Program-made: the position numbers and the translations under genes
In this document: positions 1 through 64,000 of the stretch, one piece after another
How positions within the stretch are numbered: position 1 is the stretch's first letter
How the letters are laid out: every line of letters begins with the position of its first letter
Source of the DNA: Chitinophagales bacterium
GTDB lineage: Bacteria > Bacteroidota > Bacteroidia > Chitinophagales > LD1
NCBI GenBank assembly: GCA_046329535.1
Contig: JAXLUN010000004.1
Coordinates: forward strand, 76,443-140,442
DNA length: 64,000 bases
Reading direction: 5' to 3'
The notes under the pieces: model-generated
What the model saw: only the letters and a program-made list of their open reading frames with translations
Databases searched by the model: none
Told to the model about the DNA's origin: nothing

Positions 1-2
1 TT

Positions 3-3000
3 TTGTGGAGTAATGGAGCAACTACAGAGGACATTACCGGATTATCAGCAGGCACTTATAATGTTGCTGTTACCGACTCTAAAGGATGTGCCGCTTCAGC
101 AGGAGCTACTATAGCTCAGCCGCTACCTCTGTTTGTTAACGTGGCTTCGTATCAAAATCTGCTATGCAACAATGATTCTTCCGGGTATGTAGATATTACA
201 GCCAACGGAGGTGTACCTCCGTATAGTTTTGTATGGAACAACGCAGAGACCACAGAGGATATTACTAATCTTCCCATTGGAACCTATGATGTTACTGTTA
301 CAGACGCATATGGTTGTCTTGGAAATCAAAGTCAGGTAATTACGCAGCCTGCTGTTTTAACAAGTACAATTACACCTACAGATATTCCATGTGCTGGTGG
401 TGTTGGTGGAAGTGTTGATTTGACGGTTTCAGGTGGCACTCCTTCCTATTCTTATTTGTGGAATAATGGAGCTACTACTCAGGATTTATCTAATGTTAGC
501 GGTGGAAACTATTCAGTAGTTGTTTATGATGCTAATGGATGTAGTATTACAAATTCTACAACGGTTGCTGAACCATTGCCAATTAACCTGACTTCTACAG
601 TAACCAACGTATTATGTAACGGATTAGCTACCGGGGCCATTGATATAAGTGTAACGGGTGGAGCTGGTAATTATGTTTACTCATGGTCCAATGGTTCTGC
701 CAATCAGGATTTAAGTGGTTTAGTTGCCGGTTCATATTCTGTAACTGTTACAGATGGAAATAATTGCACCGCTTCTATCTCAGTAATCATTACCCAACCC
801 GCTGGAATAGTATTGAATGCAACTCCAACTAATGTTGGATGTGCCGGTGGAAATAACGGAGCCGTTGATATTACTGTTCAGGGAGGTATTTTCCCTTATT
901 CTTATTTATGGAGTAACGGTGCTACTACAGAGGATATCAGTGGACTCAGTGGAGGTACCTATGATGTAACTATTACAGATAACAACCTATGCACGGTTAC
1001 CAACTCATATACTATCACAGAACCCACAGCTATTACTTCATCCGTCACTCATACTGATGTAAGTTGTAATGGATCTTCGGACGGAACAGCAGATCTTTCT
1101 GTTTCAGGAGGAACCTCGCCATACACCTATTTATGGTCAAACTTCCTGGGGTCACAAGATGTTACTGGCCTGCATGGTGGTTTGTATTATGTAATTATTA
1201 CCGATGCTAACGGATGTGAAAGAAGAGACTCGGTTCTTATCTCTGAACCGGCAGTTCTTTCTTTATCGACTACAGTTACCAGTATTTCATGTTACAATTC
1301 CAATGATGGTGCAGTTGATGTTTCTGTAAATGGCGGTACCCCTGGTTATACGTACTTTTGGAGTAACGGTGCGCAAACAGAAGATTTGAGCGGTCTTCAA
1401 AATGGTGTTTACGCTGTTACTGTAACGGATACAAACGGATGCACCGCCACTACATCGATAACTATTGTCAATCCTTCTATAATTACGGCTAATTTCATTG
1501 TTCACGATCCACTTTGTTTTGGAAGTAATGATGGTGTTGTTGATTTGATTCCATCAGGCGGAACGCCAGGATATACTTATTCGTGGAGCACCGGAGATAA
1601 TACCGAAGACATTTCAGGTATCGGTGGAGGTTTGTTTATTGTTACCATAACGGATTCTAAAGGTTGTACAAGAGTTGATTCGGCCAGTGCTGTTGAGCCT
1701 CAGCCACTTGTTACATCGGGAGTAATTAAGAATGTTACCTGTGCCGGCAATAGCGATGGATTTATTGATATCACAGCCTATGGCGGAACATTACCATACA
1801 GTTATACATGGTCAACTCAGCAGTCTACAGAAGATGTGTTCAACCTGCCCGGTGGAAACTATTTTGTATCGGTAACTGATGCAAATGCATGCCAGGTAGC
1901 ATCGTTGTATATTATTCGCGAACCACTTCCCCTCACAACTAGCATAGTAAGTAACAATGTAAATTGCTTCGGCCAAAAAACTGGTTCAGTGGCTGTTATC
2001 CCAGCCGGTGGAACTACTCCTTATTACTACTTGTGGAATAATTTCGCCACTGATTCTGCTTTAACCGGCTTGAATGCCGGAAAGTATACCGTTCAATTAA
2101 TCGACTCTAACGGATGTTTGACGTATGATACTGCATTCATAACAGAACCTGCTCAAATTGCTATTACCGGTACTGTAACGGATGTTGTTTGTTTTGGCGC
2201 TAGTACAGGAAGTGTGACTCTTACGGTGACAGGTGGTACACCAACATATACTTTCGCCTGGACAGGTGGTTCATCAACTCAGGATTTATTATATGCGACT
2301 GCAGGAACATACACCGTTACTGTAACCGATGCGAATACTTGTACCCTTAGCAGTACGTTTAATATTATGCAAGGAGCCAAGATTATTACCAATCTGGCAG
2401 GATACAACCCTATTTGCAATGGTGGTACTACGGGCGCAGCCTCTGCAATTGTAACCGGAGGCGCTGCTCCATATACTTATTTGTGGAGTACTACGCCTGT
2501 ACAAACGGGTGTTGCCATTAGCGGAATCAAGGCTGGTGATTATTATCTTACAGTTACAGATGCCTTGAACTGTACGACTATAGACTCCATTACATTGATA
2601 GAACCACAGCCGATTGTTGTGTTGACTAACGCAACGGGAGCTAAATGCTATAACACAGCAACCGGTAATGTGATTACCACAGTAACCGGTGGTAATAGCC
2701 CTTATACATACCTGCTCAATGGCGTTGCTCGGGATACTGGTGTGTTTTCTAACCTAGCTCCGGGCAACTATCTCATTCTTGTGACGGATGTAAACGGCTG
2801 TCAGGGAAATGCATCTTTCATAGTTTCATCGCCAAGTGAGTTGTCTGTAGACCTAGGGGTAACTCAGCAAGTTATTTTGACAGGAATGAATACGCAGCTA
2901 GTGGCTAATGCAACTTCTACTTCACCTATCATTCATTATTTCTGGAGTCCGGATTCAGTAGTTGATTATAGCATTTGTTCGGATCCATCTAACTGTTCTA

Positions 3001-3395
3001 ATCCGTTGGTGGCACCTAGAACAACAACAACATTTACAGTTTTGGTTATGAATTCAGATTCATGCTATGCTTCCGATACAGTGACTGTTATTGTATTGAA
3101 TCAACCTTCAGCGTTCATACCTACCGCATTTACACCGAATGATGATTTATTGAATGATCGTTTCGAGTTTGATATTTTGGGTGCTACCAACATTGAGGTG
3201 ACTGTGTTTAACCGCTGGGGACAAAAAGTGTATTTCAATGCAGCACAACCAAACGGTATTAATAATCAAAACGGATGGGATGGAAAGGTAGATGGTAAAC
3301 TGGCACCTTTTGATACGTACGTTTATCAATTGACAGTTACCTATTGGGATAATGCCACCAAAGACTTTACAGGAACTGTAACACTAATGAAATAG
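3..3395 (+). CDS. Partial (5'-truncated at window edge) cell-surface adhesin with at least 12 tandem SprB-type repeats and a T9SS type-B (gliding-motility-associated) C-terminal domain
   Basis: The frame is open from the window edge, and the track start is an in-frame TTG rather than a real start. A ~76-aa repeat with signature GGxxPYxYxWSNGATTEDxxGLxxGxYxVxVTDxNGC occurs 12 times. The C-terminus FIPTAFTPNDDLLNDRF..VFNRWGQKVY..WDGK..YVYQLTV..GTVTLMK fits the type-B CTD pattern. Confidence 0.85.
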   Translation: MWSNGATTEDITGLSAGTYNVAVTDSKGCAASAGATIAQPLPLFVNVASYQNLLCNNDSSGYVDITANGGVPPYSFVWNNAETTEDITNLPIGTYDVTVTDAYGCLGNQSQVITQPAVLTSTITPTDIPCAGGVGGSVDLTVSGGTPSYSYLWNNGATTQDLSNVSGGNYSVVVYDANGCSITNSTTVAEPLPINLTSTVTNVLCNGLATGAIDISVTGGAGNYVYSWSNGSANQDLSGLVAGSYSVTVTDGNNCTASISVIITQPAGIVLNATPTNVGCAGGNNGAVDITVQGGIFPYSYLWSNGATTEDISGLSGGTYDVTITDNNLCTVTNSYTITEPTAITSSVTHTDVSCNGSSDGTADLSVSGGTSPYTYLWSNFLGSQDVTGLHGGLYYVIITDANGCERRDSVLISEPAVLSLSTTVTSISCYNSNDGAVDVSVNGGTPGYTYFWSNGAQTEDLSGLQNGVYAVTVTDTNGCTATTSITIVNPSIITANFIVHDPLCFGSNDGVVDLIPSGGTPGYTYSWSTGDNTEDISGIGGGLFIVTITDSKGCTRVDSASAVEPQPLVTSGVIKNVTCAGNSDGFIDITAYGGTLPYSYTWSTQQSTEDVFNLPGGNYFVSVTDANACQVASLYIIREPLPLTTSIVSNNVNCFGQKTGSVAVIPAGGTTPYYYLWNNFATDSALTGLNAGKYTVQLIDSNGCLTYDTAFITEPAQIAITGTVTDVVCFGASTGSVTLTVTGGTPTYTFAWTGGSSTQDLLYATAGTYTVTVTDANTCTLSSTFNIMQGAKIITNLAGYNPICNGGTTGAASAIVTGGAAPYTYLWSTTPVQTGVAISGIKAGDYYLTVTDALNCTTIDSITLIEPQPIVVLTNATGAKCYNTATGNVITTVTGGNSPYTYLLNGVARDTGVFSNLAPGNYLILVTDVNGCQGNASFIVSSPSELSVDLGVTQQVILTGMNTQLVANATSTSPIIHYFWSPDSVVDYSICSDPSNCSNPLVAPRTTTTFTVLVMNSDSCYASDTVTVIVLNQPSAFIPTAFTPNDDLLNDRFEFDILGATNIEVTVFNRWGQKVYFNAAQPNGINNQNGWDGKVDGKLAPFDTYVYQLTVTYWDNATKDFTGTVTLMK

Positions 3396-3418
3396 AAATA
3401 TAAACGGATTATTTTTTA

Positions 3419-3452
3419 ATGCCCCGCATTTTTTGCGGGGCATTTTTATTTT
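3419..3452 (+). terminator. Rho-independent terminator after the adhesin gene
   Basis: ATGCCCCGC (3419-3427) pairs with GCGGGGCAT (3435-3443) around a 7-nt loop and is followed by TTTTATTTT. Confidence 0.75.
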
Positions 3453-3458
3453 CATGTA

Positions 3459-3965
3459 ATGAATTACCCAGCAAGCTACTTTGTTCAGAAATTTAGTATG
3501 ACTGAACACCCCGAAGGAGGATGGTACAAAGAAACTTATCGAAGCCAGGAGCATATTCATGCAGATGCACTACCGGATAGATTTAACGGGAAGAGAAACT
3601 TTTCTACGGCTATTTACTTTCTTCTCGAAGGCCATCAGTTTTCTTCCTTTCATCGAATTAAGAGTGACGAGTTATGGCATTTTTATGCAGGTGGCACACT
3701 CAATATTTACGTAATAGACTTCCATGGGGAATTAGAGGTCATTCGGTTAGGAAGCAACTTAGAGAATGGGGAAGTTTTTCAATCTGTTGTAAAAGCCGGT
3801 TGCTGGTTCGCTTCTAAACCAGCTACCGAGAATTCATTCTCTCTGGTTGGGTGCACTGTTTCACCGGGTTTTGATTTTTCTGACTTTGAGCTGGCTACAA
3901 GAGACCAACTTTCAAAACTTTATCCCCAACAAAGTGAGATTATCAATAGTCTTTGCCGTTCCTGA
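3459..3965 (+). CDS. Cupin-fold protein (DUF985/YML079w-like)
   Basis: 168 aa. The N-terminal MTEHPEGGWYKETYRS motif is typical of the DUF985 cupin family, and the rest looks beta-rich. Confidence 0.65.
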   Translation: MNYPASYFVQKFSMTEHPEGGWYKETYRSQEHIHADALPDRFNGKRNFSTAIYFLLEGHQFSSFHRIKSDELWHFYAGGTLNIYVIDFHGELEVIRLGSNLENGEVFQSVVKAGCWFASKPATENSFSLVGCTVSPGFDFSDFELATRDQLSKLYPQQSEIINSLCRS

Positions 3966-3988
3966 AATACAACCAGCTCAAACAAGTT

Positions 3989-4480
3989 TTAAAAAAGAAG
4001 GTTAGCTTTTTTATTGCTGAAATTTCTTTCATGTTCCAGTAACCATTGTTTTCGGTTTAATCCACCGGCATAGCCTGTAAGCTTACCATTTTCACCAATT
4101 ACCCGATGACAAGGAATAATGATAGCGATATTATTTTTTCCGTTAGCTGCACCTACTGCCCTTACCGCTTTTTCATTATTCAGCTGTTTGGCAATATTGA
4201 TGTAGGTGGTTGTTTCTCCATAGGGGATTTTAATCAGTTCATTCCAGACATCTTTTTGAAAATCTGTTCCTTCAGTAAATAGCTTGACAGAAAAGGATTT
4301 TAATTGTCCTGTGAAGTACTGATCTAATTCATTTTTGCAAACACATAAAACCTCAGGAATTGTTTCAGAATCGGGAATAGGCTCCGATACAAACTCTATA
4401 GCAAGAACTGCATTTTCGTTACTGGTAATTTGAATTAAGCCAATAGGGGAATCGATGCCGATATTAAATACAGGGCTCAT
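3989..4480 (-). CDS. ogt: Methylated-DNA--protein-cysteine methyltransferase
   Basis: Active-site IPCHRVIG (PCHR motif) with a preceding NxxAIIIPCHRV context; 163 aa. Confidence 0.85.
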   Translation of the reverse strand: MSPVFNIGIDSPIGLIQITSNENAVLAIEFVSEPIPDSETIPEVLCVCKNELDQYFTGQLKSFSVKLFTEGTDFQKDVWNELIKIPYGETTTYINIAKQLNNEKAVRAVGAANGKNNIAIIIPCHRVIGENGKLTGYAGGLNRKQWLLEHERNFSNKKANLLF

Positions 4481-4486
4481 CAGTAT

Positions 4487-5275
4487 TTAGTTGGCTTTTA
4501 AATCCTCTACATCTTTTTTTAGTTCCTGCATCAATTGCATGATATTCTGAAATGACATATCACTACCTTTGTTAAGATAGCTGATATTAAGTACTGCCTT
4601 CCAAACTTCAAGAACTTCGTCAATTTTGATTGGATAAGCCGGGTAAGATGTATTATCGCTGCGTAATATTAAAGTGCCGTTTTCTTCCACCTGATTAAAT
4701 ACCCGTTTAAATACTATCCCATCATGTTTGGAAAGGATGATATAAGTATGTCCGTCTTTAATCTGCTTCCAGTTATCTATATATTCTCCAACAATTACAG
4801 ACCCCGGTAATATAGGCAGCATAGAATCCCCCTTGATTTCAAATGCCCGATAAGTACCTGCCGGTAAAAATGGCAAGCGAAACTTATTTAGTTCCTTAAT
4901 GAAAGTTGGGTCAGTATAACCGTTCAGGTAGCCTGCTGCAGCTTTTACGGGTATCATCTCAATATTCTCATTCTCCTTCTTATCTACCGTAATAGCCAAT
5001 ATTCGAAGATTCTTGCCAGTTACATCACTTTTAAGTTGGTCTTCGCTGAAGATTGGAACCTTTTCAGTTTGGCGAAGGTCTTTAGTAATTAACTGATCAA
5101 TAGAGTATTTAAAAACTTTAGATAAGTCATACAGCACCTCGTAGGTAGGTCTGGCTCTGCCTTCTTCATATGCACCAATTAATGAGCGTTTAATGTTTAA
5201 TTCTTCCGCTAAATCATTCTGAGTCCATGATTTTAGTTTTCGTAAAAACTTCATGTTAGTAGCAATAAAGTCCAT
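4487..5275 (-). CDS. XRE-family HTH / S24 peptidase (LexA- or CI-like autocleavable repressor)
   Basis: The N-terminus has an HTH (WTQNDLAEELNIKRSLIGAYEEGRARP). A cleavage-site-like PVKAAAGY is present, along with the Ser motif GDSMLP and the Lys motif VFKRV. The gene is divergent from dinB. The start may instead be the second Met at 5254. Confidence 0.8.
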   Translation of the reverse strand: MDFIATNMKFLRKLKSWTQNDLAEELNIKRSLIGAYEEGRARPTYEVLYDLSKVFKYSIDQLITKDLRQTEKVPIFSEDQLKSDVTGKNLRILAITVDKKENENIEMIPVKAAAGYLNGYTDPTFIKELNKFRLPFLPAGTYRAFEIKGDSMLPILPGSVIVGEYIDNWKQIKDGHTYIILSKHDGIVFKRVFNQVEENGTLILRSDNTSYPAYPIKIDEVLEVWKAVLNISYLNKGSDMSFQNIMQLMQELKKDVEDLKAN

Positions 5276-5289
5276 TGGGTTTCTATTTA

Positions 5290-5333
5290 TTGATCAAACA
5301 TAAGCAAAAATATTTAGTATTTTTATTAGTATT
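5290..5333. promoter_or_regulatory. Candidate operator elements in the 64-bp divergent S24-repressor/dinB intergenic region
   Basis: There is an 8-bp palindrome TTGATCAA (5290-5297) and a direct repeat TTAGTATT at 5314-5321 and 5326-5333. No known LexA box was recognised. Confidence 0.25.
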
Positions 5334-5339
5334 GTTGTT

Positions 5340-6569
5340 ATGCAGACCCAAATACTTCATCTGGATCTTGATTCTTTCTTCGTTTCGGTTGAAAGATTGT
5401 TTGATAAGAGTCTTCTAGGTAAACCGGTTATTGTAGGAGGTTCCAGTAATAGAGGAGTAGTTTCTTCGTGCAGTTACGAGGCCAGAAAATTCGGAGTACA
5501 TAGTGCTATGTCAATAATTAAAGCCAGAAAGTTATGTCCGCACGGTATTTTTCTTAATGGACGAATGAGTGATTATGGAAAATATTCAGGAATAGTAACC
5601 GACATTATTGCCCAAAGGGCACCACTTTTTGAAAAGGCATCAATCGATGAATTTTATGTTGACTTAACCGGTATGGATAAATATTTTGGTACTTATAAAT
5701 GGGCGACAGAACTGCGTGGTACGATTATTAAAGAGACTAACCTTCCTATTTCCTGGGGGCTTTCCACTAATAAGATGCTGGCTAAAATGGCTACCAACGA
5801 AGCAAAACCTAATGGACAATTTATGATTGAACCCGGGCGGGAGCAGGAGTTTCTGGATGCCAAACCCATTGGTAAAATTCCCTTCTGTGGAGAGAAAACA
5901 GAAAAATTTCTAAATCAAAAGGGGATAAAAACCATCTATGATTTAAGGCAATTTTCGAAGGATGCACTTTTTGAGTGGATGGGTAAAAGCGGAATTGATT
6001 TATGGCAACGAGCTCATGGAAAAGCTAACGCTATCCTGCAACCCTACCATGATCCAAAGAGTATTAGCAGCGAAAGAACTTTTGCAGATGACACTAACGA
6101 TATGGATTGGCTTCAAAAAGTGATTATCGGATTGTCAGAAAAGCTGGCCTTCGAATTACGCAGCGAAAAGAAACTTGCCGGATGTGTGGCGGTAAAAATC
6201 AGATATCATGACTTTTCTACCCATACCAGGCAATTAGCCTGCATGCCAACTTCTAATTCTAAAAAGCTTATGGAACTGGCCATAAATATTTTTCAAAATT
6301 CAGTTGAACCCAACAGAAAAGTAAGGCTAGTGGGAGTTAGATTTTCGGAGCTCGAAGAAGGAGCATATCAGATTAATTTATTTGACGATAGAGAAAAGGA
6401 TGTGCTGTTATATAAAGCCATTGATGAAATGAAAGCCAAGCACGGAAAAACCAAAATTGTGCTGGCTCAAAACCTGAATCCTGAAAATGTTACGCAAAAC
6501 GACCCTAAAGCAATACTAAATAGAGCAGTGAAGAGAATTGTGTTTACAAAAGGAAACCCATCTGATTAA
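5340..6569 (+). CDS. dinB: DNA polymerase IV (Y-family translesion polymerase)
   Basis: N-terminus ILHLDLDSFFVSVE, plus SIDEFYVDLTG, matching the Y-family palm motifs; 409 aa. Confidence 0.9.
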   Translation: MQTQILHLDLDSFFVSVERLFDKSLLGKPVIVGGSSNRGVVSSCSYEARKFGVHSAMSIIKARKLCPHGIFLNGRMSDYGKYSGIVTDIIAQRAPLFEKASIDEFYVDLTGMDKYFGTYKWATELRGTIIKETNLPISWGLSTNKMLAKMATNEAKPNGQFMIEPGREQEFLDAKPIGKIPFCGEKTEKFLNQKGIKTIYDLRQFSKDALFEWMGKSGIDLWQRAHGKANAILQPYHDPKSISSERTFADDTNDMDWLQKVIIGLSEKLAFELRSEKKLAGCVAVKIRYHDFSTHTRQLACMPTSNSKKLMELAINIFQNSVEPNRKVRLVGVRFSELEEGAYQINLFDDREKDVLLYKAIDEMKAKHGKTKIVLAQNLNPENVTQNDPKAILNRAVKRIVFTKGNPSD

Positions 6570-6603
6570 TCCATAACGCTGAAAAAAATATTTTCGGCAT
6601 TAT

Positions 6604-7662
6604 ATGATTCGATTTGTTTCTTGTTTTTTACTCTGTATAATATTTGGTCAAAATGTTTTAGCTGATACAGAATATGTAGGTGACAATCTTCTTTCAATAA
6701 TAGGAATGAGTACGACTTCTGAAAACTTTCTTCCAATCAAGGAGTTTTGGCTGCTCGATAAAAATTTTGAGAATAAATACGGTGGGGTAAAGTTTGGAGT
6801 CAATTCTTCAACAGGCAGAGTAGAGAGTATTTTAATAGCCGGAGAAAATTATAAATCAAAAAGTGAATTGTTTTATAAATACTCCTCAGCTACTCCTTTC
6901 GGTATTTCATTAGCAGACCAAGCATCTCAGTTTCAGATAAAATTTAGCGATGGTATTATTGTAAAAGGGCAGAATATTATCCGCTATTATTATCAGCACT
7001 TGGTTATGGATGTCACATTCTCAAAGTTACCTGATGGGAAAATAGTGAGTATCCGATTTTCGAAGGGAGAGAAGCCAGAACCTGTAAAGAAAGCTGCTAA
7101 CCCAATTGTACCCTCGGTCAAAGCTGACTCTTTGGTAGTAAAAGCAAAGGGGATTGTACAGGATAGCAAAGCCGATAAGTGCGACAAGCCTAAAGACGTA
7201 ACTAATGAAGAATCTTCATTTCGGGAAGCATTGTTAGAGGTGTTTACTTCTTATCGGGAATCAAGTTTTTATTCCATTAAACAAAAATCCAGGTCTGCCG
7301 GTAATTTTTGGAACTATAAGTATACCTATTCCACCAACATTAAAATTCCGGGCGAGAAGTATAATATGTTGTATAGTTACCCTTTTGTATCATCAGATTT
7401 AGACTTTGTTTCAGTGCTTAAAGAGACTGAAAGTGTAGATGGCGCGTTTATAAAAACATACAAAGAATTTGAAAAAAAACTGGCTGATTGTCTTTCCAGT
7501 AATGATGGATGGATCGCTTCATGTATTAAGAACAGCGAATCAAAAAATCTATCTGATTTGGAGTTTAGAAATGATAAATACGGATCAGTTATATTGGATT
7601 ATTCTAAAAATCCGAACGGGAAGCATATTCTGTATCTGCGTTATCTTCTGTTTGCAAATTGA
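6604..7662 (+). CDS. Hypothetical secreted protein
   Basis: 352-aa ORF with a signal-peptide-like N-terminus MIRFVSCFLLCIIFGQNVLA. No family motif was recognised. Confidence 0.5.
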   Translation: MIRFVSCFLLCIIFGQNVLADTEYVGDNLLSIIGMSTTSENFLPIKEFWLLDKNFENKYGGVKFGVNSSTGRVESILIAGENYKSKSELFYKYSSATPFGISLADQASQFQIKFSDGIIVKGQNIIRYYYQHLVMDVTFSKLPDGKIVSIRFSKGEKPEPVKKAANPIVPSVKADSLVVKAKGIVQDSKADKCDKPKDVTNEESSFREALLEVFTSYRESSFYSIKQKSRSAGNFWNYKYTYSTNIKIPGEKYNMLYSYPFVSSDLDFVSVLKETESVDGAFIKTYKEFEKKLADCLSSNDGWIASCIKNSESKNLSDLEFRNDKYGSVILDYSKNPNGKHILYLRYLLFAN

Positions 7663-7678
7663 TATGGGGCAAAAAGGA

Positions 7679-9085
7679 TTAAGACGCAGTTCTGAATTTT
7701 TCTACTCTTTCAAACAACCAACTTGAAGCTTTACTGGTAGAAACATAAAAAAGAGCAACTGGTATAAAGCAAAATAGTCCACGCTTGAAAGAGCTTTCCA
7801 TCAAAGATGCTATGGGAGCCCGTTGAACTGCTACATTGATAAAATAGAACAGCAAAAAATACATGCTGAAAGAAACAAAGAAGAATATCAGCACATTCAT
7901 TTTATCTTTTAACACCTCTTTTACTCCGTCTTTATAAATAAAGAGAAGATTGACCAACAAGGTGATAAAGAACAGGATAAATGCTATTCCATAAAGTTGA
8001 CCACCATCTATAGCCCCTTTTTGCCCACCAAACAAAAAAGCCTTGGTGTAACCGCCAACAACATCCATACGCTCCGCATTATAACCCATTCCCAGATCGA
8101 ATTTTCCAGCAGTACTTGGGGTAGCAATTTTAAGTTTCAGATAAAGAGCCCAAACAATGAATGGTGCAACAGCTATTGCTCCGTACACAAGAGTTTTTTT
8201 CCAGTCTTTAGTTTTTAGAAAATCAATTCCAATAATTAACAAAGCAGCCGCTGTAAAAACTACGGTATCGCTTCTTATCCAAATGACAAATGCCATCAGA
8301 ACAGCACCCAGCCAAAAGAATTTCTCATCACGTTTATCTATCCAGATAATAGTTGCTAATGCCCCTGCACCAACATAAGCCGTGGTAGGTAAGTTACCTA
8401 ATGATAGTGCTGCGTGGCTGAACAATTCAGGCGTAATCATCAGAATGAATGTAAAGAGCATGGATACCGTGGCATCTGTATAATATCTAACCAGGCTGTA
8501 GAAAGTAGTAAGTAAGGAGAGAAAGAAGAGTGTGGTAATAATCTTAGGCGTTTCTGCTCCAAAAATGTATACGTAGGCAAAACTACCGTGAAACAAAGGT
8601 GGATAAACCCCACCTGCGCCCTCCAGATTGTATTGAAACAAACTAATTTTAAGCTTGCCTTCCAATGCCATTAATCTTCCCAGTTTATCAAATGAGCCAA
8701 TGGTATCATGCTCGGTTGGCGGCCAGAAAAGATTCTTTACTGTAATTGCATAAAACAGGTAGGCTATAAAACAAAAGACAAACAAAGCTGCAAAGTTTAT
8801 CTGCTGTAGTTTTGTTTCAGGTAACTTGAATTCGCTTTTTAATTGCAATAGGTTTTTATAGTTAAGTCCATTCAATGCTGTAATAGATAGAATGTTTACA
8901 CCAATGATTAAGTCTTGTGAATAGGGGATGTTAAGCACATCCAGAAAAAACAAAAAAAATGTCTCAATACCAATGCCAATCAGGAATGAATAACCAATCA
9001 GTTCAGGCAAAGTATATTTTCTGCTGATGGTCAGTAGCACAGAAAGTCCAAGTAGGTAGCAAAGTAATATTCCAACTGTTAGCAT
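7679..9085 (-). CDS. Polytopic membrane protein (possible GT-C-like glycosyltransferase, family not recognised)
   Basis: 468 aa that is almost entirely hydrophobic helices. There is a 3-nt gap to the upstream gene, and it is the last gene of a four-gene minus-strand operon. Confidence 0.55.
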   Translation of the reverse strand: MLTVGILLCYLLGLSVLLTISRKYTLPELIGYSFLIGIGIETFFLFFLDVLNIPYSQDLIIGVNILSITALNGLNYKNLLQLKSEFKLPETKLQQINFAALFVFCFIAYLFYAITVKNLFWPPTEHDTIGSFDKLGRLMALEGKLKISLFQYNLEGAGGVYPPLFHGSFAYVYIFGAETPKIITTLFFLSLLTTFYSLVRYYTDATVSMLFTFILMITPELFSHAALSLGNLPTTAYVGAGALATIIWIDKRDEKFFWLGAVLMAFVIWIRSDTVVFTAAALLIIGIDFLKTKDWKKTLVYGAIAVAPFIVWALYLKLKIATPSTAGKFDLGMGYNAERMDVVGGYTKAFLFGGQKGAIDGGQLYGIAFILFFITLLVNLLFIYKDGVKEVLKDKMNVLIFFFVSFSMYFLLFYFINVAVQRAPIASLMESSFKRGLFCFIPVALFYVSTSKASSWLFERVEKFRTAS

Positions 9086-9088
9086 AAA

Positions 9089-9835
9089 TTATTTTGATTG
9101 AGTTGAAGCCGGTGGGCTGTTAATAGGTAAAACTGCCTCACTTGCACGCTGTTCAACAGGTACATCATATTTTAGTTTGTCATATCCCTTGCCTTCAATA
9201 ATTAATACATGAGTAATTCTTTTAGCCAAGTCCGGATGTTCGTCTTCATGCCCGGTAGTAAGGCATAGGCGTGGATAGATGAAATATTCGACCCATTCAG
9301 GGTTATAAATAAAGTTCCATTTTGAATTATTGGAAATAGCTGAATCTCCGGGTGGTAATAGTATTACTGCATCTTTAGGTGTATTGTCATTAACATATTT
9401 CAATAATGGATATACACCTACTTTGTAACCTAATTTGTCTTCGCGTGAAAGGGGTTTCATTTGACCGCTCTCAATTTTATCTTTCATTTCATTTATCTGC
9501 TCCAGATTTTTTATGGCTAAATCATGGATTGCCCAATAGTAACCACGGGTGATACTTTTGAAAAAAGAGGTGTCACTTTGAATAGTCATAATCTGGTTGT
9601 AAAGTTCCTGTTGCCTTTCCTGATTGACTCCGCTTTGACGCAGTTGTGAAAATTCCTGATAAAGCTCAGGAAGCTGACCTTGTTTCTCATTCATTTTATA
9701 AATGGTTAGAAAAAGAAAGCCAATAACTGCTGTAACAAGCAGGTTTCTAAGTACGTAACTGACAGCATTAAAATCCGTAGATCCGGATTTTTTTGTTGTT
9801 GTATTACCGGTTTGTTTATTAGTTTGTTTTGCCAC
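9089..9835 (-). CDS. Hypothetical single-pass membrane protein
   Basis: 248 aa with a GTG start. A K/T-rich N-terminus is followed by one TM segment (LLVTAVIGFLFLTIY). No motif was recognised. Confidence 0.45.
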   Translation of the reverse strand: MAKQTNKQTGNTTTKKSGSTDFNAVSYVLRNLLVTAVIGFLFLTIYKMNEKQGQLPELYQEFSQLRQSGVNQERQQELYNQIMTIQSDTSFFKSITRGYYWAIHDLAIKNLEQINEMKDKIESGQMKPLSREDKLGYKVGVYPLLKYVNDNTPKDAVILLPPGDSAISNNSKWNFIYNPEWVEYFIYPRLCLTTGHEDEHPDLAKRITHVLIIEGKGYDKLKYDVPVEQRASEAVLPINSPPASTQSK

Positions 9836-9900
9836 GGCAACAAAGCTAAGAAAAGTATATAATAATGAAGTTCTCTAAACGAGTGCTACAAAAAGTATGG

Positions 9901-12699
9901 TTAGTTACTTGATAGCTGATGTAAAACGGCTCGTATATTCGCATCATTCGGATTGATTTCAGCCGCTTTTTGAAAATATACCCGAGCACTGTCTTTTTGA
10001 TTAGTATTAAGATACGTTTTGGCAATGTTCACGGTAGGTTCAAATGCGGATGGAAACATAGCCAGTGCACGCTTGTTAACCTCAATGGACTTGTCGTATT
10101 GCTTTATACCAAAATAGGCAAAACTTAAATTGGCATATACTTCTTTCTGAGATTTATATTTAGTCAGAAACTTTTCGTAATACGGAATGGCGCGTTCTAT
10201 ATTGCCTTTATTATGTAGTATTAACGCCATGCTGAAACACGGTGCAACGAACGAGCTATCAATTTTCAGTGTATTCTCGAATGCTTCAAATGCTTCATCA
10301 GGTTTACCCAGGGCTTCATAGCACCTTCCCATGTCAAAAGATGCATTCAGATACTTAGGGTAAATTTCGAGGGCACGTTTGAAATGCGGGATGGCCTGTT
10401 CTCTTAATTCCTTTTGTTTTACAGGGTCTGCTTGTTTAGTAGCCTCCAGGTATAGGTGAAGAGCTAGGAGATTCTGTGCCTGGGCTGAGTTTTCTACTAC
10501 GGAAATATCTTTACTAAACAATGTAACCCTATCTTTCCAGTCAAAGTTTCGTGCGAAGGTCATTCCCGAGTATAGAAACAGAATTGAGAATACGGCTATC
10601 CTCAAACTTCTATTCATATCAAAGAAACTCAATTTTGTATGGGTGAAATCTTGCTTAAATAGTCGTAGAAGAATAAATGCTAACACTATGCTGAACCCTA
10701 TTGATGGAATCAGTAAAAAGCGATCTCCCATCATACCCGGAATAGGCACAAATAGAGTAGAGTAAATGGAAATTGCTGACAGATAAAAAACGATACTATA
10801 TGAGATTATGGCCCATCGGTTAATTAGAAAAAGTGCTATCAAAAACAACGAAAGATGTACGAGTAAGCTGAACAGGGGGATGATGTCAAGAATGTTTACT
10901 GGTGTAATGAATGCATAGCCGTAATAGTAGCTCATTGGATATCCGATCACTTCGCGTTGTAAATATTTAATTAGAATATCGAAAGCAGTGCCAATACGAA
11001 TAGATATCGGGTCTGTTTCGTTTACCGGAATTTCAATGAATTTCAAAGGTCGTTTAGCGTCTACCGGAGTTAAGTCAATGGATTTTGTAAAGCTTACTTC
11101 TTCAATGCGGTCAGAAATACGTAAGTCTATTTTCTTTACATGTATTTTAGGATAGTTAAGTGCAATGACAAGACCTAAAGAAATTAAAGTGAGTAAAGGA
11201 GTGGTTTTTTTGAATGCTTCTCGATTTTTCCACAAATAAAGCGATGAACCAATTGCCATCATCAACAAAGAAAGCCAGATGAAATTGGACTTAGTACCGT
11301 TGATTACCGGATAGAGATTTCTCAGTGCCCAAAGCACAGCAATAACCGGTAATATGATTTGCGCAGGTTTTAGTTTCAAGTTCCAGTATCCTGCAAATAC
11401 AACCATAGTTAAAGGGAAATACGAATGAACGAAAACAATGGATAGCAGAGCGTATATAGCATAACTGAATATAGAAACTGTTTTGAGTCGTTTATCAGTG
11501 GATAGAAAGTAATTATGTAGCAAGATCATCAGTGCTGCATCTAAGGTTGAGGCAGCAATATGATATCTAATCAGAAAGGTGGTTGAAATTGCAGTAATAG
11601 CCGGAATCAGAAGGATTCTGTATGTCGGATTCAGAAATGTATATGCTGCAATCAAAAGTACGGCAGGTACTATTATCAAAATAATGTTGGATACATAAAC
11701 TCCCACACCTGCGGATATGCAAATAAGAATGATTAATAAGGAGGTCAATCCCAAACGATAGCCTTTCAAAGGAGTGTATGAATGTTGTTCCTTACCAATA
11801 GAAATTTCTTCGTTAGTATTTGTTTTGGAGGAAGTAATTGGTTTAAGAATTGCCTTCATTTTTTTTAAATCAAATAGAGAGTTTCGAAGCGCATAGAAAA
11901 AAGTTAATGCGCTTATTATAGCCAGTAGTAGGAAAACTTGATGTTTTAAGTAATACAGGCGGGCAAAAACTATGGCAGGAATGAATAATGTCAACGTAAT
12001 AAGTAGTATAGTTCTATAAGATGCTTTGGTGAGCATGACCAGTGTAAATGGGACTATAAACGCGAATATGGATGCAGATGGTTTTGACAACATACCGAGT
12101 AACATGGCTAAAGAAGCCATAACCCAATTTCGCCAATTCTTATCTGCTGAGTATTTAAGCGCAAAAAGTAAAGATGACAGGCAAAACAGAAGCACTAAAA
12201 TTTCATCCCGATTTTTGATGCTGGCAACCACTTCGGTGTGAATAGGATGTGCCGCAAACAAAACTGTAATGAGTATTGGTATGAATCTGTTAACATCATT
12301 CAGTAGAAGGATTAATACATACAACAGGAGTGTGCAGGCTAAGGAGTATAGTAGAACGTTGACCAGATGACTCATAAATGGATTATCTCCCCAAATGGAA
12401 TGTTCAATGGCAAAGCTTACCAGTACAATGGGTCTGTATTCATATTTGTAGCCGGAATTATCGGAGTAGTATGGGCTATTGAAAATTTCAGGTATAGCAC
12501 TTATTCCTTGTGATGTTAACCGATGATTTTGTGTTACCAACTCATCATCCAGATTGTAGCCGTTAAAGATGGAGTTGAAATAGATTGCAAAACTGAAAAG
12601 GAAAATAACAGTATACGGATTCCTGAAAAATGTATTGAAATCAAACCCTGTCGATTCAACTTTAGGAAGGTTAGGTTTGGTATTTTTCTTAGTAGCCAT
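9901..12699 (-). CDS. TMTC/PMT-like polytopic membrane protein with C-terminal TPR repeats (putative protein O-mannosyl-/glycosyltransferase)
   Basis: 932 aa. The first ~700 aa form a multi-TM domain with a YRPIVLVSFAIEHSIWGDNPFMSHLVNVLLY segment (DUF1736/TMTC-like). The C-terminal ~220 aa carry several TPR units (AxxYFxKALxIxP-type). Confidence 0.65.
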   Translation of the reverse strand: MATKKNTKPNLPKVESTGFDFNTFFRNPYTVIFLFSFAIYFNSIFNGYNLDDELVTQNHRLTSQGISAIPEIFNSPYYSDNSGYKYEYRPIVLVSFAIEHSIWGDNPFMSHLVNVLLYSLACTLLLYVLILLLNDVNRFIPILITVLFAAHPIHTEVVASIKNRDEILVLLFCLSSLLFALKYSADKNWRNWVMASLAMLLGMLSKPSASIFAFIVPFTLVMLTKASYRTILLITLTLFIPAIVFARLYYLKHQVFLLLAIISALTFFYALRNSLFDLKKMKAILKPITSSKTNTNEEISIGKEQHSYTPLKGYRLGLTSLLIILICISAGVGVYVSNIILIIVPAVLLIAAYTFLNPTYRILLIPAITAISTTFLIRYHIAASTLDAALMILLHNYFLSTDKRLKTVSIFSYAIYALLSIVFVHSYFPLTMVVFAGYWNLKLKPAQIILPVIAVLWALRNLYPVINGTKSNFIWLSLLMMAIGSSLYLWKNREAFKKTTPLLTLISLGLVIALNYPKIHVKKIDLRISDRIEEVSFTKSIDLTPVDAKRPLKFIEIPVNETDPISIRIGTAFDILIKYLQREVIGYPMSYYYGYAFITPVNILDIIPLFSLLVHLSLFLIALFLINRWAIISYSIVFYLSAISIYSTLFVPIPGMMGDRFLLIPSIGFSIVLAFILLRLFKQDFTHTKLSFFDMNRSLRIAVFSILFLYSGMTFARNFDWKDRVTLFSKDISVVENSAQAQNLLALHLYLEATKQADPVKQKELREQAIPHFKRALEIYPKYLNASFDMGRCYEALGKPDEAFEAFENTLKIDSSFVAPCFSMALILHNKGNIERAIPYYEKFLTKYKSQKEVYANLSFAYFGIKQYDKSIEVNKRALAMFPSAFEPTVNIAKTYLNTNQKDSARVYFQKAAEINPNDANIRAVLHQLSSN

Positions 12700-12711
12700 G
12701 AATGGGTGTTT

Positions 12712-13620
12712 TTAAAATCCTGCATTGGTTATCATCTCCCAAATGCTGAGTTTGATGTTGTCTATCAGAGATTCCTCTGCAAACAAGTCGGTATTCTTTA
12801 GTTCAGGCTTATGTTTTTTTAATACACTAAAGTATTTTTCATAAAAAGGGAAAAGCAGATTGTCATTACCTTTTACTATTTCGCGAATAGTCATACTGTT
12901 ATAATGAATAAACACAATTGGGAATACGCCATTAATGGTGGTAATTCCATTGTGTTGTTCCCTTCTGCATATTTCCATATTCCAGCCGGCAACGTTACAT
13001 CCTTTGTGTTTAATTATATGTGCCCCATCCTGTATAACCGGAATTAGGTCTAAGTATTTTTGGTCATCAAAAGTTCCACGCAATGAATTTTTTTCGCAGC
13101 GGTAAGCACAACAATCAGCCCACCAGTTTAAACTATCTGTTGCATCTTTATTTACTCCGATAAAGCCAGCATTATACAGGCCGACCCGAAAGTTGGCTTC
13201 TAACCAATTCTGATTTTTTTGGGGGTCGTGTTTGTAATGATGAGGCGTTAGTAGAAATGAATGCTTATCTAATAGATTGAAAAGAAATGTATAGTCTGAA
13301 TGAAAAGATAAATCATTATCCAGGTAAATTACTTTCACCGTATCTGGCTTTTCGAGCAGTTGGAGCAGAAAAACTGGTTTTAAACTCCAGCGTAGTTTGT
13401 TACTGTTTTTCCTGTATTTGCTAAGAATGATCTTTGTAGTTGTATTGGTGCTTAAATCCTGTAAACTGTAAAAAATACAATTAGGGTAAACGAAACTCTG
13501 ATTCGTATCTACTACTAAGACATGAAGCGAAAAATCGTGTTTTTGTTCTTTTAATGAATCTGCAAGTGCGTGTACCTTGTAAAGGTGACTTTGAGTAGTA
13601 ATGGTACAGAAGTGATTCAC
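12712..13620 (-). CDS. Putative GT-A-fold glycosyltransferase (nucleotide-diphospho-sugar transferase)
   Basis: 302 aa with the DxD motif YLDNDL after a beta-strand-like VIYLDND. It sits 12 nt upstream of the TMTC-like gene. Confidence 0.5.
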   Translation of the reverse strand: MNHFCTITTQSHLYKVHALADSLKEQKHDFSLHVLVVDTNQSFVYPNCIFYSLQDLSTNTTTKIILSKYRKNSNKLRWSLKPVFLLQLLEKPDTVKVIYLDNDLSFHSDYTFLFNLLDKHSFLLTPHHYKHDPQKNQNWLEANFRVGLYNAGFIGVNKDATDSLNWWADCCAYRCEKNSLRGTFDDQKYLDLIPVIQDGAHIIKHKGCNVAGWNMEICRREQHNGITTINGVFPIVFIHYNSMTIREIVKGNDNLLFPFYEKYFSVLKKHKPELKNTDLFAEESLIDNIKLSIWEMITNAGF

Positions 13621-13729
13621 AATGTGACCAAATTAAAAACTTATTTGTGTTCGGGTAATAATTTTGCGAAGTTCATATTTGGAAATATTATTTTAAGTAT
13701 CCTTTACATTAGTTCAACTATTATTGGGG

Positions 13730-15340
13730 ATGATTCCGGAAGATATACTGCAACAATATAACAAGGTAAGAGGACGCACGGATAAGACTATCTTATGTCA
13801 TGCCCCATTTACAAATATGAATTTTGAGCAGAATGGTAATATAACCGCTTGTTGCTACAATAGAACTCACGTTTTGGGCACTTACCCTAAACAGTCTATT
13901 CTTCAGGCCTGGACAGGTGAAAATGCGGAAGAATTGCGACAGTATATATTTGAAGGGAGTTTAGACGGAGGATGTGAATATTGCAAGGAACTTATTTTAA
14001 GTAAGAATTTCAGGGGGGCTAAGTCGTTATATTACGACTCCTATGCAAAGGTTCCTTTGTTTACCAACAAAATAGCTCATCTTTTTACTTCTAAAAAGGA
14101 GCAGAAACTTCCTTCAGTGTTAGAGTTTGAAATTTCGAACGTATGTAATCTGGAGTGTGAAATGTGTAATGGTTACTATTCTTCTTCAATCAGAAAAAAC
14201 AGAGAGCATAAACCCCCATTGGCAAATCCTTACGATGATGATTTTATAGAACAGGTTACCGAGTTAATGCCCTATGTGAAGGAAATGAAGTTTTTGGGTG
14301 GCGAACCTTTTCTGGTTGATTCATATCTGAAAATTTGGGAGCGTATCATAAATGTTAATCCCGAGATAACTGTTCATATTACAACTAACGGAACTGTCTT
14401 TAATAACAGAATTAAGGAGTTGCTACTTCGTTTAAACTGTTGCATTACAGTTTCATTGGACTCTTTAACTCCTTCGAATTACGAAAGAATCAGGACAGGA
14501 GCTAAGTTCTCAAGAGTAATGGATAATGTTCAGCAGTTTATAGAAATTTGCCGGCTAAAAGGTACTCCTTTTTCCATTGCTATTTGCCCCATGTCCATAA
14601 ACTGGCAGGAGTTGCCTGCTCTTGTGAAATTCGCTAATGAGCGCGATATAAATACTCACTATAATACAGTGTGGTACCCTGAGGAACTCTCAATAAAATC
14701 TTTACACCCTAAAGAATTGAGAAGGGTTGTTGACTTTCTGGTAAAAGAGAAGCTTGCTCTTGGTAAGTTAACCCGAATAGAAAAATTGAATCTGTCAAAA
14801 TACTCTGATGTAGTACAGAATATTAACCACTGGCTTAATGAGGCGGTGTCTAAGGCGAAGGCTGTTTACCCGATCAAAGTAGATGAGAAAACAATCATTG
14901 ACCTGCTACCCGTAGATAGTGCTTCTATGAAAATTGTTCTGCTGGTTTTGAAATATCAATTTGATATTATTGGCTCTAAGAATTATCCAGCTATTGATAA
15001 ACTTATTACTGATGAATTACCTCAGTTTGAAGATTATTCTTTGACTACCAATATACCTATAGACAAGTTAATGAGTCAGTTTGATAGCTTGCTATTTGCG
15101 CAATCATATCAGGATGCTTTGGCTGTGTTACAAAAAATATTTTTTCCTGAGTCGATAAATGTAAGTGATTTTGAGGCTAAAGTTACAGAATTCAAAAAAC
15201 TACTCCAGATGAACAGTAAAGTAGCTCCATTTATTGTTGAAAAAATATTGAATGGGCACCCTTTAGAGCAGATTCCTACTATAGCGAATCTATCCATCGA
15301 AAACCTGACGCAGGTAATTGCAACTTCTTATAATAAGTAG
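13730..15340 (+). CDS. Radical SAM protein with an N-terminal Cys-rich (SPASM/twitch-like) region and a long C-terminal helical extension
   Basis: CX3CX2C core NVCNLECEMCNG. Upstream cysteines are CHAPF..GNITACCYN and GGCEYCKE. The track start at 13724 is TTG; ATG at 13730 is preferred. Confidence 0.8.
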   Translation: MIPEDILQQYNKVRGRTDKTILCHAPFTNMNFEQNGNITACCYNRTHVLGTYPKQSILQAWTGENAEELRQYIFEGSLDGGCEYCKELILSKNFRGAKSLYYDSYAKVPLFTNKIAHLFTSKKEQKLPSVLEFEISNVCNLECEMCNGYYSSSIRKNREHKPPLANPYDDDFIEQVTELMPYVKEMKFLGGEPFLVDSYLKIWERIINVNPEITVHITTNGTVFNNRIKELLLRLNCCITVSLDSLTPSNYERIRTGAKFSRVMDNVQQFIEICRLKGTPFSIAICPMSINWQELPALVKFANERDINTHYNTVWYPEELSIKSLHPKELRRVVDFLVKEKLALGKLTRIEKLNLSKYSDVVQNINHWLNEAVSKAKAVYPIKVDEKTIIDLLPVDSASMKIVLLVLKYQFDIIGSKNYPAIDKLITDELPQFEDYSLTTNIPIDKLMSQFDSLLFAQSYQDALAVLQKIFFPESINVSDFEAKVTEFKKLLQMNSKVAPFIVEKILNGHPLEQIPTIANLSIENLTQVIATSYNK

Positions 15341-15343
15341 GTT

Positions 15344-16660
15344 TTATTTTGAATCAAATTTTACGATCAGTTTTTTGCAGGCTTCATTTAGCGGCACTAT
15401 TTGGAAAGAATTTTCAGGGTTGTTGATCATCCCCTTATCAGAAAAGATGAAGTGGTTAAAGATTTTTACATTTTTCCTTTTCCCGACTTTTTCCGGCACT
15501 AATTTTAAAAAGTAATAAAATACGTACGGGTCATTTATTGAGTTACGAGGAGTGAATGTGATGGATGAATGCCTCTTCCCGGATTGCCCTTTATAATGCC
15601 AGTTTTGATTATCGCAGGAGTAGTATATTCTATAAGATTCTTTACATTCAATAGTCATTTTAGTAATAGGATAGGGAAGGGTGTCGGATGCATAATAATA
15701 GTCTCTGCTACCACTGATTGGTTTAGATAGTTCAACTCTTTGGCTCAACAATCCCTCATTGTTATACAATGGTCCATTCTTTCTGACTACATCTATCCAG
15801 AACCATTTTTTTAGAAAATTAACCTGCTCGCAACTCATTTCAAGTATGTCGCCAGAGCGCAAAAGGATACCAGAATTGTAATTTTCTGTGGGATTGAGAT
15901 GTGAAGTCGAGATAAAGTTATCTGAGGTAGTAAGCAAAGCCTCTTTTGTTTTCCTGTTTCGGTAGCGGTCAAAAAAGAATTCAAGCTCATTATTCTTTTG
16001 GTCAATCACCTCTGTGTGTGTTGTTAGATACTCAATATCAGCAACCTCTTTATCCGCGTTAAGATAAATGAGTTTCTTATCTGAGTCGAACATGTGCCAA
16101 TTGTTATTGTAAAACATTTCTGCTACTACATGTCCATTCAGATTATAAATACGAGACTTAATACCAGCGATAGTGGCCAGTTTTGCTAGTGCAGTATTTC
16201 TATCATCACAATAGCCATATTCAAATGCATTGAGTAAAATAGCTGGTTCACTCTGCTGATTATTTGATTCAGACAAGGGTCGTTGATGATAGGTCCAATC
16301 AGCTACAAATTTCCAGAGCGCAAAACACTTTTGTTTTTCTGAAAGTGTATCATTCATTATTCCACGAACAATCGAGGAGTCATTATATAAGTCAAGCTTT
16401 GTGGGGGTGATGTAAAGCTCAGCGTTCTCATTAGAGGCGTTTTGTATGGTTAAAGTACCCTTTGAACAGCCAGGCACACGAATAGTATAGGCCCCATCAG
16501 AGTATGGAATAGTCTTGGTATATGTGTTTGACTCATCCTTACAGGAAGTAAAATTCATTGAAAGAATACAAACTATGCTTATAGCAGCAAAGTAAGACTG
16601 TCTTAAAGTTACTGGAGCACGAGATTTGTTCTTTATCTCCAAGGTAGCAGCTATATCCAT
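15344..16660 (-). CDS. Transglutaminase-fold (Cys-His-Asp) lipoprotein
   Basis: The core YGYCDDRN...GHVVAEMFY..WHMFD gives a C/H/D triad arrangement. There is a lipoprotein-like signal ISIVCILSMNFTSC. The track start at 16696 overlaps asnB by 46 nt, so Met at 16660 or 16672 is more plausible. Confidence 0.6.
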   Translation of the reverse strand: MDIAATLEIKNKSRAPVTLRQSYFAAISIVCILSMNFTSCKDESNTYTKTIPYSDGAYTIRVPGCSKGTLTIQNASNENAELYITPTKLDLYNDSSIVRGIMNDTLSEKQKCFALWKFVADWTYHQRPLSESNNQQSEPAILLNAFEYGYCDDRNTALAKLATIAGIKSRIYNLNGHVVAEMFYNNNWHMFDSDKKLIYLNADKEVADIEYLTTHTEVIDQKNNELEFFFDRYRNRKTKEALLTTSDNFISTSHLNPTENYNSGILLRSGDILEMSCEQVNFLKKWFWIDVVRKNGPLYNNEGLLSQRVELSKPISGSRDYYYASDTLPYPITKMTIECKESYRIYYSCDNQNWHYKGQSGKRHSSITFTPRNSINDPYVFYYFLKLVPEKVGKRKNVKIFNHFIFSDKGMINNPENSFQIVPLNEACKKLIVKFDSK

Positions 16661-18420
16661 TTTCTGTACCATGTTTCCATAACCGCTAACTTCCATAACC
16701 GCCAGTGATCCTTTGCGTTGAAAAGAACCTGGATGTATTGCTCATTCACAATTTTAGCTTCAACCAGTTTACTATTATTCAGTTGGTCTTTATACCAATC
16801 CATGTTCATATAATAAGTGTCCGGACCAACAAAGCCTTGTTTTTTACGATTTAATATTTCTTGAGGTAAATGATGTTTAATGTTTTGATAGAGCAGGTGT
16901 TTGGTCTCCTGTGGTTTATAATAAACGCGGGTATCTAATTGAAAAACAAATTCTGCAATTTCATGGTCTAGAAAAGGAACTCTTACTTCCAGCGAGTTGG
17001 CCATACTTGCCCGATCAATTTTTGTCAACACTTGTTCCCCCATGAAGTGTTTTACATCCAATAGCTGCATGGCTTTTAAGTCGGGTATTGAAAAATTATA
17101 TAAAGAACTATAAAACCACTCTGGGTCAGACTGAATATGCTGATGCAAATCGGGATGAAGCATTTTCCTCAATTCGGAATCATTGAAGCGTCCCATTGAC
17201 ATGCATTCTGCGTAATATTCCAGCACATAGGCCTTTTGTTTTGGCGAAAGGAGAGCCTTTATTCTGTCAAAAAGCGTTTGGTGTGGCTTGGTATAATCTT
17301 TTTGCCACTGATAGCCAACCAATATCTCATCACTGCCTTCACCACTCATTACTGCTTTTGTTTTTTTTGATGCTTCCTGACTAACGAGATAGGTGGGTAT
17401 AATAGAAATATCGCCAATAGGCTCATCGTATACCCATGCCAGATGATCTAAAATGTCCAGCGATTGAGATGAAAGAATAAGTGAAGTATGCTTGGTGTTG
17501 AATTTTTGGGAAACCATTTCGGCATAGAGATGTTCGCTCACATCCCAACCCTCAAACCCGATGGAGAAAGTATCAGGAGTATATCCGAATCTACTCAGAT
17601 AATATACGATGGCAGAACTGTCATAGCCACCACTTAAAAAAGCACCAATAGGAACGTCACTGCGGGCATGATTTTTTACAGATTGATACATCAGTTCATC
17701 AAACCGGACAATGGCCTCTTTGTCTGAAATTATTTTTTCGCTCAATGGGATTTCCCAGTATCTATGAATAGAAACATCACCGGTATTTTTTAAGAGCAAG
17801 TAATGAGCGGGTGGCAGTTTCTTTACTTCGTTCCAGATGGTTTTCGGACTGGGAACATATCGGTAAACAAAAAAATCGACAAAAGATGAATAGTCTAATG
17901 TAGTAGATACAGAGCGATTACTCTTTATTGCCTTTATTTCTGAAGCGAACACAAAATCTCCGTTCTGATTGTAGTAGTATACCGGTTTAATCCCAAACCT
18001 ATCTCTAGCTAGGAATAGTTGTTGGTTGCTTTCGTCCCAAATTGCAAACGCAAACATTCCTTTCAATCTGGATAAAACAGCAACTCCCCATTTATGATAC
18101 CCATGAAGAATAACTTCTGTATCTGTGTGAGAATGGAAAGTATACCCTAATTGTTTCAGTTCGTTTCGTAGTTCAATATAATTGTAAATTTCACCATTGT
18201 ATGAGATAAAGTTTTTGGCAGAAGATTCCATAGGTTGTTTCCCTGCAACACTTAAATCCAAAAAGGAAAGTCTCCGATGCCCCAAACCCACAGATGAAGA
18301 TGAGTTTAAGAAGATGCCTTCACCATCCGGGCCGCGGTGCTTAATAGCATCGTTCATTGCCTGTAAATCATCTACTGCTACAGGTTTTTGGAAGTTAATA
18401 TGACCGGTAATACCACACAT
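16651..18420 (-). CDS. asnB: Asparagine synthase (glutamine-hydrolysing)-type amidotransferase
   Basis: N-terminal nucleophile MCGI, a GATase-II domain, and the PP-loop SGGYDSS; 589 aa. Confidence 0.9.
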   Translation of the reverse strand: MCGITGHINFQKPVAVDDLQAMNDAIKHRGPDGEGIFLNSSSSVGLGHRRLSFLDLSVAGKQPMESSAKNFISYNGEIYNYIELRNELKQLGYTFHSHTDTEVILHGYHKWGVAVLSRLKGMFAFAIWDESNQQLFLARDRFGIKPVYYYNQNGDFVFASEIKAIKSNRSVSTTLDYSSFVDFFVYRYVPSPKTIWNEVKKLPPAHYLLLKNTGDVSIHRYWEIPLSEKIISDKEAIVRFDELMYQSVKNHARSDVPIGAFLSGGYDSSAIVYYLSRFGYTPDTFSIGFEGWDVSEHLYAEMVSQKFNTKHTSLILSSQSLDILDHLAWVYDEPIGDISIIPTYLVSQEASKKTKAVMSGEGSDEILVGYQWQKDYTKPHQTLFDRIKALLSPKQKAYVLEYYAECMSMGRFNDSELRKMLHPDLHQHIQSDPEWFYSSLYNFSIPDLKAMQLLDVKHFMGEQVLTKIDRASMANSLEVRVPFLDHEIAEFVFQLDTRVYYKPQETKHLLYQNIKHHLPQEILNRKKQGFVGPDTYYMNMDWYKDQLNNSKLVEAKIVNEQYIQVLFNAKDHWRLWKLAVMETWYRKWI

Positions 18421-18501
18421 GGCAACTTGTTTCTAAGCAATTATGACGCAAGATAAAAAATGCCATAAGTATGGAGTTTAACGCTAGTCATGCTGTAATT
18501 G

Positions 18502-19533
18502 TTAATACTGCTCCTTGTAGGTATCTTCATTAATTTGGAGATATTTCTTGTTCAATTTACTAGCAGCCTCAACAAACAAACCTGCTGTAAATTCTGGTGC
18601 ACCTGCCATAAAATTTCTGTTCTCACTGGAAAAATAAGCAAGACAAGGCCAGTTACATTTGTACTCTGGATGGTCAGCTATGTGCCGAACCAACAGCTCG
18701 GCTAACTCGGAATTTGTTTTAAAGTCAAGTAGCACATTAGCAGCCATTAATTGGAGCAGTATGTTTTCTGAATCATTTATCGTTCTAAAACGATTAGTTA
18801 ATCTTTCTGTAATAACTTTACCTACATCTCTAAAGTTCTTTATACCGTTAGCATATGCACGTGAAACATGGTAATATACCATCAGTTCATCGTAGTAGTA
18901 TTGAAGGCGCATATTGTTTGATGCAATCTGATAGTTAATGGCTTCAATGCATAAACTATTGCCATTCTCACCAAGATATAACAAAGCATTGGCGGCTACT
19001 GCAGGCTCACAGTCGCTGAATGTGAGAAATTGCACTAAGCGGGTTGGCAGAGAGTAAATGCAATCTTTTGCAAACTTCATACTCAGAACCGGGTTAAGTA
19101 CAAAGTTTGAAATTTTAGGTGTTAGCCATGTTTCAAAATAACCGTCTTTGTTTTTATTGTTCATTAATATTCTTCGATTGTCAATGTTGTAACCGAGTTT
19201 TGATAATACAAAAGATACCAAGCAGGTGTCATCCATATCAGTAGGAATGTGATGCTGAGCACTTTTTGCAGGCCAAAATCTCCAGTAGGCGTTCCTCTCT
19301 CTCTGAAGCCAGAGATAATCGGCTGCTCTCTTTATAGTAGGGCCTACTAAACTGTTCTCGGTTTGTAACAACGAGTACATCACATTTGCTGTAATAAAAG
19401 GAGAGTTATCGGGTAGCTTTGACCAGCCATCATTCGGGCGCACAACAGGATATGACTCGTATGTGGAAAAACTTCCGTCAGTATTCTGTTGTGAGAGAAT
19501 AAACTCTAACACTGGTGTTATGTCAATTCTCAT
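18502..19533 (-). CDS. Class II terpene-cyclase / prenyltransferase-repeat-like alpha/alpha-toroid protein
   Basis: 343 aa with a QW-like QQNTDGSF near the N-terminus. DMDDT is encoded at 19225-19239 (gat atg gat gac acc on the minus strand). This resembles the DxDDTA motif of squalene-hopene-type cyclases. Confidence 0.55.
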   Translation of the reverse strand: MRIDITPVLEFILSQQNTDGSFSTYESYPVVRPNDGWSKLPDNSPFITANVMYSLLQTENSLVGPTIKRAADYLWLQRERNAYWRFWPAKSAQHHIPTDMDDTCLVSFVLSKLGYNIDNRRILMNNKNKDGYFETWLTPKISNFVLNPVLSMKFAKDCIYSLPTRLVQFLTFSDCEPAVAANALLYLGENGNSLCIEAINYQIASNNMRLQYYYDELMVYYHVSRAYANGIKNFRDVGKVITERLTNRFRTINDSENILLQLMAANVLLDFKTNSELAELLVRHIADHPEYKCNWPCLAYFSSENRNFMAGAPEFTAGLFVEAASKLNKKYLQINEDTYKEQY

Positions 19534-19547
19534 AAATGCTTACAGAG

Positions 19548-20402
19548 TTATGTAGCTTTATATTCTTCAAATGAAGAGTGATATAAAAAAATACGATTGA
19601 AGAGCATTTGCAGAATGCCATAAACCCTGGTTTTGTTCGTGTCGGATATCTCAGTATATTTTACAGCATCCTCCGCTACTTTAGAAGAGGCGCTGCCTAC
19701 GCTGAGATTTCGGTAAAAACTGTCATCGGCATTATATTCATCTATCATGCCGGTTTCCCAATTCTTATGGTAAAATTTAGCCTGCGCATTTTTAGGTACC
19801 ACCACAAGTTGGACCGCATCGCGGTTAGAATTAGATTGATTGGCAGAAGTATAATGCAGCAGGGCATCATCAAAAACCACAAATTCACCAACTTTTAATT
19901 TTATTTCTACATGCAGCTTGTACAGAATATTTTGCGGTATGCCGCGAAATAGATAATCGTTACTGTTCAAGCCTCTTGGTTTTTTAAACAGAAGATGACT
20001 GTATGGGATAACATGCATAGTGCCATTTTCATGGTCGCAATTTTGAAGAGGGATCCAGATAGTGTAAGAACGGTTTTTTGATTCGTCAATATGTGACCAG
20101 TTTTGGTGTATCTCAACCTCTCCGTTTCCTGGTTTTTTGGTCCAGTAGTTAATCATTAATGGCTTGAAATCAGGAAGAATAAGTTGGAGTTCTTCTGTAA
20201 ATATAGATTTTACCTGTGTAAAAAGACTTTGCTTTTTCTGTAAATCTGTTTCAAATAAACTGGTGTCGTAATTGCAAAGTTCACGATTTAGGTTGTTTGA
20301 AAAATTAAACTCAATACTCTTTACGCACTGTTTGAGTTGCGATACAATATCTGTATTGCTCAATTTAAAAATTTGGTAGCCTCTTTTTTCAAGTGTAGTC
20401 AC
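19548..20402 (-). CDS. PhyH-family Fe(II)/2-oxoglutarate dioxygenase
   Basis: HxD in WSHIDE, GTMHVIPYSH (GxLxVIPGSH-like), and a distal His/Arg segment GEFVVFDDALLHYTSANQSNSNR. Confidence 0.7.
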   Translation of the reverse strand: MTTLEKRGYQIFKLSNTDIVSQLKQCVKSIEFNFSNNLNRELCNYDTSLFETDLQKKQSLFTQVKSIFTEELQLILPDFKPLMINYWTKKPGNGEVEIHQNWSHIDESKNRSYTIWIPLQNCDHENGTMHVIPYSHLLFKKPRGLNSNDYLFRGIPQNILYKLHVEIKLKVGEFVVFDDALLHYTSANQSNSNRDAVQLVVVPKNAQAKFYHKNWETGMIDEYNADDSFYRNLSVGSASSKVAEDAVKYTEISDTNKTRVYGILQMLFNRIFLYHSSFEEYKAT

Positions 20403-20432
20403 GTCTGTTTCTGTATTTATTGATAAGTATAT

Positions 20433-21134
20433 TTATCGAAGGTAATAGGTGCCTATTTTAAAAATCAGTAAAAAGAAGAAGGTATAAAATACAAATCCTC
20501 CAACGTGAAGCCACCCTACTGAAAGTTTCGCTTTTTTATAGGCATAATAACAGAACGGTCCGCCCCATGTAAGCATTAGTATACCATAAACCGCAAGAAA
20601 TGTTTGGTTGCTGAAAGCCACTTGAAGGAAATACCCTAATTGTAAAAGCCACTGATAAAGTAATAAGTAGTCAGCCCAAAAAATTATCATTAAGAGGAGT
20701 AAAATTTTTATCGCAGAAAGATTAATGTATCTGTTAGCGTGCTGAATAAACGTTACAAACATTAATGGAATAATGAACAGCATACCTGAAGGTAAATAGT
20801 TCTTATGTACCATAAACGTGGGTATATAGTTGAATAAAGGGATTTCTATTTGGTAGTTTGATCCTGTCAAATAGGAAACTACCGGTACAGCCGGGAAGAG
20901 AAGAATCCAGTAGGGGGCATATCCGAAAAAAAATCCACGAGTGTCCTCTACTTCAGTTTTGAAGAGTTTACCTGAAAGAAAATGAACTGTACTCACAATC
21001 GAGAAGTAAAGAACGAATAGGTAAAAAAAATTGAAAAAATTACTCCAAAAACCCACATGCATCAAGGTATAGTCAAAAAAGACTCTGAGCGTAGCAGCAA
21101 TGCATAGTATGGAAACAAACTTTTTTTCGCTCAT
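20433..21134 (-). CDS. Polytopic membrane protein of unknown function
   Basis: 233 aa with ~7 hydrophobic helices. Its start overlaps the UbiA stop by 4 nt (ATGA), which implies translational coupling. Confidence 0.55.
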   Translation of the reverse strand: MSEKKFVSILCIAATLRVFFDYTLMHVGFWSNFFNFFYLFVLYFSIVSTVHFLSGKLFKTEVEDTRGFFFGYAPYWILLFPAVPVVSYLTGSNYQIEIPLFNYIPTFMVHKNYLPSGMLFIIPLMFVTFIQHANRYINLSAIKILLLLMIIFWADYLLLYQWLLQLGYFLQVAFSNQTFLAVYGILMLTWGGPFCYYAYKKAKLSVGWLHVGGFVFYTFFFLLIFKIGTYYLR

Positions 21135-21979
21135 GAAACAACCTTTTGAAAAAAGTAACCTATAAAACCTGTTAGCAATAAAACAAGATTAGTAAGAATA
21201 AGGGCTTTATACAACCTGGCTAATGAAATATTCCTACGCAGGAAATATAATTCTACTATAGCCGAACAAGCAAATACCCCGCTTAATAAAATGAATCCGT
21301 TTATATCTCGATAGACAAACGCAGTTGCTGAAAGAGTGATTAGTCCGATAAAGCTGAAATGGGTCAATTTTTTTTCGCCAACCTTATGCGCCCAGTTTTC
21401 GCTTTTGTATGCCAGATCGCCCTTTACATCTTCAATGTCTTTTAATGGAACCATGCAAAAGCAATAACCGAAGATGATGCCTACATAACTGAAGTATTTT
21501 TCAATTTGCTCGGTATAAATTATTGCTAAAGTAGCCGGCAATACAACAATAATAGTAGTGAGTAAGGTTGCCATCCATGCCTTTTTCTTTAACGGATAAA
21601 ATGGATTGGAGTATAAAATCCCTAGAACGGGGAATGAATAGAGAGCAATGAGCAGACTTGTATGGTGCCAAAAGACAAGGGGTAAGGTGATTGATAACAG
21701 CCCCAATACACCGATATATTTTTTAGCTAACGACTTGGTAATTTTGCCCGAAGGCAAAGGTCTATATGGTTTGTTGATGGCGTCAATGTCAGCATCGTAA
21801 TATGAGTTGATGGAGTATATGAAATTTACGAATACTACACCCAGAGATATGCCTAAAAATACTGCTGGGCCATCTATTTTTCCATAGTTAGTGATGATAA
21901 GGGTTACAAAGAAACTGAAGATAGTAATCAGGAAAGAGTCAATACGGTAAAGTTGAAGTAGACCTGAAATATTTTTCAT
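21131..21979 (-). CDS. UbiA-family prenyltransferase
   Basis: First Asp-rich motif NSYYDADID (NxxxDxxxD) followed by YRPLPSG, and second motif KDIEDVKGD. 282 aa with multiple TM helices. Confidence 0.85.
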   Translation of the reverse strand: MKNISGLLQLYRIDSFLITIFSFFVTLIITNYGKIDGPAVFLGISLGVVFVNFIYSINSYYDADIDAINKPYRPLPSGKITKSLAKKYIGVLGLLSITLPLVFWHHTSLLIALYSFPVLGILYSNPFYPLKKKAWMATLLTTIIVVLPATLAIIYTEQIEKYFSYVGIIFGYCFCMVPLKDIEDVKGDLAYKSENWAHKVGEKKLTHFSFIGLITLSATAFVYRDINGFILLSGVFACSAIVELYFLRRNISLARLYKALILTNLVLLLTGFIGYFFQKVVS

Positions 21980-22006
21980 TATAAAAGCGGATGCTATTGT
22001 TTTTTC

Positions 22007-22906
22007 TTAGGATAATGAATATTCATTCAGGTATGGTGCATATAACTTCTCTGTTTTCAGAACTTCTGCTTTATCCGTCATAAAATCAGCCATTGGTTTT
22101 ATTTGGCTCATATCTAGCGGCCGTTTTACAAATTTTGCCAGAAATAGTAAAAATGCATGAGGTTCATCCTTGCGAACTATACTGGCATATTTTTTATATG
22201 CCAACTCTTGAAATGATCGCGGAAAGTATTTAAGAAGTTGATAAACCAGATTAGAAAGCTGCTGATATGCTGTAAGCACTTGAATATTGTAAGCCGCATT
22301 TATTTTTTTGTCCGTAAAATGAAACTTCTCCTTAATGTCCAGTTCCTTCTCAATAAGGGAAATAAACTCCTGAAGATTATCTCTCATTAACTCGTAGGGC
22401 ATCACCACTACCTTATCGCGGCCGAATTTCTCTCTATAGGAATTTATGACGTATGAATAATCGAGCATGGAGGCAAAAAGTGAATGATTGGCTTTGATAA
22501 AGTCATCCGGTTTCAAAGAGCCTGCCATCGCCAGATATTGAGAGTAGATGGATTGAAATATTGTTTTGTAGCTTCTGGTAACAATCAAAATTTTGGCTGA
22601 TGGAAAAAACTGATGTAACATTTCACATACATTCTCCTGATATCTGCGGTGATTAAAATCGTAAGTTTCTCTTAATCCAACCAAATCTCTCTCGCTTTGA
22701 AATAAGGTCAGATCTTCGCAGCTTAAAACATAGCTTTGGGGAGTAGTGGGACTGAATTGAGCATACTTGGCCAACTCCCACGCATTTAAAAAACCCTGTG
22801 CTATATACTTTGGTTGATAATATACATGAGGGTTTTGTTCAAACCACTTTTGTAGATAAGTGGAACCTGATTTCGGAAAGCCTATATGAAGTAGCAATTG
22901 AGGCAT
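22007..22906 (-). CDS. Sulfotransferase (PAPS-dependent family)
   Basis: 5'-PSB loop HIGFPKSGSTYLQ. The track start at 22945 overlaps the upstream ABC gene by 25 nt, and Met at 22906 (MPQLLLHIGFPKSGS) avoids the overlap. Confidence 0.7.
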   Translation of the reverse strand: MPQLLLHIGFPKSGSTYLQKWFEQNPHVYYQPKYIAQGFLNAWELAKYAQFSPTTPQSYVLSCEDLTLFQSERDLVGLRETYDFNHRRYQENVCEMLHQFFPSAKILIVTRSYKTIFQSIYSQYLAMAGSLKPDDFIKANHSLFASMLDYSYVINSYREKFGRDKVVVMPYELMRDNLQEFISLIEKELDIKEKFHFTDKKINAAYNIQVLTAYQQLSNLVYQLLKYFPRSFQELAYKKYASIVRKDEPHAFLLFLAKFVKRPLDMSQIKPMADFMTDKAEVLKTEKLYAPYLNEYSLS

Positions 22907-22920
22907 AGATTCTACTGCTG

Positions 22921-24165
22921 TTATTCCTGTTTTGATACCGAGCAATGAATCAAAGGTCTGATAATTCCCGGTGAATTTATTTTTAAATCTATATCTGCAT
23001 CGCTTGTTTTATCCGCTATTTTGAAGGTGAGAAACTTATCTGATGTCATTAGTATTGATTGCAGTTTTAAGTCGATAAGAACCAGGTCGGCAGAATACAT
23101 TCTGTCATTAAACAAATTGGCAGGCATTTTAAAAACAATACGATATGTTCCGGATTTAGTAATAGCGTTAACCGATTCAATACTGGAGCATACAAAAACT
23201 AATATACCGGTACTATCGTAAATCTTTAGCCTTAATACCAGTTCCAAATCAACTAACAGAGTAAGCTGTATAAATACTGAAAAGGAAGATGTTCTGCTGA
23301 TTCCCATACGGGAGGTCTCGTAGTCAATTATACCTGTATCATCTATTGTTAATACACCCTTCATTGTATTGGTAGAGTCTATTTTTTTAAGGTGATAAAA
23401 GGACTCTCCCTCAAATGAGAAAAACTGGGGTAAGGTACGAGACATATATTTTTGAATTACATCGCTTCCTCCTGAATCGATTATCTGACCTTGTTCCATC
23501 AAAATAAATCGATTACAGAGTATCACCATTTCATTCATGTTATGGCTGGCAATTAGCAGTGTTTTTCCAGCAGCGATGAGCTCCTCCATTCTACTCTTAC
23601 ACTTATTCTGAAAATTAGCATCACCTACGTTAATCACCTCATCTATCAGATATATATCTGCATCCAGACAGCTTACAATAGAAAAAGCCAAGCGCAAATA
23701 CATTCCGGAACTATAGTTTTTTACCGGCTCATCTATAAATCGCTCAATACCGCTAAAAGAAATTATCTCTTCCAGGCGATGCTCTATTTCGTGTTGAGTG
23801 AACTTATAAAGCGCAGCTGATAAATAAATATTCTCCCGGCCGCTAAGTTCCGGGTGAAAGCCTGCTCCTATATCCAATATGGAAACGGCTCTTCCGTAAA
23901 AATTTACTTCTCCTTCATCCGGCTGACTCACTCCGCTAAGTATTCTAAGCAGTGTTGATTTGCCGGCCCCGTTTTCTCCAATGATGCCTAGTGCTTCACC
24001 TTCTGATAGATTGAAGGATATGTTACGGAGCGCTTTAAATTTTTCTGTTTTTTCCTGTTTGAGATTCAGGCCTGCGGCAACAGTATTTTTTAAACTGTCG
24101 CTGATGTTTTCACGCAGATGGAAACTTTTCGAAACATTCTTTACCTCTAAAACAATCGTACTCAT
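22921..24165 (-). CDS. ABC transporter ATP-binding protein, Wzt/TagH/KpsT type, with a ~170-aa C-terminal extension
   Basis: Walker A GENGAGKST, signature SSGMYLRLAF, Walker B IYLIDE; 414 aa. Confidence 0.9.
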   Translation of the reverse strand: MSTIVLEVKNVSKSFHLRENISDSLKNTVAAGLNLKQEKTEKFKALRNISFNLSEGEALGIIGENGAGKSTLLRILSGVSQPDEGEVNFYGRAVSILDIGAGFHPELSGRENIYLSAALYKFTQHEIEHRLEEIISFSGIERFIDEPVKNYSSGMYLRLAFSIVSCLDADIYLIDEVINVGDANFQNKCKSRMEELIAAGKTLLIASHNMNEMVILCNRFILMEQGQIIDSGGSDVIQKYMSRTLPQFFSFEGESFYHLKKIDSTNTMKGVLTIDDTGIIDYETSRMGISRTSSFSVFIQLTLLVDLELVLRLKIYDSTGILVFVCSSIESVNAITKSGTYRIVFKMPANLFNDRMYSADLVLIDLKLQSILMTSDKFLTFKIADKTSDADIDLKINSPGIIRPLIHCSVSKQE

Positions 24166-24173
24166 ATATGGCT

Positions 24174-24995
24174 TTAAAGATAGTCAGCAATAAATTTTTC
24201 GTTTCGTATAAAATAAAGCAGACCCGAAATAGCGATAAATGATGCAAGCACCATAGAACATGCCAATTGAGAAAAATCAACAGGAATCCCGATGAAAATC
24301 CAGCGGTAAAGAGCAATAACATTGGCGGCCGGATGCAAATAATAAATCCAATTCAAACTATCCGGAACTATAGTGGTTGGATAAAAAACGGGAGTCAGCC
24401 AAATGCCAAAACCAATCAGGTAGGGGATTATATGATGCAAATCACGAAACCTGATGGTCAGCGCACTCAGCCATATGGCAATAGATAAACCAGCCAGTAT
24501 GTTGCACAAAATAGCAAAAGGAAGGAGCAAAATTCGGGATGTGAAATCGCAGCCGCTAAAGAGTATTAATACCACTAATAAGCAGAAGGAAATACTAAAC
24601 TCAATTAACCCTACAAATGCTTTCGATAAAAGAAGAATTAAACGAGGGAAATGTATTTTTTTTATCAGCAATTGGTTGGTAAGCAAAACAGTTCCGCCCT
24701 GACCAACAAGTGAAGTAAAGAAGAACCACCCCATAATACCCGTGAATACAAATACCGGATATGGAGCAGACATTTCTAATGGCAGTATCCTGTTAAAGAA
24801 GAACGTGAAAATTAAGAGTCCGGTAAGAGGTTGTATCAACGACCATAAAACTCCCAGATAAGTTTGTGCGTATTGAACTTTTAAATCACGAATGGCAAAA
24901 GTAGCTATCAGATTCCGCGACTGCCAAACCTGATTCAGGTAAACAGTTATAGATGGACTGCCGCCTTTTATTGTTTTAAGAATCTTACGCTCCAC
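24174..24995 (-). CDS. ABC-2 type transporter permease (Wzm/TagG/KpsM type)
   Basis: 273 aa with a GTG start. The N-terminal region LIATFAIRDLKVQYAQTYLGVLWSLIQP is typical of ABC-2 permeases. There are 6 TM helices, and the gene lies 8 nt upstream of the ATPase. Confidence 0.8.
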   Translation of the reverse strand: MERKILKTIKGGSPSITVYLNQVWQSRNLIATFAIRDLKVQYAQTYLGVLWSLIQPLTGLLIFTFFFNRILPLEMSAPYPVFVFTGIMGWFFFTSLVGQGGTVLLTNQLLIKKIHFPRLILLLSKAFVGLIEFSISFCLLVVLILFSGCDFTSRILLLPFAILCNILAGLSIAIWLSALTIRFRDLHHIIPYLIGFGIWLTPVFYPTTIVPDSLNWIYYLHPAANVIALYRWIFIGIPVDFSQLACSMVLASFIAISGLLYFIRNEKFIADYL

Positions 24996-25072
24996 AGGCT
25001 CAAAGTAAATATTCTTTCAGAATATCTGAGCTGACAAGTATTGGTAATAAACAATTAGTTAATAGTGTAGAG

Positions 25073-26203
25073 TTACAAGTAGAAATCCCGAATAGCATTG
25101 GATACTTCAATCACCTCATTGGCAGAAAGTCCGTAAAAGAGGGGAAGCCGAAGTAGACGCTTACTTTCAGATGTAGTATATTCATCCATTCCATGGAATC
25201 TGCCGGACTTTAACCCAAATTCACTGCTGTGTAACGGGCTGTAGTGAAACTGGGCATGAATCCCCTTTTCTTTCAGGGCCTCTACTAGTTGGTTTCTCTC
25301 TGCTTCAGTCTTTGTTTTGATAAAAAAGCAATGAGCGTTGTGCTTGATGGAGGAATCTACCCGCGGCAATAATATATGATGGTTGGTCTCCAGGGGTTTT
25401 AGCTGCTCATAATAAAGATTCCATAATTGGATGAACTGCCCGTTTATTTTCTCACAATTTTCTAACTGTGCATAAAGCATGGCGGCATTAAGTTCTGATA
25501 GCGGGTAATTAGAGCCTGTGCTTTTCCATTCATAACGGTTCGCTTCACCTTTAAAGAAAGAGCGCCTGTTAGTACCGAATTCGTATGGAACATAAAAATG
25601 CTCCAGTAGCTTAAGATTATTAATAGCTATACCGCCACCTTGGCCACAACTGATATTTTTTAAATGGTCAAAGCTGAAAGTCGATATATCGCCAAAGGTT
25701 CCTAGAGCATTGTTACCAATCTTAGCTCCGGTACCGTGGGCGTTGTCTTCTATAACAGTGATGTTATACCTCTGTGCAATTTCTTTTATTACCGGATAGT
25801 TACAGGAGACTCCAGCATAATTGATAGTGAGAATTGCTTTGGTACGGGCTGTGATAGCGGCCTCTAACTTAGTTTCGTCTAAGTTCATGGTGTCCGGATG
25901 AATGTCAATAAACACACATGTTCCGCCACGAAGAGCTACCGCATTTGAGCAGGCTACAAAGGCATAGGAGGGCATAATCACTTCATCTCCTGATTGAATG
26001 TTCAGCAGTAGAGTTGCCAATTCCAGTGCATCGGAACATGATTTGGTAAGAAAGAAGTGCTCTAATTGGTGGTGCTCGGTAAACCAGTTTTCACATTTCG
26101 CAACAAAACATTTATTCGCGAATGAATCTCCGCTACTTAACACTTCCTGAACATAGACCTGCTCCTTTCCGGTGATGGCTGTTTTAAAAAACGGGATTCT
26201 CAT
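25073..26203 (-). CDS. wecE: DegT/DnrJ/EryC1-family aminotransferase, WecE-like (TDP-4-keto-6-deoxy-sugar transaminase type)
   Basis: The arrangement LTKSCSDALELATLLLNIQSGDEVIMPSYAFVACSNAVALRGG..VFIDIHPDTMNLDE is close to WecE. The PLP-lysine context is FSFDHLKNISCGQGG. Confidence 0.8.
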   Translation of the reverse strand: MRIPFFKTAITGKEQVYVQEVLSSGDSFANKCFVAKCENWFTEHHQLEHFFLTKSCSDALELATLLLNIQSGDEVIMPSYAFVACSNAVALRGGTCVFIDIHPDTMNLDETKLEAAITARTKAILTINYAGVSCNYPVIKEIAQRYNITVIEDNAHGTGAKIGNNALGTFGDISTFSFDHLKNISCGQGGGIAINNLKLLEHFYVPYEFGTNRRSFFKGEANRYEWKSTGSNYPLSELNAAMLYAQLENCEKINGQFIQLWNLYYEQLKPLETNHHILLPRVDSSIKHNAHCFFIKTKTEAERNQLVEALKEKGIHAQFHYSPLHSSEFGLKSGRFHGMDEYTTSESKRLLRLPLFYGLSANEVIEVSNAIRDFYL

Positions 26204-26263
26204 CGGCTAATAGTTCGGGATGAAATTATAAACTTGGCAAAAATATGAAAGCCTGATTATACA

Positions 26264-27202
26264 TTACCTGTTCGAAGTTATTTGGGCAGGACTAATTGAG
26301 AAGGTTTTTCCTTCTTCAGCCAGATATGTAGACGGGAAAACCTCGCGGCTTTCAGTAAGTAACAAGTTTAAATCGTCATAGCGGGCCGAGAAATGTCCAA
26401 TTAAAAGTTTTTCAGCTTGGGCACGTTGTGCAATATCTGCTGCCTGTTTAGTAGTAGAATGAAAAGTTTCCTCTGCACGCAGAGCATGTTCATGAATAAA
26501 AGTGGCTTCGTGATATAAGGTGGTTACATTCCTTAGCTGCTCAATAATCTCTTCATGATATGCTGTGTCACTACAATAGGCATAGCTGCGTGGTGCAGGA
26601 GGTTCCGTTGTTAATTCCGTATGCGGTATTATGCGACCGTCTTCGGTAATAAAATCACTGCCATGCTTAATGTCTGATAAACGATGATAGGGAATGTTGT
26701 ATTCTGTAATCTTGTCAGAAATTATTCGTCTCAAATGTTTCTTCTCTTTAAATAGAAATCCTGTTGTAGGTAGTCGGTGCTTCAGAACTATGGTTTCAAC
26801 AGAAACAGAGTTATCATCATATATCACCCGTGTTTTGTCTGCAATAATGGGATGAAAATGGATGTCGTACTTAAGGTGAGTTTGAGAATGTTTGAAATGT
26901 ACGCTGATGATTTCTTCCAGGCCCGGAGGTCCGAATATATTTAATGGATGCTCTCTCCAATTCAAATTGAAAGAGGTAAGCAGTCCAATCAACCCAAAGT
27001 AATGGTCGCCATGAAGGTGTGAGATAAAGATATTATCCAACCGGCCTCTCTTAATGCTGTATTGGTTTATCTTAAACTGGGTTCCTTCGCCACAGTCTAT
27101 GAGAAACATACTGCCGTTGTAGTTCAATATCTGAGCTGAAGGGTAACGGTTATGTGCCGGAATAGCAGCGTTGCTTCCTAAAATAGTAACTTCAAATAAC
27201 AT
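26264..27202 (-). CDS. rnz: Ribonuclease Z
   Basis: Metallo-beta-lactamase motif SHLHGDH, an N-terminal ILGSNAAIP..YPSAQIL segment, and GHFSARY near the C-terminus; 312 aa. Confidence 0.85.
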   Translation of the reverse strand: MLFEVTILGSNAAIPAHNRYPSAQILNYNGSMFLIDCGEGTQFKINQYSIKRGRLDNIFISHLHGDHYFGLIGLLTSFNLNWREHPLNIFGPPGLEEIISVHFKHSQTHLKYDIHFHPIIADKTRVIYDDNSVSVETIVLKHRLPTTGFLFKEKKHLRRIISDKITEYNIPYHRLSDIKHGSDFITEDGRIIPHTELTTEPPAPRSYAYCSDTAYHEEIIEQLRNVTTLYHEATFIHEHALRAEETFHSTTKQAADIAQRAQAEKLLIGHFSARYDDLNLLLTESREVFPSTYLAEEGKTFSISPAQITSNR

Positions 27203-27211
27203 GCAGTAGGT

Positions 27212-27580
27212 TTAACTGCGCAGGTCGCGATCCAATTCCTCCATCATAATGTAGTCAACTGATTCGCTGGCTGAAGGAACAATATTCAGGATAGGTTCCA
27301 GCTGAGAAATCTTGATGAGTTTTTGTATATGGCTATTCAAGCCTGTTAGTACAAAAGTGCCTCCGGTTTCTTTGCAAAGACGGTTACCTACCAGTAGGGC
27401 GCTTAAGCCAGATGAGTCAACATATTGTACATCGGCTAAATCAAGTACTATATTCTTAAACCCTTCGTTATTCAGAATCACTAATTCAGATTTTAACTGG
27501 GGAGCTAAATTGCTAAGTAGTTTGTCTTCGTTTAATTTAACGATAACAAGTCTTTCTCTTTTGTCAACTTGAAATTTCAT
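27212..27580 (-). CDS. STAS-domain protein (anti-sigma-factor antagonist type)
   Basis: 122 aa with YVDSSGLSALL (DSSG phospho-serine context). Confidence 0.75.
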   Translation of the reverse strand: MKFQVDKRERLVIVKLNEDKLLSNLAPQLKSELVILNNEGFKNIVLDLADVQYVDSSGLSALLVGNRLCKETGGTFVLTGLNSHIQKLIKISQLEPILNIVPSASESVDYIMMEELDRDLRS

Positions 27581-27838
27581 AAGGAGTCCCGTTTAGTGTG
27601 CGCTAATATGGTTCTAATGTATAAACTTTTTGATAAAAAAATAGAATTGAGCAAAAATGTATGCAAAAGGATTCTATTGTCGAAACATTGTTAGCATTGT
27701 ATTGTTATTTCCAGCAACCTCACTTTGTTGATTCCGCAGAATTGACTTAGGTTTGATATATCATCAATATAAAAACAACAATTTTCCGACATAATGACCG
27801 TATTGTAAGTTGGATTGATATTTGAAACAGCTAAAACT

Positions 27839-30400
27839 ATGGAAGCAAAATTTTCACCAAAAGTTAAGGAAGTCATTTCGTATAGCCGTGAAGAAGCGTT
27901 GCGGTTACAACATGATTATATTGGTATAGAGCACTTATTACTGGGGTTGATACGGGAAGGAGAAGGATTAGCCATAAAAACATTAAAGAGTTTGGAGGTT
28001 GATGCAGTTATGTTAAGGAAAACAATCGAAGATTCTATTAAGGATAAGACGGTGAGAACGAATTACAACCCCGTTAATTTGCCACTAACCAAGCAAGCAG
28101 AAAAAGTGCTGAAGATTACTGTTTTGGAAGCTAAGGTTTTGAAGAGTGATGTAATTGGAACTGAGCATCTGTTACTTTCTATCTTGAAAAATAAGGATAA
28201 TCTGGCTACCCAGATATTAACACAAATGGATGTCGATTACGATGTATTCAGAAACGAATTGGAAAATGTGCAAAATGAAATGAAAGGCAATATGGAAACT
28301 AAAGCTGAACTGCCGAATGAACCCGAAGATGATCCATTTGAGGATGATAAGTCGAAAGGTGGAGGAACTGGTGGTTTCAGTCAGCAGCAGTCAAAGAAAC
28401 CTGGGGCTACGAAGTCTAAAACCCCTGTACTTGATAATTTTGGGAGAGATGTAACTCATCTAGCCGAGGAAGGCACGCTGGATCCAATTGTAGGCCGCGA
28501 AAATGAAATTGAGCGTGTATCGCAGATTTTATCGCGCAGAAAAAAGAATAACCCGATTCTGATTGGTGAGCCGGGTGTAGGAAAAACAGCTATTGTAGAG
28601 GGATTAGCACTTCGAATCATTCAAAAGAAAGTATCACGGGTTCTTTTTAATAAACGTATCGTCATGCTTGACTTAGCTGCCTTAGTGGCTGGTACAAAAT
28701 ACCGCGGTCAGTTTGAGGAGCGCATGAAAGCCATTATGAATGAGCTGGAGAAAAATAGAGATGTTATTCTTTTTATAGACGAGATACATACTATTGTGGG
28801 GGCTGGAGGAGCAACCGGTTCGCTTGATGCTTCTAATATTTTTAAGCCGGCTCTGGCTCGTGGCGAACTGCAATGCATAGGGGCTTCTACATTGGACGAG
28901 TATCGCCAATACATTGAAAAAGATGGCGCCTTGGCCCGCAGATTTCAGCAAGTTATTGTTGATCCGCCATCACCTGATGAAACGGTACAGATACTCACCA
29001 ACATAAAAGCAAAATACGAAGAGTATCACAGTGTAGATTATTCGCCAGAAGCCATTAAGGCCTGCGTTAAACTATCTACCCGATATATTACCGATCGTTT
29101 TTTACCAGACAAAGCCATTGATGTGATGGATGAGGTAGGCGCACGCGTTCACCTCAAAAATATTCACGTGCCTAAAAACATACTGGAGCTGGAAAAACAG
29201 GTAGAAGAAATTAAGAATCAGAAAAACCAGGTAGTGAAGAGTCAAAAGTATGAAGAAGCTGCCCGTTTACGTGATTCAGAAAAACGCCTCTTGGAAGATT
29301 TAGATAAAGCTAAAACCCAGTGGGATGAAGAGTCCAGAGTTAAACACTTTCCGGTAACCGAGGAAGATATTGCGGAGGTGGTGGCTATGATGACCGGCAT
29401 ACCAGTTAACAAGGTTGCTCAAAGCGAAAACAACAAACTGGTGAACATGAGCGCTGAAATTACCGGAGCGGTAGTGGGTCAAAACGAAGCGGTGAAGAAG
29501 GTGACAAAGGCTATTCAACGTAACCGCGTTGGGTTGAAAGATCCAAATAAACCTATCGGAACCTTTATTTTTCTGGGCCCTACCGGAGTTGGTAAAACAG
29601 AATTAGCCAAAGCTATTGCCCGCTACTTATTTGATAGTGAAGATGCCTTGATTCGTATTGATATGAGTGAGTATATGGAAAAGTTCTCTATCTCTCGTTT
29701 GGTTGGTGCGCCTCCGGGTTATGTAGGTTACGAAGAAGGAGGCATGCTGACCGAAAAGGTAAGGAGGAAACCTTATAGTGTTGTACTGCTTGATGAAATT
29801 GAAAAAGCTCACCCAGACGTTTTCAATATACTCTTGCAGGTGTTAGATGACGGTATATTAACCGATAGCTTAGGCCGCAGGGTTGATTTTAAGAACACGC
29901 TTATTATCATGACCTCTAATATTGGTGCTCGTGATCTGAAAGACTTTGGGCAGGGGGTAGGCTTTGCCACCAAATCTAAAACTGAACAGAACGATGATTA
30001 TTCAAACAATGTAATATCGAAGGCGCTGAAGAGAACATTCTCGCCCGAGTTTTTAAATCGTATTGATGATGTAATTATCTTCAACTCGCTCAACAAGGAG
30101 TCTATTCACAGTATTATTGATATAGCTCTGCGTGACGTTACCAAACGAATTGTTGAACTGGGCTTTGAAATTAAGCTGACCACAGAAGCGAAGGATTTCT
30201 TGGCTGATAAAGGTTACGACCCTCAGTTCGGTGCCCGTCCGTTGCACCGAGCCATACAAAAATATGTAGAAGACCCGCTGGCTGAAGAAATTCTCAGAGC
30301 CAATGCCAAAGCAGGCGATAGCTTTACGATTGAACTGAATAAAGGTGCCGAAGAGTTAACCATCACTCACGTAGCGGCACTAAACAAAACAGAGGCGTAG
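27839..30400 (+). CDS. clpC: ATP-dependent Clp protease ATP-binding subunit ClpC
   Basis: Two Clp_N repeats, Walker A motifs GEPGVGKT and GPTGVGKT, and a UVR-like [15 protein letters not shown]. The track start at 27815 is TTG; ATG at 27839 ([12 protein letters not shown]) is preferred. Confidence 0.9.
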
Positions 30401-30410
30401 GTATAACTTT

Positions 30411-30462
30411 GCCCACCAAACAAACAGCCGGTAATTTTTGACCGGCTGTTTGTTTGGTGGGC
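30411..30462 (+). terminator. Very long perfect hairpin immediately after clpC (terminator-like)
   Basis: GCCCACCAAACAAACAGCCGGT (30411-30432) is the exact reverse complement of 30441-30462, with an 8-nt loop AATTTTTG. There is no clean U-tract downstream. Confidence 0.5.
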
Positions 30463-30809
30463 AATAACTTTTAAAGATTCTACTGATTGAATAGCGGAAT
30501 GATGTTTCATGCCATGCTTCCTTGAGAGATGACTATCCCGGTAAATTGTTTTCGATATAGAACCTGTTTTAATGCTTTTTAAGATGTAGCCAGACTATAT
30601 ATATATATCGAACATCTAAGGGTTGTTTTGCCAAAATATTCTAGAAATACCAGACTTGCAGTATTAAACTCTTGAACTACTGAGCATTATTCTTTTTGAA
30701 CGATGCTTATACGCCCCAAACTCGCATATTCTTACTAAAACAAAATTCGCAACTCAAGTGGGCTGCATCATTGCACTATTATTTTATAACAACGAAAAAA
30801 TCATTAGCA

Positions 30810-31274
30810 ATGAAAAAAGTTTTGTTTATGGCCTTGGTGGCGGCCCTTATAGCTACTTCATGCAGTAAAGAGTTTACCAAAAAAGAGAACGCCAGCTTTA
30901 AAGTAAACGGCATACAATACAACATAGGCGAAGATGGAATGGGTGGCGGCTATTGGAATGGCGCATCCACACTTCTTGAAGTTGATATTTTTGGCGGACA
31001 GAACCAAACTATTAGACCTACCATAATAGTGGATTTGACTAAGTTGAATCAGGTAGTTCAAATAGATTCTTTAGAAGAAGGGTTTAACTACACGCATACC
31101 AATTCTACTTTATATCGTCCGAAGCGTGGCACTTGGGAAATAACCAGCCACAAAGAAGGCAACCCTGCCAGCCGTCATACGGAGGGCAAGTTTGAAATGG
31201 TAGTGTTTGATCCTTTCAATCCTACCGATACACTTACCATTACCGATGGGTACTTTTATATGAACAACTATTAA
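30810..31274 (+). CDS. Hypothetical lipoprotein
   Basis: Signal plus lipobox MKKVLFMALVAALIATSC at the ATG at 30810. The track start at 30696 adds an implausible 38-aa extension. Confidence 0.55.
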   Translation: MKKVLFMALVAALIATSCSKEFTKKENASFKVNGIQYNIGEDGMGGGYWNGASTLLEVDIFGGQNQTIRPTIIVDLTKLNQVVQIDSLEEGFNYTHTNSTLYRPKRGTWEITSHKEGNPASRHTEGKFEMVVFDPFNPTDTLTITDGYFYMNNY

Positions 31275-31285
31275 AAATAGTACCC

Positions 31286-32566
31286 ATGAAAACGATTGTT
31301 ACGGGAGCTATCATTTTTTGTGTAACCATGTTGTTACTTTTTTCATCGTGTAAAAAAGATTTGGTGAACCCGCCTGCCAATAATAACCCTATAGACACAT
31401 TGCCGGTTAGTGTGTTGAACCCCAATTCGGGCTACTCACAATTTTATGATGATGTGATTCCGTTATCGGAAGTATCAGGTTCATATAATAGCGCCTCGGT
31501 GGGGGTGTGCGATTATACGATTGATGCCGATGGCAACTTTAATTTGGTGTATTATGGCGAGCAGCCAACTCAGCAAGATGCTTTTAAAACCTATTACCGC
31601 ATCAGCAAAAATGTAGCAAGCAATGCGCTGGTGAGTTTGCCCTCTGGGGCAGATAACCTAAGCACCAATACGCAGATAGTAGGCAACAAGAGTTATGCGC
31701 TGATGCAGTTTAGGCCTTATACCAACTTCTTTACGTATGTTAAGCAAGAGCAATCAACTTCGTGGCCTTACAATAGCTCTGCTTTGTTTGACGGTGATAT
31801 ATATTGCAGCATTGCCTCTTCTAACCCAATAGGCAGTGTAGATATGGGTTTCAAATATCCTTGTATGAACCTGGGTGGGGTGGCCGGCAATAATGTGTTC
31901 GGTTATTTTACATCGGGGGTACCTAATCCTACTTATCTGCTCTCTTCTTCAAACCCTTATTTATTTACTTTTTTAAACAACAGCGGAAATCCAATTGGTC
32001 TTTCGTTTCTTGAATCGAAGTTGGCCGGAACTAACAGCAGCATTGCCGTTATTGTGCGGCCCGATTCGGTCATTGTATACTCGGTTGATAACAACTACCA
32101 GCGGTCGGGTATATTATCAAGCGTGCAGTTAACCGGGTTTAACGGGGTTGATTTATATAACACCGCCCGTCACTACAGCACCGATGGCAGCATCATGGGT
32201 ATGCTTATACAAAGCAAAACTACGGGTGAGGTATGGACCTTTAGCTATAACTTTAATATGCAGCAGCTAAGCCTTGGGTTAAATGGGGTAACGCTCAATT
32301 ACAGTGGTGCCGGCTCAGATGTAGATATAGATGAAGCCGGCAATGCGTATTACACCGGCTATGCCAATAGTGGCACCAATACCAACGCAGTTTCTATTTA
32401 CAAAAAAGAAACAGGTGGAGCCGTAGCCTTAGTGGGGCAGGATAATATTTTAAAATACGGCACGGTGGTAAAACTGAAAGTGCTCAACGGAAAAGTGTAT
32501 GCGGCTGTTACCGGCAAAAAAACAGGCACCAGTCAGTATCAGGTATCTATTATTAAGCAGAACTAA
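31286..32566 (+). CDS. Hypothetical lipoprotein (beta-rich)
   Basis: 426 aa with the signal MKTIVTGAIIFCVTMLLLFSSC. It lies 11 nt after the preceding lipoprotein gene. Confidence 0.6.
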   Translation: MKTIVTGAIIFCVTMLLLFSSCKKDLVNPPANNNPIDTLPVSVLNPNSGYSQFYDDVIPLSEVSGSYNSASVGVCDYTIDADGNFNLVYYGEQPTQQDAFKTYYRISKNVASNALVSLPSGADNLSTNTQIVGNKSYALMQFRPYTNFFTYVKQEQSTSWPYNSSALFDGDIYCSIASSNPIGSVDMGFKYPCMNLGGVAGNNVFGYFTSGVPNPTYLLSSSNPYLFTFLNNSGNPIGLSFLESKLAGTNSSIAVIVRPDSVIVYSVDNNYQRSGILSSVQLTGFNGVDLYNTARHYSTDGSIMGMLIQSKTTGEVWTFSYNFNMQQLSLGLNGVTLNYSGAGSDVDIDEAGNAYYTGYANSGTNTNAVSIYKKETGGAVALVGQDNILKYGTVVKLKVLNGKVYAAVTGKKTGTSQYQVSIIKQN

Positions 32567-32591
32567 GGCAATTCTTTTTTTATTGCTAAAC

Positions 32592-32625
32592 GGAGGCTTG
32601 CGCAAGCGGCCTCTGTTTTTAGTTT
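32592..32625 (+). terminator. Probable rho-independent terminator
   Basis: GAGGC...GCCTC stem around the palindromic CTTGCGCAAG, followed by TGTTTTTAGTTTT. Confidence 0.5.
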
Positions 32626-32786
32626 TGGTTATATGCAAACCTCTTGTGATTTTACTTTATATAGTAAGCATACCTGCCTAGCAAAGTTTGATACCGGTAA
32701 ACGACTTAAGCTGCGGTATTTGCTTTTTTAATATGCCACCAGCAACAGGCAGGCCCAAACCATACGGTTTATAAAGCAGTAGGGGT

Positions 32787-34853
32787 TTATACCTGCCGTT
32801 TTGTTTCAACTAACAGGCGCAACGATTTAGCACAGGCTACGGTGTAGTGGTGTTTGGGGCCTATGGTTTTTGTAAAAACGGCTAAAGCTTTTGTATAGTA
32901 CTCTTTAGCTTTTGCCGCATTGCCTTTACCTTGCCAGGCGCTGCCTAAACCAAGATAGGCATGGGCTACATTTACATGCTTTTCGCGATATGCTTTTACA
33001 AAAATGCTTAACGCCTTTTTAAATTCAGGCAATGCTAAATTGAACTTACCTTGTAATATGTGTATATGCCCAATGTTAGCCAGGGGAATGCCTGTTTCCA
33101 GATGCCCCAATCCATAATAGGTTTCGTAGATGGTTTTTGCGAGGGTTAAATAGTGTATGGCTTTTTCATATTGCTTTTTAGAAGCACACACACCGGCCAG
33201 GTTACTATATACCATAGCTAAATTGGGGTGGGCACCGGTATGTAGCTTTTGATATATTTTCATAGCCTGACCGTAATGAAACAAGGCTTTATCGTTGTTG
33301 CCTGTAGAGTGGTAGGCTAAACCCAGATTAATATGATTACTACCTAGTTTAAGGTTGTAGTTACCCAAAAATTTCTGGTTGATAATCAGCGCTTGTTCAT
33401 AGAACGAAATAGCTTTCCGGTATAGACCTTTATCTTTCCATACCAAGCCCATGTTGTTCAAGAATATGGCTATTTGCGGATGCCCGCCAGGGTATATATT
33501 ACTGTATATGGAAACAGCTTTTTTGTAATAAGGTAATGCTTCTTCGTAGTGGCCTTGCTGGCGCAATACTTCGGCTATGTTGTTAAAGCAATTGGCTATG
33601 CGCGGATGACGTTGGCCATATTGTTTTTCATCAATAGCAATAACTTTTTCGTACTGGGCTATGGCATTTTTATAGAGCCCCAAATGCTCGTATGTAAGGC
33701 CTATGTGACTATAAGAAGTGCCTACCAAATGATGGTTTTTGCCCCAAAAGTTAATTTGTATGTCTTTCGAATTTTTGAAATACTCCAGCGCTTTATGATA
33801 CTCTCCTTTTTCTTTATACACTTTGCCTAAGCCATTGTAGTTGTTGGCTACTTCTGTGCTTTTATGCCCTTGTAGTTTTTGGTTGATGGCCAGCGATTGT
33901 TCGAAATAAGTAATGGCTTTATCAAACCGGTGTAAATCATAGTGTACCTCGCCTAAACTATGCAGTACACGCGCATAAAGCGGTTGATATTCTTTTTGCT
34001 TTTTAAGTAGTAACAAAGCCTGATGATAAATTTCGGTGGCTGCTTCATAGTCGGCTATTAAATACAGGAAGTGCCCCAGTGCGTTTAAGTATTCGGGCTT
34101 GTGGGGTTGTAGGCGTTGCGCCATTTCATAGGCTTGCAGGGCTTTTTTGTATTGCAGGTCGGCCTCATAGCCTTTGGCTTTTAAATAATAGGTTTGGGCT
34201 ACGGTTTCAATATTGTTTTGTATGCCTTTGTCCAGTGCTTTTTGGTAGGCTGCAAAGTTGCCTTGCTCGAAATATTTTTCGGCTAGCTGCCAGTTGTTTT
34301 TGGCGGCATCATTTTGTTGAATAAACCGAACAATTTCTTCTTCCAGTTTTTGTATTCGCTCCTGGTTTGCCAGGTCGCGTTGTAATTGCTGGGCTTCGCG
34401 CTGGCGGGCTTCCAGGTTGGTAATTGATACCAGGCTTTGCGTTTGTTTTAGTGCCTGATGTACTTGTTCAATCTGGCTGCTTAGTTGTTCCAGTTTATGG
34501 TCGGTATGGTTGGGGGCGGGCTGCTCTTTATCGTTTTCGAAATAATACTTTATAAAATTTCGGATGGCTTCCACTTTGGCAATGCTCTTTCTTACTGCGG
34601 TGGGATAGTTGTTGTACAGGTCGCATACAAAGCGTGGGGTTAGTATTTCTTTTTGGTAGTGTTCGTGTATACTATCTGCCAGCAGCTCGTAGTTGCCTTC
34701 GTTTGTATTGAGTGGTATGTGCGGGTGTTTTACCGCATAGTAATTCTGTATCAACACTTTCAGGTCTTCTATTTCCTGCGGGGTATAGGCTTTGGTTTTA
34801 AGTTGTTTGGCAGTTAGCCGTTGCCTGTATTGCTTGCTGTAATTTGTTTTCAT
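32787..34853 (-). CDS. TPR-repeat protein with an N-terminal coiled-coil region
   Basis: 688 aa. About 10-12 KLC/TPR_12-like units (YxxALxxxxxxLGxxHPxxAxxxxNLGxxY) follow a Q/E-rich coiled coil. Confidence 0.8.
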   Translation of the reverse strand: MKTNYSKQYRQRLTAKQLKTKAYTPQEIEDLKVLIQNYYAVKHPHIPLNTNEGNYELLADSIHEHYQKEILTPRFVCDLYNNYPTAVRKSIAKVEAIRNFIKYYFENDKEQPAPNHTDHKLEQLSSQIEQVHQALKQTQSLVSITNLEARQREAQQLQRDLANQERIQKLEEEIVRFIQQNDAAKNNWQLAEKYFEQGNFAAYQKALDKGIQNNIETVAQTYYLKAKGYEADLQYKKALQAYEMAQRLQPHKPEYLNALGHFLYLIADYEAATEIYHQALLLLKKQKEYQPLYARVLHSLGEVHYDLHRFDKAITYFEQSLAINQKLQGHKSTEVANNYNGLGKVYKEKGEYHKALEYFKNSKDIQINFWGKNHHLVGTSYSHIGLTYEHLGLYKNAIAQYEKVIAIDEKQYGQRHPRIANCFNNIAEVLRQQGHYEEALPYYKKAVSIYSNIYPGGHPQIAIFLNNMGLVWKDKGLYRKAISFYEQALIINQKFLGNYNLKLGSNHINLGLAYHSTGNNDKALFHYGQAMKIYQKLHTGAHPNLAMVYSNLAGVCASKKQYEKAIHYLTLAKTIYETYYGLGHLETGIPLANIGHIHILQGKFNLALPEFKKALSIFVKAYREKHVNVAHAYLGLGSAWQGKGNAAKAKEYYTKALAVFTKTIGPKHHYTVACAKSLRLLVETKRQV

Positions 34854-34863
34854 AGGCTTTTTG

Positions 34864-34899
34864 AAATTGGAAACATTCTTCTGAAAATTGGAAACATTC
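34864..34899. promoter_or_regulatory. Two perfect 15-bp direct repeats at 21-bp spacing between divergent genes
   Basis: AAATTGGAAACATTC occurs at 34864-34878 and again at 34885-34899. The repeats lie in the 169-bp region between the TPR gene start (34853, minus) and the 35023 gene (plus). Confidence 0.4.
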
Positions 34900-35022
34900 C
34901 TGTAAGATTTTTTTGCCCCCGTTACTACATGTTTGTGTTACCAAAGCGCGTAGCCGTCCGGACTTTAAGGTGATCACCGCTTGGCGCTAAGGAACTTTTA
35001 ATAACCATTAAAATTTCTTAGC

Positions 35023-35340
35023 ATGAAAAAGTTAGTATTTGCTGCTTTAGTAGCAGGCTTACTTCTGCCTTTAAACGAAGCAACCGGTGCTGTTACTAAC
35101 CCCATACACCGCGTGGTTGACATTGTTATTACCGGGTGGGACCTGCTGGTTACTTCCGAAACCGCTGATGGCACCATTACCCGGGTAGAGGTGCGTAAGC
35201 TTAGTTTGCGCAACCCTACTATTTCGCAGGATTGTGGCGGCTATAGTTGCTCGGTGGATATATCGAGCCTGAGCAGCGGCACCTACGAGGTAAAGGTGGT
35301 GTGTACCAACACGGTGTATTACGAGCAGTTTACCAAGTAA
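35023..35340 (+). CDS. Small secreted protein consisting essentially of a T9SS type-A CTD-like module
   Basis: 105 aa with the signal peptide MKKLVFAALVAGLLLPLNEA. The C-terminal VDISSLSSGTYEVKVVCTNTVYYEQFTK resembles the terminal strands of type-A Por sorting domains. Confidence 0.45.
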   Translation: MKKLVFAALVAGLLLPLNEATGAVTNPIHRVVDIVITGWDLLVTSETADGTITRVEVRKLSLRNPTISQDCGGYSCSVDISSLSSGTYEVKVVCTNTVYYEQFTK

Positions 35341-35358
35341 CGTTTATCAAAGAACGGT

Positions 35359-36822
35359 TTACTGGCGGGTGGCAGAGGTGGTTAATCTCGGCTGCCCGCT
35401 TTTTTGTTTATACTGTATCTGCAACCAGTCTTTACCCGCAAAAAAAGGTTCCCGGTTCAGAGCTTCCATGTTTTGTTGTATGCCTGCAGGCGTGTTGCTT
35501 GTCAGTAACTTTTTACAGGATGCCACAAAAAGCTGAAACACGGGCAGGTGCCGGTGCAGGTTATCGGCATTTCTTTGCATGTATTTATCAAAAGCAGATA
35601 GGTAGGCGCTGAGGGTATCTATATTTTCGGGGTTTTGTTCATACAGGCACATAAACTGCCAGCGCCTTACAATTACATTAAACATGGGCTCGTCTTTTAC
35701 CTGTGCCTGCTGAAACAGCGGCATGGCGGCTGGGTAGTTTTTAAGATAGTATTGATACACCGCTTGGGTAAAGGCCACATTGGTGGGTTGGTGTTCATGG
35801 GGCAAAAAGGCGGTGTAGGTATCTATAAACCATTTTATATGGTTCGCTTCGCGCTGGGCTTTTACCGAGGTGGTAACCACATTGCGAAAAACTGCGGGTT
35901 GTATTTTTCCATCCTGCAGCAATAGCCCCTGGTTTATTTTAAGGTCAAACAGCCAGGTAAGCGCCTGTGTGGCTTGCAGTATGCCGCGGTTGCTCCAGTA
36001 TAACAGGTAACCTTCTATATATTCTACGGTTTCGGCCATGCCGGGTGGCAGGCTGGCAGCGGTATGTAATTCAATATCCTGTTTTAGCCGTTGGTAGTAA
36101 GGCAGGCCCGCCTCGTAATCTTCGGCTTTAAGCAGCTGATAAATGTTGATGAAATGATAAACATACCGGTATTGGGGCTGGTTATAAGGTTGCAGTACTT
36201 GCAGTAAATAGGGTAGGTTATCTTCACTATATGCGGTGCCCAGCACAATATGCCGGTTCAGCTGCTCAACCATATAGCGCAGTTTTTTGAGGGCATACCA
36301 GGCATCTAAAGTTTGCAACACGGGGCTGATGTTGTTTTGCAGGTTGCGCACCTGCTTGGCCTCATAGCCGTTAAAAGCCAGCTCGGTTAATAAATGCCGA
36401 TACATAAACGTGTCAATATTTTGTTCGGGGCAAGTATCTAACTGGTGGTTTGCTTCCTGTAGTTCGGCTTCAAAGGTATCGGTGAGGTGGAGCTGGCGCA
36501 GGGCTTTTAGGCGATACAGTGTTTGAGCCGGTTTATTGCACAGAAACTGCTCGGTAGCTAAAAACAGACCCACCGCCTTCATCAGTTCGGTAGCTGCATT
36601 GCTTTGTTTTTTGGCGGTAGGTAGTTGCTTGACATGCCTGGCAATGGTTAAAGGCTGCATTTTTTTTTCCGATAAATCGGGATGAATACGCGCCACATAG
36701 CTCATTAGCTGCCGGGCGGCTTCGGGTACCTGGTAGTAGGGCGATTGCACAAACAACTGCAACCGCTTGATATCGGTTTTGTGAAACGGCAAAAGGGTTT
36801 TAACTAATTTAGAAAGGTGCAT
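35359..36822 (-). CDS. Hypothetical all-alpha protein
   Basis: 487-aa ORF with helical/TPR-like composition. No catalytic motif was recognised. Confidence 0.5.
   Translation of the reverse strand: MHLSKLVKTLLPFHKTDIKRLQLFVQSPYYQVPEAARQLMSYVARIHPDLSEKKMQPLTIARHVKQLPTAKKQSNAATELMKAVGLFLATEQFLCNKPAQTLYRLKALRQLHLTDTFEAELQEANHQLDTCPEQNIDTFMYRHLLTELAFNGYEAKQVRNLQNNISPVLQTLDAWYALKKLRYMVEQLNRHIVLGTAYSEDNLPYLLQVLQPYNQPQYRYVYHFINIYQLLKAEDYEAGLPYYQRLKQDIELHTAASLPPGMAETVEYIEGYLLYWSNRGILQATQALTWLFDLKINQGLLLQDGKIQPAVFRNVVTTSVKAQREANHIKWFIDTYTAFLPHEHQPTNVAFTQAVYQYYLKNYPAAMPLFQQAQVKDEPMFNVIVRRWQFMCLYEQNPENIDTLSAYLSAFDKYMQRNADNLHRHLPVFQLFVASCKKLLTSNTPAGIQQNMEALNREPFFAGKDWLQIQYKQKSGQPRLTTSATRQ
35365..35406 (+). 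terminator. Probable terminator of the 35023 gene, embedded in the 3' end of the convergent 487-aa ORF
   Basis: GCGGGTGGC (35365-35373) pairs with GCTGCCCGC (35391-35399), including two G-U pairs, and is followed by TTTTTTGTTT. Confidence 0.45.
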
Positions 36823-37263
36823 AGTGTGTGTGTAATATGCCTGCTACCAAAAGTATTTGAAAGCCACATAACCAAAAAATATTTCACGTATTATTTTTTG
36901 CTAAAACCCTTGCTGCATCAGGGTTTTAGCGTATGGTTAATGCATAATTTGGCAATATACATACCCAATATGGGGTAAAAAATACCTAATAGGGTGTAGT
37001 ATAAGCTTGGGTGCAAAATGAAAACCGACAGCAGCCTGCTGCCTGCCTCCACGGCTGGTATTTTAACTTTAACCCCTAACAAGCGGAAAAGAAAACCTGC
37101 ACCACTTATTTACAAAAGCCTTATGCAACCACGGTTTGGGTGCATTTTGAAACCCGAATAGCCCCCCAAAAGCACCTGATAAACCCTGAAAAACGCCAAA
37201 ATTTGTCTTTGCGTGCCGCCACCGCAGCCCCTAACCTTGTGTTGCCAAAAGCAAGAAAGGTTT

Positions 37264-37698
37264 ATGAACTTAACTATCCATACCCCAACCCTTCAGCCAC
37301 CGCACACCCTGCTGCTAAGCAACAGCGATGGTTGGTTTAACATACCGCTTGGTAACATTTTGGTATGCAGCAGTTGTAACTCGTACACCGTGGTTAAGCT
37401 AACCGGTGGGCAGCAAATAGTGGTGTCGCAAAATATGCCGTATTACGAAAAAGCCCTCAGCCCCCTGGGTTTTGCACGTATACACCAAAGCCACCTCATC
37501 AATTTGCAGCACCTAACCCACCTGAGCAAAGCCACAGGCGGGGTAGATGCCACCCTCAGCAACGGTTTAATACTGCCCGTATCGCGACAGTTTAAAACCT
37601 CTTTAATAGAAACCCTTAAACAGCGCAGTGTAGATGCCCTACTGCGCCAGGGTATGCAAATACCCGATACGCCTAAAACACAACCCGATTCAAATTAA
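37264..37698 (+). CDS. Stand-alone LytTR-domain DNA-binding protein (no receiver domain)
   Basis: 144 aa. The segment IPLGNILVCSSCNSYTVVKLTGGQQIVVSQNMPYYEKALSPLGFARIHQSHLINLQHL matches the LytTR pattern (xxSxxNYxxxxxxxG....R...HRSxxVN). The track start at 37213 is GTG, and ATG at 37264 is preferred. Confidence 0.75.
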   Translation: MNLTIHTPTLQPPHTLLLSNSDGWFNIPLGNILVCSSCNSYTVVKLTGGQQIVVSQNMPYYEKALSPLGFARIHQSHLINLQHLTHLSKATGGVDATLSNGLILPVSRQFKTSLIETLKQRSVDALLRQGMQIPDTPKTQPDSN

Positions 37699-37812
37699 GT
37701 ATTACCCTATTCACATTTACCCGAAACATCAACTAAAACCACAACACTTTTAAACGGCCAAACAAGGCCACACACTAACAAAGTTCTTTAATAAAACTAT
37801 TCATCCATACAG

Positions 37813-38165
37813 CTTCCAAAAACATGGAAGTGGATTTCGGACATCGGAAATCGACTTCCAAAAACATGGAAGTGGACTTCAGACACGGGAAGTCGACTTC
37901 CAAAAACATGGAAGTGGACTTCGGACACGGGAAGTCGACTTCCAAAAACATGGAAGTGGACTTCAGACACGGGAAGTCGACTTCCAAAAACATGGAAGTG
38001 GACTTCAGACACGGGAAATCGACTTCCAAAAACATGGAAGTGGATTTCGGACATCGGAAATCGACTTCCGAAAACATGGAAGTGGACTTCGGACACGGGA
38101 AATCGACTTCCAAAAACACGGAAGTGGATTTCGGACATCGGAAATTGACCTCCCAAAACAGGGAA
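37813..38165. repeat. Tandem array of 8 complete 42-bp units plus a degenerate ninth, equal to 16 palindromic GGAAGT-SG-ACTTC(C) sites at ~21-bp spacing
   Basis: Unit boundaries fall at 37813, 37855, 37897, 37939, 37981, 38023, 38065 and 38107. The consensus is CTTCCAAAAACATGGAAGTGGACTTCrGACAyGGGAArTCGA. The unit junction forms the perfect 14-bp palindrome GGAAGTCGACTTCC. Confidence 0.95.
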
Positions 38166-38291
38166 CCTATTTAGTGGTGTTAGAAATGAAATGAACTGAA
38201 AAGAACAAGCAACCGGTAACAGAAAAAAAGCAGAGCAATTAAAAATAGAAGTTGAAAACGAAAAGATTCATAACCACTAAACCACAAAGCT

Positions 38292-39266
38292 ATGATTAAT
38301 CCAATTCGTCTTTGTAACAATTTATTTAATGAGAAGAGCCTATCAGATGCCAACCTTCGTAGTTTTTGCGAAGATCATCTGATACGCCTGTCAAACAACA
38401 ATCCGGGAGCTATATACAGTACGCTTATTTCAGAAACTACCAATAAGTATACGGCTTACTATGGTAAAATGACCAGCCAGGCGGTTCAACTCTCTATACA
38501 GGAAAGTATGACGGCCAGTATGAAAGACGCAAAAGTTTTAGTAGAAGAGAAGATACGCTCTTTCTATGGTTTGGCACTTTTCAAGTTTGGCGAAGGCAAT
38601 CCTTCTTTTCAAATGCTTTATCCACTTGGCCTGGGCGAGTATATGAACGCCAAAATAGGCGATGTAAATAAACTATACGAACGTTTGGTAATCAATGCCA
38701 CCACTTTGCTTAATGCCGATTTTCCGGCCGAGGTTACAGCTCTTGATAACGCGGTGGCGGCTTATTTATCAGCCCGTACCGCCCAGGAAAATGCCTTTAG
38801 TTTGGTAGATAATTTAATTACCGGCAAAAACAGCGACCGCCTGGCGCTGACCGTTCAGCTAACCAAAAACTTTTTAATAGTAGCCTCTAACAACATTAGC
38901 AACCCCGACCAGTTTAATGACTTTTACGATGCGGCCTATCTGCCTATTTCCGAGAGTAGCCAAAGCATAACCGAAGAAGGAATAATTACCGGCAAACAGA
39001 TTATTAATATACAGCCCGATGGGGTGGTTTATACCAACCAAACCATGATAGAACTTTACAACCCCGGCCTGACCACCCTGCGCTACTACTTTGCCCCGGT
39101 ACCCGGTGTAGACCCTAACGAATCGGAACCATTTGTAGAGGTAGCGGCCAATGAGCAAATAACAAAATCTGCAACCGCCCTGGGCCTTAGCCCCGACCGG
39201 CAGTTTTTTACCGTTCAAAATCAACAGGAATTAACCGGCAGTTATAAAGTAATTATAAAGCCCTAA
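38292..39266 (+). CDS. Hypothetical protein (helical N-terminal ~220 aa, beta-rich C-terminal ~100 aa)
   Basis: 324-aa ORF starting ~130 bp downstream of the 42-bp array. It has no signal peptide and no recognised motif. Confidence 0.5.
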   Translation: MINPIRLCNNLFNEKSLSDANLRSFCEDHLIRLSNNNPGAIYSTLISETTNKYTAYYGKMTSQAVQLSIQESMTASMKDAKVLVEEKIRSFYGLALFKFGEGNPSFQMLYPLGLGEYMNAKIGDVNKLYERLVINATTLLNADFPAEVTALDNAVAAYLSARTAQENAFSLVDNLITGKNSDRLALTVQLTKNFLIVASNNISNPDQFNDFYDAAYLPISESSQSITEEGIITGKQIINIQPDGVVYTNQTMIELYNPGLTTLRYYFAPVPGVDPNESEPFVEVAANEQITKSATALGLSPDRQFFTVQNQQELTGSYKVIIKP

Positions 39267-39404
39267 CCATATGCACCAAGTAGATGGCCTTATTCTGTTA
39301 CTCTGTTTTATTCTGCTGGCAGCTTTATTACTGCTGGTGCGCCTCATGCTGTAAGGCATGGTAAAAAGTAGTTCATTAATTAATCACCATAAAAACCAAA
39401 TGTT

Positions 39405-39617
39405 ATGAAAAAAGTATTCTTCGCCCTCTTCGCCCTAACCCTTCTGGTATCTTTTAACAGCTGCACCAAGTGCTGGGTATGTAAAGATAAAACCAGCACT
39501 ACTTACGAACACGTTAAGTATTGCGATAAAGATTATGACAAAGGCGATGTAGACGCCATTATAGAAGATATGGAAGATAACGGCTACTCGTGCCACGCCT
39601 CTACTATGGCCTTGTAA
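39405..39617 (+). CDS. Small Cys-rich lipoprotein
   Basis: 70 aa with the signal and lipobox MKKVFFALFALTLLVSFNSC, followed by TKCWVCKDK..YCDKDYDKGD..YSCH. Confidence 0.45.
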   Translation: MKKVFFALFALTLLVSFNSCTKCWVCKDKTSTTYEHVKYCDKDYDKGDVDAIIEDMEDNGYSCHASTMAL

Positions 39618-39690
39618 ACAACTTACACCAGGTAGGCCGGTTAGCCGGCTTGCCTGGTATTTTTTACTTCTAAAAACAATTCTATAACGC

Positions 39691-40017
39691 ATGAAAAAAT
39701 ACACCGCCAAAATGACTCTGACCACCCTGCTGGTAGTCCTGTTTTGCCAAACAACTATTGCACAGGAAAGCGAGCAATTAACCCTTACCGGCAAGGTAAA
39801 CAGCATAGCTTTTTATCCACCCACTGCCGATGTGCCACCGGGCATAAGTGGCCACACTGTAAGCTTTACCGACCAAAATGGCAAAGCCCGCAACCAGGGC
39901 ATTGACAAAGCCACCTTTGATAAACTGCAAGAAGCCCTTGAAACCAAAACCCTTGATAAAATAACCGTGCACTACTACGCCAAACACGAAACCGTAGAAG
40001 TTGTATTAAAGAAATAA
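39691..40017 (+). CDS. Small secreted protein
   Basis: 108 aa with the signal peptide ...LLVVLFCQTTIAQE. Confidence 0.45.
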   Translation: MKKYTAKMTLTTLLVVLFCQTTIAQESEQLTLTGKVNSIAFYPPTADVPPGISGHTVSFTDQNGKARNQGIDKATFDKLQEALETKTLDKITVHYYAKHETVEVVLKK

Positions 40018-40052
40018 AAAATACTCTGCCCTACATAAACCACACTATTACT

Positions 40053-40568
40053 ATGAAACAACTATTCACTATCGCCTTTGTAATACTTACAGCCCTTGGT
40101 TATGCGCAAAACTACCCGGTGCCCGATTACAACAACACCCCATTTTATTACAACGGCACCGAACTGGTTGAACTCGATGCTGTGCAATATGTAGTAGGCG
40201 CACGACCTAAAGGTTTAACCGGTGCCGAAGCCGCGCTATATTTAAACGGCACAACCTCTTCGGTAAAAATTGAAAAAGATGCCGCCAAATTCATTGTAAA
40301 ACTCGAACCCGGAGTTGACCCCCGCACCCTCATTGATTTAAACAAGGCTACCGTAAACCAACACAGCGGTAAACGCGAATTTGTAGTATACAAAAAAGGC
40401 GCGTTTACTGCCGAAGGCACTAATCCCACAGTAGATATCTCATTCAAAAAAGTTGGCGAAGGATTATATCTGGTTACCACTAAAGCACCCATAGAAAGCG
40501 GAGAGTATTTTTTCTCAGCAGCTGCCAACGCCTCTTCCAAAGTAGTTTACTGTTTTACTATTAAGTAA
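40053..40568 (+). CDS. Secreted beta-rich protein
   Basis: 171 aa with the signal peptide MKQLFTIAFVILTALGYAQ. Confidence 0.5.
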   Translation: MKQLFTIAFVILTALGYAQNYPVPDYNNTPFYYNGTELVELDAVQYVVGARPKGLTGAEAALYLNGTTSSVKIEKDAAKFIVKLEPGVDPRTLIDLNKATVNQHSGKREFVVYKKGAFTAEGTNPTVDISFKKVGEGLYLVTTKAPIESGEYFFSAAANASSKVVYCFTIK

Positions 40569-40664
40569 TAAGCTACGATTAGATTATTTCTTATTAGCAC
40601 AAGGACCATCAGTTATATACACTAAATACAATACACAAAAGCAGAAGTTGCTGAATAAATAGAA

Positions 40665-43600
40665 ATGGGGGCCAACAATACATACACTTTGTTAAGGCGG
40701 GTAAAACACGGCATTGTCATCTGGTTATGCAGCATGACAGGGCTGGTTCATGGCCAACTAAACCCGCCCTGGTTTGTTACCCAAAATCCTCCGCCCTCCA
40801 GTGCCTGTGGTATTGTTAATCCTATTATTTCAGTAGTAACCCCAAGCCCAATATGCTATAACCGCACGGTAACCATTCGCCTAAACTATGATATAGCCCT
40901 CGATACCATATATCTTGACTTTGGCGATAACAAAGACATTACCATTGTAGGGGCCTCCATTTTGCCAAATACTATGGATGTAACCCATGTGTACACTTTT
41001 ACCCCGGCCGATAGTTGCCCCTCTATTGCTTTCGGCCCACCGGCTATATCCTGTATAGTAAAAGCCTATTTTTTTAAGCGATGCGGCCCATCGGCTTATA
41101 GTTATGTATCTACTACCAATAACTCCATGGCCTTTAGGTTTAAACCCCGGGTAAGGTTTCAAACCACCAACTACTTAACTAATTACGTGCCGGGGCAAAA
41201 CCTGCTGGTGGCCTGCAACACTAATTGTGTGCAGTTAGATATGAGTAACTGCTGCACCAATACCTACATAGGAACCGACTCAACTGACTATTGGTGGAGC
41301 TTTGGTGATGGAACCCCCAACGATACCTTTAGCAACACCCCCGATGGAAACTTTATAAGCCCGGTGCATTGCTATGCGCATCCTTCGGTAAGCCCGGCAT
41401 ACTACACCATTAAGCTGCATGCAGAAAACGAATGTGGGGTAAGCGAAGATTGGGGTAAATTATACGTACAGGAAATTGCCGATGTGCAGGTTGACCCGGG
41501 GCCCTATTGCACCGGCAGTGCAGTAGGGGTGCATATTACCGCCAGCGGAGGCCTGGGTAACCCTGTTTATTCAACTACGGTAACCCCACCGGGGTGTTCA
41601 ACTATTGCCGGAGACTCTACCGCCAACCCCCAAATAACCTTTACCTGTGCCGGCACCTTTACCATTAACAGCGCCTATGGTTTTTGTTCCGAAACACGAA
41701 CTATAACCGTAGACCAAGGGGTAGATATGCAGCAGAGCCCGGTGCCCGATGATTGTTATACCGGCAGCAACAGTATTAATCTGGCGGCTTATTTTTTCAG
41801 CTCCGCCACTACCCAATCCAACCATTTTAGCATAACCGATACCGCAGGTGCAATATTGTTTTCGGCTACCGGTTCATCGGTTCCCTCTTCATCTATTACA
41901 CTACCCCATGCCGGGCGGTATTTTGTGTATGATAGTTCAATAACTACTTGCAACACGGTTGTGTTTACCGATACATTTTATTTGCAACCGCCTTTATCTA
42001 TAGCCTTGCCTGCCGATACGATAGTTTGTCTTCAAACCCTATTTGTATTACCCAATGTGCCGGGTGCTGTTCGCACCTTAAACGGTACCCCCACCACCGA
42101 TACTTTTTATGTGTACCCTGCGGGCGTGTATACCGTAACCTATACCCCAATTTCGTGCGGCAGCAGTGTATCGTTTACTATTACCACTAAAGGCACCGAG
42201 TCATTGGTAAGCGACTATACCTATTGCTCATCACCGGGGGCCATTGTGCTATCGGGTACGCAGCCCAACACTTTATTTAGCGGGCCTCATATCAGCAACG
42301 ACACCCTATACGGAAATGCAGCCGGCCCCGGCAGTCATGTATTTTACTCCTCCTATACAGCTGCCGATGGTTGTATATTCTTAGATACGGCTCAGGTTCA
42401 AATTCTATCTTCCATAAATGCCGGAGTAACATTGCCCGATACAGTTTGTGCCGGCTCACCGGTTACATTAAGTAATATTCCGGCAGGTCTATCAACCACT
42501 ACCAACTGGGGCGATGGCACAACAGATAATAATGTGACCCACACCTACAATATAAGTGGCACTATGTTTTTATCCATACGTTTTTCCGATGGCACTTGCG
42601 ATACTACTATGACCGATACGCTGTTGGTTATTGATGCTCCGGCATCCACCTTTTTATTATTGCCCGATACCGCCTGTAGCGGAGACACTGTAACTATACA
42701 GTTTACACCCAATACCCTGTATCAACAGCAATGGGAATATAACGGAAACACTTCCTTAACGCCCCCTGTAATGGTTGCCAATAACAGCAGCAGTGCCGTT
42801 ATATGCCAAACCGTTACTTTATCTGTATCGTACCCGCAATGCCCAACTGCCGTTAGCAGCCAACCGGTATGTTTCTATCCGGCCACACAGGCCATTGCCG
42901 ATATTGATTTCGACTCGGTATGCAGCCCCTTGCCGGTTACTATTATTAACAATTCAATAGTGGGACCGGGTGCAACTTATCAGTGGTTTAAAAACGGGGT
43001 TCTGTTTAGCACAACCAATGCACCCCTGCAACAAGATACCTTAAATGCCTATACAACCGACACCACCTATACATATATGTTGGTCGTTAACTCGTGTGGA
43101 GCAAACGATACCGTATACCAGGCAGTAACAGTTCACCCGGTCAACTTTACTCCGGTGTTATATGTTTCTTCGCTTTCACCGTGCCGGTATGATACCATAC
43201 TTTATTGGACCTCTCCCATAACGGGGTGCACGGCCAATTATAATTTTGGAGATGGTTCCGCTATACAGGCAGGCTCTGCCGATACTATAAGCCATATATA
43301 CACTACCGAAGGAAACTATGCAGCTACTGTAACCATGTATTGCGCTTGCAAAACAAAGTCCGATAATCTTACTATTCAGGTTCAGCCCGGGCCGCAGTTA
43401 TCTGTATCCGATCCGGTAGATACTTGCAAAAATCAGCTGGTAACAATCAATAGCTCGGTAACCGGCACCATAGCCCCGGGTAGCTACACAACCTGGTTTG
43501 GCGATGGCGCTACTAATATCGGCTCTGCCAATCCTACCCATACCTATACACAAGATGGAACTTACCAGGGTCAAATGTTGGTGTATGGCATTAATGGTTG

Positions 43601-44438
43601 CCGATCAGATACTGCTACATTTAGTATTGATATTTTTAACGTCCCCAACATTAATACAAACCCTGCCGATACTTTTGCCTGCAGCGCAATACTTACACAA
43701 CTTTCGGTTGATACCGGCACAGTAAATTCAACCTATGTATGGAATATAGCGTGTCATAGTCAGCATACGCAGGTTACTACTTACAATGGGGCCTTGCCTT
43801 TTTACGCAGAAGAGGCGGGGGAGTATGAAATTTTACTGTATGCCTACAATAACAATCATCCGGCCTGTTTAGCTAAAGCGGATAGTTTTAGTGTAACGGT
43901 ATACGAATCACCAATGGCATTCTTTACCGTAGACTTTCCCTATATCTCTCAATCTGAGTATGTGTTCCCTATTCATAATATGAGCACACCTAATACCAAT
44001 ACCTATATATGGAACTTTGGAGATAATACCTACAGTAATGAGGTTAATCCGGAAGCACATGCTTATACGGCATTTGGATATTACGATATCGTATTAACCG
44101 CCCGAAATGGCCCTTGTGAAGATACTGCATTGTCACAGGTTTTTGCAGATCCCTACCTGCAGTTATTTATACCGAATGTATTTACTCCCAACTCGGATGG
44201 GATAAATGATGTGTTTGAGATATACGGCAATAAGCAGGATATAGATTATTTACATGTGCGAGTTTACAATCGTATAGGCGAGAAAGTGTTTGATTCATAC
44301 AACCTGGAATTTAAGTGGGACGGAACCTATAAAAGTGAGCCTTTGGTTCAGGCAGTGTATGTATATACTGTTGAAATATCGGCTATTCATGATGCAGATA
44401 AACGGTTAGTAAAGGGAAGTATAACACTACTGCGGTAA
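40665..44438 (+). CDS. Large PKD-repeat surface protein with a T9SS type-B C-terminal domain
   Basis: 1257 aa with at least 5 PKD-like WxFGDG signatures (WWSFGDGT, NWGDGTT, YNFGDGS, TWFGDGAT, IWNFGDNT). The C-terminus is FIPNVFTPNSDGINDVFEIYG..VYNRIGEKVF..WDGTY..YVYTVEI..GSITLLR. Confidence 0.85.
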   Translation: MGANNTYTLLRRVKHGIVIWLCSMTGLVHGQLNPPWFVTQNPPPSSACGIVNPIISVVTPSPICYNRTVTIRLNYDIALDTIYLDFGDNKDITIVGASILPNTMDVTHVYTFTPADSCPSIAFGPPAISCIVKAYFFKRCGPSAYSYVSTTNNSMAFRFKPRVRFQTTNYLTNYVPGQNLLVACNTNCVQLDMSNCCTNTYIGTDSTDYWWSFGDGTPNDTFSNTPDGNFISPVHCYAHPSVSPAYYTIKLHAENECGVSEDWGKLYVQEIADVQVDPGPYCTGSAVGVHITASGGLGNPVYSTTVTPPGCSTIAGDSTANPQITFTCAGTFTINSAYGFCSETRTITVDQGVDMQQSPVPDDCYTGSNSINLAAYFFSSATTQSNHFSITDTAGAILFSATGSSVPSSSITLPHAGRYFVYDSSITTCNTVVFTDTFYLQPPLSIALPADTIVCLQTLFVLPNVPGAVRTLNGTPTTDTFYVYPAGVYTVTYTPISCGSSVSFTITTKGTESLVSDYTYCSSPGAIVLSGTQPNTLFSGPHISNDTLYGNAAGPGSHVFYSSYTAADGCIFLDTAQVQILSSINAGVTLPDTVCAGSPVTLSNIPAGLSTTTNWGDGTTDNNVTHTYNISGTMFLSIRFSDGTCDTTMTDTLLVIDAPASTFLLLPDTACSGDTVTIQFTPNTLYQQQWEYNGNTSLTPPVMVANNSSSAVICQTVTLSVSYPQCPTAVSSQPVCFYPATQAIADIDFDSVCSPLPVTIINNSIVGPGATYQWFKNGVLFSTTNAPLQQDTLNAYTTDTTYTYMLVVNSCGANDTVYQAVTVHPVNFTPVLYVSSLSPCRYDTILYWTSPITGCTANYNFGDGSAIQAGSADTISHIYTTEGNYAATVTMYCACKTKSDNLTIQVQPGPQLSVSDPVDTCKNQLVTINSSVTGTIAPGSYTTWFGDGATNIGSANPTHTYTQDGTYQGQMLVYGINGCRSDTATFSIDIFNVPNINTNPADTFACSAILTQLSVDTGTVNSTYVWNIACHSQHTQVTTYNGALPFYAEEAGEYEILLYAYNNNHPACLAKADSFSVTVYESPMAFFTVDFPYISQSEYVFPIHNMSTPNTNTYIWNFGDNTYSNEVNPEAHAYTAFGYYDIVLTARNGPCEDTALSQVFADPYLQLFIPNVFTPNSDGINDVFEIYGNKQDIDYLHVRVYNRIGEKVFDSYNLEFKWDGTYKSEPLVQAVYVYTVEISAIHDADKRLVKGSITLLR

Positions 44439-44546
44439 GTTTTATTCGTCTTTAACAAAAACAGTTGACTGAATCCATAAAATATAAATCACCCGTCAAG
44501 TTATTTGCCAGAAAGTATAATCATAAACTCAACAAATACTAACCCC

Positions 44547-45659
44547 ATGAAACAAAGTATCCTCCTGCTGCTCGCAATCAGTATGATGCAATCGGCATTT
44601 GCACAAGATTATCTCAAAACCAAAAAAGGCGATGAGGTTCCGGTAAAGATTATATCCGTAACCGATACCAAAGTAGAATATAAACCCTTCTACTATCAGG
44701 AAGGCGGTTCGCTGTTTTTCGATAAAAAAGACATACAGTCTATTAAGTATGCCGATGGCCGCCTGCTTAATTTCGATGCCCCTGTAGTTCCTGTTTCATC
44801 GGGTATAAATACATATAGCAGTAGTGCCCCCAGCACCTCATCGGCCGATGCGCTGAAAGGTTTAGAGAAGTTAACCGGCCAGATAACCGAACTAAACAAA
44901 GGCCAAACAGACCAAACAAAAGCACTAACGGAAACCTTAAATGCATTGAATGCTAATATTACATCGCTTAAAACGGCCATAGAGCAAGGCAACACCGAAA
45001 CTAAAAAGCAGAACGAAGAGGTGTCGTCTAAACTGAATTCCTTAAACAGTTCGGTCAAAGAGCTGAATGAAACCACACAAACCAAAAGTGGAGCAGAGGC
45101 CAATGCCATAGTGCCGCGCAAATTTGGTATGGGGGTAAGCTTTATTACCAACTATCTGTTAAATGCATTTAGTGATGATGAAGGGGCGCCTATCATCAAT
45201 CAATACAACGGTTTATTTATGGGTGCCGGGTTTAACCTGATAGTTTCCACACGGATGGATAAAAAGGTCGGTTTCAGATATGAACCGGAATTCAGTGTGG
45301 CATCATCATTCAGCCGAAGTAAAGATGGAAATGATATATCGGCTAATCGAATAAGTATATTCAGTTTTGGCTCCCGCTTTTTGGGTGTTGCCCGCAGAAA
45401 CCGTGTAAACATATACGCAGGTCCGTCCATAACTATTTTCGGAGTAGTGGCCTCTTTACGTGAAAATGAGTTGACAACAACCAGTGCTATGGTGGGTGCC
45501 GGTTTTGGTTTGCATTTTGGTGGTGAGTATCTGGTGCATCCCAATTTTGGTATTAACATGGAATCGGGTATGCAGTTGTATGGTTTGTTTCCCAAAGGGG
45601 GATATGCCGAGGGGGTATTTTCAACCTATGGTCGTTTAGGCGGCCGGTTCTACTTCTAA
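44547..45659 (+). CDS. Outer-membrane protein with an N-terminal domain, a coiled coil and a C-terminal beta-barrel
   Basis: Signal peptide MKQSILLLLAISMMQSAFAQ at the ATG at 44547. The middle has coiled-coil heptads (LTGQITELNKGQTDQTKALTETLNALNANITSLK). The C-terminal ~180 aa have an alternating beta pattern ending GRLGGRFYF. Confidence 0.6.
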   Translation: MKQSILLLLAISMMQSAFAQDYLKTKKGDEVPVKIISVTDTKVEYKPFYYQEGGSLFFDKKDIQSIKYADGRLLNFDAPVVPVSSGINTYSSSAPSTSSADALKGLEKLTGQITELNKGQTDQTKALTETLNALNANITSLKTAIEQGNTETKKQNEEVSSKLNSLNSSVKELNETTQTKSGAEANAIVPRKFGMGVSFITNYLLNAFSDDEGAPIINQYNGLFMGAGFNLIVSTRMDKKVGFRYEPEFSVASSFSRSKDGNDISANRISIFSFGSRFLGVARRNRVNIYAGPSITIFGVVASLRENELTTTSAMVGAGFGLHFGGEYLVHPNFGINMESGMQLYGLFPKGGYAEGVFSTYGRLGGRFYF

Positions 45660-45676
45660 AATCATTGTCAAACTTC

Positions 45677-47065
45677 ATGAGAATTTTTCATTTGGTAAGT
45701 GTTTGTTTAGCCAGCGTATGCTTCGCATGGGCTCAAACTCCTGCTGTTTGTATGTTTACTTTTCAGGAGTCTGGTACGGTAAAGAAGTATTCCTATACAA
45801 GAACTACCAATGCCCCCGATGCTAATCTGTTTATTACCGGTTATGTTGTAACCGATAACAGTTCTATACCATACAGAATATTTAAAATAACCAACAACAC
45901 CGCTAAAAGAGAATTATCTCTGCTCATTATTCAAGCCAAAACCGGCTTGGTAGAAGATGAATACAATTATACCTATTCCCCCTTCTCGGGCTTATTAATT
46001 AAAGACGGAGACGATTCGGTATCAAATATCAAGAAACCTGATTTATATCTTCTTTCTTTTGAGAACGAGCGGAAAGAGTATGTCTTTCTTCACTCCCTAA
46101 CACATATCGCTGATTACAGTGTTTTCTTTTCGCCTGTTTCCGATACTTTACAGAAAAGAAATAACGAGTTGCTGAAACAGAATGCATTTTTCAGGCAGGA
46201 GATGCAAAAGCAGGAAACTATTAGGGCCGAAGAAGAGAAACAGAAAAAAATAAAAGAGGAAGAAGAGAATAGGATAAATGCACTGGCAGAAGCCCGGGTA
46301 AAAAAAATTGTTGATTCATTAAGTACTCTAAACGCCCGGAATGAAACTGTTAAATCGCATACCCAGGATGATTCATTGCAAATGCACATTGAATTGTTTT
46401 ATCAGCAGTACTATAAGGATTCAATAGCTATTACGGAGATTAATCAATCTATCAATACAGAAATCCACGATAGATTCTATAACGTTAATGATGAAGATGT
46501 ACTAATTATCAGCAACGGTAGATTTATAGGCGATACCAAATCGGCCAATATGGAGGGGCATGGTATTTTGATTGTAGATAATAGAAGGGTTTATGTAGGT
46601 ACTTTTATCAAAAATCAATTTTTGGCCGGCAAGGTAAATCTGAAGTACGAACTTCCTTTAAAAGAGCAATACATTGGAGGTTGGGAAAGCGCCCGGCCAG
46701 AGGGTTTAGGTTGCTGGTTTTTTGCTAATGGAGATATAGAATTGGGCCATTTCGGTAATGGAGTTTTAATGCATGGTATTATACGTAAAACAGAGAGTAA
46801 TGGTAATTCCTATTTCGGTCATACAGACATATTAAAAAAGAATGGTTTTGGCTCCTATCAAACGGCCAACACTAGCAAGTATATAGGTATTTTCGCGAAT
46901 GATATTTTGCAAAATGGGTACATTATTCAGGTAGATGATGTAGGTTTAAGAACGTATTATAGAGTAAAGGGGGCAGTTAAATACGAAACGGATAAATCAA
47001 CGGTTTTGCAGTTCATTAAACTAGCAGAAAATATTGCAAGTAAGGCCGGTGGCCGAATAGATTAA
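45677..47065 (+). CDS. Secreted protein with an E/K-rich coiled coil and MORN-like repeats
   Basis: Signal peptide MRIFHLVSVCLASVCFAWAQ (ATG at 45677; the track start at 45665 is TTG). The MORN-like segment is YIGGWESARPEGLGCWFFANGDIELGHFGNGVLMHG. Confidence 0.55.
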   Translation: MRIFHLVSVCLASVCFAWAQTPAVCMFTFQESGTVKKYSYTRTTNAPDANLFITGYVVTDNSSIPYRIFKITNNTAKRELSLLIIQAKTGLVEDEYNYTYSPFSGLLIKDGDDSVSNIKKPDLYLLSFENERKEYVFLHSLTHIADYSVFFSPVSDTLQKRNNELLKQNAFFRQEMQKQETIRAEEEKQKKIKEEEENRINALAEARVKKIVDSLSTLNARNETVKSHTQDDSLQMHIELFYQQYYKDSIAITEINQSINTEIHDRFYNVNDEDVLIISNGRFIGDTKSANMEGHGILIVDNRRVYVGTFIKNQFLAGKVNLKYELPLKEQYIGGWESARPEGLGCWFFANGDIELGHFGNGVLMHGIIRKTESNGNSYFGHTDILKKNGFGSYQTANTSKYIGIFANDILQNGYIIQVDDVGLRTYYRVKGAVKYETDKSTVLQFIKLAENIASKAGGRID

Positions 47066-47106
47066 TGCCTTAGTGGATAGACACAAAAGTGTAACCCGAA
47101 ACTATC

Positions 47107-47697
47107 CTACAAAACCCTAAACTTTAGCTCCACTCTTTCATCTTGCCAAATACCCTCCGGGGTAATTATGTCATTTGTATATGGAAACGAGATGCCAGCC
47201 TTTTGAAAACAAGCCTGCACATATTCTGAGCATACATATTTCCGGTCATGAGTTCTTTTCCCTTTCCTAAACACCATGCGCAGTAAAATCCGGAAAATCT
47301 CCCAGTTGTCGTAGGGTCGAGTGAGTTCGTCCATACCAAATCTTATACAGTCTGCTAAACGCTCCTTTTCCTCCAAATGTACCGAAGCAATTACCACTAC
47401 TCCTTGATAAGGCTTCCGTTTTCCGTTATTATCTCTTATATATTTCGAAAGCGGTGCCATTCGAACCCCATACATCAATTCACTTTCTAAAAATAGAACC
47501 CGGTCAATGTTCTCCTCTTTGTATATGATGCCCACATGACTCCAAGCGCTTTTGCTGAAATATCGGATAGCCTTGGAGAAGAAATAGTCACCTGAACAGA
47601 AAAAAAGGTCGCCAGTCTTAATTTGAGGGCGGGCATTTGTGGTATATGGAACAACATCCAACTTGTTCAGGTACTCTCTATTGACTTGCAGTGCCAT
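47107..47697 (-). CDS. YiiX/YaeF-like permuted papain-fold (NlpC/P60 superfamily) protein
   Basis: 196 aa. GDLFFCSG..SKAIRYFSKSAWSHVGIIY provides the His, and YVCSEYVQACFQKAG provides the Cys. Confidence 0.55.
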   Translation of the reverse strand: MALQVNREYLNKLDVVPYTTNARPQIKTGDLFFCSGDYFFSKAIRYFSKSAWSHVGIIYKEENIDRVLFLESELMYGVRMAPLSKYIRDNNGKRKPYQGVVVIASVHLEEKERLADCIRFGMDELTRPYDNWEIFRILLRMVFRKGKRTHDRKYVCSEYVQACFQKAGISFPYTNDIITPEGIWQDERVELKFRVL

Positions 47698-47771
47698 AGG
47701 TGTATTTTTAGGCAGTATAATTATAGTAAATAGAGGTGAAACTGCCCTCTCAAAAAATATTCAGTCAAACA

Positions 47772-47802
47772 TTTGCAACTCTGTTGATAAAATCTATTTT
47801 TG
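47772..47802 (+). promoter_or_regulatory. Bacteroidota sigma-A type promoter upstream of rpsC
   Basis: TTTG (47772-47775), a 19-nt spacer, then TATTTTTG (47795-47802) matching TAnnTTTG. It lies ~42 nt upstream of the rpsC ATG. Confidence 0.55.
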
Positions 47803-47843
47803 CGTTCCCTTTTTGGAAAATAGGGTCAAAAACTAACAAATAA

Positions 47844-48569
47844 ATGGGTCAGAAAACAAGTCCAATATCTAATCGCCTCGGCATCGTTCGTGGATGGGAA
47901 AGTAACTGGTATGGCGGCAAAGATGCAGCTATGAAACTGGTGGAAGACGAAAAAATTCGTAAGTATTTAACTGCGCGCATCAACAAAGGAGGTATCTCTC
48001 ATATCATTATTGAGCGTACCATGAAACGTGTTACTGTAACAATACATACAAGCCGTCCGGGTATTATTATTGGCAGAGGAGGCACGGAGGTTGATCGTTT
48101 GAAAGAAGAGTTGAAAAAACTGACTGGAAAAGAGGTTCAGATAAACATAGTTGAAATTCGCAGACCGGAATTAGAGGCTGCTATTGTTGGTGAAACTGTT
48201 GCCAAACAGTTGGAGGCACGTATCAACTACCGCAGAGCGTTAAAGATGGCTATTGCATCAGCTATGCGTATGGGTGCTGAAGGAATAAAGATTCGTGTGA
48301 GCGGTCGTATTGGTGGAGCTGAAATGGCAAGAACTGAAGAATATAAGCAAGGAAGAACACCTCTTCATACTTGGAGAGCTGATATCGACTACGCTATATC
48401 TGAAGCACATACCGTTTATGGCAAAATTGGTATCAAGGTATGGGTTTGTAAGGGCGAGGTTTACGGTAAGAAAGACTTAACCGGAGCATTTGCTACTGAG
48501 CAAAAAGAGGAAAAACGTCAACCGAAAGGAAGAGTTACCGGTGGCACCAGACCAAGAAAAGAGAACTAA
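47844..48569 (+). CDS. rpsC: 30S ribosomal protein S3
   Basis: [25 protein letters not shown]..., with KH and S3-C domains; 241 aa. Confidence 0.95.
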
Positions 48570-48613
48570 GAGTAGAAAGTAATTTTAGATAAAGAGAGAA
48601 AACAAATTCAGTC

Positions 48614-49036
48614 ATGTTATTACCTAAGCGGACGAAATTCAGAAAAACCCAGAAAGGGAGAGTTGCTGAAACAACACAAAGAGGTCACGAGATCGCTTTC
48701 GGAACTTATGCTCTTAAATCATTAGAGAGCGGAAAGATAAGCAACAAACAAATTGAGGCAGCACGTGTGGCTTTTACCCGTTTCATGAAACGTGAAGGGA
48801 AAGTTTGGATTCGCATATTTCCGGATAAGCCAATTACCAAAAAGCCACTAGAGGTTCGTATGGGTAAAGGAAAGGGTAACCCGGAAGGTTGGGAAGCTCC
48901 TATTCAGGCTGGTAGAATTATTTTTGAAGTAGATGGCGTTTCACGCGAAGTAGCAGCAGAAGCCATGTTACTGGCAGCTCATAAAATGGGCGTAAAAACC
49001 AAATTTATCACCCGCAGAGATGCAGTGGAGGGATAG
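48614..49036 (+). CDS. rplP: 50S ribosomal protein L16
   Basis: [16 protein letters not shown]...; 140 aa. Confidence 0.95.
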
Positions 49037-49070
49037 GATAGTATTTTAACAAACAAGCTATAACCATATT

Positions 49071-49289
49071 ATGGGAGCAAATAAAAAATTGAATCAGGAA
49101 GACATTAAGCAGTTTGTAACGGAGGACTTAATTGCCAAAGTATCTGCAGATACTGCTGAATTGAAACGTCTGGAATTTAATCACGCGGTTACACCGCTTG
49201 ACAATCCGCTTAGCATTCGTGCCAAGAGAAGAGATGTGGCCAGATTGCGCACCGAATTGACAAAACGTAATAACGAGAAAAAAGCTTAA
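49071..49289 (+). CDS. rpmC: 50S ribosomal protein L29
   Basis: 72 aa with conserved operon position, and the motifs ELKRLEFNHA and IRAKRRDVARLRTEL. Confidence 0.9.
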   Translation: MGANKKLNQEDIKQFVTEDLIAKVSADTAELKRLEFNHAVTPLDNPLSIRAKRRDVARLRTELTKRNNEKKA

Positions 49290-49295
49290 TCAGCC

Positions 49296-49550
49296 ATGGA
49301 AAGAAATCTCAGAAAAGAAAGAATTGGTTTAGTAACCAGTGACAAAATGGATAAAACCATTACCGTTTCAATTGAAAGAAAGGTAAAGCACCCTATTTAT
49401 GGCAAGTTCGTGAAGACTACCAAAAGTTTCAAAGCACATGATGAAAAGAATGATGCTAAAGCCGGTGATACAGTAAAAATCAGTGAGACTCGTCCGCTTA
49501 GTAAGACTAAACGTTGGAGACTGGTAGAAGTGGTTGAGCGTGCTAAGTAA
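49296..49550 (+). CDS. rpsQ: 30S ribosomal protein S17
   Basis: [45 protein letters not shown]; 84 aa. Confidence 0.95.
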
Positions 49551-49597
49551 TCCTAATCGGGTCGCAGTTAATTTATATAAAACAGTAATTAAGTAAT

Positions 49598-49966
49598 ATG
49601 TTACAGCAAGAATCAAGAGCCAATGTGGCTGACAACAGCGGAGCAAAAGAAGTTTTGGTTATCCGTGTGTTAGGAGGAACCAGAAGAAGATATGCCAGCA
49701 TTGGTGACAAGGTAATTGTTGCTATTAAAAAGGCAATACCTACCGGAGGTGCTAAGAAAGGAACTGTTTCTACAGCTGTGGTGGTTAGAACCGCTAAGGC
49801 AATCAGAAGAAAGGATGGTTCATACATTCGTTTTGACGACAATGCAGTTGTGTTGTTAAATGCCCAGGATGAACCTAAAGGAACACGTATCTTCGGACCA
49901 GTTGCCCGTGAACTTCGTGATAAGCAGTTTATGAAAATTATTTCACTGGCTCCGGAAGTACTTTAA
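49598..49966 (+). CDS. rplN: 50S ribosomal protein L14
   Basis: [30 protein letters not shown]; 122 aa. Confidence 0.95.
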
Positions 49967-49998
49967 TTGATAACAGGATTTTAAGAAAATAAAGAATT

Positions 49999-50307
49999 AT
50001 GAAGTTTCATGTAAAAAAGAATGACGAAGTAATTATTATAGCAGGCGATGATAAAGGAAAGAAAGGCCGTATCATTGATGTAGATCGTCAGAAAGGGCGT
50101 GTGTTTGTAGATGGTGTTAATCTGAACAGTAAGCACACTAAGCCTAACGCAAAGAATCCTAATGGTGGTATTGTAAAAACGCCCGGCTCAATCAATATTT
50201 CCAATGTTCAGTTACTGTCAGATGGAAAACCAACCAGAATAGGACGTAAAGAGGAGAAGGGCAAAACGGTTCGTTTTTCTAAAAAGACCGGTAAGTCGTT
50301 AGACTAA
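49999..50307 (+). CDS. rplX: 50S ribosomal protein L24
   Basis: KOW motif VKKNDEVIIIAGDDKGKKGRI; 102 aa, in the conserved position after rplN. Confidence 0.9.
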   Translation: MKFHVKKNDEVIIIAGDDKGKKGRIIDVDRQKGRVFVDGVNLNSKHTKPNAKNPNGGIVKTPGSINISNVQLLSDGKPTRIGRKEEKGKTVRFSKKTGKSLD

Positions 50308-50331
50308 TTATAAACCGACAGCAAATTCAAA

Positions 50332-50357
50332 GGCGAAACATTGTTTCGCCTTTTTTA
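50332..50357 (+). terminator. Rho-independent terminator directly after rplX
   Basis: GGCGAAAC (50332-50339) pairs with GTTTCGCC (50343-50350) around a 3-nt loop and is followed by TTTTTTATTTT. Confidence 0.8.
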
Positions 50358-50388
50358 TTTTCATACCCTTAACTGCTGTGATCCCTCT

Positions 50389-50829
50389 ATGGAATGGAAA
50401 CTAAAGTTGTTTAACAAGTTAACGAATGAAGAGCTTTATGCTATTCTTCAGTTGCGGCAGCGAGTATTTATTGTAGAGCAGAACTGCCCTTACTTAGATA
50501 ATGACGGCAAGGACTTTTATGCGCACCATTTGTGGGTACTCGGGCAGGGGCAAATAGCGGCCTATTGCCGTTTGTTGCCGGCAGGAATAAGTTATGAGGA
50601 GGTATCGATTGGACGTGTAGTTACTGCGCCCGAAATGAGAGGAAAAGGCTATGGACAAAAACTGATGGCCAAGGCTCTTGAAACAATTGAAGAGTTATAT
50701 GGTCCTGTACCGGTGCGCATTGGAGCACAAGCCTATTTGAGAAAGTTTTATGAGGATTTTGGTTTTGTAGATGTAGGCGAACCTTATTTAGAAGATGGTA
50801 TACCGCATCTGATCATGCTACGGACATGA
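50389..50829 (+). CDS. GNAT-family N-acetyltransferase, ElaA-like
   Basis: ELYAILQLRQRVFIVEQNCPYLDNDGKD..HH is an ElaA signature, and the acetyl-CoA loop is RGKGYGQKLM. The track TTG start at 50341 lies inside the rplX terminator, so ATG at 50389 is preferred. Confidence 0.75.
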   Translation: MEWKLKLFNKLTNEELYAILQLRQRVFIVEQNCPYLDNDGKDFYAHHLWVLGQGQIAAYCRLLPAGISYEEVSIGRVVTAPEMRGKGYGQKLMAKALETIEELYGPVPVRIGAQAYLRKFYEDFGFVDVGEPYLEDGIPHLIMLRT

Positions 50830-50859
50830 AAAAAGCCCCATGCGAAATGGAGCTTTTTG
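50829..50859. terminator. Bidirectional terminator between the convergent GNAT and lectin genes
   Basis: An A-run, then AGCCCCAT / ATGGAGCT (7 of 8 bp paired, 5-nt loop), then a T-run. It sits between the stop codons at 50827-50829 (+) and 50863-50865 (-). Confidence 0.55.
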
Positions 50860-50862
50860 TGT

Positions 50863-53800
50863 TTACTTGAGCAAGGTTACAGTGCCTTTGTATTTTCGGT
50901 TTTCACCATCTAAAAATGTAATGTTAGCTACATAGCTATAAACCCCGGGGTAGGCATCTTTGCCCTGATAGGTACCATCCCAGCCGATGGTGGTATTGTT
51001 AGAGTCGAACACCTTTTCGCCCCAGCGGTTAAATACCGTAAGCTTAAAGTAAACGGTATTGAGCGCGTAAACGGTAAACACATCGTTTTGCCCGTTGCCA
51101 TCGGGGGTAAACACGTTAGGAATAAACACTTGCTTATCGGCCAATACATTTACCTGTATTTCGCCAGAGGCTGAGCAGCCATTAGGGTCGGTTACCACTA
51201 CTTGATACTCCATGCTGTGAATAGCTGAGAAAGCCGGCATGGCACAGTCTGTACAGCTTAGATAAACAGCCGGGCTCCAGCTATAGGTATAGCTATTGTT
51301 GGCCGGAGTAATATTTACGTTTAAGCCTATTTCAGTGCCAAAGGGTATAGAGTCGAAACTGAGGCTGTTAAGGGTAATCTGGTCGGGTTCGGTCACTACT
51401 ACGGAATCGCTGGACTGGCAGTTGTTGGCATCGTTTACGGTGATGTTGTAGGTAGCCGCACCAACGTTTTGCAATGGTGCACCTGCACTGCCATTGCTCC
51501 AGTTAAAATTATAAGGTGGAACGCCCCCGGTAGCGGATACCTGTGCGCCTCCATCGGTATAACCAAAGCAGGTAGCGTTGGTTACGTTATCTACACTTAA
51601 AAGGAGCGGGGCTGGCGATTGCACGGTATAGGTAGCGCTGTCTAAGCATTGATTGGCATCGTATACCACCACACCATAGCTGCCGGCCGAAAGGGCAGAA
51701 GCGGTAGCTGTGTTTTGAACCGGTGTGGTGTTCCACACATACGAGTAGGATGGAGTGCCGCTGTTGGCAGTAACTGTAATGGCAGCATCGGCTGCGGCAA
51801 AACAGCTTTCATCGGTAGCATTAACCAGCGACAGCACCGGATTGGGGTTAACCGTAACCGTTAAGGTATTGCTGGTGTATTGGCAGCCGTTGGCATCTTG
51901 GCCGCTAAGGGTAAAGCTGCCCGACTGGGTAACGTTTATGTTATTGCCGGTAGCATTGTTGCTCCACAGGTAGCTAACGTAGGTAGAGTCGGAAGTTAAA
52001 TCGACATTGCCGCCTTGGCAGAACGCAAGCGGCCCTGCGGCACTGATAGTGGTAGGGGCAGGCGGGTTGTAAGTAACATTGATAGTGTTGCTGATATACT
52101 GACAGCCGGCTGCATCTACTGCGCCCATAAACCAGGCCCCCGGTTGCGATACGGTAACCGAGTTGGCCGTTGAATTATCGCTCCATAAATACGTAGCATA
52201 CACCGAGTCGGAGGTAAGGGTAACGCTGCCGCCCGCACATACAGGTATAGCACCCCCTGCGCTAATGGTAGTAGCAGCCGGAGGGTTTACGGTAACATTT
52301 ACCGTATCGGTAGCAAAGCAAGCACCGTTTATACCTACTAAAACATAAGGAGTGGTAACCGGTGCTGCAGTAGTATTGGTGTTGGTGTAAGTTGGGTTAG
52401 AAACGGTAGAGTCGGACAGGTGAAGCGAAGGCTGCCACAAGTAGGTAAAGCCCGCAGCGGGTGCGCTGCCTATTTGCACGGTGCCGCCCGAACAAACCGC
52501 TACATCGGGGCCGGCATTTGAAACCGGAGCAGCCGTAATGGTAAGGGTTTGGCTAACCTGAGGCGATACACAGCCTCCATCGGTTACATCGAGGGTAATG
52601 GTTTTATTGCCAAAGCCGCTCCACAGCACCTGATAAGGGCCCTGGCCGCTGCCGCTTTGAATAGTGCCGCCATTAAAGTTCCAGGTGTAGTTGGCGCTGG
52701 TAGGCGAGGTGCCGGTGTAGTTAACGGTTACCGGATTGTTTTCGCACACGGTATCGGGTAAAATAACAAACGACTGAGCGCCTCCGCCCAAGATAGTTAC
52801 ATCAATATTATCTACATCGGCACAGCCCCAGCGGTCGGTTACCACTACATTGTAGGTAGTGTTTACCACCGGATTAACCACATACGGGTTGGCGGTTGAG
52901 TTGCCGGGGTTCCAGGTATACACATAAGGGGCCGAACCCAGCAGGGTAGAAGCCGAAAAGCTGAGCGTGCTGCCGCCACAAACGGCCGTATCGTTAGGTA
53001 TAGTTAATTGCGGACAAAGGTTTACTTCAATTACCGATACACTTTGGGTATTGCAGGGGTAGTCGTTCCATTGGCCCGAAGAGTAGATTTGCGGACAATC
53101 TTCGCCATTGGCGCAGCGGTAGGCCTCGCTGCTTTGGCAGCCGCCCAACCAATCGGGAAAACTGCAACACGAAGAGTTCTGCCCGTTATTATTCGGCTCG
53201 CCCGGTGCCCAGTTCAGGTAGGTCATAGGGGTGCCATCCAGGGTTACCCAGGTGCCTTCATTGGCCTGGTCGGTGTAGCCCACCCACACAGCCTGATTGC
53301 CCGATATAATGCCCGCAGCATTGAGTGCCGCCACCACGGCTGCGTTTTCGGCAGCATCGTTAAACACTACCAGGTGCGCGCCCAATTGGCGGGCGGCAGT
53401 TTCGGCAGCATTGGCATCTTGCGAGGTAGGGTTTATAAAATATAAGCTGCATTGCTGGCCTTGCACCCCGCTCAGCTCGTTGTAACCCGCAGCGGCAAAG
53501 GCAGCGCGCAGGGCAAACAAATCGCAGCCCGGAGGGCCGGTGCACACCTGTGTGGTTACAGTGGCCGTAGCCGTAGCCTGGCAACTGTAGCGGTCGGTTA
53601 CTTGTACCTGATACGAGGTAGTAGCGCTGGGGGTAATATCAAGAATAGACGAGTTGCCTACGGTAGCGCCACCGGGCAGTTCGCTCCAGGTATAGCTGTA
53701 AGGTTGCGAGCCCAAAATAGTAGTAGCCGAAGCCTGTGTGTGGTAGCCCGAGCAAACCGGCAGGGCCGGAACCGTAGTGGTTATTTGCGGACAAAGGTTT

Positions 53801-54375
53801 ACTTCAATTACCGATACACTTTGCCTATCGCAAGGCAGGTCGTTCCAGTTTCCACCGCCATATATCTGCACACAATCCTCCCCGTATTGACAGCGCCATG
53901 CCTGGCTGCTTTGGCAACCGCCCAAGGCATCGGGAAAATTGCAACACGATGACCCCTGCCCGTTGTTGTTAGGCTCGCCCGATGACCAGTTAAGGTAGGT
54001 CATAGGCGTGCCGTCAAGCGTTACCCAGGTGCCTTCGCTGGCAGCATCGGTGTAGCCTATCCACACAGCCTGGTTGGCCGATATAATGCCCGCTGCATTA
54101 AGGGCCGCTACCACAGCCGTGTTTTCGGCTGCATCGTTAAACACCACCAGGTGGCCGCCCAGTTGCTGAGCCGCTACCTCGGCTACGTTGGCATCTTGCG
54201 AAGTAGGGTTAATAAAATACATACTGCACGGCTGACCCTGCACGCCCGTAAGCTCTATATAGCCCGCATTGGTATAGGCGGTTCTGATTGCCTGAATATT
54301 GCAACCCACGGGTTGTGCTACCCCTATAAAACCAGTAAAGACCAACAAACTCAGTAACAATAAGAGGTTTTTCAT
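50863..54375 (-). CDS. Secreted protein with two tandem C-type lectin-like domains, Ig-like/SprB repeats and a T9SS type-B C-terminal domain
   Basis: Signal peptide MKNLLLLLSLLVFTGFIGVAQ. The CTLD signature occurs twice: WIGYTD..EGTWVTLDGTPMTYLNW..GEPNNNGQ..GEDCVQIY..GNWNDLPC. SprB-type repeats are present (GTPSYSYVWN, GGVPPYNFNWSNG). The C-terminus is FIPNVFTPDGNGQNDVF..VFNRWGEKVF..WDGTYQGK..GVYSYV..GTVTLLK. Confidence 0.85.
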   Translation of the reverse strand: MKNLLLLLSLLVFTGFIGVAQPVGCNIQAIRTAYTNAGYIELTGVQGQPCSMYFINPTSQDANVAEVAAQQLGGHLVVFNDAAENTAVVAALNAAGIISANQAVWIGYTDAASEGTWVTLDGTPMTYLNWSSGEPNNNGQGSSCCNFPDALGGCQSSQAWRCQYGEDCVQIYGGGNWNDLPCDRQSVSVIEVNLCPQITTTVPALPVCSGYHTQASATTILGSQPYSYTWSELPGGATVGNSSILDITPSATTSYQVQVTDRYSCQATATATVTTQVCTGPPGCDLFALRAAFAAAGYNELSGVQGQQCSLYFINPTSQDANAAETAARQLGAHLVVFNDAAENAAVVAALNAAGIISGNQAVWVGYTDQANEGTWVTLDGTPMTYLNWAPGEPNNNGQNSSCCSFPDWLGGCQSSEAYRCANGEDCPQIYSSGQWNDYPCNTQSVSVIEVNLCPQLTIPNDTAVCGGSTLSFSASTLLGSAPYVYTWNPGNSTANPYVVNPVVNTTYNVVVTDRWGCADVDNIDVTILGGGAQSFVILPDTVCENNPVTVNYTGTSPTSANYTWNFNGGTIQSGSGQGPYQVLWSGFGNKTITLDVTDGGCVSPQVSQTLTITAAPVSNAGPDVAVCSGGTVQIGSAPAAGFTYLWQPSLHLSDSTVSNPTYTNTNTTAAPVTTPYVLVGINGACFATDTVNVTVNPPAATTISAGGAIPVCAGGSVTLTSDSVYATYLWSDNSTANSVTVSQPGAWFMGAVDAAGCQYISNTINVTYNPPAPTTISAAGPLAFCQGGNVDLTSDSTYVSYLWSNNATGNNINVTQSGSFTLSGQDANGCQYTSNTLTVTVNPNPVLSLVNATDESCFAAADAAITVTANSGTPSYSYVWNTTPVQNTATASALSAGSYGVVVYDANQCLDSATYTVQSPAPLLLSVDNVTNATCFGYTDGGAQVSATGGVPPYNFNWSNGSAGAPLQNVGAATYNITVNDANNCQSSDSVVVTEPDQITLNSLSFDSIPFGTEIGLNVNITPANNSYTYSWSPAVYLSCTDCAMPAFSAIHSMEYQVVVTDPNGCSASGEIQVNVLADKQVFIPNVFTPDGNGQNDVFTVYALNTVYFKLTVFNRWGEKVFDSNNTTIGWDGTYQGKDAYPGVYSYVANITFLDGENRKYKGTVTLLK
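53008..54303 (-). repeat. Intragenic tandem duplication (~780-bp period) of the CTLD-plus-linker module
   Basis: Residues ~25-196 and ~284-456 are near-identical. At DNA level, for example, GCGGACAAAGGTTTACTTCAATTACCGATACACTTTG occurs at both ~53010 and ~53790. Confidence 0.85.
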
Positions 54376-54486
54376 ATTACACTCATTTTATTTGCGTGCC
54401 AAAAGTATATTTTACAGGGGAAGAAAAAAGAACGAAAGGGTTAAAATATTAGCCGCTATGGTGCCGGATGGGGCGGGGTGTAAACA

Positions 54487-54516
54487 CATCGGGCGGCCCA
54501 TGCGGGCCGCCCGATG
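54487..54516 (-). terminator. GC-rich hairpin between two minus-strand genes (terminator/attenuator-like)
   Basis: CATCGGGCGGCCC (54487-54499) is the exact reverse complement of 54504-54516, with a 4-nt loop. There is no clear U-tract on the minus strand. Confidence 0.35.
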
Positions 54517-54535
54517 CTTTGGCAGGCGGTGGCTG

Positions 54536-55471
54536 CTAAAAAGTCAGCGAAAAATCGAGTTGGCTGATAGTGCCTTTGGGTATAGAGAAAGGTACCGCAG
54601 CCGTAATAAACCCGCTGGCAGTGCATTGCACCGTGTAGCTACCATAAGGCACACCCGTAATGCGGTAGATGCCTTCGCGATCGGTAAGGCCGGTGTCGCC
54701 TGTTTCTACCACGGTTATTGTTGCCCCGGCTATGGCTGTGGCATCGGCCTGGTTGGTTACGCTGCCGCGCAGCCCCGCAATGCCGGCCCCGCGAATGATG
54801 TAGAGGACTTTTTCCCACACAAATTGTTCGCGGAGTGCTTCATCGTTTCGAAAGGCGCGTTTCCCGTCTTTACAAAGCTGTATTATCTTATCGTATAAAG
54901 TATTGTTGGCTGTAATTTTAGCCTGTGTTTCCTGCTCACGCAGTTCTTCCTGATCTTGAAAATAGGAGAGAGCCAACTGAAAAGCGGCAGCTACATTGGT
55001 AAAGGTGGCGATAAAGACAGGCGGCATGTTGCCATTGGCTGTTAGCTGAGCGGTGTTATCGGTAAAAAACTGGATACCGCTTGCCATGAGGCCGGTGACG
55101 CTTTCCCAATCGAAGCCGGAAGCGGCCTGGTACTTTTTAGAGCCTGCTGCTTCGAGGGCAATTTTTTGCATGGCTCCTTTAAAGTCTTCGGCATCTTCAA
55201 TATAGCCTTTTAGCAGCTGCCAGGTATTGAGACATTTGGTTGCAGCGGTTTCGCATTCCAGCTTTATGGCTTTTACTACGGCTGCGCGGAAGTCTTCATC
55301 GGGCAGGGCTTCGGCTGCTGCCAGTTCGGTGAGGAGCGAGTTAAAATAGGGCAGGTCGTATTTAGGTTTAACGAGAGCGAGTTCGGGCTGTTTTCGAATG
55401 GCTGCCCGGATAACCATGCGGCCTGCCGAATAGAAGTCGGGCTGGCTGCAGTGATATTTTGCATCAGACAT
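54536..55471 (-). CDS. Hypothetical protein with a helical N-terminal ~225 aa and a C-terminal carboxypeptidase-regulatory-like beta-sandwich
   Basis: 311 aa. The C-terminal GSVTNQADATAIAGATITVVETGDTGLTDREGIYRITGVPYGSYTVQCTASGF fits the CarboxypepD_reg pattern. There is no signal peptide. Confidence 0.55.
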   Translation of the reverse strand: MSDAKYHCSQPDFYSAGRMVIRAAIRKQPELALVKPKYDLPYFNSLLTELAAAEALPDEDFRAAVVKAIKLECETAATKCLNTWQLLKGYIEDAEDFKGAMQKIALEAAGSKKYQAASGFDWESVTGLMASGIQFFTDNTAQLTANGNMPPVFIATFTNVAAAFQLALSYFQDQEELREQETQAKITANNTLYDKIIQLCKDGKRAFRNDEALREQFVWEKVLYIIRGAGIAGLRGSVTNQADATAIAGATITVVETGDTGLTDREGIYRITGVPYGSYTVQCTASGFITAAVPFSIPKGTISQLDFSLTF

Positions 55472-55639
55472 AGTTGTTTGTTTTAGAGATTAAGAAATAG
55501 AGAACCATGACAATAAGCGTTCGAACTGCTTGTGTTAGAAACGCATGGAGGAGTTTTAATATTGTGATTGGACTGTCATGGTATTGTCATAAATACAGCG
55601 GCAGACAGAAGTTAGTAAGATGGATGCTGAAAGGGTAGA

Positions 55640-55930
55640 GAGAAAAACAGCAGTACGCAAGAGTAAAGCCTGTATGGGTAGGAGAAAAGGCGGTGCCGGT
55701 AAGAGAAAAACCCGTATGAGGAGGAGAAAAGGGGGTACCGGATAGTGCCCGGGCGGTATGGGAAAGAGAAAAGGCGGGATTAGGCGGAGAAACGCCTGTG
55801 TTAGAAAGTGCAGAGGCTGAGTTGGGAAGAGAAAAGGCGGTACCGGTAAGAGAAAAACGCGCGGGTAGTAAGAGAAAAGCCTGTATAGGCAGGAGAAAGG
55901 GGGAGGCCGGATTTAGAAGGAGAAGACACC
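55640..55930. repeat. Degenerate 21-bp-phased repeat array with a conserved GAGAAAA core
   Basis: Cores fall at 55640, 55661, 55682, 55703, 55724, 55766, 55787, 55829, 55850, 55872 and 55893, on a 21-bp lattice with degenerate units at ~55745, ~55808 and ~55914. The array lies in the 710-bp divergent intergenic region. Confidence 0.8.
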
Positions 55931-56181
55931 GGGGGAGTAACCTTAAGCCCTCAACGCATAACAACTTTACCTTGGCTTTATTAACTTGCAGTAATGAAGT
56001 GTAAAACAGTGGAGGCATGAAAAGAAAGGGCGCAAGTGGTATTTTGTCTTGTTGCGGGAAGGAAACGGGTTTACCATTTGAGTATTTAATATGGTTTGAT
56101 GAGTAGACAATAAGCTTTGATTAGTAGTTAATAATTGTTTTATTTTACAAAAGAGATTAAGCACACTAAAAACCACCTACT

Positions 56182-59100
56182 ATGAAACACAAAATTTACA
56201 TCCTGCTTTTGTTTTGTATTTACGTTTGTTTAGCAGTAACAACGAGGGCACAAAGTATTGCGCTTACCGGTGGTAACGTAATACAATATTGCGGAGCAAA
56301 TCGCGTAGTGTCATTTACTGTGGACGGTATGACGAGTAATAATATTAGCGGGAGTTTTTCTATGCTAGGAGGAACAAGTTCTCCGTTTTTGAACATTGTA
56401 AATATTACCAGTAGTAACCCCTCCGTAAATATAATAACGGGAACGTTAAACGCAACTACTGTAAGTTATACTTTGACTGTTGGAACCGGCAATACAGAAG
56501 TGATAGATTTGAATGTAGAAATAGAACCCGACTGCGAGATATTTGATTTGTATGTTTCGGGACAATATCATGGCTTTAACGGGGCGTATCCTATACAGCG
56601 AGGCATCTCTGCCCAGTTAGGAACCAACCCAACTACCGATTTTCCGGTTACTATCAATTTTCCGCTGTTGGCTGTATCAAGTACACCGGTTAGTGGTAGC
56701 CAATCAACCAGTTGCAATTTGGTTTGGGATAATACTAACCAAGCGTATAGGCGGACAATACGAATTGTAAATAATGGGGAGCCGATGAGTCTTACCGGAG
56801 CAGAAGTAAGGTTTGTAGAAAATTTTAGTTCCGGGCTGCTAAATATAACCAGTGTAACAAATCAATCAAACAGTGTTCTAACGGGAGCGTTGCCCGCCAT
56901 ACCGGCAAATCCTTTTTATGTAACGATTAGCGGCAATAATCTTTCATTGGCCATTGATAATACTGACGGAGACGCCAATGTTTGGGGGCAGGGTGAAGTT
57001 TTAACGATGATTGAGGTGATTGATGACTGCCCGGAATTTAACTCCCAAATACATGTTGAGTACAGATGCGGGGAAATGCCGAGCGGAAATTATTGCTACG
57101 GCTCAGTGCCGTTTACCTGCCAAGGAACAGGAAGTAATACACCAGTTATTAGCGCTACTCTCTCAGGATTTGACCCCGCCTTTACACCAGATTACTGCTA
57201 TGGTACGGGCAATTTGAATCATTTTATTTTACAGTTAACGAATACATCTGCCACTGCAACTGATGCGGCTTTGGTAAAAGTATTTTTTGCAAATACTGTT
57301 GGTTCTATGACGACATTTAATTTCAATACACTTGCAGTTACTTCAAGTTTGGGCGGTGCGATTGCACACAGTATTGTTACGAGTAGCGCGGGCGTTAGTG
57401 TTGAGTTTGCTGCAAATACATATTTGCACCAATACGAAGTCTATACTTTGACATGGGATGGTAGTATTGGTTGCCCGGTTGGTGCGAGTTGTACGGATAT
57501 ATCGAGCATGTACAGAAGATATGAGTATGAGTATGAAGGAGGTTGTGAATTGGATAATCAGTATAATAAAGGGCCTTACGCTTTCTTTGACCCGAATACA
57601 GTGAGTGTGTATATGGGTGGGTTGAGCGTGCCACCAGCTATTGGGCCTACCAGTTTAGTGCATACAGGAACACCAGGAACAGATGCCAATGAAGCTGTAT
57701 CTACCTATGAAGTAAATATACCTGCAAATGTACCTTATGCGTTATGGCCAGGCAATGGGAATAACCGAGCGTATATTTTGAACTTTACCCTTTGTGAAGA
57801 TATGGTGTTTGAAAACAACGTAGATTGGGGAGGCGGATTAGTTACGAGTTCTGCGGCTATCATTCCTGATGTTTCAGTAATGATACCAGGAGTAACAGGA
57901 TGGACAAGTTTAAATAATCTGCCCTCGGGAATTTCGGCCATGTTTCAATCTTATAGCGGGGGTAGCGGTATTACACTGACCCTGCCATTTGGTACTAGTA
58001 TAGGCGGAGTGACTGTAGATGAAGATTTTTTGAACGGATTGAGTTTTCAAATTCGAGTAAGGCCGCACTGCGGTTCGGGCAATCCTCAATGTGCATTAAG
58101 TGTTACAGCTTCTTATGTACCTGACCGGACATGCGCTACACCTTGTACTATACCGATAGGTTGTAGTATTAAAAGGGTAAACATACAGTGCCCAGGTTGT
58201 ATTATAAGTGGAATTTACAGCAACGTTATGTATGGAGAGCGATACAGTGGAGATTATGGATTGATTGATGACGATGATAATGGGCTGGCAGATTCTCAGG
58301 TTTCTGCTTTTACGTCTACCAACAACCAAGTACGAAGAAAGACGCTGATGTATGGCGACCGAGTAGAGCTTAATTATAACGGGGAGGTTAACCTGGGTTC
58401 AGGTTATTTTCCTTCTGTATCTGCAACTGCAAACACGTTAACTGCTTTTGGAAATTTGATGGCAGGGAGCCCAACCGAGCAAACTTACTACGCAGCAAAT
58501 CAGGCAAAGTTGGGCTTCAATTATGCGTATCTCAGGGTTTCTTTTTCGGACGGAGACCCTATACCGGGTGTTGGTAACCATTTTGCAGATTTGATGACTG
58601 CAAGTGACGGAGACGGGACGGACCCACATCTTCTACTTACCATACATGACGGCACGAATGATTATAATTTCAACCTAAGCACCACCAACTCCGGTATTAA
58701 CAACTTTATGTATCGGAATACAATTGCTGCCGGTTCTACTGGAGGGGAGGATGAATACTTGTATGATATTTCGGTGGCAACTCTAAATTCCATAGGTCCC
58801 GATGTTTTACCGACCGGTAATGGTGGTTTCAGATACCATGACGGTGTAACCATAGATGCTAAACTTATTTACAAGTTAGACAGGAATGTAGGGGTTAACA
58901 ACAACTTTCCTTACGGATTGGACGAAGGTATTTCTGTTGGCTGCTATGGTTCACTGCGGGCAGTTGATATTGACAACCCTACAGATTGGCCTGTAGACCG
59001 AAGATATATACAATGCTCAACACCTTTTACAAGCCAAACAGTTTTGACGGGAGCTTGTAATAATCCAAATACATTAAGCACATGTAACAACCCTGTAAAC

Positions 59101-62100
59101 ACCCCTTCGGGGCAGGTAATGTGGAACAATGATTGCGCGAATGTGCAATGGGGCTGTGTAGAGGGCGTAGAAAGGATAAATATTACCGGGTTCGATTTTG
59201 ATTTTGCAGATTTTGACCCGCCCGTAATGAGAACCTGCGGGGTGTATTTTAATGCGTTTACAAACCATAACAATGAAACGGAAGGAAAAGGAGATGTGTT
59301 AGAAATAGGTTTAGAAAACACCGCTTCATTGGCAAGAAATTTTTTTCCATTCGAGTATAGAAACTGGATGAGGAAGAGGGATTTTGATGTTACTACCATT
59401 GCTAATTCCTGCTCGTTGCAAACTTCTCCGATTTTTCTTTGGATGAAACTTGTAATGACTACCGGTATTCCGGTTAATAACTCACTGTATCAATACAATC
59501 TTCTTCAAAATTTTACAACTGTAGCGCAAAATTGCAACAGTAATAACAATACATTATTTGGCTTTACATACGCCAATGCGGATTTACAGGGTTCTAATAC
59601 CGGAGTCGGTATGCGTTCGCCAGATGATATGCAGTTGTGGCGAGACCAGTCTTTTTTTGTAACCACACCTTGTACTACTCAATGCACTACCGGCATTGAG
59701 TTTTGTGTACGACAGGAGAATGATTTTAATCCTGATGTAACTATCAGCGGCAATACAAGTACTTTCAGCACCACACCCAATATTGCAGAAGGATTGGAGC
59801 CCAATATTCAATTAGTGCCGGACGGTCCTGATACCGAGAACGGAGAATTGACGGCAGTTGGCAGCAATACCCGATTTCTGCTTTCTAATTTTTCTACACC
59901 CGCCACAGTTCATCCGGAGTTAGTATGGAGTCAGTATCTTACACCGACCAACCCAATCGGAGTTAATGGGACCATAGTGTATGAGCTTCAGGTTGAAAAC
60001 CAATCTCTACTTGGCGATGCTCCCAACCCGTGGGTGTCTATTCATTTGCCTTTGCTTTCAGGTAGTTCTTTTTGGACAGGGGGTAGTGTAGAAATAATTG
60101 AGCCGGTTGCTTCAAATACTACATTGACCCCTCCCGGTTGTGGAAGTAACGGAACTACTACGGTAAATGGTGTAGGAGGGTTTCCTGATTATGCAGTACA
60201 ACCGGTTAATAGTTTTACGGAGATTGCCAACCTGCAAATGGTTCAGGTACCTATACCCACTTCGACAAACAACGCAGATTTAATTTTTCAGATTCCGCCT
60301 CAGGCAGGGCATCCGTATGATGTATTGCGCAGAACTGCTTTAGGTGATGGAAACAACAACTGCCCTTACCGTAAAAGCAATATGCGTGTGCGTATTACTT
60401 TAAACTACGATTGTGACAGAGTAGCCGAAGTGTTAGCTCTTTCTGCGCCACAGCACGATGCATTACAACCCTCTGTTTTTGCAGGTTATGCCTGTGATAA
60501 CGATATGGTACCTACCACCAATCCGATTTTTGATAATTTCTATACGAGTAATGCACCGGCAATAAATAACCAGACGAACGTAGCTCAACTTTTTGCGCAG
60601 CAAAGCTGCGATTATATAACGAGAGATCCTTTGCCTTTTGCTTTGGTAGGTACGGTGGTAACGCATGCGCAGTCGCCAGTAACGGGAAGCCAAATAGAAA
60701 TTTGTAACACCGATTTAAGTTTTAGCTGGAGCAATACAGGTGTGGGCGGATTAACCGGTGTTTCATTAGATGTAAGTAATTTGCCTATGGGTGTTACTTT
60801 GCCAGATCCCGTTTATTTTACGGTTGGCGGGCAAACGTATCCTGTTTCAGATACACTTAATACTAACACATATGATTTAAGTGCACACCTTGCCTCTCTG
60901 CCTACTCCTATTTCCTTTGTGCCGCAGGGAGAAACAGTAACTGCCACTATACACTTAGCTGCCGGATGCCATGCAGCGTTAGATGGAGAGTCATTAATTT
61001 TTACACAATACAGTCAGCCGTATTGTTATCCTTTAAACCCTTTGAATTCTACGGCATTTCAGCAGGTAACTAGTTATACCATTAATAGTGAGCCGTTAAA
61101 TCTTACGGCCAATATGTTAACCGATTGCAGTAACCAAGTTGAGTTTACGGCCAGTGGAGGATGTGGTAGTATTTATGAATGGAGGGAAGGCGGTGTGTTG
61201 CTGGGAACCGGTAATCCATTTACTTTTATGTTTAGTAGTGCCGGATTGCATACCGTAACGTGTAATTCGGGTGATTGCTCAGCCACTGTTGATGTGGATG
61301 TTGTACCGACTTTAGATGTAACCGTTACTGTGCAGCATGAGGTATGCGGATTAGCGAATGGGGAAGTTGAAGTTAGCGTAGGTAACGGCACAGCGGATTA
61401 TACTTATGATTTAGGCGGAACCGGACTTACCACTAACCAGGCGAACCACACCTTTGCAAATTTAGGAGCACATTTGTACACGTTAACTGTGAATGATGTG
61501 AACGGTTGCAGTTTTACAACACAGGTAGATATTAAGAGCATTACTGATCCGGTTGTTACTATTACTAAAGAAGCATTTACCTGTAAAGGACTTATTGAGT
61601 TAACTGCCACACCCGGCTTTGACAGTTATGAATGGAGTACACATGAAACCGGTAGCAGTATAGGAGTAGGTGTTGATGGTAACTATGGTGTAACTGCTAA
61701 TATAGGCGGCTGTAGTGCAAGTGCAGATATAAATGTAAGTGTTATGCCTACTGCATTTACTTTTCAAGGGCAAACTTATAATCCTGTAATAATTGGAGCT
61801 AATATGGCTAGTGTAACGAGTTTGACTAATGATTTGATTGTTCCCGGAATATTACCAAGTATCTCTACCTCAAAAAATTTGGTTGTCTATGGTAAACTTG
61901 TAATAGACCAGAATTATTGGTTTGAGATGGACCACGTTTGGATGGGAGAGGGTGCAGTGATAGAAATAGCACCAAGCACTTTGTTTGACATAACACAAAC
62001 AGGAAGCCTTGCGGTAGATATAAGGTCTGTTGGAAGTTGTATGTGGAGAGGGATAAAAACAGGAAAACTTGATGCCATAAGAATTAGAAATTTACACATA

Positions 62101-64000
62101 GAGGATGCTGAATATGCTGTTGAGTTAGCCGATTTGATAAAAGCACGAATAGTTAACTCAACGTTTAACAGAAACTTTACAGGTATTTACACAGCTACAC
62201 ACCCTACTGGCGGCACATACAATCTACAATCAACCATTATTAACAGCAATACGTTTGATTGCACGGCTCCGCTTTACGAACCTTATACTGGTATGTTGAC
62301 TGATTATCCTAATCAACCAAACACAGGCGAAATAACCACTACCCGCTGGAGTTGGGCAGGTGTAAATTTAAATGATGTTGGTTATATAGGCATAGGCGGT
62401 AAAAATCTTGCAACTGCCAACACTTTTAGAAATATATCCAACGGTATTTGGCTAAACCGCAGCAACGTAACCTTAACCTACAATAACTACATAGATTTAC
62501 CAGAAAGCAATCATGGAACAGCTTATCAGTTATTCACTAACCCTAACGCACCCATAACACCTAACACCCCCATACGAAACGGGTATGCGGTTTATGCCAG
62601 CGGAAATAATTTGGATTATGTATTAGAACTAACAAAAGATAATAATATGCAGGCATGCCATTACGGAGTGTATGCCAAGTTAGGAATGAATGTTTCTGTA
62701 AAAGGCGGTAACATGCAAAACATGATGTGCGGTATTTTGATACAAAATTGCAGAAACCGAAATATTGACATTGGCTCGTGCCATATCGGTATTAATAATA
62801 CTACACAATCTTATGGTAGTGGCAATTTTAAAGGTGTGGGTATAAAAATAGATAACAGTCGCTCGCCTTCTAATATAGGATACATATCGCTACACAACAA
62901 TCGCCTAAATATTACAGGAGGTAGTTTCTTTGCAAACAACACGTCAGCATCTAAAGGAGTTGGCATCAGCATTAACGATAACACAGCGAATAACGGAAGC
63001 CCTGTGGATGTAATTGACAATGGAATTGTATTAAAAGATGCTGAAACAGGTATGCGTTTTTTAGGCATTAGCGGACAAAATACGGCTGTGAATATTACCC
63101 ACAACCGGGTTTGGTTAGAGGGTATAAGCGCTAACAACACCAACAACAATAAAAATGGAGTAGAATTGAGCAACTGCGACCATGTTAGCATAGAAGAAAA
63201 CACTGTAAGCGGAATAGACGCCAATACTACTAATGGCAGTGCCAACGCTTTTTACCCGCGCGGTTTCCGCTTGCAGTATTCATCTAAAAATACAGTGCGA
63301 TGCAACCGAGCGTTTAATTTACGGAGCGGCTACCGGTTTGAAAGTGTTTGCGACAATACTGATTTTGCCAGTAACGATATTGGCGTAGATGCCACTACAC
63401 CTATAGAGGATGTGAATGGAAATATACTAAACACACACCCCGAGTATTACAATTACGTGGGTTTATATATTACTCCCAACGGCCAAGGCATTATAGGCCC
63501 ACAAACACCTAATAAGGGCAACCGGTGGTATGGTGGCAGTAACTACAGCACAAACCTTTTTAGCTCTAACAAGGCGGCTAAAAATTTGAATATAAATACT
63601 GTGCAATTTTACCCCATAGAGATAACGCCTTACGGTTCCTTTACAGATAATCAAAGCCCGGATAACCAAGATTTCGTAGCGCCACCTAATTTAAACTGGT
63701 TTCAAATAAATGCTACACCCGGCCAAGAATGCAGCCCAAGCGTCCCTGCCGCATTGGTAAATGGAGGCGGAGGAACTTTGCGGTTTACCGAGTTTGAAAA
63801 AAGTATAATAGCCGATGAATATGACCCGGTGCTTTACCCTGAAACCGGCAACTGGTTGGCTGACCGCTATGTTTACAAGAAATTGAGAGAGAATGAAACT
63901 GAATTAGCAATGGGAACAATAGAAAAGCAGTTTTATGACAGCTTATCAAACACGGCCATAAAAGATTTTGAGCAGATAGAAACCGAAAAAACTTTAGCCA
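56182..64000 (+). CDS. Giant secreted Cys-rich surface protein (3'-truncated by the window; at least 2606 codons) with an SprB/Ig-like segment and right-handed beta-helix (PbH1-like) repeats
   Basis: This ORF is not in the supplied track because it has no stop in the window. I read frame 1 line by line from the ATG at 56182 (preceded by an in-frame TAA at 56167) to 64000 and found no stop codon. The signal peptide is MKHKIYILLLFCIYVCLAVTTRAQS. An SprB-like unit is VCGLANGEVEVSVGNGTADYTYDL..YTLTVNDVNGC. The beta-helix rungs at ~62.1-63.4 kb include NSTFNRNFTGIY, HNNRLNITGGSF, THNRVWLEGIS and EENTVSGID. Confidence 0.9.
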   Translation, partial: MKHKIYILLLFCIYVCLAVTTRAQSIALTGGNVIQYCGANRVVSFTVDGMTSNNISGSFSMLGGTSSPFLNIVNITSSNPSVNIITGTLNATTVSYTLTVGTGNTEVIDLNVEIEPDCEIFDLYVSGQYHGFNGAYPIQRGISAQLGTNPTTDFPVTINFPLLAVSSTPVSGSQSTSCNLVWDNTNQAYRRTIRIVNNGEPMSLTGAEVRFVENFSSGLLNITSVTNQSNSVLTGALPAIPANPFYVTISGNNLSLAIDNTDGDANVWGQGEVLTMIEVIDDCPEFNSQIHVEYRCGEMPSGNYCYGSVPFTCQGTGSNTPVISATLSGFDPAFTPDYCYGTGNLNHFILQLTNTSATATDAALVKVFFANTVGSMTTFNFNTLAVTSSLGGAIAHSIVTSSAGVSVEFAANTYLHQYEVYTLTWDGSIGCPVGASCTDISSMYRRYEYEYEGGCELDNQYNKGPYAFFDPNTVSVYMGGLSVPPAIGPTSLVHTGTPGTDANEAVSTYEVNIPANVPYALWPGNGNNRAYILNFTLCEDMVFENNVDWGGGLVTSSAAIIPDVSVMIPGVTGWTSLNNLPSGISAMFQSYSGGSGITLTLPFGTSIGGVTVDEDFLNGLSFQIRVRPHCGSGNPQCALSVTASYVPDRTCATPCTIPIGCSIKRVNIQCPGCIISGIYSNVMYGERYSGDYGLIDDDDNGLADSQVSAFTSTNNQVRRKTLMYGDRVELNYNGEVNLGSGYFPSVSATANTLTAFGNLMAGSPTEQTYYAANQAKLGFNYAYLRVSFSDGDPIPGVGNHFADLMTASDGDGTDPHLLLTIHDGTNDYNFNLSTTNSGINNFMYRNTIAAGSTGGEDEYLYDISVATLNSIGPDVLPTGNGGFRYHDGVTIDAKLIYKLDRNVGVNNNFPYGLDEGISVGCYGSLRAVDIDNPTDWPVDRRYIQCSTPFTSQTVLTGACNNPNTLSTCNNPVNTPSGQVMWNNDCANVQWGCVEGVERINITGFDFDFADFDPPVMRTCGVYFNAFTNHNNETEGKGDVLEIGLENTASLARNFFPFEYRNWMRKRDFDVTTIANSCSLQTSPIFLWMKLVMTTGIPVNNSLYQYNLLQNFTTVAQNCNSNNNTLFGFTYANADLQGSNTGVGMRSPDDMQLWRDQSFFVTTPCTTQCTTGIEFCVRQENDFNPDVTISGNTSTFSTTPNIAEGLEPNIQLVPDGPDTENGELTAVGSNTRFLLSNFSTPATVHPELVWSQYLTPTNPIGVNGTIVYELQVENQSLLGDAPNPWVSIHLPLLSGSSFWTGGSVEIIEPVASNTTLTPPGCGSNGTTTVNGVGGFPDYAVQPVNSFTEIANLQMVQVPIPTSTNNADLIFQIPPQAGHPYDVLRRTALGDGNNNCPYRKSNMRVRITLNYDCDRVAEVLALSAPQHDALQPSVFAGYACDNDMVPTTNPIFDNFYTSNAPAINNQTNVAQLFAQQSCDYITRDPLPFALVGTVVTHAQSPVTGSQIEICNTDLSFSWSNTGVGGLTGVSLDVSNLPMGVTLPDPVYFTVGGQTYPVSDTLNTNTYDLSAHLASLPTPISFVPQGETVTATIHLAAGCHAALDGESLIFTQYSQPYCYPLNPLNSTAFQQVTSYTINSEPLNLTANMLTDCSNQVEFTASGGCGSIYEWREGGVLLGTGNPFTFMFSSAGLHTVTCNSGDCSATVDVDVVPTLDVTVTVQHEVCGLANGEVEVSVGNGTADYTYDLGGTGLTTNQANHTFANLGAHLYTLTVNDVNGCSFTTQVDIKSITDPVVTITKEAFTCKGLIELTATPGFDSYEWSTHETGSSIGVGVDGNYGVTANIGGCSASADINVSVMPTAFTFQGQTYNPVIIGANMASVTSLTNDLIVPGILPSISTSKNLVVYGKLVIDQNYWFEMDHVWMGEGAVIEIAPSTLFDITQTGSLAVDIRSVGSCMWRGIKTGKLDAIRIRNLHIEDAEYAVELADLIKARIVNSTFNRNFTGIYTATHPTGGTYNLQSTIINSNTFDCTAPLYEPYTGMLTDYPNQPNTGEITTTRWSWAGVNLNDVGYIGIGGKNLATANTFRNISNGIWLNRSNVTLTYNNYIDLPESNHGTAYQLFTNPNAPITPNTPIRNGYAVYASGNNLDYVLELTKDNNMQACHYGVYAKLGMNVSVKGGNMQNMMCGILIQNCRNRNIDIGSCHIGINNTTQSYGSGNFKGVGIKIDNSRSPSNIGYISLHNNRLNITGGSFFANNTSASKGVGISINDNTANNGSPVDVIDNGIVLKDAETGMRFLGISGQNTAVNITHNRVWLEGISANNTNNNKNGVELSNCDHVSIEENTVSGIDANTTNGSANAFYPRGFRLQYSSKNTVRCNRAFNLRSGYRFESVCDNTDFASNDIGVDATTPIEDVNGNILNTHPEYYNYVGLYITPNGQGIIGPQTPNKGNRWYGGSNYSTNLFSSNKAAKNLNINTVQFYPIEITPYGSFTDNQSPDNQDFVAPPNLNWFQINATPGQECSPSVPAALVNGGGGTLRFTEFEKSIIADEYDPVLYPETGNWLADRYVYKKLRENETELAMGTIEKQFYDSLSNTAIKDFEQIETEKTLA

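Follow-up and report, generated by a model that had tools for sequence, protein, structure and literature searches.

LytTR-activated promoters (AgrA P2/P3, ComE and the HdrR/BrsR 'LytTR regulatory systems') carry one or two pairs of direct repeats just 5' of a promoter without the housekeeping consensus. The direct repeats of LytTR sites are 12 bp apart (PMC6193735). In type III toxin-antitoxin and abortive-infection systems (ToxIN, CptIN, TenpIN), tandem repeats of about 40 nt lie directly 5' of a single gene, and repeat length is kept despite diverging sequence in a solo unit of patchy distribution. Plasmid iterons and the F-plasmid sopC centromere (12 repeats of 43 bp, with an inverted repeat in each) are helically phased tandem protein-binding repeats, and the promoter VNTR contingency loci of bacterial surface genes, in which the classical repeats are 1-8 bp long, show copy-number polymorphism 5' of a strain-hypervariable gene. 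Each of these systems shares properties with two loci in the DNA analysed here, a stretch of 64,000 nucleotides from a Chitinophagales bacterium (hereafter the window), where a repeat array with a period of 42 or 21 bp precedes a gene for a protein of ~320 residues. The features of the two loci are the following.

37264-37698, plus strand: gene for a stand-alone LytTR DNA-binding domain (144 aa; Pfam PF04397, E 4.4e-15)
37813-38165, plus strand: array 1, 8.4 copies of a 42-bp unit (TRF: period 42, 91% matches)
38166-38291, plus strand: spacer from array 1 to the ATG, A-rich and unstructured, the presumed core promoter and leader
38292-39266, plus strand: 324-aa family-1 gene, helical domain and jelly-roll-like beta domain
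39405-39658, plus strand: 70-aa lipoprotein-like gene, then a strong intrinsic terminator (39627-39658)
40665-44438, plus strand: PKD/CHU_C (type-B CTD) gene, 1257 aa (Pfam), a neighbour outside the conserved module (synteny absent at homologue loci)
50863-54375, minus strand: Lectin_C/SprB-repeat/CHU_C gene, 1170 aa, a neighbour conserved in sister strain L010 only
54400-54407, minus strand: TACTTTTG, Bacteroidetes-type -7 box of the 1170-aa gene, a boundary marker outside the module
54487-54516, minus strand: GC-rich hairpin right after the stop codon of the 311-aa gene, 13-bp stem and 4-nt loop (sequence reading; TRF reports a 13-bp repeat)
54536-55471, minus strand: 311-aa family-2 gene, helical domain and CarboxypepD_reg (transthyretin-like) domain
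55472-55639, minus strand: spacer from array 2 to the ATG, G-poor (10% G on the sense strand)
55640-55930 (approximate), minus strand: array 2, ~14 degenerate 21-bp units (TRF and in-register reading)

Both arrays, which a preliminary description had picked out by eye, are real: TRF and a lag scan (200-bp windows, lags 10-69) returned them as the only strong signals at lag 21 or 42 in the window. Array 1 reached a self-match of 0.96 at lag 42 and array 2 one of 0.57 at lag 21; no other place in the window exceeded 0.45, and no other lag gave more than 0.42 anywhere. Each unit of array 1 contains two related GGAAGTSGACTTC sites, which makes 15 palindromic sites at alternating 20/22-bp spacing, and this motif occurs nowhere else in the window (chance expectation, 1.3). 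Its GGAAGTCGACTTCC variant is a perfect, loop-less 14-bp palindrome. The LytTR gene lies directly 5' of array 1, 115 bp away; its longest ORF begins at GTG 37213, and the ATG at 37264 gives the 144-aa product also seen in orthologues. Array 2 was found by TRF at 55659-55856 (period 21, 9.4 copies, 58% matches), and reading the minus strand in register extended it to ~14 units, from ~55897 to ~55645, with a weak 42-bp superperiod. The core (C)CTTTTCTC is present in 11 of the ~14 units, the rest of each unit being a variable spacer of ~12 bp, and CCTTTTCTC occurs four times in the array, with 0.46 occurrences expected in the whole window. Array 2, which is 99% identical in sister strain L010, sits in a divergent intergenic region (55472-56178), a correction to the preliminary description; the same region serves a giant plus-strand ORF with a signal peptide, which begins at 56179 and extends beyond the window edge (at least 2607 aa). 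The arrays end 127 and 168 bp before the ATG of the 324-aa and 311-aa genes, respectively, close to the ~130-170 bp first estimated.

The proposed architecture of the two proteins held up as well. AlphaFold2 models (pLDDT 86 and 89.5) gave both a helical N-terminal part of ~220 residues and a beta-rich C-terminal part of ~90-100 residues, and neither protein has a signal peptide or a PorP/SprF domain. In the 324-aa protein, which had no match in a Pfam search, the helical domain spans residues ~19-208 and the jelly-roll-like domain residues 226-323; in the 311-aa protein, residues 234-310 form the CarboxypepD_reg domain recognized by Pfam. Relatedness, which could not be established by eye, extends to one part only: the helical domains align collinearly in hhalign (70%, E 3.9e-5, 189 columns) and are probably distant homologues, whereas the beta domains differ in fold, jelly-roll-like versus transthyretin-like. 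Both helical-domain types are found with either kind of beta domain within an unannotated Bacteroidota superfamily of ~1050 clusters to which both proteins belong. The products are acidic (pI 4.75 for the 324-aa and 5.08 for the 311-aa protein; superfamily median 5.2), which makes it unlikely that the array-linked proteins themselves bind DNA. Probably, the encoded protein is non-enzymatic and consists of a helical domain and a swappable beta-sandwich.

A 21/42-bp array directly 5' of a full-length homologue was present in at least 12 independent lineages, so that array and gene indeed form a recurring module, as had been suspected from the two copies in the window. Arrays of 42 bp (41 bp once) directly precede family-1 genes in this window and at L001/L004, L003, L006/L007, L014, L015, L018, L020 and L021, and 21/42-bp arrays precede family-2-type genes in this window/L010, L011 and L025. 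All period-21/42 arrays in the 327 kb of fetched DNA lie just 5' of a superfamily gene, with none elsewhere; the helix-only short forms of the superfamily and the full-length members L009 and L024 have no array. The period is constant across lineages while the unit sequences are unrelated, which points to helical phasing as the shared constraint. The L025 array has an additional subperiod of ~11 bp. In the degenerate arrays (L011 and array 2), the spacers of 12 bp have drifted and only a 9-bp core has stayed in strict 21-bp register, a signature of selection on binding sites; at L011, 9 of 12 units have an intact GTTTGCGCC core and the other three a single mismatch in it. Several units contain loop-less perfect palindromes (GGAAGTCGACTTCC, CAGAGCTCTG in L015 and L020 alike, CTAACGTTAG and CAAACCGGTTTG), which are possible dimer-binding sites and incapable of forming RNA hairpins. 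GGAA-N4-6-TTCC is found in 5 of 9 family-1 units, with ~0.003 expected per unit.

We propose, at about even confidence, that the arrays are DNA-level cis-regulatory elements made of phased protein-binding sites just 5' of the core promoter of one gene. Their location 5' of genes agrees with the earlier placement in promoter regions, and the arrays would be promoter-proximal. The distance from array end to ATG, 46-79 bp in eight family-1 lineages, can accommodate ~10 bp followed by a core promoter with a short leader, the arrangement of LytTR-activated promoters. The canonical Bacteroidetes -7 box (TAnnTTTG) is present 5' of ordinary window genes and missing at array-linked genes, which fits activator-dependent promoters; the spacer of array 2 (55472-55639) contains neither this box nor a terminator hairpin. 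Each array would provide 6-19 sites for a sequence-specific DNA-binding protein, their spacing by multiples of the helical repeat (10.5, 21 or 42 bp) turning every one of them to the same face of the duplex. For array 1, the most likely binder is the product of the stand-alone LytTR gene 115 bp 5' of it; the binder of array 2 would be encoded elsewhere. As at LytTR-activated promoters, the sites stand just 5' of a presumed promoter without housekeeping consensus, and their centres recur every ~21 bp (in the degenerate arrays, 9 bp of core and 12 bp of spacer), in agreement with LytTR direct-repeat geometry. The sites are, however, 6-19 in number and largely palindromic, and no gene for a membrane inhibitor or a kinase partner adjoins the LytTR gene. 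A LytTR gene lies immediately 5' of the array in this window, at L001 and at L004, with a weak one in L006, and no LytTR or other conserved regulator was found near the array at L003, L015, L018, L020, L021 or any family-2 locus. LytTR adjacency is limited to one clade, the majority of array-bearing loci lacking such a neighbour, which, like the missing arrays of L009 and L024, counts against the proposal. A comparison of L001 with L004 shows the highest conservation of the locus in the LytTR gene and the intergenic DNA beside it (98-99%). At the array 1 locus and L001, the DNA from the LytTR gene to the array is, like the leader, poor in sense-strand G, so that the array may lie within a transcript, as an intercistronic stretch.

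We considered the possibility that the repeats, transcribed with or ahead of the gene, act as RNA rather than as DNA, for instance as a repeat RNA bound to the protein encoded 3' of it, in the manner of a type III toxin-antitoxin or abortive-infection-like system, or as a repetitive leader at the 5' end governing stability or translation. The module is solo and mobile-looking in varied contexts, two loci have defence-type neighbours (SIR2/ThsA-like at L018, AriA/OLD-like at L020), near-identical strains differ by replaced alleles of these genes, a pattern common among conflict genes, the sense strand is depleted in G on both sides of some arrays, and short hairpins are possible in family-1 units. 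Yet, the palindromic terminator that defines such systems was absent between repeats and gene at all 11 loci tested, where spacers are unstructured, and the loop-less palindromes of several units are impossible as RNA hairpins. Half of the array 1 units break the best sense hairpin by a C-A mismatch and retain it on the antisense strand only through a G-U pair, and the family-2 arrays keep the 9-nt core alone, so that most units could not fold alike. The arrays are also longer (up to 9-14 units) than in the type III systems, and the ~11-bp subperiod of L025 is sensible for DNA and not for RNA units. The acidic proteins are twice as large as ToxN-type toxins and have no ToxN/Kid-like fold, and PADLOC returned no match. 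An RNA-level function is thus less likely than DNA-level binding sites, and we regard it as unlikely. It is very improbable that the arrays are neutral or selfish minisatellites, slippage-prone repeats kept by descent: family-1 arrays are 91-97% homogeneous, indicating ongoing concerted evolution, and copy number is polymorphic, but in at least nine lineages the unit has turned over completely with 42 bp (41 once) and the position before the ATG retained. Degenerate arrays hold core and register without homogenization, the helix-only forms and all other sampled intergenic DNA have no arrays, and the shared GGAA...TTCC palindrome is far above chance.

The preliminary description saw in the array and the ~320-aa protein a module dedicated to giant T9SS type-B CTD adhesins. 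CHU_C genes do adjoin both modules in the window, the second cassette is repeated in L010, a PorP/SprF gene and a giant gene lie near the L011 module, and Por_Secre_tail proteins are encoded within a few kb at L003, L006 and the P0007 locus. L010 is, however, a sister strain and its synteny not independent, and in most other lineages the neighbours are unrelated: the genes 3' of homologues encode collagen/Peptidase_S74 proteins, SSB, PIF1 helicase, DHFR, SIR2-like and OLD-like ATPases and some type-A CTD proteins, nearby T9SS cargo being mostly type A or on the opposite strand. In the window, neither CHU_C gene has an array directly 5'. The terminator at 39627-39658, probably the end of the array 1 transcription unit, separates the 324-aa and 70-aa genes from the 1257-aa gene; the terminator-like hairpin at 54487-54516 would make the array 2 unit monocistronic, and the 1170-aa gene has its own -7 box. 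The proteins lack a signal peptide and PorP/SprF domain, as noted, and nothing points to a role as adhesin partners. The dedicated cassette is largely refuted by the absent synteny and very improbable, the giant genes beside the arrays being incidental neighbours. Still less probable is a replication origin or partition site with the ~320-aa protein as its Rep/ParB-like binder, even though phased ~21-bp repeats, and inverted repeats inside 42-bp units, beside a ~320-aa gene recall iterons and sopC. The surroundings are those of a chromosome, with housekeeping genes (ClpB, ribosomal proteins), a scan for viral contigs was negative, the array is always 5' of a gene start, in presumed promoter position, and the acidic proteins gave no ParA, ParB or Rep domain and no match to a winged-helix or HTH fold. 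That the repeats encode a 14-aa repeat peptide, such as a multi-core precursor, is barely credible: three frames of array 1 are open and gene callers place ORFs over the L003 and L004 arrays, but strand, frame and start codon are inconsistent across loci, most frames contain stops at L001 and L007, the peptides would bear no relation to one another, and the repeats of family 2 are degenerate.

Judged from sequence comparison, the array-linked protein gene is a hot spot of allele replacement among near-identical strains. The 324-aa gene is a replacement island relative to L026; the proximal 91 bp of the array 1 spacer are 95.6% identical in a sister strain, the gene itself only 82%. Relative to L010, residues 31-210 of the 311-aa protein, its helical part, are swapped for a divergent allele (dS 1.38), whereas dS is only 0.04 in the adjoining GNAT gene. 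Two contigs with an identical encoded protein have 3.1 and 4.1 repeat units, copy numbers being taken from short-read assemblies, in which breaks or collapses are common at these arrays (the L014 and L026-L029 contigs begin within the array, and the L021 array has an N-gap). Compared with promoter VNTR contingency loci, the units are 42 bp long, and changes preserve helical phase instead of altering promoter spacing. If the arrays are indeed phased binding sites, cooperative filling of many in-phase sites may produce strong or switch-like activation, rather than repression, and the arrays would drive, or adjust, the expression of a hypervariable acidic protein. Since gain or loss of a whole 42-bp unit keeps the helical phase, copy number may offer a heritable way to tune its output.

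A periodicity scan of the whole window (200-bp windows, lags 10-69) gave a self-match above 0.45 at arrays 1 and 2 only, with values of 0.96 at lag 42 and 0.57 at lag 21, respectively; no other lag exceeded 0.42 anywhere in the window. TRF found the same two arrays, and these sole strong signals confirmed that two array cassettes exist in this Chitinophagales MAG, as claimed in the preliminary description, whose gene coordinates and domain content were also correct. The region contains the following features.

Features of the window around the two cassettes
35023-35340, plus strand: gene of about 105 aa, no annotation
35359-36822, minus strand: gene of about 480 aa, no annotation
37264-37698: stand-alone LytTR DNA-binding-domain gene (PF04397, E 4e-15), directly upstream of array 1
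37813-38165, plus strand: array 1
38292-39266, plus strand: 324-aa family-1 gene
39627-39658: strong terminator between the 324-aa/70-aa genes and the 1257-aa gene
40665-44438, plus strand: 1257-aa T9SS type-B CTD (CHU_C) adhesin gene
44505-47065: two unannotated genes (384 aa and 466 aa) after the 1257-aa CHU_C gene
47844-50307: isolated ribosomal-protein block S3, L16, L29, S17, L14, L24 (6876-9341 in L010, the sister strain at cassette 2)
50863-54375, minus strand: 1170-aa lectin/CHU_C adhesin gene
54400-54407: own Bacteroidetes -7 box of the lectin/CHU_C gene, TACTTTTG
54487-54516: hairpin with a 13-bp stem, following the 311-aa gene
54536-55471, minus strand: 311-aa family-2 gene
about 55640-55930, minus strand: array 2
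56179-64000: giant ORF of at least 2607 aa with a signal peptide, continuing past the window edge

Array 1 consists of 8.4 copies of a 42-bp unit with 91% matches (TRF) and, when read in register, is a near-perfect repetition of CTTCCAAAAACATGGAAGTGGACTTCGGACACGGGAAATCGA. Each unit carries two related sites, GGAAGTSGACTTC; the array holds 15 of them, with a spacing that alternates between 20 and 22 bp, and none was found elsewhere in the window (1.3 expected). One variant of the site, GGAAGTCGACTTCC, is a perfect 14-bp palindrome. Array 2 is more degenerate, with 9.4 copies of a 21-bp unit and 58% matches (55659-55856, TRF). On the minus strand, about 14 units could be followed in a 21-bp register from about 55897 to about 55645, and 11 of them contain the core (C)CTTTTCTC with a spacer of variable sequence after it; the 9-mer occurs four times in the array, as compared with 0.46 expected window-wide. 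The layout proposed for cassette 2 was right, with one amendment: the array lies in a divergent intergenic region of 707 bp, which it has in common with the giant ORF. The two strains do not share this giant gene, since homology between the window and L010 stops at 56031. A third small 21-bp-phased repeat (56079-56134; 2.7 copies, TTTGA..AGTA..TAATA) lies 45-100 bp upstream of the giant ORF.

Coding repeats are a less likely reading of the arrays. The arrays are open in several frames (window 37775-38174; L003 7551-7964; L004 5638-5970), and gene callers have annotated spurious 'proteins' of 110-137 aa over them at these three loci. A coding role was rejected, the reading frames being inconsistent between loci.

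Arrays of this type were found well beyond the window, in a data set made up entirely of MAGs and metagenome contigs. On the contigs that carry homologues of the 324-aa protein, a tandem array was present at every locus having upstream DNA. In total, 12 lineages had a 21/42-bp phased array directly upstream of a full-length superfamily member, and two had none (L009 and L024); arrays were also absent upstream of all four helix-only short forms (L016, L017, L019 and L023). All period-21/42 arrays in the 327 kb of fetched DNA sat just upstream of a family gene. The distance from array end to ATG was 46-79 bp in eight family-1 lineages, and the L021 array ended about 40 bp before the ATG, allowing for an N-run scaffold gap inside the array. 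Literature searches returned no description of such arrays.

Arrays at loci fetched for comparison (unit length in bp x copies)
L001/L004: 42 x 6.5
L003: 42 x 9.3
L006 and L007: 42 x 3.1 and 42 x 4.1, respectively, with an identical protein
L014: 42 x at least 3.8, at a contig edge
L015: 42 x 5.9
L018: 42 x 7.1
L020: 42 x 5.0
L021: 41 x 4.1

Short-read assemblies break or collapse at the arrays (the sequences of L014 and L026-L029 start inside the array and L021 contains the N-gap), so that these copy numbers are minimum estimates, and the difference between L006 and L007, the sole polymorphism observed, could be an assembly effect. The unit sequences of the family-1 arrays were mutually unrelated. 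For family 2, the 311-aa homologue of the sister strain L010 had the same array as array 2, and L011, whose protein is 53% identical to the 311-aa protein, had about 12 units of GTTTGCGCC with a 12-bp variable spacer, as well as a second 21-bp array farther upstream. The L025 array comprised 9.3 copies of 21 bp with a subperiod of about 11 bp.

Other repeats were seen at some of these loci. The 1.2-kb intergenic region that contains the two 21-bp arrays of L011 also holds two microsatellites (6188-6462), of 7 bp x 26 (TCATTAC) and 8 bp x 12. L009 has a CRISPR array (1-562; 47-nt repeat GTTGTGTAACAAAGAACGAGAAATACATTCTGAAAGCAAATCACAAC, 30-nt spacers) followed by a 132-bp x 3 tandem repeat (550-957), 1.8 kb upstream of its family-2 gene, which lacks a 21-bp array. 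A 168-bp (4 x 42) tandem repeat of 3.0 copies, 97% identical and with no visible 42-bp substructure, is present in L006 (7061-7559) and L007 (5278-5776). It lies between the family-1 gene with its terminator, on the upstream side, and an 86-aa gene and a PKD/Por_Secre_tail gene, on the downstream side.

The preliminary description had proposed that the array and the ~320-aa protein form a recurring regulatory or accessory module for type-B CTD adhesins. The recurrence of array and gene was borne out in the 12 lineages; the link to adhesins was not, type-B CTD genes following the module only in the window and its sister strain. In other lineages, the neighbours were unrelated and included collagen/Peptidase_S74, SSB, PIF1 helicase, DHFR and some type-A CTD proteins, as well as a SIR2/ThsA-like gene and an AriA/OLD-like ATPase. 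The latter two, both of defence type, adjoin the module in L018 (7603-10104, E 3e-12) and L020 (9469-11004, E 4e-21), respectively. Because neighbours vary by lineage, and because terminators and the lectin gene's own -7 box separate the units in the window, the conserved unit is the array with its gene, and the adhesins are neighbours. A T9SS type-B accessory protein would be a PorP_SprF outer-membrane beta-barrel with a signal peptide, encoded beside a type-B CTD gene; neither PF11751 (PorP_SprF) nor a signal peptide was found in the 324-aa or 311-aa protein, and the T9SS-accessory model is a less likely one.

Between the cassettes lie the two unannotated genes, a C92 amidase, the ribosomal-protein block and a GNAT acetyltransferase, the amidase being upstream of the block on the opposite strand and the acetyltransferase downstream. 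The block lacks its usual S10/spc neighbours (L22 before, L5 after) and is kept in the sister strain. Rfam and tRNA scans of the window gave no matches. The 384-aa protein (44505-45659) is a coiled-coil protein with weak HBL/MakE-like and phage 'hemolysin' matches; as a candidate relative of the ~320-aa families it proved unrelated to either. On the other side of array 1, the ~480-aa and ~105-aa genes are syntenic with the LytTR-array-gene unit in the window and L001/L004, and L003 has the 480-aa gene only, its orthologue showing weak Trans_reg_C and TPR matches (E ~0.01). This divergent ~480-aa neighbour was rejected as a part of the module, being kept within one clade only.

Searching the family-1 alignment against 1.84 billion representative proteins yielded 1050 clusters (defined at 50% identity) at E <= 1e-3, of which 589 were at E <= 1e-10. 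All named superfamily members, from cluster look-ups and the profile search, were 'hypothetical' proteins of uncultured Bacteroidota. AlphaFold2 models (pLDDT 86 and 89.5) agreed with the helical N-terminal and beta C-terminal parts described for both ~320-aa proteins. The helical domain matched no model in Pfam, NCBIfam, PHROGs or PADLOC; a sequence-profile search of the PDB gave no match for family 1 and, for family 2, one to the transthyretin-like domain only, and Foldseek matches in the PDB were limited to the C-terminal domain, all of them beta-sandwiches. Three architectures occur: the helical domain with a jelly-roll-like beta domain, as in the 324-aa type, whose C-terminal Foldseek matches are Ena, PirA and cupins (E ~1e-3); the helical domain with CarboxypepD_reg, as in the 311-aa protein and in 7 of 71 diverse members; and the helical domain alone, in some cases with a lysine-rich tail. 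L025 joins a family-2-type helical domain to a family-1-type C-terminus.

BLASTP gave no match between the 324-aa and 311-aa proteins, and hhalign with small profiles of the two helical domains (A1 vs A2) gave 9%. With the 71-sequence profile, hhalign aligned family 2 at 70% probability (E 3.9e-5) over 189 collinear columns; three bridging sequences (P0100, P0103 and P0107) matched both family profiles, and the order of helices and other secondary-structure elements was the same in the AlphaFold2 models of the two proteins. The helical domains are probably distant homologues; the beta domains have different folds. The proteins are acidic (pI 4.75 for the 324-aa and 5.08 for the 311-aa protein; superfamily median 5.2) and their invariant residues form no obvious catalytic set, which makes a role as DNA binders or enzymes unlikely.

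Comparison with the sister strains showed both genes to be hypervariable. Between the window and L010, the ribosomal genes, the GNAT gene and array 2 were 98-100% identical (array 2, 99%), as compared with 78.6% for the 311-aa gene. This divergence was concentrated in residues 31-210 (dS 1.38, dN/dS 0.21), the dS of this replaced helical segment contrasting with 0.04 for the adjacent GNAT gene. Between the window and L026, the sister at cassette 1, flanking genes were 99.7-100% identical, the proximal spacer of array 1 95.6% and the 324-aa gene 82% (dS 0.65 gene-wide; beta domain 70%). In both strain pairs, the ~320-aa gene was the only strongly divergent segment; each gene is therefore an island where, against a near-clonal background, divergent alleles of ancient origin are kept, indicating allele replacement by recombination. 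The finding of a single such island in two independent pairs is what would be expected if balancing or diversifying selection acted together with recombination, and hence points to a role in biotic interactions.

The sole invariant of the arrays is their period (about 10.5, 21 or 42 bp), not their sequence. In the degenerate arrays (array 2 and L011), a 9-bp core is kept at an exact 21-bp register and the 12-bp spacers drift. Perfect palindromes that have no loop occur in several units (GGAAGTCGACTTCC; CAGAGCTCTG, shared by two lineages; CTAACGTTAG; CAAACCGGTTTG), and 5 of the 9 family-1 units have in common the element GGAA-N4-6-TTCC, of which about 0.003 would be expected per unit. The spacers between array and ATG are unstructured, G-poor leaders. 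The TAnnTTTG -7 box, present before ordinary genes of the window, was not found near the arrays, and scans for sigma-70-type promoters and terminators showed no enrichment. A function at the DNA level is favoured by the invariant period, the kept core, the palindromes, the position before the ATG and the missing -7 box: the arrays are most likely helically phased arrays of putative binding sites, and neutral minisatellites are a less likely reading.

The sequence (C)GTTCTTT(R) was observed 30-48 bp upstream of the array start at four family-1 loci of one clade (window 37783-37789; L001 ~7620; L003 ~7496; L006 ~5765) and also just before the -7 box of the lectin gene (window 54427-54434, minus strand). 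It was rejected as a shared promoter element, its frequency not being significant window-wide (3 found vs 2 expected), and no ECF-like -35 partner was seen.

Sites of LytTR activators are 9-bp direct repeats with a 12-bp spacer, about 21 bp from centre to centre (PMC6193735), and are found some 10 bp before the -35 element of the promoter that they regulate (PMC6193735, PMC4227749). The repeat spacing is matched by array 2 and L011, whereas array 1 alternates between 20 and 22 bp; classic sites are pairs of direct repeats, unlike the present arrays. The 46-79-bp spacers appear compatible with a LytTR-type position before a -35 element. In the window and L001/L004, the array is directly adjoined by a LytTR gene, and L006 has a weak match (E 0.003); such a gene is absent beside most arrays, among them array 2 and those of six other loci. 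On the basis of the LytTR-like geometry and the abutting gene, we propose LytTR as the occupant of array 1. The adjacent regulator would bind this array cooperatively, an unlinked factor would likewise occupy array 2, and occupancy may activate an otherwise weak promoter. Gain or loss of units would keep the helical phase and could tune output, as may be the case for L006 versus L007.

The closest alternative is that the array acts as an RNA, as in type III toxin-antitoxin or Abi-like systems. Type III loci consist of 31-62-nt repeats in about 2-6 copies, followed by a palindromic terminator and the toxin gene, the repeats being transcribed and processed into unit-length antitoxic RNA (PMC3401426). 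The present layout resembles these loci, the repeats (a 42-bp unit in 3-9.3 copies) preceding the gene as in ToxIN, CptIN and TenpIN. The patchy occurrence as a solo unit, the presence of defence-type genes beside it in L018 and L020 and the hypervariability of the gene would also fit. Yet, unlike in those systems, no terminator-like hairpin separates repeats and gene in the 11 spacers, and folding energies were at or above those of shuffled sequence. The palindromes in the units are loop-less, the family-2 units are degenerate, and half of the array 1 hairpins have sense-strand mismatches. Furthermore, the protein is large, acidic and not ToxN: the ToxN/AbiQ endoribonuclease has about 150-170 aa, whereas the proteins described here have 311-324 aa and no Pfam, NCBIfam, PHROG or PADLOC match. 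Phased repeats might also be iterons or centromere elements; this is less likely, given that the loci encode no Rep (winged-helix) or ParB/ParA domains, that the context is chromosomal, with a negative viral-contig scan for family 1, and that the protein is acidic.

A wider reading, which we regard as rather unlikely, is that of an undescribed Bacteroidota-wide module combining such an array with a hypervariable acidic protein. The array would either be a phase-preserving copy-number 'rheostat', its unit locked to four helical turns (42 bp) and its sequence free, or belong to a type III-like Abi system as a repeat-RNA partner of a new class. The acidic protein, with its ancient divergent alleles, would act as a determinant, specific to the strain, in conflicts with phages or between cells.

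In practical terms, the arrays break short-read assemblies and yield spurious ORF calls. These findings define a large superfamily, absent from Pfam, NCBIfam, PHROGs and PADLOC, that is tied to a searchable DNA signature in which the sequence turns over completely and the period stays at 21/42 bp. Should the arrays be operators with many in-phase sites, they would show with unusual clarity, in natural bacterial promoters, how selection acts on helical phasing and on the number of sites, and would offer a handle on Bacteroidota regulation beyond the housekeeping promoter type.

Follow-up and report, generated by a model that had tools for sequence, protein, structure and literature searches.

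A probable ancient fission of the ribosomal-protein gene array isolates rpsC–rplX in an uncultured Chitinophagales lineage

The str-S10-spc-alpha array of ribosomal-protein genes is among the most conserved bacterial gene orders, and it is often assumed to be fixed in annotation, in binning checks and in models of ribosome stoichiometry. In Bacteroidota, the canonical order is S12-S7-EFG-S10-L3-L4-L23-L2-S19-L22-S3-L16-L29-S17-L14-L24-L5-...-SecY-Map-IF1-L36-S13-S11-S4-RpoA-L17, while the S10 and spc operons of Escherichia coli are autoregulated by rplD (L4) and rpsH (S8). Rearrangement of the cluster is already known as a phenomenon, of which the split described here is a further variant. Studies covering Proteobacteria, Acidobacteria, Firmicutes and Tenericutes, not Bacteroidota, depicted the cluster in 2019 as highly conserved yet alterable, either by "invasion-separation" through inserted genes or by segmental duplication followed by asymmetric loss (PMC6735719); by analogy, either route could yield the present arrangement. 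In Vibrio cholerae, the S10-spc-alpha locus is reported to have been relocated experimentally, which bears on the cost of moving ribosomal-protein genes (PMC5347342, PMC7191768, PMC10127744).

Analysis of a 64-kb stretch of Chitinophagales DNA (64,000 nucleotides, hereafter the window) revealed that rpsC-rplP-rpmC-rpsQ-rplN-rplX form an intact, self-contained unit at 47844-50307 on the forward strand. The internal order S3-L16-L29-S17-L14-L24 is that of the canonical array and the proteins are orthodox orthologues. All six ORFs score above their NCBIfam equivalog cut-offs (Table 1), in agreement with the first-pass annotation, which had described them as intact. Intergenic distances are 6-47 nt, no signal was found inside the block, and the six genes would form one transcript. 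A tblastn search with 30 proteins of the canonical Dyadobacter cluster detected no other ribosomal-protein gene in the window, confirming that the block is detached from the S10/spc cluster. The rplV gene (L22) is absent from the window and, up to 10 kb away from the block, from eight other genomes of the clade.

The neighbours of the block were also as first annotated. A divergent Peptidase_C92/YiiX-like gene, and not rplV, precedes rpsC, and rplX is followed by a terminator and an ElaA-like GNAT gene instead of rplE (L5). The GNAT gene probably starts at the ATG at 50389, in agreement with the gene calls, rather than at the TTG at 50341, a position overlapping the terminator. Neither of these two genes adjoins the block in any other clade species examined. 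The large flanking genes encode PKD/SprB/Lectin_C/CHU_C surface proteins and, as claimed, differ in base composition, with a G+C content of 0.47-0.56 compared to 0.39-0.42 for the six-gene block. The latter value is that of the window background, and there is therefore no sign of recent import.

Table 1. Coordinates of the six-gene block, its putative signals and its boundary genes in the window
Feature	Position	Strand	Remarks
Peptidase_C92/YiiX-like gene, 196 aa	47107..47697	-	divergent upstream neighbour; boundary, outside operon
Promoter cassette	47772..47814	+	~43 nt, ahead of rpsC
-33 TTTG	47772-47775	+	cassette part; 19 nt before -7 box
Spacer motif TGTTGATAAA	47782-47791	+	cassette part
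-7 box TATTTTTG	47795-47802	+	cassette part
Conserved start region CGTTCCCTTTTT	47803-47814	+	cassette part
rpsC (S3, 241 aa)	47844..48569	+	TIGR01009, 277 bits vs cut-off 114.5
rplP (L16, 140 aa)	48614..49036	+	TIGR01164, 177 bits vs cut-off 77
rpmC (L29, 72 aa)	49071..49289	+	TIGR00012, 27.8 bits vs cut-off 22.6; Pfam Ribosomal_L29
rpsQ (S17, 84 aa)	49296..49550	+	TIGR03635, 122 bits vs cut-off 89
rplN (L14, 122 aa)	49598..49966	+	TIGR01067, 181 bits vs cut-off 111
rplX (L24, 102 aa)	49999..50307	+	TIGR01079, 92 bits vs cut-off 54
Intrinsic terminator	50329..50363	+	11-bp stem AAAGGCGAAAC / GTTTCGCCTTT, 3-nt loop, T-run
ElaA-like GNAT acetyltransferase	50389..50829	+	downstream neighbour; boundary, outside operon

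The promoter and the terminator proposed in the first-pass annotation both proved correct. The TTTG element, the 19-nt spacing and the -7 box are exactly as described, at a position conserved in clade species, and the stem and T-run lie directly after rplX. The terminator hairpin at 50329-50353 has a folding energy of -14.1 kcal/mol (z = -4.76), equalled by none of 200 shuffles. In two other species (L011 and L100), L24 is followed by non-homologous hairpins with T-runs, and in L099 no hairpin is found past L24, rpsD being directly next. Taken by itself, the generic TTTG-N19-box pattern is not significant in the window (one match against 0.57 expected, with at least one in 43% of shuffles); support for the putative promoter is comparative, across clade members. 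In five species-level genomes (the window, L011, L012, L098 and L100), the strict TTTG-N19-TAnnTTTG pattern precedes the start codon of S3 by 69-74 nt; the -7 box with an extended start-region motif occurs in all nine clade genomes. Since the -7 box lies at -12 to -5 relative to mapped starts in Flavobacterium (PMC9723704), transcription would by analogy start near 47807, leaving a 5′UTR of ~37 nt.

Both elements of Bacteroidetes sigma-A promoters (-33 TTTG / -7 TAnnTTTG) are thus present here, with a 19-nt spacing, before the first gene. Unlike a generic promoter of this type, the cassette carries an extension specific to ribosomal-protein blocks, consisting of GC(A/G)(G/T)(T/C)CC-TTTT past the -7 box and TGT(T/G)G(A/G)(T/C)AA inside the spacer. 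The 19 matches to the extended cassette in the clade all head S3, L5 or IF1 blocks, and only these. This common cassette on the S3, L5 and IF1 fragments suggests promoter-level co-regulation, which we infer for the fragments of the array. The cassette is a candidate signature of ribosomal-protein promoters for Bacteroidota, and a targeted literature search found no prior description of its extended form. A scan for E. coli-type sigma-70 promoters was uninformative (11 sites against 8.8 expected). For the window and five related loci, no Rfam family of ribosomal-protein leader RNAs was found at gathering score, and matches at E up to 1 were at chance level only. In the S3 leader, a hairpin at 47807-47825 was discarded as a feature, being no better than shuffles (z = +0.37).

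The isolated six-gene block was present in 9/9 species-level genomes tested, namely the window, L011, L012, L098, L099, L100, L184, L186 and L187; these nine species had their context checked, the lineage being represented in public data by over 100 related S3 sequence clusters. Of the eight related loci, six are located on contigs between 406 kb and 1.2 Mb in length. The neighbours of the block differ in each species, with unrelated flanks. Neighbour-joining analysis of 80 taxa placed the nine genomes in a monophyletic group within Chitinophagales (bootstrap 100/100), with branch lengths that are ordinary and not accelerated. L16 shares 75-77% identity with that of the window in L011, L012, L098, L099 and L100, canonical relatives reaching no more than 68%. 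When the window is compared to L002, 50 codons of the six genes carry synonymous changes and none a non-synonymous one, the corresponding numbers for the neighbouring C92 gene being 38 and 18; codon comparison thus shows the six genes to be under purifying selection. As judged from gene order and phylogeny, the split is a single inherited event in the whole of this uncultured, deep Chitinophagales lineage. The first-pass annotation had anticipated that the split would be less of a novelty if it were the normal arrangement of the lineage with single-copy genes, and judged from the nine genomes it is indeed the normal arrangement. The clade genomes would carry the six genes in single copy.

Examination of the remainder of the array revealed the rplE side of the break. 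L5 opens a block of its own in L101 and L188, without L24 upstream; these blocks span L5...SecY, and one of them continues to L17. The S4 protein of L101 is that of a 520,325-bp contig which carries the isolated block of L011 and which was reported as a place similar to L101. The source contig of L188 has 98,857 bp, in agreement with the longest contig that is listed for an S3 of 87% identity. These matching contig sizes and cluster fingerprints indicate that an L5-first block and an isolated S3 block share a contig. A scan of JGI metagenomes with the clade L5 retrieved two clade contigs among the matches listed (L104 and L105), both also L5-first, the other 78 loci listed being canonical or too short to tell. 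A protein search with the L5 of the canonical relative L013 gave at least 120 matches; all those listed were relatives of L013, with at most 73% identity to the clade L5. The other Bacteroidota loci fetched mostly have the canonical array, and 78 of the 80 matches listed in a genome-contig scan were canonical, which is not an unbiased frequency. P0114 and P0054 are canonical arrays of unrelated genomes. Further independent breaks were found among about 78 other species loci, after L16 in L055 and after S14 in L085, so that the premise of an always contiguous array in Bacteroidota is too strong.

Three other origins of the block were weighed against a genuine fission. A chimera produced by assembly or binning, fusing ribosomal genes with unrelated DNA, might be suspected from the repetitive, compositionally different surface-protein genes and the strain-variable region around the block, typical places for misjoins. 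The exact S3 protein of the window was found, however, on 16 contigs that derive from no fewer than 10 independent runs, as well as in one NCBI MAG. The order C92(-)|S3..L24|GNAT was conserved on every contig reaching the junctions, and the DNA farther upstream differs from strain to strain. An assembly chimera is excluded because these 16 independently assembled contigs, drawn from several projects, have the same junctions; eight further species with this isolated block, in several cases on contigs of 0.4-1.2 Mb, also speak against it, and we give this origin practically no weight. Alternatively, the block could be a second, paralogous copy of the six core proteins beside a canonical S10/spc array, implying two ribosome populations. 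This reading draws on the fact that a single S3 locus per genome, among the at least 600 pattern matches listed, is weak evidence for single copy. Against it, rplE opens its own block in clade genomes without rplX, rplN or rpsC upstream, and no second copy of any of the six genes was seen among the loci examined. The divergent or relaxed sequence expected of an extra copy was not observed either, as the block lacks non-synonymous changes between strains and shows no acceleration of its branches. All of the nine deep-branching species have kept the block whole. Moreover, the six proteins group with Chitinophagales, as expected from the flanking T9SS/CHU_C genes, and the paralogue systems of ribosomal proteins known to us involve L31, L33, L36, S14 and S18, none of these six. 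A paralogous copy is thus very unlikely, and a second type of ribosome is not supported.

The different neighbours in every species examined, together with a promoter and a terminator of its own and a tyrosine recombinase gene located 4.5 kb downstream in L184, would also suit a mobile or horizontally transferred cassette moving between genomes and sites. Against such mobility, the phylogeny of the block is that of one coherent clade (100/100), its G+C content is native, and neither repeats (inverted or direct) nor a transposase or integrase lie at its borders in the window. Shuffling has also affected the L5 and alpha fragments, and therefore general genome rearrangement accounts for the varied flanks. 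We consider transfer as improbable as paralogy. Among the three possibilities raised in the first-pass annotation, fission was thus supported, also by the L5-first blocks, and favoured over the paralogous copy, which was argued against, while the chimera was discarded.

We therefore regard the block, with high confidence, as a genuine and ancient fission product of the str-S10-spc-alpha array, the rplE side of the break being shown by the L5-first arrangement in clade genomes. According to our model, rpsC-rplP-rpmC-rpsQ-rplN-rplX would have been split from rplV on one side and from rplE on the other in the common ancestor of the lineage. The block would now be an autonomous operon, with transcription starting at a sigma-A-type promoter (-33 TTTG, -7 TAnnTTTG) about 37 nt before rpsC, running through all six genes and ending at the hairpin past rplX. 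The rest of the array would be organized in separate units that begin with rplE and, in certain species, with infA as well. Stoichiometry, previously ensured by co-transcription, would probably be kept by the ~43-nt cassette shared by the fragments. It is conceivable, though doubtful, that operon-level coupling of ribosomal-protein synthesis was replaced in this way by a regulon, in which a duplicated cassette of ~43 nt, TTTG-N6-8-TGTTGATAA-N4-6-TAnnTTTG-CAGTCC-TTTT, heads the S3, L5 and IF1 fragments. A common factor or discriminator-type control would read it, and recombination between its copies may have been what cut the array.

In practice, when MAGs of this kind contain an S3-L24 block on its own, this gives no ground for flagging contamination or misassembly. 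A widespread uncultured Chitinophagales lineage has long been viable with cuts in the array at points that, in E. coli, lie within single operons, and offers a natural experiment on balanced ribosomal-protein expression without co-transcription. Compared to the canonical array, the rplV-rpsC and rplX-rplE adjacencies are lost here. Relative to E. coli, the six-gene unit straddles the boundary between the S10 and spc operons, and its genes are severed from rplD (L4) and rpsH (S8). In contrast to the rearrangements described in PMC6735719, both cuts (L22|S3 and L24|L5) fall inside operons by E. coli definitions, and the fragments are dispersed, each with a copy of one promoter cassette. Finally, in the Vibrio cholerae experiments, the whole locus is reported to have been moved intact by engineering, whereas here the array appears to have been cut naturally in a whole lineage.

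The six ribosomal-protein genes rpsC-rplP-rpmC-rpsQ-rplN-rplX form an isolated block between a Peptidase_C92/YiiX-like (C92) gene and a GNAT gene, as the first-pass annotation had described, with intergenic spacings of 6-47 nt. A tblastn search with 30 proteins of the canonical Dyadobacter cluster L046 revealed no further ribosomal-protein gene in the 64 kb. The big neighbouring genes code for PKD/SprB/Lectin_C/CHU_C surface proteins, and their different base composition was confirmed (G+C of 0.47-0.56, against 0.39-0.42 in the block and 0.35-0.44 in most of the window). At 50863-54375, a minus-strand gene encodes a surface protein of 1170 aa that combines SprB repeats and two C-type lectin domains with a CHU_C (T9SS type B) sorting domain; the G+C goes up to 0.56, well over the local background, and its DNA identity from strain to strain is 94.7-95.9%, with indels. 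The longest GNAT ORF begins at a TTG (50341) within the rplX terminator, but the ATG at 50389 is the more plausible start.

Features of the isolated ribosomal-protein block and its immediate neighbours (window coordinates)
Feature	Position	Strand	Remarks
C92 (Peptidase_C92/YiiX-like) gene	47107-47697	-	196 aa; divergent, upstream of rpsC
Promoter (strict motif)	TTTG 47772-47775; TATTTTTG 47795-47802	+	19-nt spacer
rpsC (S3)	47844-48569	+	intact; ORF listing and NCBIfam, above equivalog cut-off
rplP (L16)	48614-49036	+	intact; ORF listing and NCBIfam, above equivalog cut-off
rpmC (L29)	49071-49289	+	intact; ORF listing and NCBIfam, above equivalog cut-off
rpsQ (S17)	49296-49550	+	intact; ORF listing and NCBIfam, above equivalog cut-off
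rplN (L14)	49598-49966	+	intact; ORF listing and NCBIfam, above equivalog cut-off
rplX (L24)	49999-50307	+	intact; ORF listing and NCBIfam, above equivalog cut-off
Terminator	50329-50353	+	11-bp stem then T-run; -14.1 kcal/mol, z = -4.76
GNAT (ElaA-like) gene	start ATG 50389		146 aa in related contigs' gene calls; downstream of rplX

A protein search listed at least 120 S3 clusters with 75-100% identity to the window (NCBI, JGI, ENA, Logan). In a genome scan, the two species closest among the matches listed, L011 (S3 84% identical, 520-kb contig) and L012 (78%, 419-kb contig), carry the isolated block with 10-kb flanks devoid of ribosomal genes; the other 78 loci show the canonical array or are too short to tell, and these counts are not frequencies. 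The block is also isolated in all six contexts examined (L098, L099, L100, L184, L186 and L187; S3 identities of 76%, 77%, 78%, 85%, 87% and 87%), with unrelated neighbours in each, so that the comparison with sister genomes proposed in the first-pass annotation returned the same arrangement in each of these eight loci. L16 sets the clade apart: the five members compared are 75-77% identical to the window, whereas canonical relatives do not exceed 68%. In a neighbour-joining tree of S3, L16, S17 and L14 (558 columns, 80 taxa), the nine genomes are monophyletic (bootstrap 100/100) and fall inside Chitinophagales with ordinary branch lengths, which points to a single event in an ancestor, with the surroundings shuffled afterwards. 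In the MAGs JAXLUJ01 and JAXLUK01, from one series, rplX is seemingly truncated or frame-shifted (73 aa at L012 12188-12409; no gene called at L098 12123-12359), probably by assembly indel errors rather than as pseudogenes.

Three explanations had been put forward: an assembly chimera, a second paralogous copy of the six genes and a genuine fission of the cluster. The exact S3 protein of the window is encoded by 16 contigs, which come from 10 or more independent runs and the NCBI MAG GCA_964594725.1, and every contig reaching the junctions showed the divergent C92 gene, S3 to L24, then GNAT. The DNA farther upstream varies by strain: the MAG contig L003 joins window genes 27815-32566 straight to the C92 gene, and L002 carries another gene set upstream of it. 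Independent assemblies of different strains thus agree on both junctions, which rules out a chimera. The strain-variable island spans 32787-47065; the ~14.5 kb absent from L003 include the gene of a PKD/CHU_C adhesin (1257 aa) and several others without family match, and the genes of L002 at this position include one for a Peptidase_C1/ASH-domain protein. DNA identity between L002 and the window rises from 89.5% in the C92 gene and 95.5% in rpsC to 97.6-99.8% from rplP to GNAT, so that 47107-48569 shows a recombination mosaic, with a strain-level breakpoint at or just after rpsC.

The attraction of the block had been that a second copy would imply ribosome heterogeneity. In one sublineage rpsD (S4) lies outside the alpha operon, directly 3' of rplX with no terminator between (L099 12463-13068), and this S4 was used as a query to reach the clade's remaining ribosomal genes. 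Identical contig sizes and cluster fingerprints linked S4 with S3 on shared contigs of 520,325 bp (that of L011), 333,941 bp and 98,857 bp. Three related S4 clusters and clade S3 clusters also lie on contigs of equal size (42,068, 130,614 and 78,121 bp). L101, whose S4 is that of the 520-kb contig (given as a similar place without its context), has the order IF1-L36-S13-S11-S4-RpoA-L17 and, past 6 kb of unrelated genes, L5-S14-S8-L6-L18-S5..., with L5 first in its block after an unrelated gene. In L188 (the 98,857-bp contig; associated S3 87% identical to that of the window), a divergent CHU_C gene precedes L5-S14-S8-L6-L18-S5-L30-L15-SecY-Map-IF1-S13-S11-S4-RpoA-L17, and L5 also starts the block in the JGI contigs L104 and L105. 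The proposal to locate rplV and rplE was thus answered for rplE, and because L5 heads these four blocks, the canonical S3-L24 site directly upstream of it is empty in clade genomes. In L102 and L184, the S3 block lies 8.4 kb after the alpha block. Comparison of the window with L002 gave 50 synonymous and 0 non-synonymous codon differences across the six genes, against 38 and 18 in the C92 gene; constraint on the six is strict. The L5-first blocks and this constraint favour a single functional copy, and a paralogous copy with ribosome heterogeneity is very improbable. Together with the lineage-wide block, they favour genuine fission. The first-pass annotation had held that novelty would fall if the split were normal across the lineage with single-copy genes: it is normal in the nine genomes, and single copy is favoured rather than established.

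The proposed TTTG-N19-TATTTTTG promoter is present ahead of rpsC as the sole strict match within the window. With 0.57 matches expected and at least one in 43% of shuffles, the motif alone does not exceed chance, and its support is comparative. In L011, L012, L098, L100 and the window species, strict TTTG-N19-TAnnTTTG lies 69-74 nt 5' of the start codon of S3; the -7 box is kept in L099 and, at the equivalent position, in L184, L186 and L187. The extended motif TAnnTTTGC[AG][GT][TC]CC(N)TTTT gave 42 matches in 2.29 Mb of fetched loci, 40 of them at most 400 nt upstream of S3, L3, IF1, S8, L5 or S12; as much of this DNA is ribosomal-protein cluster, nearness to such genes alone is uninformative, and the signal is the concentration ahead of these few. 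All 15 cases before S3 came from fission-clade loci. The form TAnnTTTGCAGTCC-TTTT also occurs within canonical arrays (L046 6800 and others), the extended motif preceding rplC in 12 loci, infA in 5 (some in the clade), rpsH in 4 and rpsL in 2, which suggests one type of internal ribosomal-protein promoter across Cytophagales and Chitinophagales. Mapping in Flavobacterium psychrophilum puts the -7 box at -12 to -5 (PMC9723704); on this basis transcription is predicted to start near 47807, with a 5'UTR of ~37 nt. In one subclade (L186/L187, ~9950-10000), a longer S3 leader carries a small hairpin then a T-run (ATGGC-TTTTTAT-GCCAT-TTTTTT) that looks like an attenuator; the window leader has nothing comparable. 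The strong terminator annotated after rplX was recovered, and in L011 and L100 rplX is followed by unrelated hairpins with T-runs. No Rfam family matched the block.

One architecture is shared by the aligned regions upstream of S3 in 7 species, of L5 and of IF1 in 2 species each, and of L3 in Dyadobacter. The clade-specific cassette, TTTG-N6-8-TGT[TG]G[AG][TC]AA-N4-6-TAnnTTTG plus the start region, gave 19 matches, all ahead of S3, L5 or IF1, and the S3 cassette of the window and the IF1 cassette of L102 have identical 19-nt spacers, CAACTCTGTTGATAAAATC. The block is probably an autonomous six-gene operon with a single promoter and a single terminator. Its genes are uncoupled from L4 and S8, the autoregulators of the E. 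coli S10 and spc operons. The cassette common to the S3, L5 and IF1 fragments suggests that balanced expression is kept at the promoter level. Speculatively, CAGTCC, the GC-containing stretch behind the -7 box, could act as a discriminator-like element. Where rplE heads a detached block, its leader contains a conserved stem-loop (L101 18165-18217; upstream of rplE in L104, L105 and L188). The sequence is GGACG-GTTGGAAT-CGTCC in three species; L188 has GCACG-GTTGGCAAT-CGTGC, one compensatory pair. This possible S8 or L5 autoregulatory site matched no Rfam family and did not fold more stably than shuffles.

The array is also rearranged in other phyla (PMC8046335, PMC6735719), for which the proposed routes are invasion-separation and a segmental duplication combined with asymmetric loss (PMC8046335); either route would fit the cuts described here. 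Two Bacteroidota MAGs outside the clade show independent breaks, after rplP (L16), where there is a hairpin resembling a terminator and unrelated genes fill 9 kb (L055 11223-20678), and after rpsN (S14) with a convergent gene next (L085 8374-15578). The kind of change is thus already known, and the new variant is a clade-wide double cut in which every fragment is headed by one putative promoter cassette; neither this cassette nor the lineage's arrangement was described in the papers reached by a limited literature search. Compared with E. coli, the double cut falls inside single operons, and the clade's S3-L24 operon crosses the E. coli S10/spc boundary.

Follow-up and report, generated by a model that had tools for sequence, protein, structure and literature searches.

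SprB is a protein of several thousand residues, and the lectin domain of RemA is of the SUEL/rhamnose-binding type, not of the C-type. The giant adhesin of Marinomonas primoryensis, a gammaproteobacterium, is an RTX protein that leaves the cell by type I export. In this 1.5-MDa adhesin, the distal Ca2+-dependent sugar module MpPA14 serves bacterium-diatom and biofilm attachment, and its Ca2+ ligates vicinal hydroxyls of several monosaccharides (PMC8092209). RemA (2012 work cited in PMC8481357) is a T9SS-secreted surface adhesin of Bacteroidota, a repeat-rich protein bearing a lectin domain of eukaryote type. It is therefore the nearest functional precedent, on the T9SS/gliding system, for an adhesin with a lectin. 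Type B proteins are reported to attach to PorP-like proteins and thereby to be anchored at the surface (PMC9143113). In Flavobacterium johnsoniae, 3 of the 12 type B substrates are orphans, and adjacency to a shuttle gene is frequent, not obligatory; the orphans are reported to have a shuttle in common and to be sent to the gliding machinery (PMC12618676).

Here we describe a gene of an uncultured freshwater-type Chitinophagales bacterium, located in a window of 64 kb (the whole stretch of DNA that was analyzed), whose product is probably a cell-surface lectin adhesin with two C-type lectin domains (CTLDs).

Gene layout and secretion signals

From the N terminus to the C terminus, the protein consists of a signal peptide, two successive CTLD plus Ig-like units, a stalk of Ig-like, PKD, and SprB-repeat domains, and a T9SS type B C-terminal domain (Table 1). 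Each lectin module is 177 aa long. The two modules are offset by exactly 259 aa (777 nt), in agreement with the separation of about 260 aa given in the first-pass annotation. That annotation placed them at 53008-54303, corresponding to aa 25-456, and left the strand unstated; the gene is on the minus strand. In two relatives (P0139 and P0141), the segment right after the first CTLD is matched by PF19081 ("Ig-like domain CHU_C associated"). The stalk comprises about seven Ig-like/PKD/SprB-repeat domains of about 75-85 aa, each with one Cys pair. Counted over the whole protein, about nine Ig-like, PKD, and SprB-repeat domains make up the stalk, with the two N-terminal CTLDs at its distal tip. 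The SprB repeats (PF13573) score 53.8 bits against a cut-off of 28 in three stretches and are seen again in a second Pfam search. Lectin_C (one to four copies) or its module, combined with SprB and CHU_C, is the layout in all the closest representatives.

Table 1. Features of the lectin gene and its upstream region (positions counted from the first letter of the window)
Feature	Position	Strand	Residues or description	Basis
Whole lectin gene	50863..54375	minus	1170-aa ORF	Pfam Lectin_C, SprB, CHU_C; TIGR04131
Signal peptide	54316..54375	minus	aa 1-20, MKNLLLLLSLLVFTGFIGVA; cleavage probably before Gln21	read from sequence
C-type lectin module 1	53785..54315	minus	aa 21-197, with N-terminal helix extension aa 25-50	module HMM; AF2 model; Foldseek collectins
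EPN tripeptide, module 1	53968..53976	minus	E134, P135, N136	aligned to SP-D EPN
4-Cys insertion, module 1	53884..53955	minus	aa 141-164, GSSCCNFPDALGGCQSSQAWRCQY; 24 residues relative to SP-D, between EPN and the Glu ligand	SP-D alignment gap
Predicted third primary-site Ca2+ ligand, module 1	53878..53880	minus	E166 in GEDC	aligned to the Glu of SP-D "EDC"
WND motif, module 1	53839..53847	minus	W177, N178, D179	aligned to SP-D WND
Ig-like linker domain 1	53539..53784	minus	aa 198-279	weak Pfam matches: K319L-like PKD, Big_9
C-type lectin module 2	53008..53538	minus	aa 280-456	motifs, module HMM; 78% identical to module 1
EPN, module 2 site	53191-53199	minus
4-Cys insertion, module 2	53107-53178	minus
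Glu ligand, module 2 site	53101-53103	minus	E425
WND, module 2 site	53062-53070	minus
Ig-like linker domain 2	52756..53007	minus	aa 457-540	repeat unit runs past CTLD
Stalk	51127..52755	minus	aa 541-1083	PKD_4 and SprB repeats; Cys spacing; Y-x-W motifs
T9SS type B C-terminal sorting domain	50866..51126	minus	aa 1084-1170	PF13585 and TIGR04131
Candidate promoter element TACTTTTG	54400..54407	minus	about 25 nt upstream of ATG	match to TAnnTTTG
G+C-rich hairpin CATCGGGCGGCCC-GCAT-GGGCCGCCCGATG	54487..54516	minus	after upstream 311-aa gene

The TAnnTTTG pattern matched upstream of the start codon is the Bacteroidetes −7 promoter consensus. The hairpin after the upstream 311-aa gene suggests that the lectin gene may be transcribed separately, as a unit by itself.

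The N terminus reads as a Sec signal peptide (MKNLLLLLSLLVFTGFIGVA/Q), and equivalent N termini are found in the orthologs. The "AQ" junction is present in at least 22 of the 33 N termini compared, the other starts being mis-called or lying beyond the part compared. Cleavage before Gln is the "Q-rule" of Bacteroidetes, and Gln21 fits it. At the opposite end, the earlier proposal of a T9SS type B cargo is borne out by two models over their curated cut-offs. CHU_C (PF13585) matches aa 1084-1168 with 61.7 bits (cut-off 27) and is covered from position 2 to 86 of its 86 profile positions; TIGR04131 matches aa 1085-1169 with 47.1 bits (cut-off 35). The window also contains two further type B cargo genes, at 3-3395 and 40665-44438. 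Among the window ORFs tested, none was recognized as a PorP/SprF, PorE, or core T9SS gene. The neighbors of the lectin gene encode a GNAT acetyltransferase, ribosomal proteins, a CarboxypepD_reg protein, and a giant ORF, none of them a PorP/SprF shuttle. In nine loci, the ORFs that flank the ortholog gene, compared by size and orientation, include no shared downstream gene.

The absence of an adjoining cognate gene for a PorP/SprF or PorE-like anchor would suit a released product, that is, a soluble agglutinin or scavenging lectin exported by the T9SS and shed to the medium rather than an anchored adhesin. The C-terminal domain sets the final destination, and an adhesin given a different one can end up free in the medium (PMC12618676). 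We consider shedding unlikely, judging from the type B domain proteins studied so far, which stay cell-associated through PorP-like proteins (PMC9143113), and from the F. johnsoniae orphans, which even so depend on a shuttle and arrive at the gliding machinery (PMC12618676). In addition, a long Ig/SprB stalk with the binding head at its far end would be the usual layout of an anchored adhesin.

The C-type lectin modules and their predicted Ca2+ sites

Pfam Lectin_C (PF00059) matches the protein in three stretches with 104.2 bits (cut-off 22.6; E = 7.7e-30), a score far above chance, confirming that the motif-bearing lectin modules are real. Searched against the PDB with phmmer, the protein finds only animal carbohydrate recognition domains (CRDs), and the best single-domain matches are SP-D, MBP, and collectins (E about 1e-12). 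The AF2 model of module 1 (pLDDT 85.9, pTM 0.82) has CL-K1, SP-D, SRCL, conglutinin, and MBP-C (TM 0.90 target-normalized, rmsd 2.2 Å) as its top Foldseek matches. All of the top 50 are animal Lectin_C-type CTLDs, nearly all being sugar-binding CRDs, and no FGE, intimin, or Mtd-type fold is found among them. The Pfam and modeling checks named in the first-pass annotation thus both give a clear answer: a strong PF00059 match, and a model closest to Ca2+-dependent CRDs (SP-D, CL-K1, SRCL, and MBP-C), not to FGE/intimin-type CTLDs. The motifs from which the domains had been recognized are located in both modules, namely EGTW (aa 114 and 373), GEPNNNGQ (aa 133 and 392), GEDC (aa 165 and 424), and WND (aa 177 and 436). 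Only WIGYTD, also reported for both, is confined to module 1 (aa 105); module 2 reads WVGYTD (aa 364).

The EPN and WND motifs, described earlier as intact, align with the Ca2+ site of SP-D and are near-invariant across 48 modules from 29 family proteins. In the phmmer alignment, all five primary-site ligands (E and N of EPN, the Glu, and N and D of WND) match SP-D residue for residue, with both modules complete. At the level of sequence and fold, this shows a complete predicted primary Ca2+ site in each CTLD, formed by E134/N136, E166, and N178/D179 in module 1 and by the same residues at +259 in module 2. E134, P135, E166, W177, N178, and D179 are kept in 48/48 modules and N136 in 47/48, against a mean column conservation of 0.70 across the same modules. 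The auxiliary Ca2+-site residues D110, E114, N137, and D167 are also present. The auxiliary positions co-vary as a block, with D110/E114/D167 in 31 modules and R110/(S,A,Q)114/Q167 in 17. Such a pattern would be expected if the block were a real metal site lost by one clade, with the primary site retained.

The cysteines should be noted. The equivalents of the C2-C3 disulfide, C168 and C182, are present and conserved in 47/48 modules. The C1 and C4 positions of SP-D align to Ala and Ile, so the canonical C1-C4 bridge is absent; the conserved C25, C50, and C195 may take its place. The four Cys residues of the insertion are found in 47 of the 48 family modules, and such an insertion is rare among other CTLDs. 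At this loop, which lies beside the predicted sugar site, the AF2 pLDDT falls to about 50. Since the model is unreliable there, the loop could occlude or remodel the predicted sugar site. The first-pass annotation was silent on the 4-Cys insertion, the missing C1-C4 disulfide, and the lack of an adjoining PorP/SprF gene.

Many CTLD-fold proteins, including many animal CTLDs, are not lectins. The poorly modeled insertion beside the site could alter function, and the loss of the canonical C1-C4 disulfide is a further departure, both of which leave some room for a C-type lectin fold that binds a non-sugar target (protein, mineral, or ice), with EPN and WND holding structural Ca2+ only. This is quite unlikely in our judgment. 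CTLDs that do not bind sugar usually lose EPN/QPD and WND; here, 47-48 of 48 modules retain the five ligands in the face of about 50% divergence elsewhere, and every one of the closest solved structures is a sugar-binding collectin or receptor.

The earlier remark that CTLDs are uncommon in bacteria is overstated, since a profile search with a threshold of E ≤ 1e-6 gave at least 529 protein clusters. These clusters are mostly short and often PEP-CTERM-anchored, and the PEP-CTERM anchors are the reason for taking them as bacterial. The lectin protein is a member of an uncharacterized family that is well conserved and easily recognized computationally. Its lectin-domain annotation is one that standard pipelines already make, and relatives are already labeled "lectin-like protein".

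Age of the module duplication

Modules 1 and 2 share 78% protein identity. Their DNA is 81% identical over a 300-nt core and 76% identical over the whole 531-nt module. The similarity of the core, together with a literature on prokaryotic "C-type lectins" dominated by targets of diversity-generating retroelements (DGRs), could point to copies arising by recent duplication, ongoing gene conversion, or a DGR (template/variable repeat, CLec-fold target). Contrary to this, and to the recent duplication proposed in the first-pass annotation, each module clusters with the one found at its own position in at least nine other species-level MAGs, and the divergence at four-fold degenerate sites is 42% for the two copies versus 43-66% for orthologs. 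The domain is also of the canonical Lectin_C type, not of the Mtd/FGE type. We regard such recent copying as extremely improbable. By these sequence measures, the duplication of the lectin module is old.

A DGR variable protein was considered separately and rejected: the mismatches are spread over all 12 substitution types without adenine bias, and both repeats are coding and position-conserved in orthologs. No reverse transcriptase was found among the window ORFs scanned.

Identity to the orthologs is 72-76% in the lectin head and about 32% in the stalk. The far better conservation of the head indicates selection on it. The CTLD copy number varies from 1 to 4 among relatives. The names of the ortholog MAGs point to lake, membrane-bioreactor, and soil samples.

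Proposed function and comparison with known systems

Pfam, fold, ligand conservation, and the type B domain make a surface-displayed, bivalent, Ca2+-dependent glycan adhesin the best-supported reading, and the most likely function predicted for the protein is that of a cell-surface multivalent Ca2+-dependent lectin adhesin for mannose-type sugars. The protein would leave the cytoplasm by Sec via its signal peptide and cross the outer membrane by the T9SS using its type B domain, after which a PorP/SprF-like partner in the outer membrane, the product of a gene at another place in the genome, would retain it on the surface. The two CTLDs would then be held at the distal tip of the Ig-like/PKD/SprB-repeat stalk. 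By analogy with animal C-type lectins, Ca2+ may coordinate mannose-, glucose-, GlcNAc-, or fucose-type sugars through their equatorial 3- and 4-OH. The 24-residue 4-Cys loop is probably an extended subsite setting oligosaccharide specificity, and two heads would give avidity. As ligand, the best candidate is a polysaccharide or glycoconjugate on algae, cyanobacteria, or other bacteria, in the matrix, or the cell's own exopolysaccharide. More speculatively, the protein might be a mobile adhesin loaded on the gliding machinery rather than a static anchor, because its gene adjoins no PorP/SprF or PorE gene, making it an orphan type B substrate.

A wider proposal is tentative and somewhat doubtful. 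It holds that these proteins form a distinct branch of bacterial C-type lectins, in which the disulfide-knotted 4-Cys loop provides an extended glycan surface with non-animal specificity, that the orphan type B lectin is mobile on the gliding machinery, and that CTLD-Ig copy number (1 to 4) tunes the avidity of uncultured freshwater and sludge Chitinophagales for phytoplankton, cyanobacterial, and bacterial polysaccharides.

In the literature searched, no experimental study of binding, Ca2+ dependence, secretion, or localization was found for the protein or its relatives. As it stands, the result is a domain annotation of moderate importance. If sugar binding is confirmed, animal-type EPN/WND Ca2+-dependent recognition would be seen to work on bacterial gliding/T9SS adhesins too, and there would be a molecular handle on the attachment of abundant uncultured Chitinophagales to algae, cyanobacteria, flocs, and biofilm matrix. 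The 4-Cys loop and the clade-specific loss of the auxiliary site would be natural experiments on specificity tuning of the C-type lectin scaffold.

With the animal CRDs (SP-D, MBP-A/C, CL-K1/collectin-11, SRCL, and DC-SIGN), the modules share PF00059, the fold, the EPN...E...WND site, and the cysteines equivalent to C2 and C3 (C168 and C182), which would form the corresponding disulfide. The identity is only about 25-27%, however, and the spacing from N136 to E166 is 29 residues, versus 5 in the SP-D alignment. Unlike the animal CRDs, the modules carry C25 and C50 on an additional N-terminal helix as well as a conserved C195, with C1 and C4 replaced by Ala and Ile, and the protein is bacterial and predicted to be T9SS-anchored. 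Valency arises from tandem repeats on one chain, whereas animal collectins use a trimeric coiled-coil neck.

The closest relatives outside the T9SS subfamily are the short bacterial PEP-CTERM CTLD proteins (PF00059 and PF07589), with 35-50% identity and intact EPN and WND. They are annotated as "C-type lectin domain-containing protein" or "lectin-like protein"; the few with a named source come from Planctomycetaceae and Verrucomicrobia MAGs, and all are uncharacterized. These proteins are single domains of about 180 aa without the N-terminal extension, and they carry a PEP-CTERM/exosortase signal, not a T9SS one. Their EPN-to-WND gap is 15-24 residues with no 4-Cys insertion, compared with 40 here.

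[quoted passage not shown] It is much smaller than SprB, and has a recognizable ligand-binding head that SprB lacks. RemA is a type A domain substrate (PMC12618676), whereas the lectin protein is of type B. The profile search brought out no sequence relationship between the two. Assignment as a RemA-like adhesin was rejected on this C-terminal domain and on the absence of a SUEL/rhamnose-binding Pfam match, leaving RemA as a functional analogue only. MpPA14 shares with the lectin protein the concept of a sugar module at the end of a repeat adhesin, but its PA14 fold is unrelated.

Lectin modules and the predicted calcium site

The lectin gene is a single long ORF, in which two C-type lectin domain (CTLD) modules lie in tandem. 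Every motif listed in the table occurs twice, and the copies in modules 1 and 2 are separated by a constant 259 residues. The first-pass annotation had listed these motifs at 53008-54303, corresponding to aa 25-456 of the protein, and its list holds with one slip, since the first motif reads WVGYTD in module 2. A direct-repeat search also gives an offset of 777 nt, with a 300-nt core that is 81% identical; over the full 531 nt, the modules are 76% identical in DNA and 78% in protein. The Pfam search suggested in the annotation gives Lectin_C with an E-value of 7.7e-30 (104 bits, cut-off 22.6). Judging from the repeated motifs, the 777-nt repeat and this match, the tandem CTLDs are real and far beyond chance.

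In a phmmer search of all PDB sequences, module 1 matches only animal C-type carbohydrate-recognition domains (CRDs), and the top single-domain matches are SP-D, MBP, collectin-11, SRCL and DC-SIGN (E-values of 1e-12 to 1e-8). In the alignment with SP-D, 'nwssgEPNnngq' of module 1 pairs with 'nwapgEPNddgg', and 'gEDCvqiygggnWNDlpC' with 'sEDCveiftngkWNDvaC', while 24 query residues between the EPN block and the EDC/WND block (aa 141-164) are unaligned. This residue-level alignment gives counterparts in module 1 to all five ligand positions of the collectin sugar-binding Ca2+ site, whose identity is established from the MBP and SP-D structures, and likewise to the C2-C3 disulfide pair.

Modelled with AlphaFold2 from an input alignment of 29 sequences, aa 20-199 have a mean pLDDT of 85.9 and a pTM of 0.82, and the sole poorly defined part is the insertion with four cysteines. 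Foldseek against the PDB ranks CL-K1, SP-D, SRCL, conglutinin, CD23, ASGPR and MBP-C at the top, and MBP-C gives a TM-score of 0.90 on the target with an rmsd of 2.2 Å. No FGE, intimin or Mtd-type structure is found among the top 50. A non-lectin CTLD-like fold without Ca2+ ligands, which the annotation had set against its own reading, is therefore not supported, because the ligands align and the model matches lectins. The Pfam, PDB sequence and fold searches together rule out a CLec fold of the FGE, intimin or Mtd type. The computations thus show the domain identity and the fold, and in each module a primary Ca2+ site that is complete and conserved.

The region between the two motif blocks should be noted. 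The spacing from N136 to E166 is 29 residues in module 1 versus 5 in the SP-D alignment, and the extra 24 residues hold four Cys, namely C144, C145, C154 and C162. A loop of 21-28 residues with exactly four Cys is present in 47 of the 48 modules aligned, its sequence varying by clade. The EPN-to-WND distance is normally 15-24 residues (about 600 CTLD modules, nearest 287 relatives) but 40 in the T9SS subfamily, to which gaps of at least 30 residues with at least three Cys are almost confined in the same set. The 4-Cys loop flanks the sugar site. In animal lectins like ASGPR, the loop at this place shapes specificity, so that the likeliest role of the 4-Cys loop would be to form an extended sub-site. 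The canonical C1 and C4 cysteines are replaced, aligning to Ala and Ile in the SP-D alignment, and C25, C50 and C195 are conserved in their place in the 48-module alignment. Each 259-aa unit contains 12 Cys, compatible with six disulfides. At its N-terminus, the module is extended by a helix (model residues 8-17) that lies ahead of the CRD and is modelled with confidence.

Relatives, conservation and age of the duplication

The exact protein is absent from the public gene index. With each GTDB species represented by a single genome, a scan gives 33 ortholog loci, all in MAGs labelled mostly as Chitinophagales, 'Chitinophaga' or Bacteroidetes, with the best match 75-76% identical. To judge from their isolate names, these MAGs may stem from lakes, membrane bioreactors and soil. 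Full ORFs at these loci carry one, two or three module copies. By locus, CTLD-Ig units number one (L019-L028), two (L001-L013 and L015-L018) or three (L014), and the count goes up to four or more in the phmmer relatives P0139 and P0141. In L014 (CANGXE010000045.1, 5842-8718), the first module is degenerate, with EPS for EPN, no 4-Cys loop and C2/C3 lost. At L018 (CAZIZP010000021.1), a second ORF, of 1298 aa at 11644-15540, lies directly downstream of the ortholog; its N-terminus resembles a lectin-module start ('...AAQSTTCNI') and its C-terminus is matched by the window's other CHU_C protein, and it may be a tandem paralog.

Searched exhaustively with phmmer, 1.84 billion representatives yield 114 proteins at E<=1e-30. 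All seven best relatives checked have SprB repeats and CHU_C. Six of them reach Pfam Lectin_C, five with one to four separately passing stretches and P0145 only as a whole protein; in the seventh, P0146, the module match is found in the phmmer search only.

Across 48 aligned modules, drawn from 29 proteins, column conservation averages 0.70; E134, P135, E166, W177, N178 and D179 are invariant in this set, and N136 is present in 47. The positions of the collectin auxiliary Ca2+ site are D110, E114 and D167 in 31 modules; the other 17, which come one or two per protein and only from loci L015 to L028, read R110, S/A/Q114 and Q167. This block pattern is how a real metal site would look if its positions had been lost together and the primary site retained. 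Identity to the closest orthologs is 72-76% in the lectin head and only about 32% in the stalk, which indicates that selection is concentrated on the head.

The DNA likeness of the two modules had been taken as a sign of recent duplication, and this is contradicted by their history. Neighbour joining places the window's module 1 with module 1 of L001-L008 and L012, and its module 2 with module 2 of the same loci; the duplication is therefore older than the split of at least 10 species-level lineages. At four-fold degenerate sites, the uncorrected difference is 42% between the window copies versus 43-66% between orthologous modules, so that the residual DNA likeness is mostly imposed by protein conservation. 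The tree and these sites rule out gene conversion as well as recent duplication. Where the literature on prokaryotes describes 'C-type lectin' folds, the usual setting is a diversity-generating retroelement (DGR). A DGR or other hypermutation is ruled out here, because the mismatches between modules 1 and 2 have no adenine bias; nor does any window ORF scanned encode a reverse transcriptase.

Architecture, export and gene setting

The N-terminus, MKNLLLLLSLLVFTGFIGVA/Q, reads as a typical signal peptide, and the A-Q junction is found in 22 of the 33 listed ortholog N-termini, within the part shown. One Ig-like domain directly follows each CTLD; in P0139 and P0141, PF19081 ('Ig-like domain CHU_C associated') matches the segment just past the first CTLD. 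After the CTLD-Ig units come about seven more domains of the Ig-like, PKD and SprB-repeat types. At the C-terminus, 87 residues match the CHU_C profile from end to end (61.7 bits versus 27) and also TIGR04131, named 'T9SS type B sorting domain' (47.1 versus 35), in agreement with the type B cargo proposed in the first-pass annotation. The architecture places the lectins distal to the anchor.

Features of the lectin protein and of the window (aa, lectin protein; other positions, nt)
Feature	Position	Strand	Remark
W[IV]GYTD	aa 105, aa 364		motif scan
EGTW	aa 114, aa 373		motif scan
GEPNNNGQ	aa 133, aa 392		motif scan
GEDC	aa 165, aa 424		motif scan
WND	aa 177, aa 436		motif scan
Lectin gene	50863..54375	minus	1170 aa
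TAnnTTTG-like box	~25 nt before lectin ATG		sequence read
GNAT acetyltransferase gene	downstream of lectin gene		convergent
Hairpin	54487-54516		perfect, strong, G+C-rich; after upstream 311-aa gene
CarboxypepD_reg-domain gene	54536-55471	minus	311 aa; upstream of lectin gene
Type B cargo gene	3-3395	plus	11 SprB repeats, CHU_C
Type B cargo gene	40665-44438	plus	PKD domains, CHU_C/TIGR04131
ORF	44505-45659		no family match
ORF	45665-47065		no family match
Ribosomal-protein cluster	47844-50307		S3-L16-L29-S17-L14-L24 only
G+C-rich island	51400-55400		0.51-0.56; background 0.36-0.43
Giant ORF	56170-63999	plus	>2600 aa; past window end

PorP/SprF-like outer-membrane proteins hold type B proteins at the surface (PMC9143113). 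Genetic linkage of the pairs is frequent, not universal, and in F. johnsoniae one shuttle is common to three orphan type B substrates (PMC12618676). No window ORF tested, including those around the lectin gene, matches the PorP/SprF or PorE families, and the lectin gene is an orphan type B substrate gene at this locus. The two further cargo genes give indirect support that the organism uses the T9SS type B pathway. The two ORFs after the second cargo gene occupy the usual PorP/SprF and PorE gene places. In tblastn of 10 window neighbours against the 33 ortholog loci, only stalk or C-terminal-domain paralogs match, and ORF sizes and orientations at nine loci show flanking genes differing from genome to genome, with no shared downstream gene. 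By these two observations, there is no conserved gene neighbourhood or operon partner.

The upstream 311-aa protein has a CarboxypepD_reg domain at its C-terminus, no signal peptide and, over the first ~230 aa, no family match; its gene is G+C-rich like the lectin gene. The island covers this gene (GC3 0.53) and most of the lectin gene (GC3 0.56), with GC3 of 0.30-0.44 in the neighbours; the ortholog genes, too, exceed their flanks in G+C, by 0.02 to 0.07. Because of this enrichment and the different neighbourhood in every genome, the lectin gene may have moved laterally among Chitinophagales. A minus-strand C92 amidase gene stands before the ribosomal cluster, and the GNAT and lectin genes come after it, where L22 would be usual upstream and L5-S14-S8 downstream. 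Either the S10/spc operon is split or the fragment reflects a join in the assembly. The giant ORF has a signal-peptide-like N-terminus and essentially no family match (one sub-threshold PKD_4, none in NCBIfam). Rfam gives no family at gathering score in the whole 64-kb window, and no tRNA, riboswitch or r-protein leader.

Proposed function and comparison with known systems

We consider the protein to be probably a surface Ca2+-dependent lectin adhesin. Under the EPN rule of animal lectins, mannose-type sugars are bound through equatorial 3- and 4-OH groups; by analogy, each head would bind such sugars (Man, Glc, GlcNAc, Fuc) in a Ca2+-dependent manner, and two heads would add avidity. A PorP-like partner may retain the protein at the surface, possibly with loading on the gliding track. 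The ligand may be a surface glycan of algae or cyanobacteria, other bacteria, or exopolysaccharide of the matrix or of the cell itself.

In the literature searched for canonical bacterial C-type lectins on T9SS cargo, we found no experimental or descriptive paper on a tandem CTLD/T9SS architecture. CTLDs had been called uncommon in bacteria, which is an overstatement for canonical CTLDs, with at least 529 clusters in a profile search at E<=1e-6; the matches listed are mostly ~180-aa proteins, often with PEP-CTERM anchors. NCBI names some bacterial CTLDs 'C-type lectin domain-containing protein' and the Chitinophagales relatives 'lectin-like protein'. Identity to the window modules is 35-50% for the short bacterial CTLDs and about 25-27% for animal CRDs.

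The profile matches place the domains in Lectin_C proper and the protein among genuine type B T9SS cargo; the protein is neither a DGR target nor a homolog of RemA, nor is it orthologous to SprB. RemA of F. johnsoniae, a 'mobile cell surface lectin' in the wording of a work cited in PMC8481357, is the closest functional precedent. The MpPA14 adhesin lectin, which mediates bacterium-diatom association (PMC8092209), is a further one. The protein is readily recognised by standard tools and would not surprise a specialist, and it is a good target for biochemistry; it varies from known members in having the 4-Cys loop, in lacking the C1-C4 bridge and in carrying CTLD-Ig units in tandem on a T9SS stalk.

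Follow-up and report, generated by a model that had tools for sequence, protein, structure and literature searches.

Here we describe an array of short direct repeats that is real, non-coding and out of the ordinary, located between two divergent genes of the 64-kb stretch of DNA analysed (the window). It belongs to the gene for a 311-aa protein, and not to the giant open reading frame (ORF) on its other side. Comparison with related loci, and with a second family of arrays, has shown that the period and the position of these arrays are conserved while their sequence is not.

Results

Array 1 extends from 55638 to 55932 (array coordinates carry no strand) and is a lattice of about 14 units spaced at 21 bp, apart from a single unit of 22 bp at 55848-55869. 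An earlier note had called this lattice strict, which holds for most of its GAGAAA(A) cores: those at 55640, 55682, 55703, 55724, 55766, 55787, 55829 and 55850 share one phase (0 modulo 21). It does not hold for the cores at 55872 and 55893, which are shifted to phase +1 because of the 22-bp unit, and position 55661 reads GAGTAAA, not GAGAAAA. Three lattice positions had been described as degenerate and are indeed so (55745, 55808 and 55914). The surroundings were likewise as described: the intergenic region measures 710 bp, and the array stands 167 bp from the start codon of the 311-aa gene and 250 bp from that of the giant ORF (ATG at 56182).

The lattice is far above chance expectation. Its lag-21 autocorrelation is 0.49, compared to 0.304 ± 0.025 in shuffled sequences (z = 7.4), and the two strongest lag-21/42 spots within the 64 kb are array 1 and a site at 37.8 kb. 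On the + strand, 8 of the 17 copies of GAGAAAA in the window fall inside the 290 bp of array 1. Tandem Repeats Finder (TRF) reported a period of 21 (9.4 copies, 58% matches) and a period of 42 (2.0 copies, 82% matches), the latter corresponding to the best-kept pair of 42-bp super-units at 55659-55741. Each unit pairs a purine core of 9-10 bp, AAGAGAAAAG, with a GC-rich spacer of 11-12 bp; the + strand consensus of the whole unit is AAGAGAAAAGGCgGTaTcGGg, the core reads CTTTTCTCT in the sense of the 311-aa gene, and purines make up 75% of the + strand. Mean pairwise identity among units is 0.55, with a conserved block at the core (0.73 vs 0.46 elsewhere; permutation p = 0.03). Spacers of type A (CCyGTATGrGG) alternate with spacers of type B (GGCGGTaCCGGT), which contain the palindrome CGGTACCG, and this alternation accounts for the 42-bp super-period.

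The earlier note had also raised intrinsic curvature. Classic curved-DNA elements repeat at each helical turn (10-11 bp) and span 50-100 bp; array 1 has an A4-5 tract once every 21 bp, in helical phase. We applied a wedge model (Bolshoy roll and tilt, Kabsch twist), which predicted a modest in-phase bend above background. The predicted ratio of end-to-end distance to contour length was 0.769 for array 1, which is the 3rd percentile of all 295-bp windows (0.907 ± 0.06), and rose to 0.95 in variants de-phased by 5 bp; by our own arithmetic, a ratio of 0.77 would correspond to roughly 140 degrees if the arc were planar. With phased A-tracts and a predicted curvature above background, array 1 would thus qualify as intrinsically curved A-tract DNA under this model. 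All 11 arrays tested had predicted ratios below their own shuffle mean, and array 2 (see below) came out among the most curved stretches of the window. Nevertheless, the array of locus L020 has no A/T tracts, so A-tract curvature is not the feature common to the arrays.

The partner of array 1 is the 311-aa gene (54536-55471, minus strand), with the array just upstream of it. Downstream, on the same strand, lies a gene for a 1170-aa protein with C-type lectin, SprB-repeat and CHU_C regions, the last a type B signal of the type IX secretion system (T9SS) (50863-54375), which is the likely operon partner of the 311-aa gene. The promoter-proximal or leader region between array and ATG (55472-55637, minus strand) has three ATGACA motifs, with 9-nt inverted arms at 55504-55515 and 55574-55590; a search of this region found no canonical Bacteroidetes TAnnTTTG box, and a sigma-70 scan gave matches at chance level only.

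On the other side, we aligned the window with five sister-strain contigs out of other metagenomes. Array 1 is ~99% identical in all five and has the same number of units, so that its copy number is invariant across six aligned sequences (the window included) and also in locus L012. Phase variation by change of copy number was considered and rejected, the unit count being identical across sister strains. In four of the five sister contigs and in L012, the + side gene encodes a beta-helix/T9SS protein of 690-742 aa. Its ATG corresponds to window position 56017, 85 bp beyond the far end of array 1, where the window retains a 15-nt remnant of that gene start on the + strand (ATGAAAAGAAAGGGC; 56017-56031), the gene being intact in the sister strains. 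A strain-specific junction follows ~100 bp past the array, and the giant-ORF region begins at ~56032, with a mini-array (21 bp x 2.7 copies; 56079-56134) just upstream of the giant ORF. Since sister strains carry a different gene here, the giant ORF is a strain-specific neighbour, and the proposed link between it and array 1 fell away on two counts: the array is unchanged where another gene takes its place, and in all other genomes the arrays accompany the 311-aa gene family, whatever the other neighbour. A ribosomal-protein operon adjoins the locus in all strains. We assign array 1 to the 311-aa gene and, probably, to the operon that this gene forms with that of the 1170-aa lectin/SprB T9SS protein; the divergent T9SS gene of the sister strains, with its start 85 bp beyond the array, may be a further target.

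For homologues of the 311-aa protein, a word-indexed search returned 21 proteins. An exhaustive HMM search of representatives returned dozens of full-length clusters of ~310 aa at 50% identity, in results swamped by multi-CarboxypepD_reg proteins, and a metagenome scan contributed two loci only. The comparison of this family (family 1) comprises 13 distinct loci with usable upstream sequence, including the window. In 8 of the 13, a strict 21-bp lattice lies upstream of the gene with unit sequences that are unrelated between loci. The suggestion that related regions would conserve phase rather than sequence was strongly borne out by this result. Family-1 arrays have 5-15 units and end 65-250 bp before the ATG. 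The proteins, from Chitinophagaceae, Segetibacter and Saprospiraceae, are 27-61% identical, and the array loci span several families of Chitinophagales and Saprospirales. Besides the ~14 units of the window locus, we found 12 in L016 (GTTTGCGCC, in exact 21-bp steps, with a second 21-bp array further upstream), 15 in L024 (TCATTCAAT), 11 in L020 (CTACCGTGCGGCCTTACGAGG), ~10 in L019, ~12 in L021, ~6 in L023 and ~10 in L027. L014 has three units, and in L017, L022, L025 and L026 no array was found upstream of the gene.

Within family-1 arrays, conservation is concentrated in the core. A contiguous conserved block of ~9 bp was found in four of seven arrays (permutation p = 0.005-0.055), with no 3-base periodicity; core and remaining identity are 0.93 and 0.49 in L016 (p = 0.005), and the corresponding p-values are 0.03 for L020 and 0.055 for L024. 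In L016, the spacers have diverged while twelve cores keep exact 21-bp steps. The core TTGCGCC is common to L016 and L014, whose proteins are 61% identical, while their spacers differ. Super-periods (42, 63 and 84 bp) occur frequently in the family. Most family-1 arrays have about one run of at least three T per unit on the gene-sense strand, in phase, and these runs are polar relative to the gene in 8 of 10 arrays. The gene-sense strand is C-rich and G-poor (C 0.35-0.40, G 0.12-0.20) in five of nine arrays; the bias is opposite in L021 and L027 and absent in L020. A search for TAnnTTTG found no canonical promoter between array and ATG in 11 of 12 loci. A survey of 170 kb of non-redundant sequence placed all arrays with a 21n period and a length of at least 100 bp upstream of family-1 or family-2 genes, with one exception, a 168-bp repeat just downstream of one family gene. 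Neighbouring repeats with periods of 7 and 14 bp are numerous.

The whole-window TRF run revealed one further strong array, array 2 (37813-38165; 42 bp x 8.4 copies, 91% matches), in which the 14-bp palindrome GGAAGTCGACTTCC recurs every ~21 bp. Directly upstream of it is the gene for a LytTR-only DNA-binding protein (37213-37698, + strand) and downstream the gene for a 324-aa protein (38292-39266, + strand) of an architecture like that of the 311-aa protein, with a PKD/CHU_C T9SS protein encoded further downstream. In the family of the 324-aa protein (family 2), a 42-bp array is found 58-127 bp upstream of the gene in four of four distinct loci. Its units are unrelated between loci and 91-96% alike within arrays. 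Four loci, from two lineages, have a LytTR gene immediately before the array (the window, L028, L030 and L031), and the order of LytTR gene and array 2 is syntenic in the last three. A weak LytTR-like gene precedes the array of L032, which has seven matches to the LytTR consensus against 0.17 expected, and no LytTR gene stands beside the array of L029. Family-2 arrays are rich in short palindromes, with RNA-folding z-scores of -5 to -15, and family-1 arrays are not. For array 1, RNA folding of either strand was no better than that of shuffles (z = -0.6 and -1.2), and Rfam gave nothing within the array, its only match being a sub-threshold one to PtaRNA1 outside it. These folding z-scores and the Rfam result rule out array 1 as a structured RNA or a member of a known RNA family.

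The 311-aa protein has an all-helical N-terminal domain (residues 1-226), a C-terminal beta-sandwich of the CarboxypepD_reg/transthyretin-like type and no signal peptide. In Pfam, PHROGs, NCBIfam and PADLOC, matches were confined to the beta-sandwich, save for one marginal PADLOC match of the N-domain to CARF_HEPN (E = 0.0055). PDB sequence profiles and Foldseek searches of the structure model (PDB, BFVD) likewise returned relatives for the C-domain alone, so these profile and structure searches gave no known relatives for the N-domain. AlphaFold predicts the same layout for the 324-aa protein, a helical N-domain with two ~55-residue helices followed by a C-terminal beta-sandwich. No sequence homology was detectable between the two proteins, their families matching with a profile-profile probability of 1.2%. 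The 324-aa protein had no match in Pfam, PHROGs, NCBIfam or PADLOC, and PDB profiles and Foldseek (PDB) matched its beta-sandwich only, with no relatives for the N-domain. Neither protein has a recognisable DNA-binding, nuclease or polymerase fold. Hypervariable segments of mosaic make-up occur in both proteins. When the window is compared with L012, the coding region of the N-domain is only 63-67% identical against a background of 97-100% and an array of 99%, and this domain is an allelic mosaic across strains; in family 2, L028 and L030 agree at 65-87% over the C-terminal part of the gene and at 95-100% in the flanks. The neighbourhoods of the 311-aa family are variable and often defence-like. 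Across loci, the neighbours of array and gene include HsdR, DUF4411/PIN, a Cas9 fragment, CdiA_C, PIF1 helicase and T9SS cargo. The 311-aa family was missing from 72,556 plasmids and 50,697 phages.

Discussion

To account for an array that keeps its spacing and place but not its sequence, we tentatively favour, at somewhat less than an even chance, a cis-acting DNA scaffold of sites on the same face of the helix, which through cooperative protein binding, in-phase bending or both would control the hypervariable gene downstream of it, together with the T9SS cargo operon of that gene. The spacing of exactly two helical turns would place all of the approximately fourteen sites (9-10-bp core plus 11-12-bp spacer) on one side of the helix. 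An oligomerising DNA-binding protein could then occupy them cooperatively, and its occupancy, together with the intrinsic bend, would wrap or stiffen the DNA upstream of the promoter and thereby govern transcription of the gene that follows. Both the binding of a protein and its identity are inferred, as is the control of expression by binding or bending. The regulatory idea of the earlier note finds support in part: the division into core and spacer is the geometry of multi-site regulator arrays. The operators of LytTR regulators are direct repeats of 9 bp with a 12-bp spacer, or of 10 and 11 bp, at 21 bp centre to centre, and sit just upstream of the regulated promoter (PMC2766830). Array 1, with its 9-10-bp core (CTTTTCTCT/AAGAGAAAAG) and 11-12-bp spacer, shares this 21-bp geometry with the operators of AgrA, ComE, PlnC and SilA. 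It differs in number: LytTR operators have two (rarely three) repeats per promoter, against ~14 units. To our knowledge, no operator of the LytTR type approaches fourteen sites. Nor did the LytTR protein of the window, which had been put forward as a candidate for array 1, hold up as its regulator. Its gene, the sole one of its kind among the scanned ORFs of the window, is located 18 kb away beside array 2. No LytTR gene was found near array 1 or in the family-1 loci, and neither strand of array 1 matches the consensus [TA][AC][CA]GTTN[AG][TG].

Because the unit sequences differ wholly between loci, no common sequence-specific reader would suffice, and in its absence each array needs its own reader, or the reader recognises shape or period. 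The N-domain of the adjacent protein is a poor candidate for a sequence-specific reader, since it is replaced between strains while the array stays constant. Among the observations that count against the scaffold itself are the number of sites and the want of a common reader, the lack of a recognisable DNA-binding fold in the adjacent protein and this same swap of its N-domain without a change in the array, the modest signal of the curvature model, and the fact that part of the conservation of the period could have come about by concerted evolution.

As no promoter has been placed, a role as an RNA leader is a serious rival to the scaffold, if on balance an unlikely one. Array 1 would then be transcribed as a long 5′ leader or as a separate non-coding RNA and act at the RNA level. 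Read from the gene-sense strand, it would be unstructured, C/U-rich and G-poor, with CUUUUCUCU every 21 nt. An RNA-binding protein could use it as a platform, or it could load Rho as a rut-like leader and so gate read-through into the 311-aa gene. Such a role is in line with the lack of a canonical promoter between array and ATG in nearly all loci searched, with the C-rich, G-poor sense strand of five arrays and the shuffle-like folding of array 1, and with the polarity of the T-runs. It is also congruent with family 2, where the arrays are strongly hairpin-forming and, in four loci, follow directly after a LytTR gene on the same strand. Nevertheless, the compositional bias is reversed or absent in three family-1 arrays, and with unstructured arrays in one family and hairpin-forming arrays in the other, the period is the sole RNA feature they have in common. 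A period of 21 nt has no known reader in RNA, while 21 bp is two turns of the DNA helix; Rfam, as noted, has no match. Finally, the divergent gene of the sister strains begins so close to the far end of the array that there is little room for a promoter upstream of it.

A further alternative, which we consider improbable, is a new two-part module in which the adjacent ~320-aa protein recognises the array, as DNA or RNA, as its own cognate partner. The array would then travel with a hypervariable gene, often within defence or variable islands, and would not be the target of a host regulator. In favour of this, array and gene stay linked in neighbourhoods that are otherwise unrelated, arrays occur in both families of like predicted architecture, the proteins contain mosaic hypervariable domains, and the unit sequences turn over together with the proteins. 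Against it, no nucleic-acid-binding, nuclease or polymerase domain is recognisable in the proteins, the N-domain allele has changed while array 1 has remained constant, and four family-1 loci have the gene without an array. The units also lack unit-specific variable spacers and so carry no guide-like information. Scans of viral contigs with the unit sequences gave a single 18-mer match, at chance level and not in an array, and nothing else. Tandem arrays beside a compact protein gene are known from TIGR systems, whose units of 36 nt contain two unit-specific spacers flanked by box C/D, with a Nop-domain protein adjacent (10.64898/2026.09.09.750476). Array 1 resembles TIGR and CRISPR arrays in its tandem layout, in the compact gene next to it and in the alternation of conserved and less conserved segments. 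It differs from TIGR in its units of 21/42 nt, its two to three recurring spacer types and the lack of a Nop match. A TIGR or CRISPR-like guide array was accordingly rejected on unit length, spacers and the missing Nop domain. Put more broadly, arrays and ~320-aa proteins could conceivably constitute an undescribed two-component module of Chitinophagales and Saprospirales, in which the array is either the nucleic-acid partner of the protein or a period-reading nucleoprotein switch for variable surface or defence functions. This wider proposal is unlikely, though not remote, and it is with the same reserve that we suggest such a module might be a new class of element and not a variant of the operator array.

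Also improbable, and marginally the more so, is that the array is a minisatellite without function: a 21-bp tandem repeat that already stood upstream of the ancestral gene and has been maintained by unequal crossing-over, a process that automatically keeps the period and renews the sequence. Concerted evolution typically leaves higher-order periods (42, 63, 84 and 168) and very homogeneous arrays such as those of family 2 (91-96%), the neighbouring 7-bp and 14-bp periods suggest a slippage-prone region, and four family-1 loci have no array. However, the arrays keep a constant place over family-level divergence and in two gene families, and conservation resides in a contiguous core instead of being evenly spread, to the point that L014 and L016 have a core in common and different spacers. 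The array of the window is moreover old, as judged from its 55% unit identity, with a single 1-bp indel and no difference in copy number between strains. Concerted evolution thus explains part of the pattern, and neither the contiguous cores nor the persistence over family-level divergence.

Replication iterons (pSC101, R6K, P1, lambda ori) bind many copies of a single protein along the same face and bend intrinsically. Array 1 has in common with them tandem direct repeats within the range of 17-22 bp, phased at about two helical turns, and its period of ~21-22 bp and its copy number would suit iterons. On the side of partition sites, F sopC consists of twelve 43-bp units, each with a 16-bp inverted repeat (PMC3177203), a likeness that is strongest for array 2 with its period of ~42-43 bp and one palindromic site per unit. 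It is nevertheless very unlikely that array 1 comes from an integrated replicon, be it as a set of Rep-bound origin iterons or as a centromere-type, sopC-like partition site. The locus is chromosomal, adjoining the ribosomal-protein operon in every strain, and the adjacent protein does not occur in the plasmids and phages searched. No Rep, ParA or ParB gene lies nearby, the neighbours of array 1 being the 311-aa protein, T9SS cargo and ribosomal protein genes. There is no DnaA box within 1 mismatch and no AT-rich unwinding element. Compared with sopC, array 1 has a mere 8-bp palindrome in alternate units and no genes of the sopA/sopB type, and sopC lies at the end of the par operon, whereas the arrays described here lie upstream of a gene. 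On the features tested, array 1 therefore belongs neither to LytTR operators, iterons and sopC nor to TIGR/CRISPR arrays.

Last and least probable, a 143-aa minus-strand ORF with heptad-like repeats, which had been noted at 55587-56018 and dismissed as an artefact, is present there and could in principle encode a genuine repeat protein of the FSLTGTA type, as its frame stays open over 143 codons and one frame of the L024 array shows apparently synonymous wobble changes (ACN TCN TTC AAT); we agree in dismissing it, since the 22-bp unit shifts the repeat against the frame (FLL before, FSL after), all three sense frames of the L020, L021 and L023 arrays contain stops, conservation has no 3-nt periodicity and leaves whole core codons invariant, and the ORF is called neither by PGAP nor on ten sister contigs. 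It has no Pfam match and is missing from 15 billion proteins that do include the products of both neighbouring genes of the same Chitinophagales metagenome-assembled genome. The frame is open because 21 nt equal 7 codons and because stop codons are naturally scarce on a pyrimidine-rich strand. With a frame that is not kept, no 3-nt periodicity and an ORF that is not conserved, a protein-coding heptad repeat was rejected. More generally, arrays of 21n nt yield long false ORFs, some of which gene callers take for genes (L029, L030), and cause breaks in short-read assemblies (L033-L036).

Conclusion

In the literature searched, we found no description of 21/42-bp arrays in Bacteroidetes. The same spacing of 21/42 bp in unrelated sequences points to an as yet undescribed, spacing-dependent control element, as far as can be judged from sequence comparison. 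If the arrays are functional, they would be a rare case in which selection keeps the spacing (two or four helical turns, over up to 15 units) and leaves the sequence free, a pattern that points to a reader of geometry or to cognate readers that co-evolve fast. The arrays mark the upstream regions of two uncharacterised, hypervariable protein families, both of which precede type IX secretion cargo and, in abundant environmental Bacteroidota, occupy variable or defence islands. As such, they offer a testable handle on the control of surface-protein loci.

A second tandem array and its neighbours

The window holds a second tandem array at 37813-38165, made up of 8.4 copies of a 42-bp unit with 91% matches and far more homogeneous than the ~14-unit, 21-bp array at 55638-55932. 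Within it, the palindrome GGAAGTCGACTTCC recurs about every 21 bp. It is flanked on one side by a LytTR-only gene (37213-37698) and on the other by the 324-aa gene (38292-39266), whose predicted protein architecture matches that of the 311-aa protein. Synteny of this gene order, LytTR-array-gene, is kept in three loci carrying homologues of the 324-aa gene (L028, L030 and L031). At another such locus, L032, the LytTR consensus is matched seven times within the array (3771-3943), where 0.17 matches would be expected; this array adjoins the gene for a 121-aa protein (3153-3518) that itself shows a weak LytTR match (E = 0.003). Immediately 3′ of the 324-aa gene homologue in L032, a 168-bp repeat (4 x 42 bp) is present in 3.0 copies that are 97% identical (5061-5559).

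Repeats of this kind leave their mark on assembly and annotation. Every short-read contig among L033-L036 breaks inside a repeat of the 42-bp type, at position 1 of each contig, and gene callers place false ORFs of 110-137 aa over the 42-bp arrays (L029, 3551-3964; L030, 3638-3970). Across the 170 kb surveyed, the periods of most tandem repeats are multiples of 7. The 21-bp arrays are flanked by microsatellites with periods of 7 and 8 bp (L016, 4188-4462; L024, 2427-2490; L019, 878-959; L032, 1889-1921), among which the 7-bp TCATTAC reaches 26 copies.

Surroundings of the 311-aa gene and its homologues

In the stretch that separates the 21-bp array from the ATG start codon of the 311-aa gene, an ATGACA motif occurs three times (55504-55590), making 9-nt inverted arms spaced 61-66 nt apart that may represent an operator or a leader hairpin. 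A conserved element of ~130 nt is common to homologous loci that lack a large array (L014, 2540-2700; L017, 1690-1850; L013, 1-150). In it, a Shine-Dalgarno-like AAGGAGG box and a mini-ORF (ATGAAACAGCC...) precede a GC-rich, structured-looking segment; Rfam returned no match for this element. Homologues of the 311-aa gene are often adjoined by defence or conflict genes (L024, 2-1963; L025, 2156-2698; L017, 2-1276; L014, 1259-1489; L013, 1179-4211), the kinds being type I restriction HsdR, DUF4411/PIN, a Cas9 alpha-lobe fragment, CdiA_C and a PIF1-type helicase.

Variation between strains

Compared with the sister strain L012, the window carries mosaic hypervariable segments of 63-85% identity within a background that is 97-100% identical. 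They span the N-domain part of the 311-aa gene (55430-54840), the beginning of the gene for the 1170-aa lectin (54536-54240) and part of the latter's C-terminal region (51536-51090). A like pattern is seen between L028 and L030 in the C-terminal part of the 324-aa gene homologue.

Immediately 5′ of the giant ORF lies a mini-array, TGAGTAGTTAATAAGCTTTGA (21 bp x 2.7; 56079-56134), whose units all terminate in a motif resembling TA-N3-TTTG. Of a T9SS beta-helix gene, the window retains only the first 15 nt (56017-56031); the gene is complete at the same place in the sister strains compared (L001, L002, L008, L010 and L012). In the window it has given way to the giant-ORF region, with a junction at ~56031/56032.
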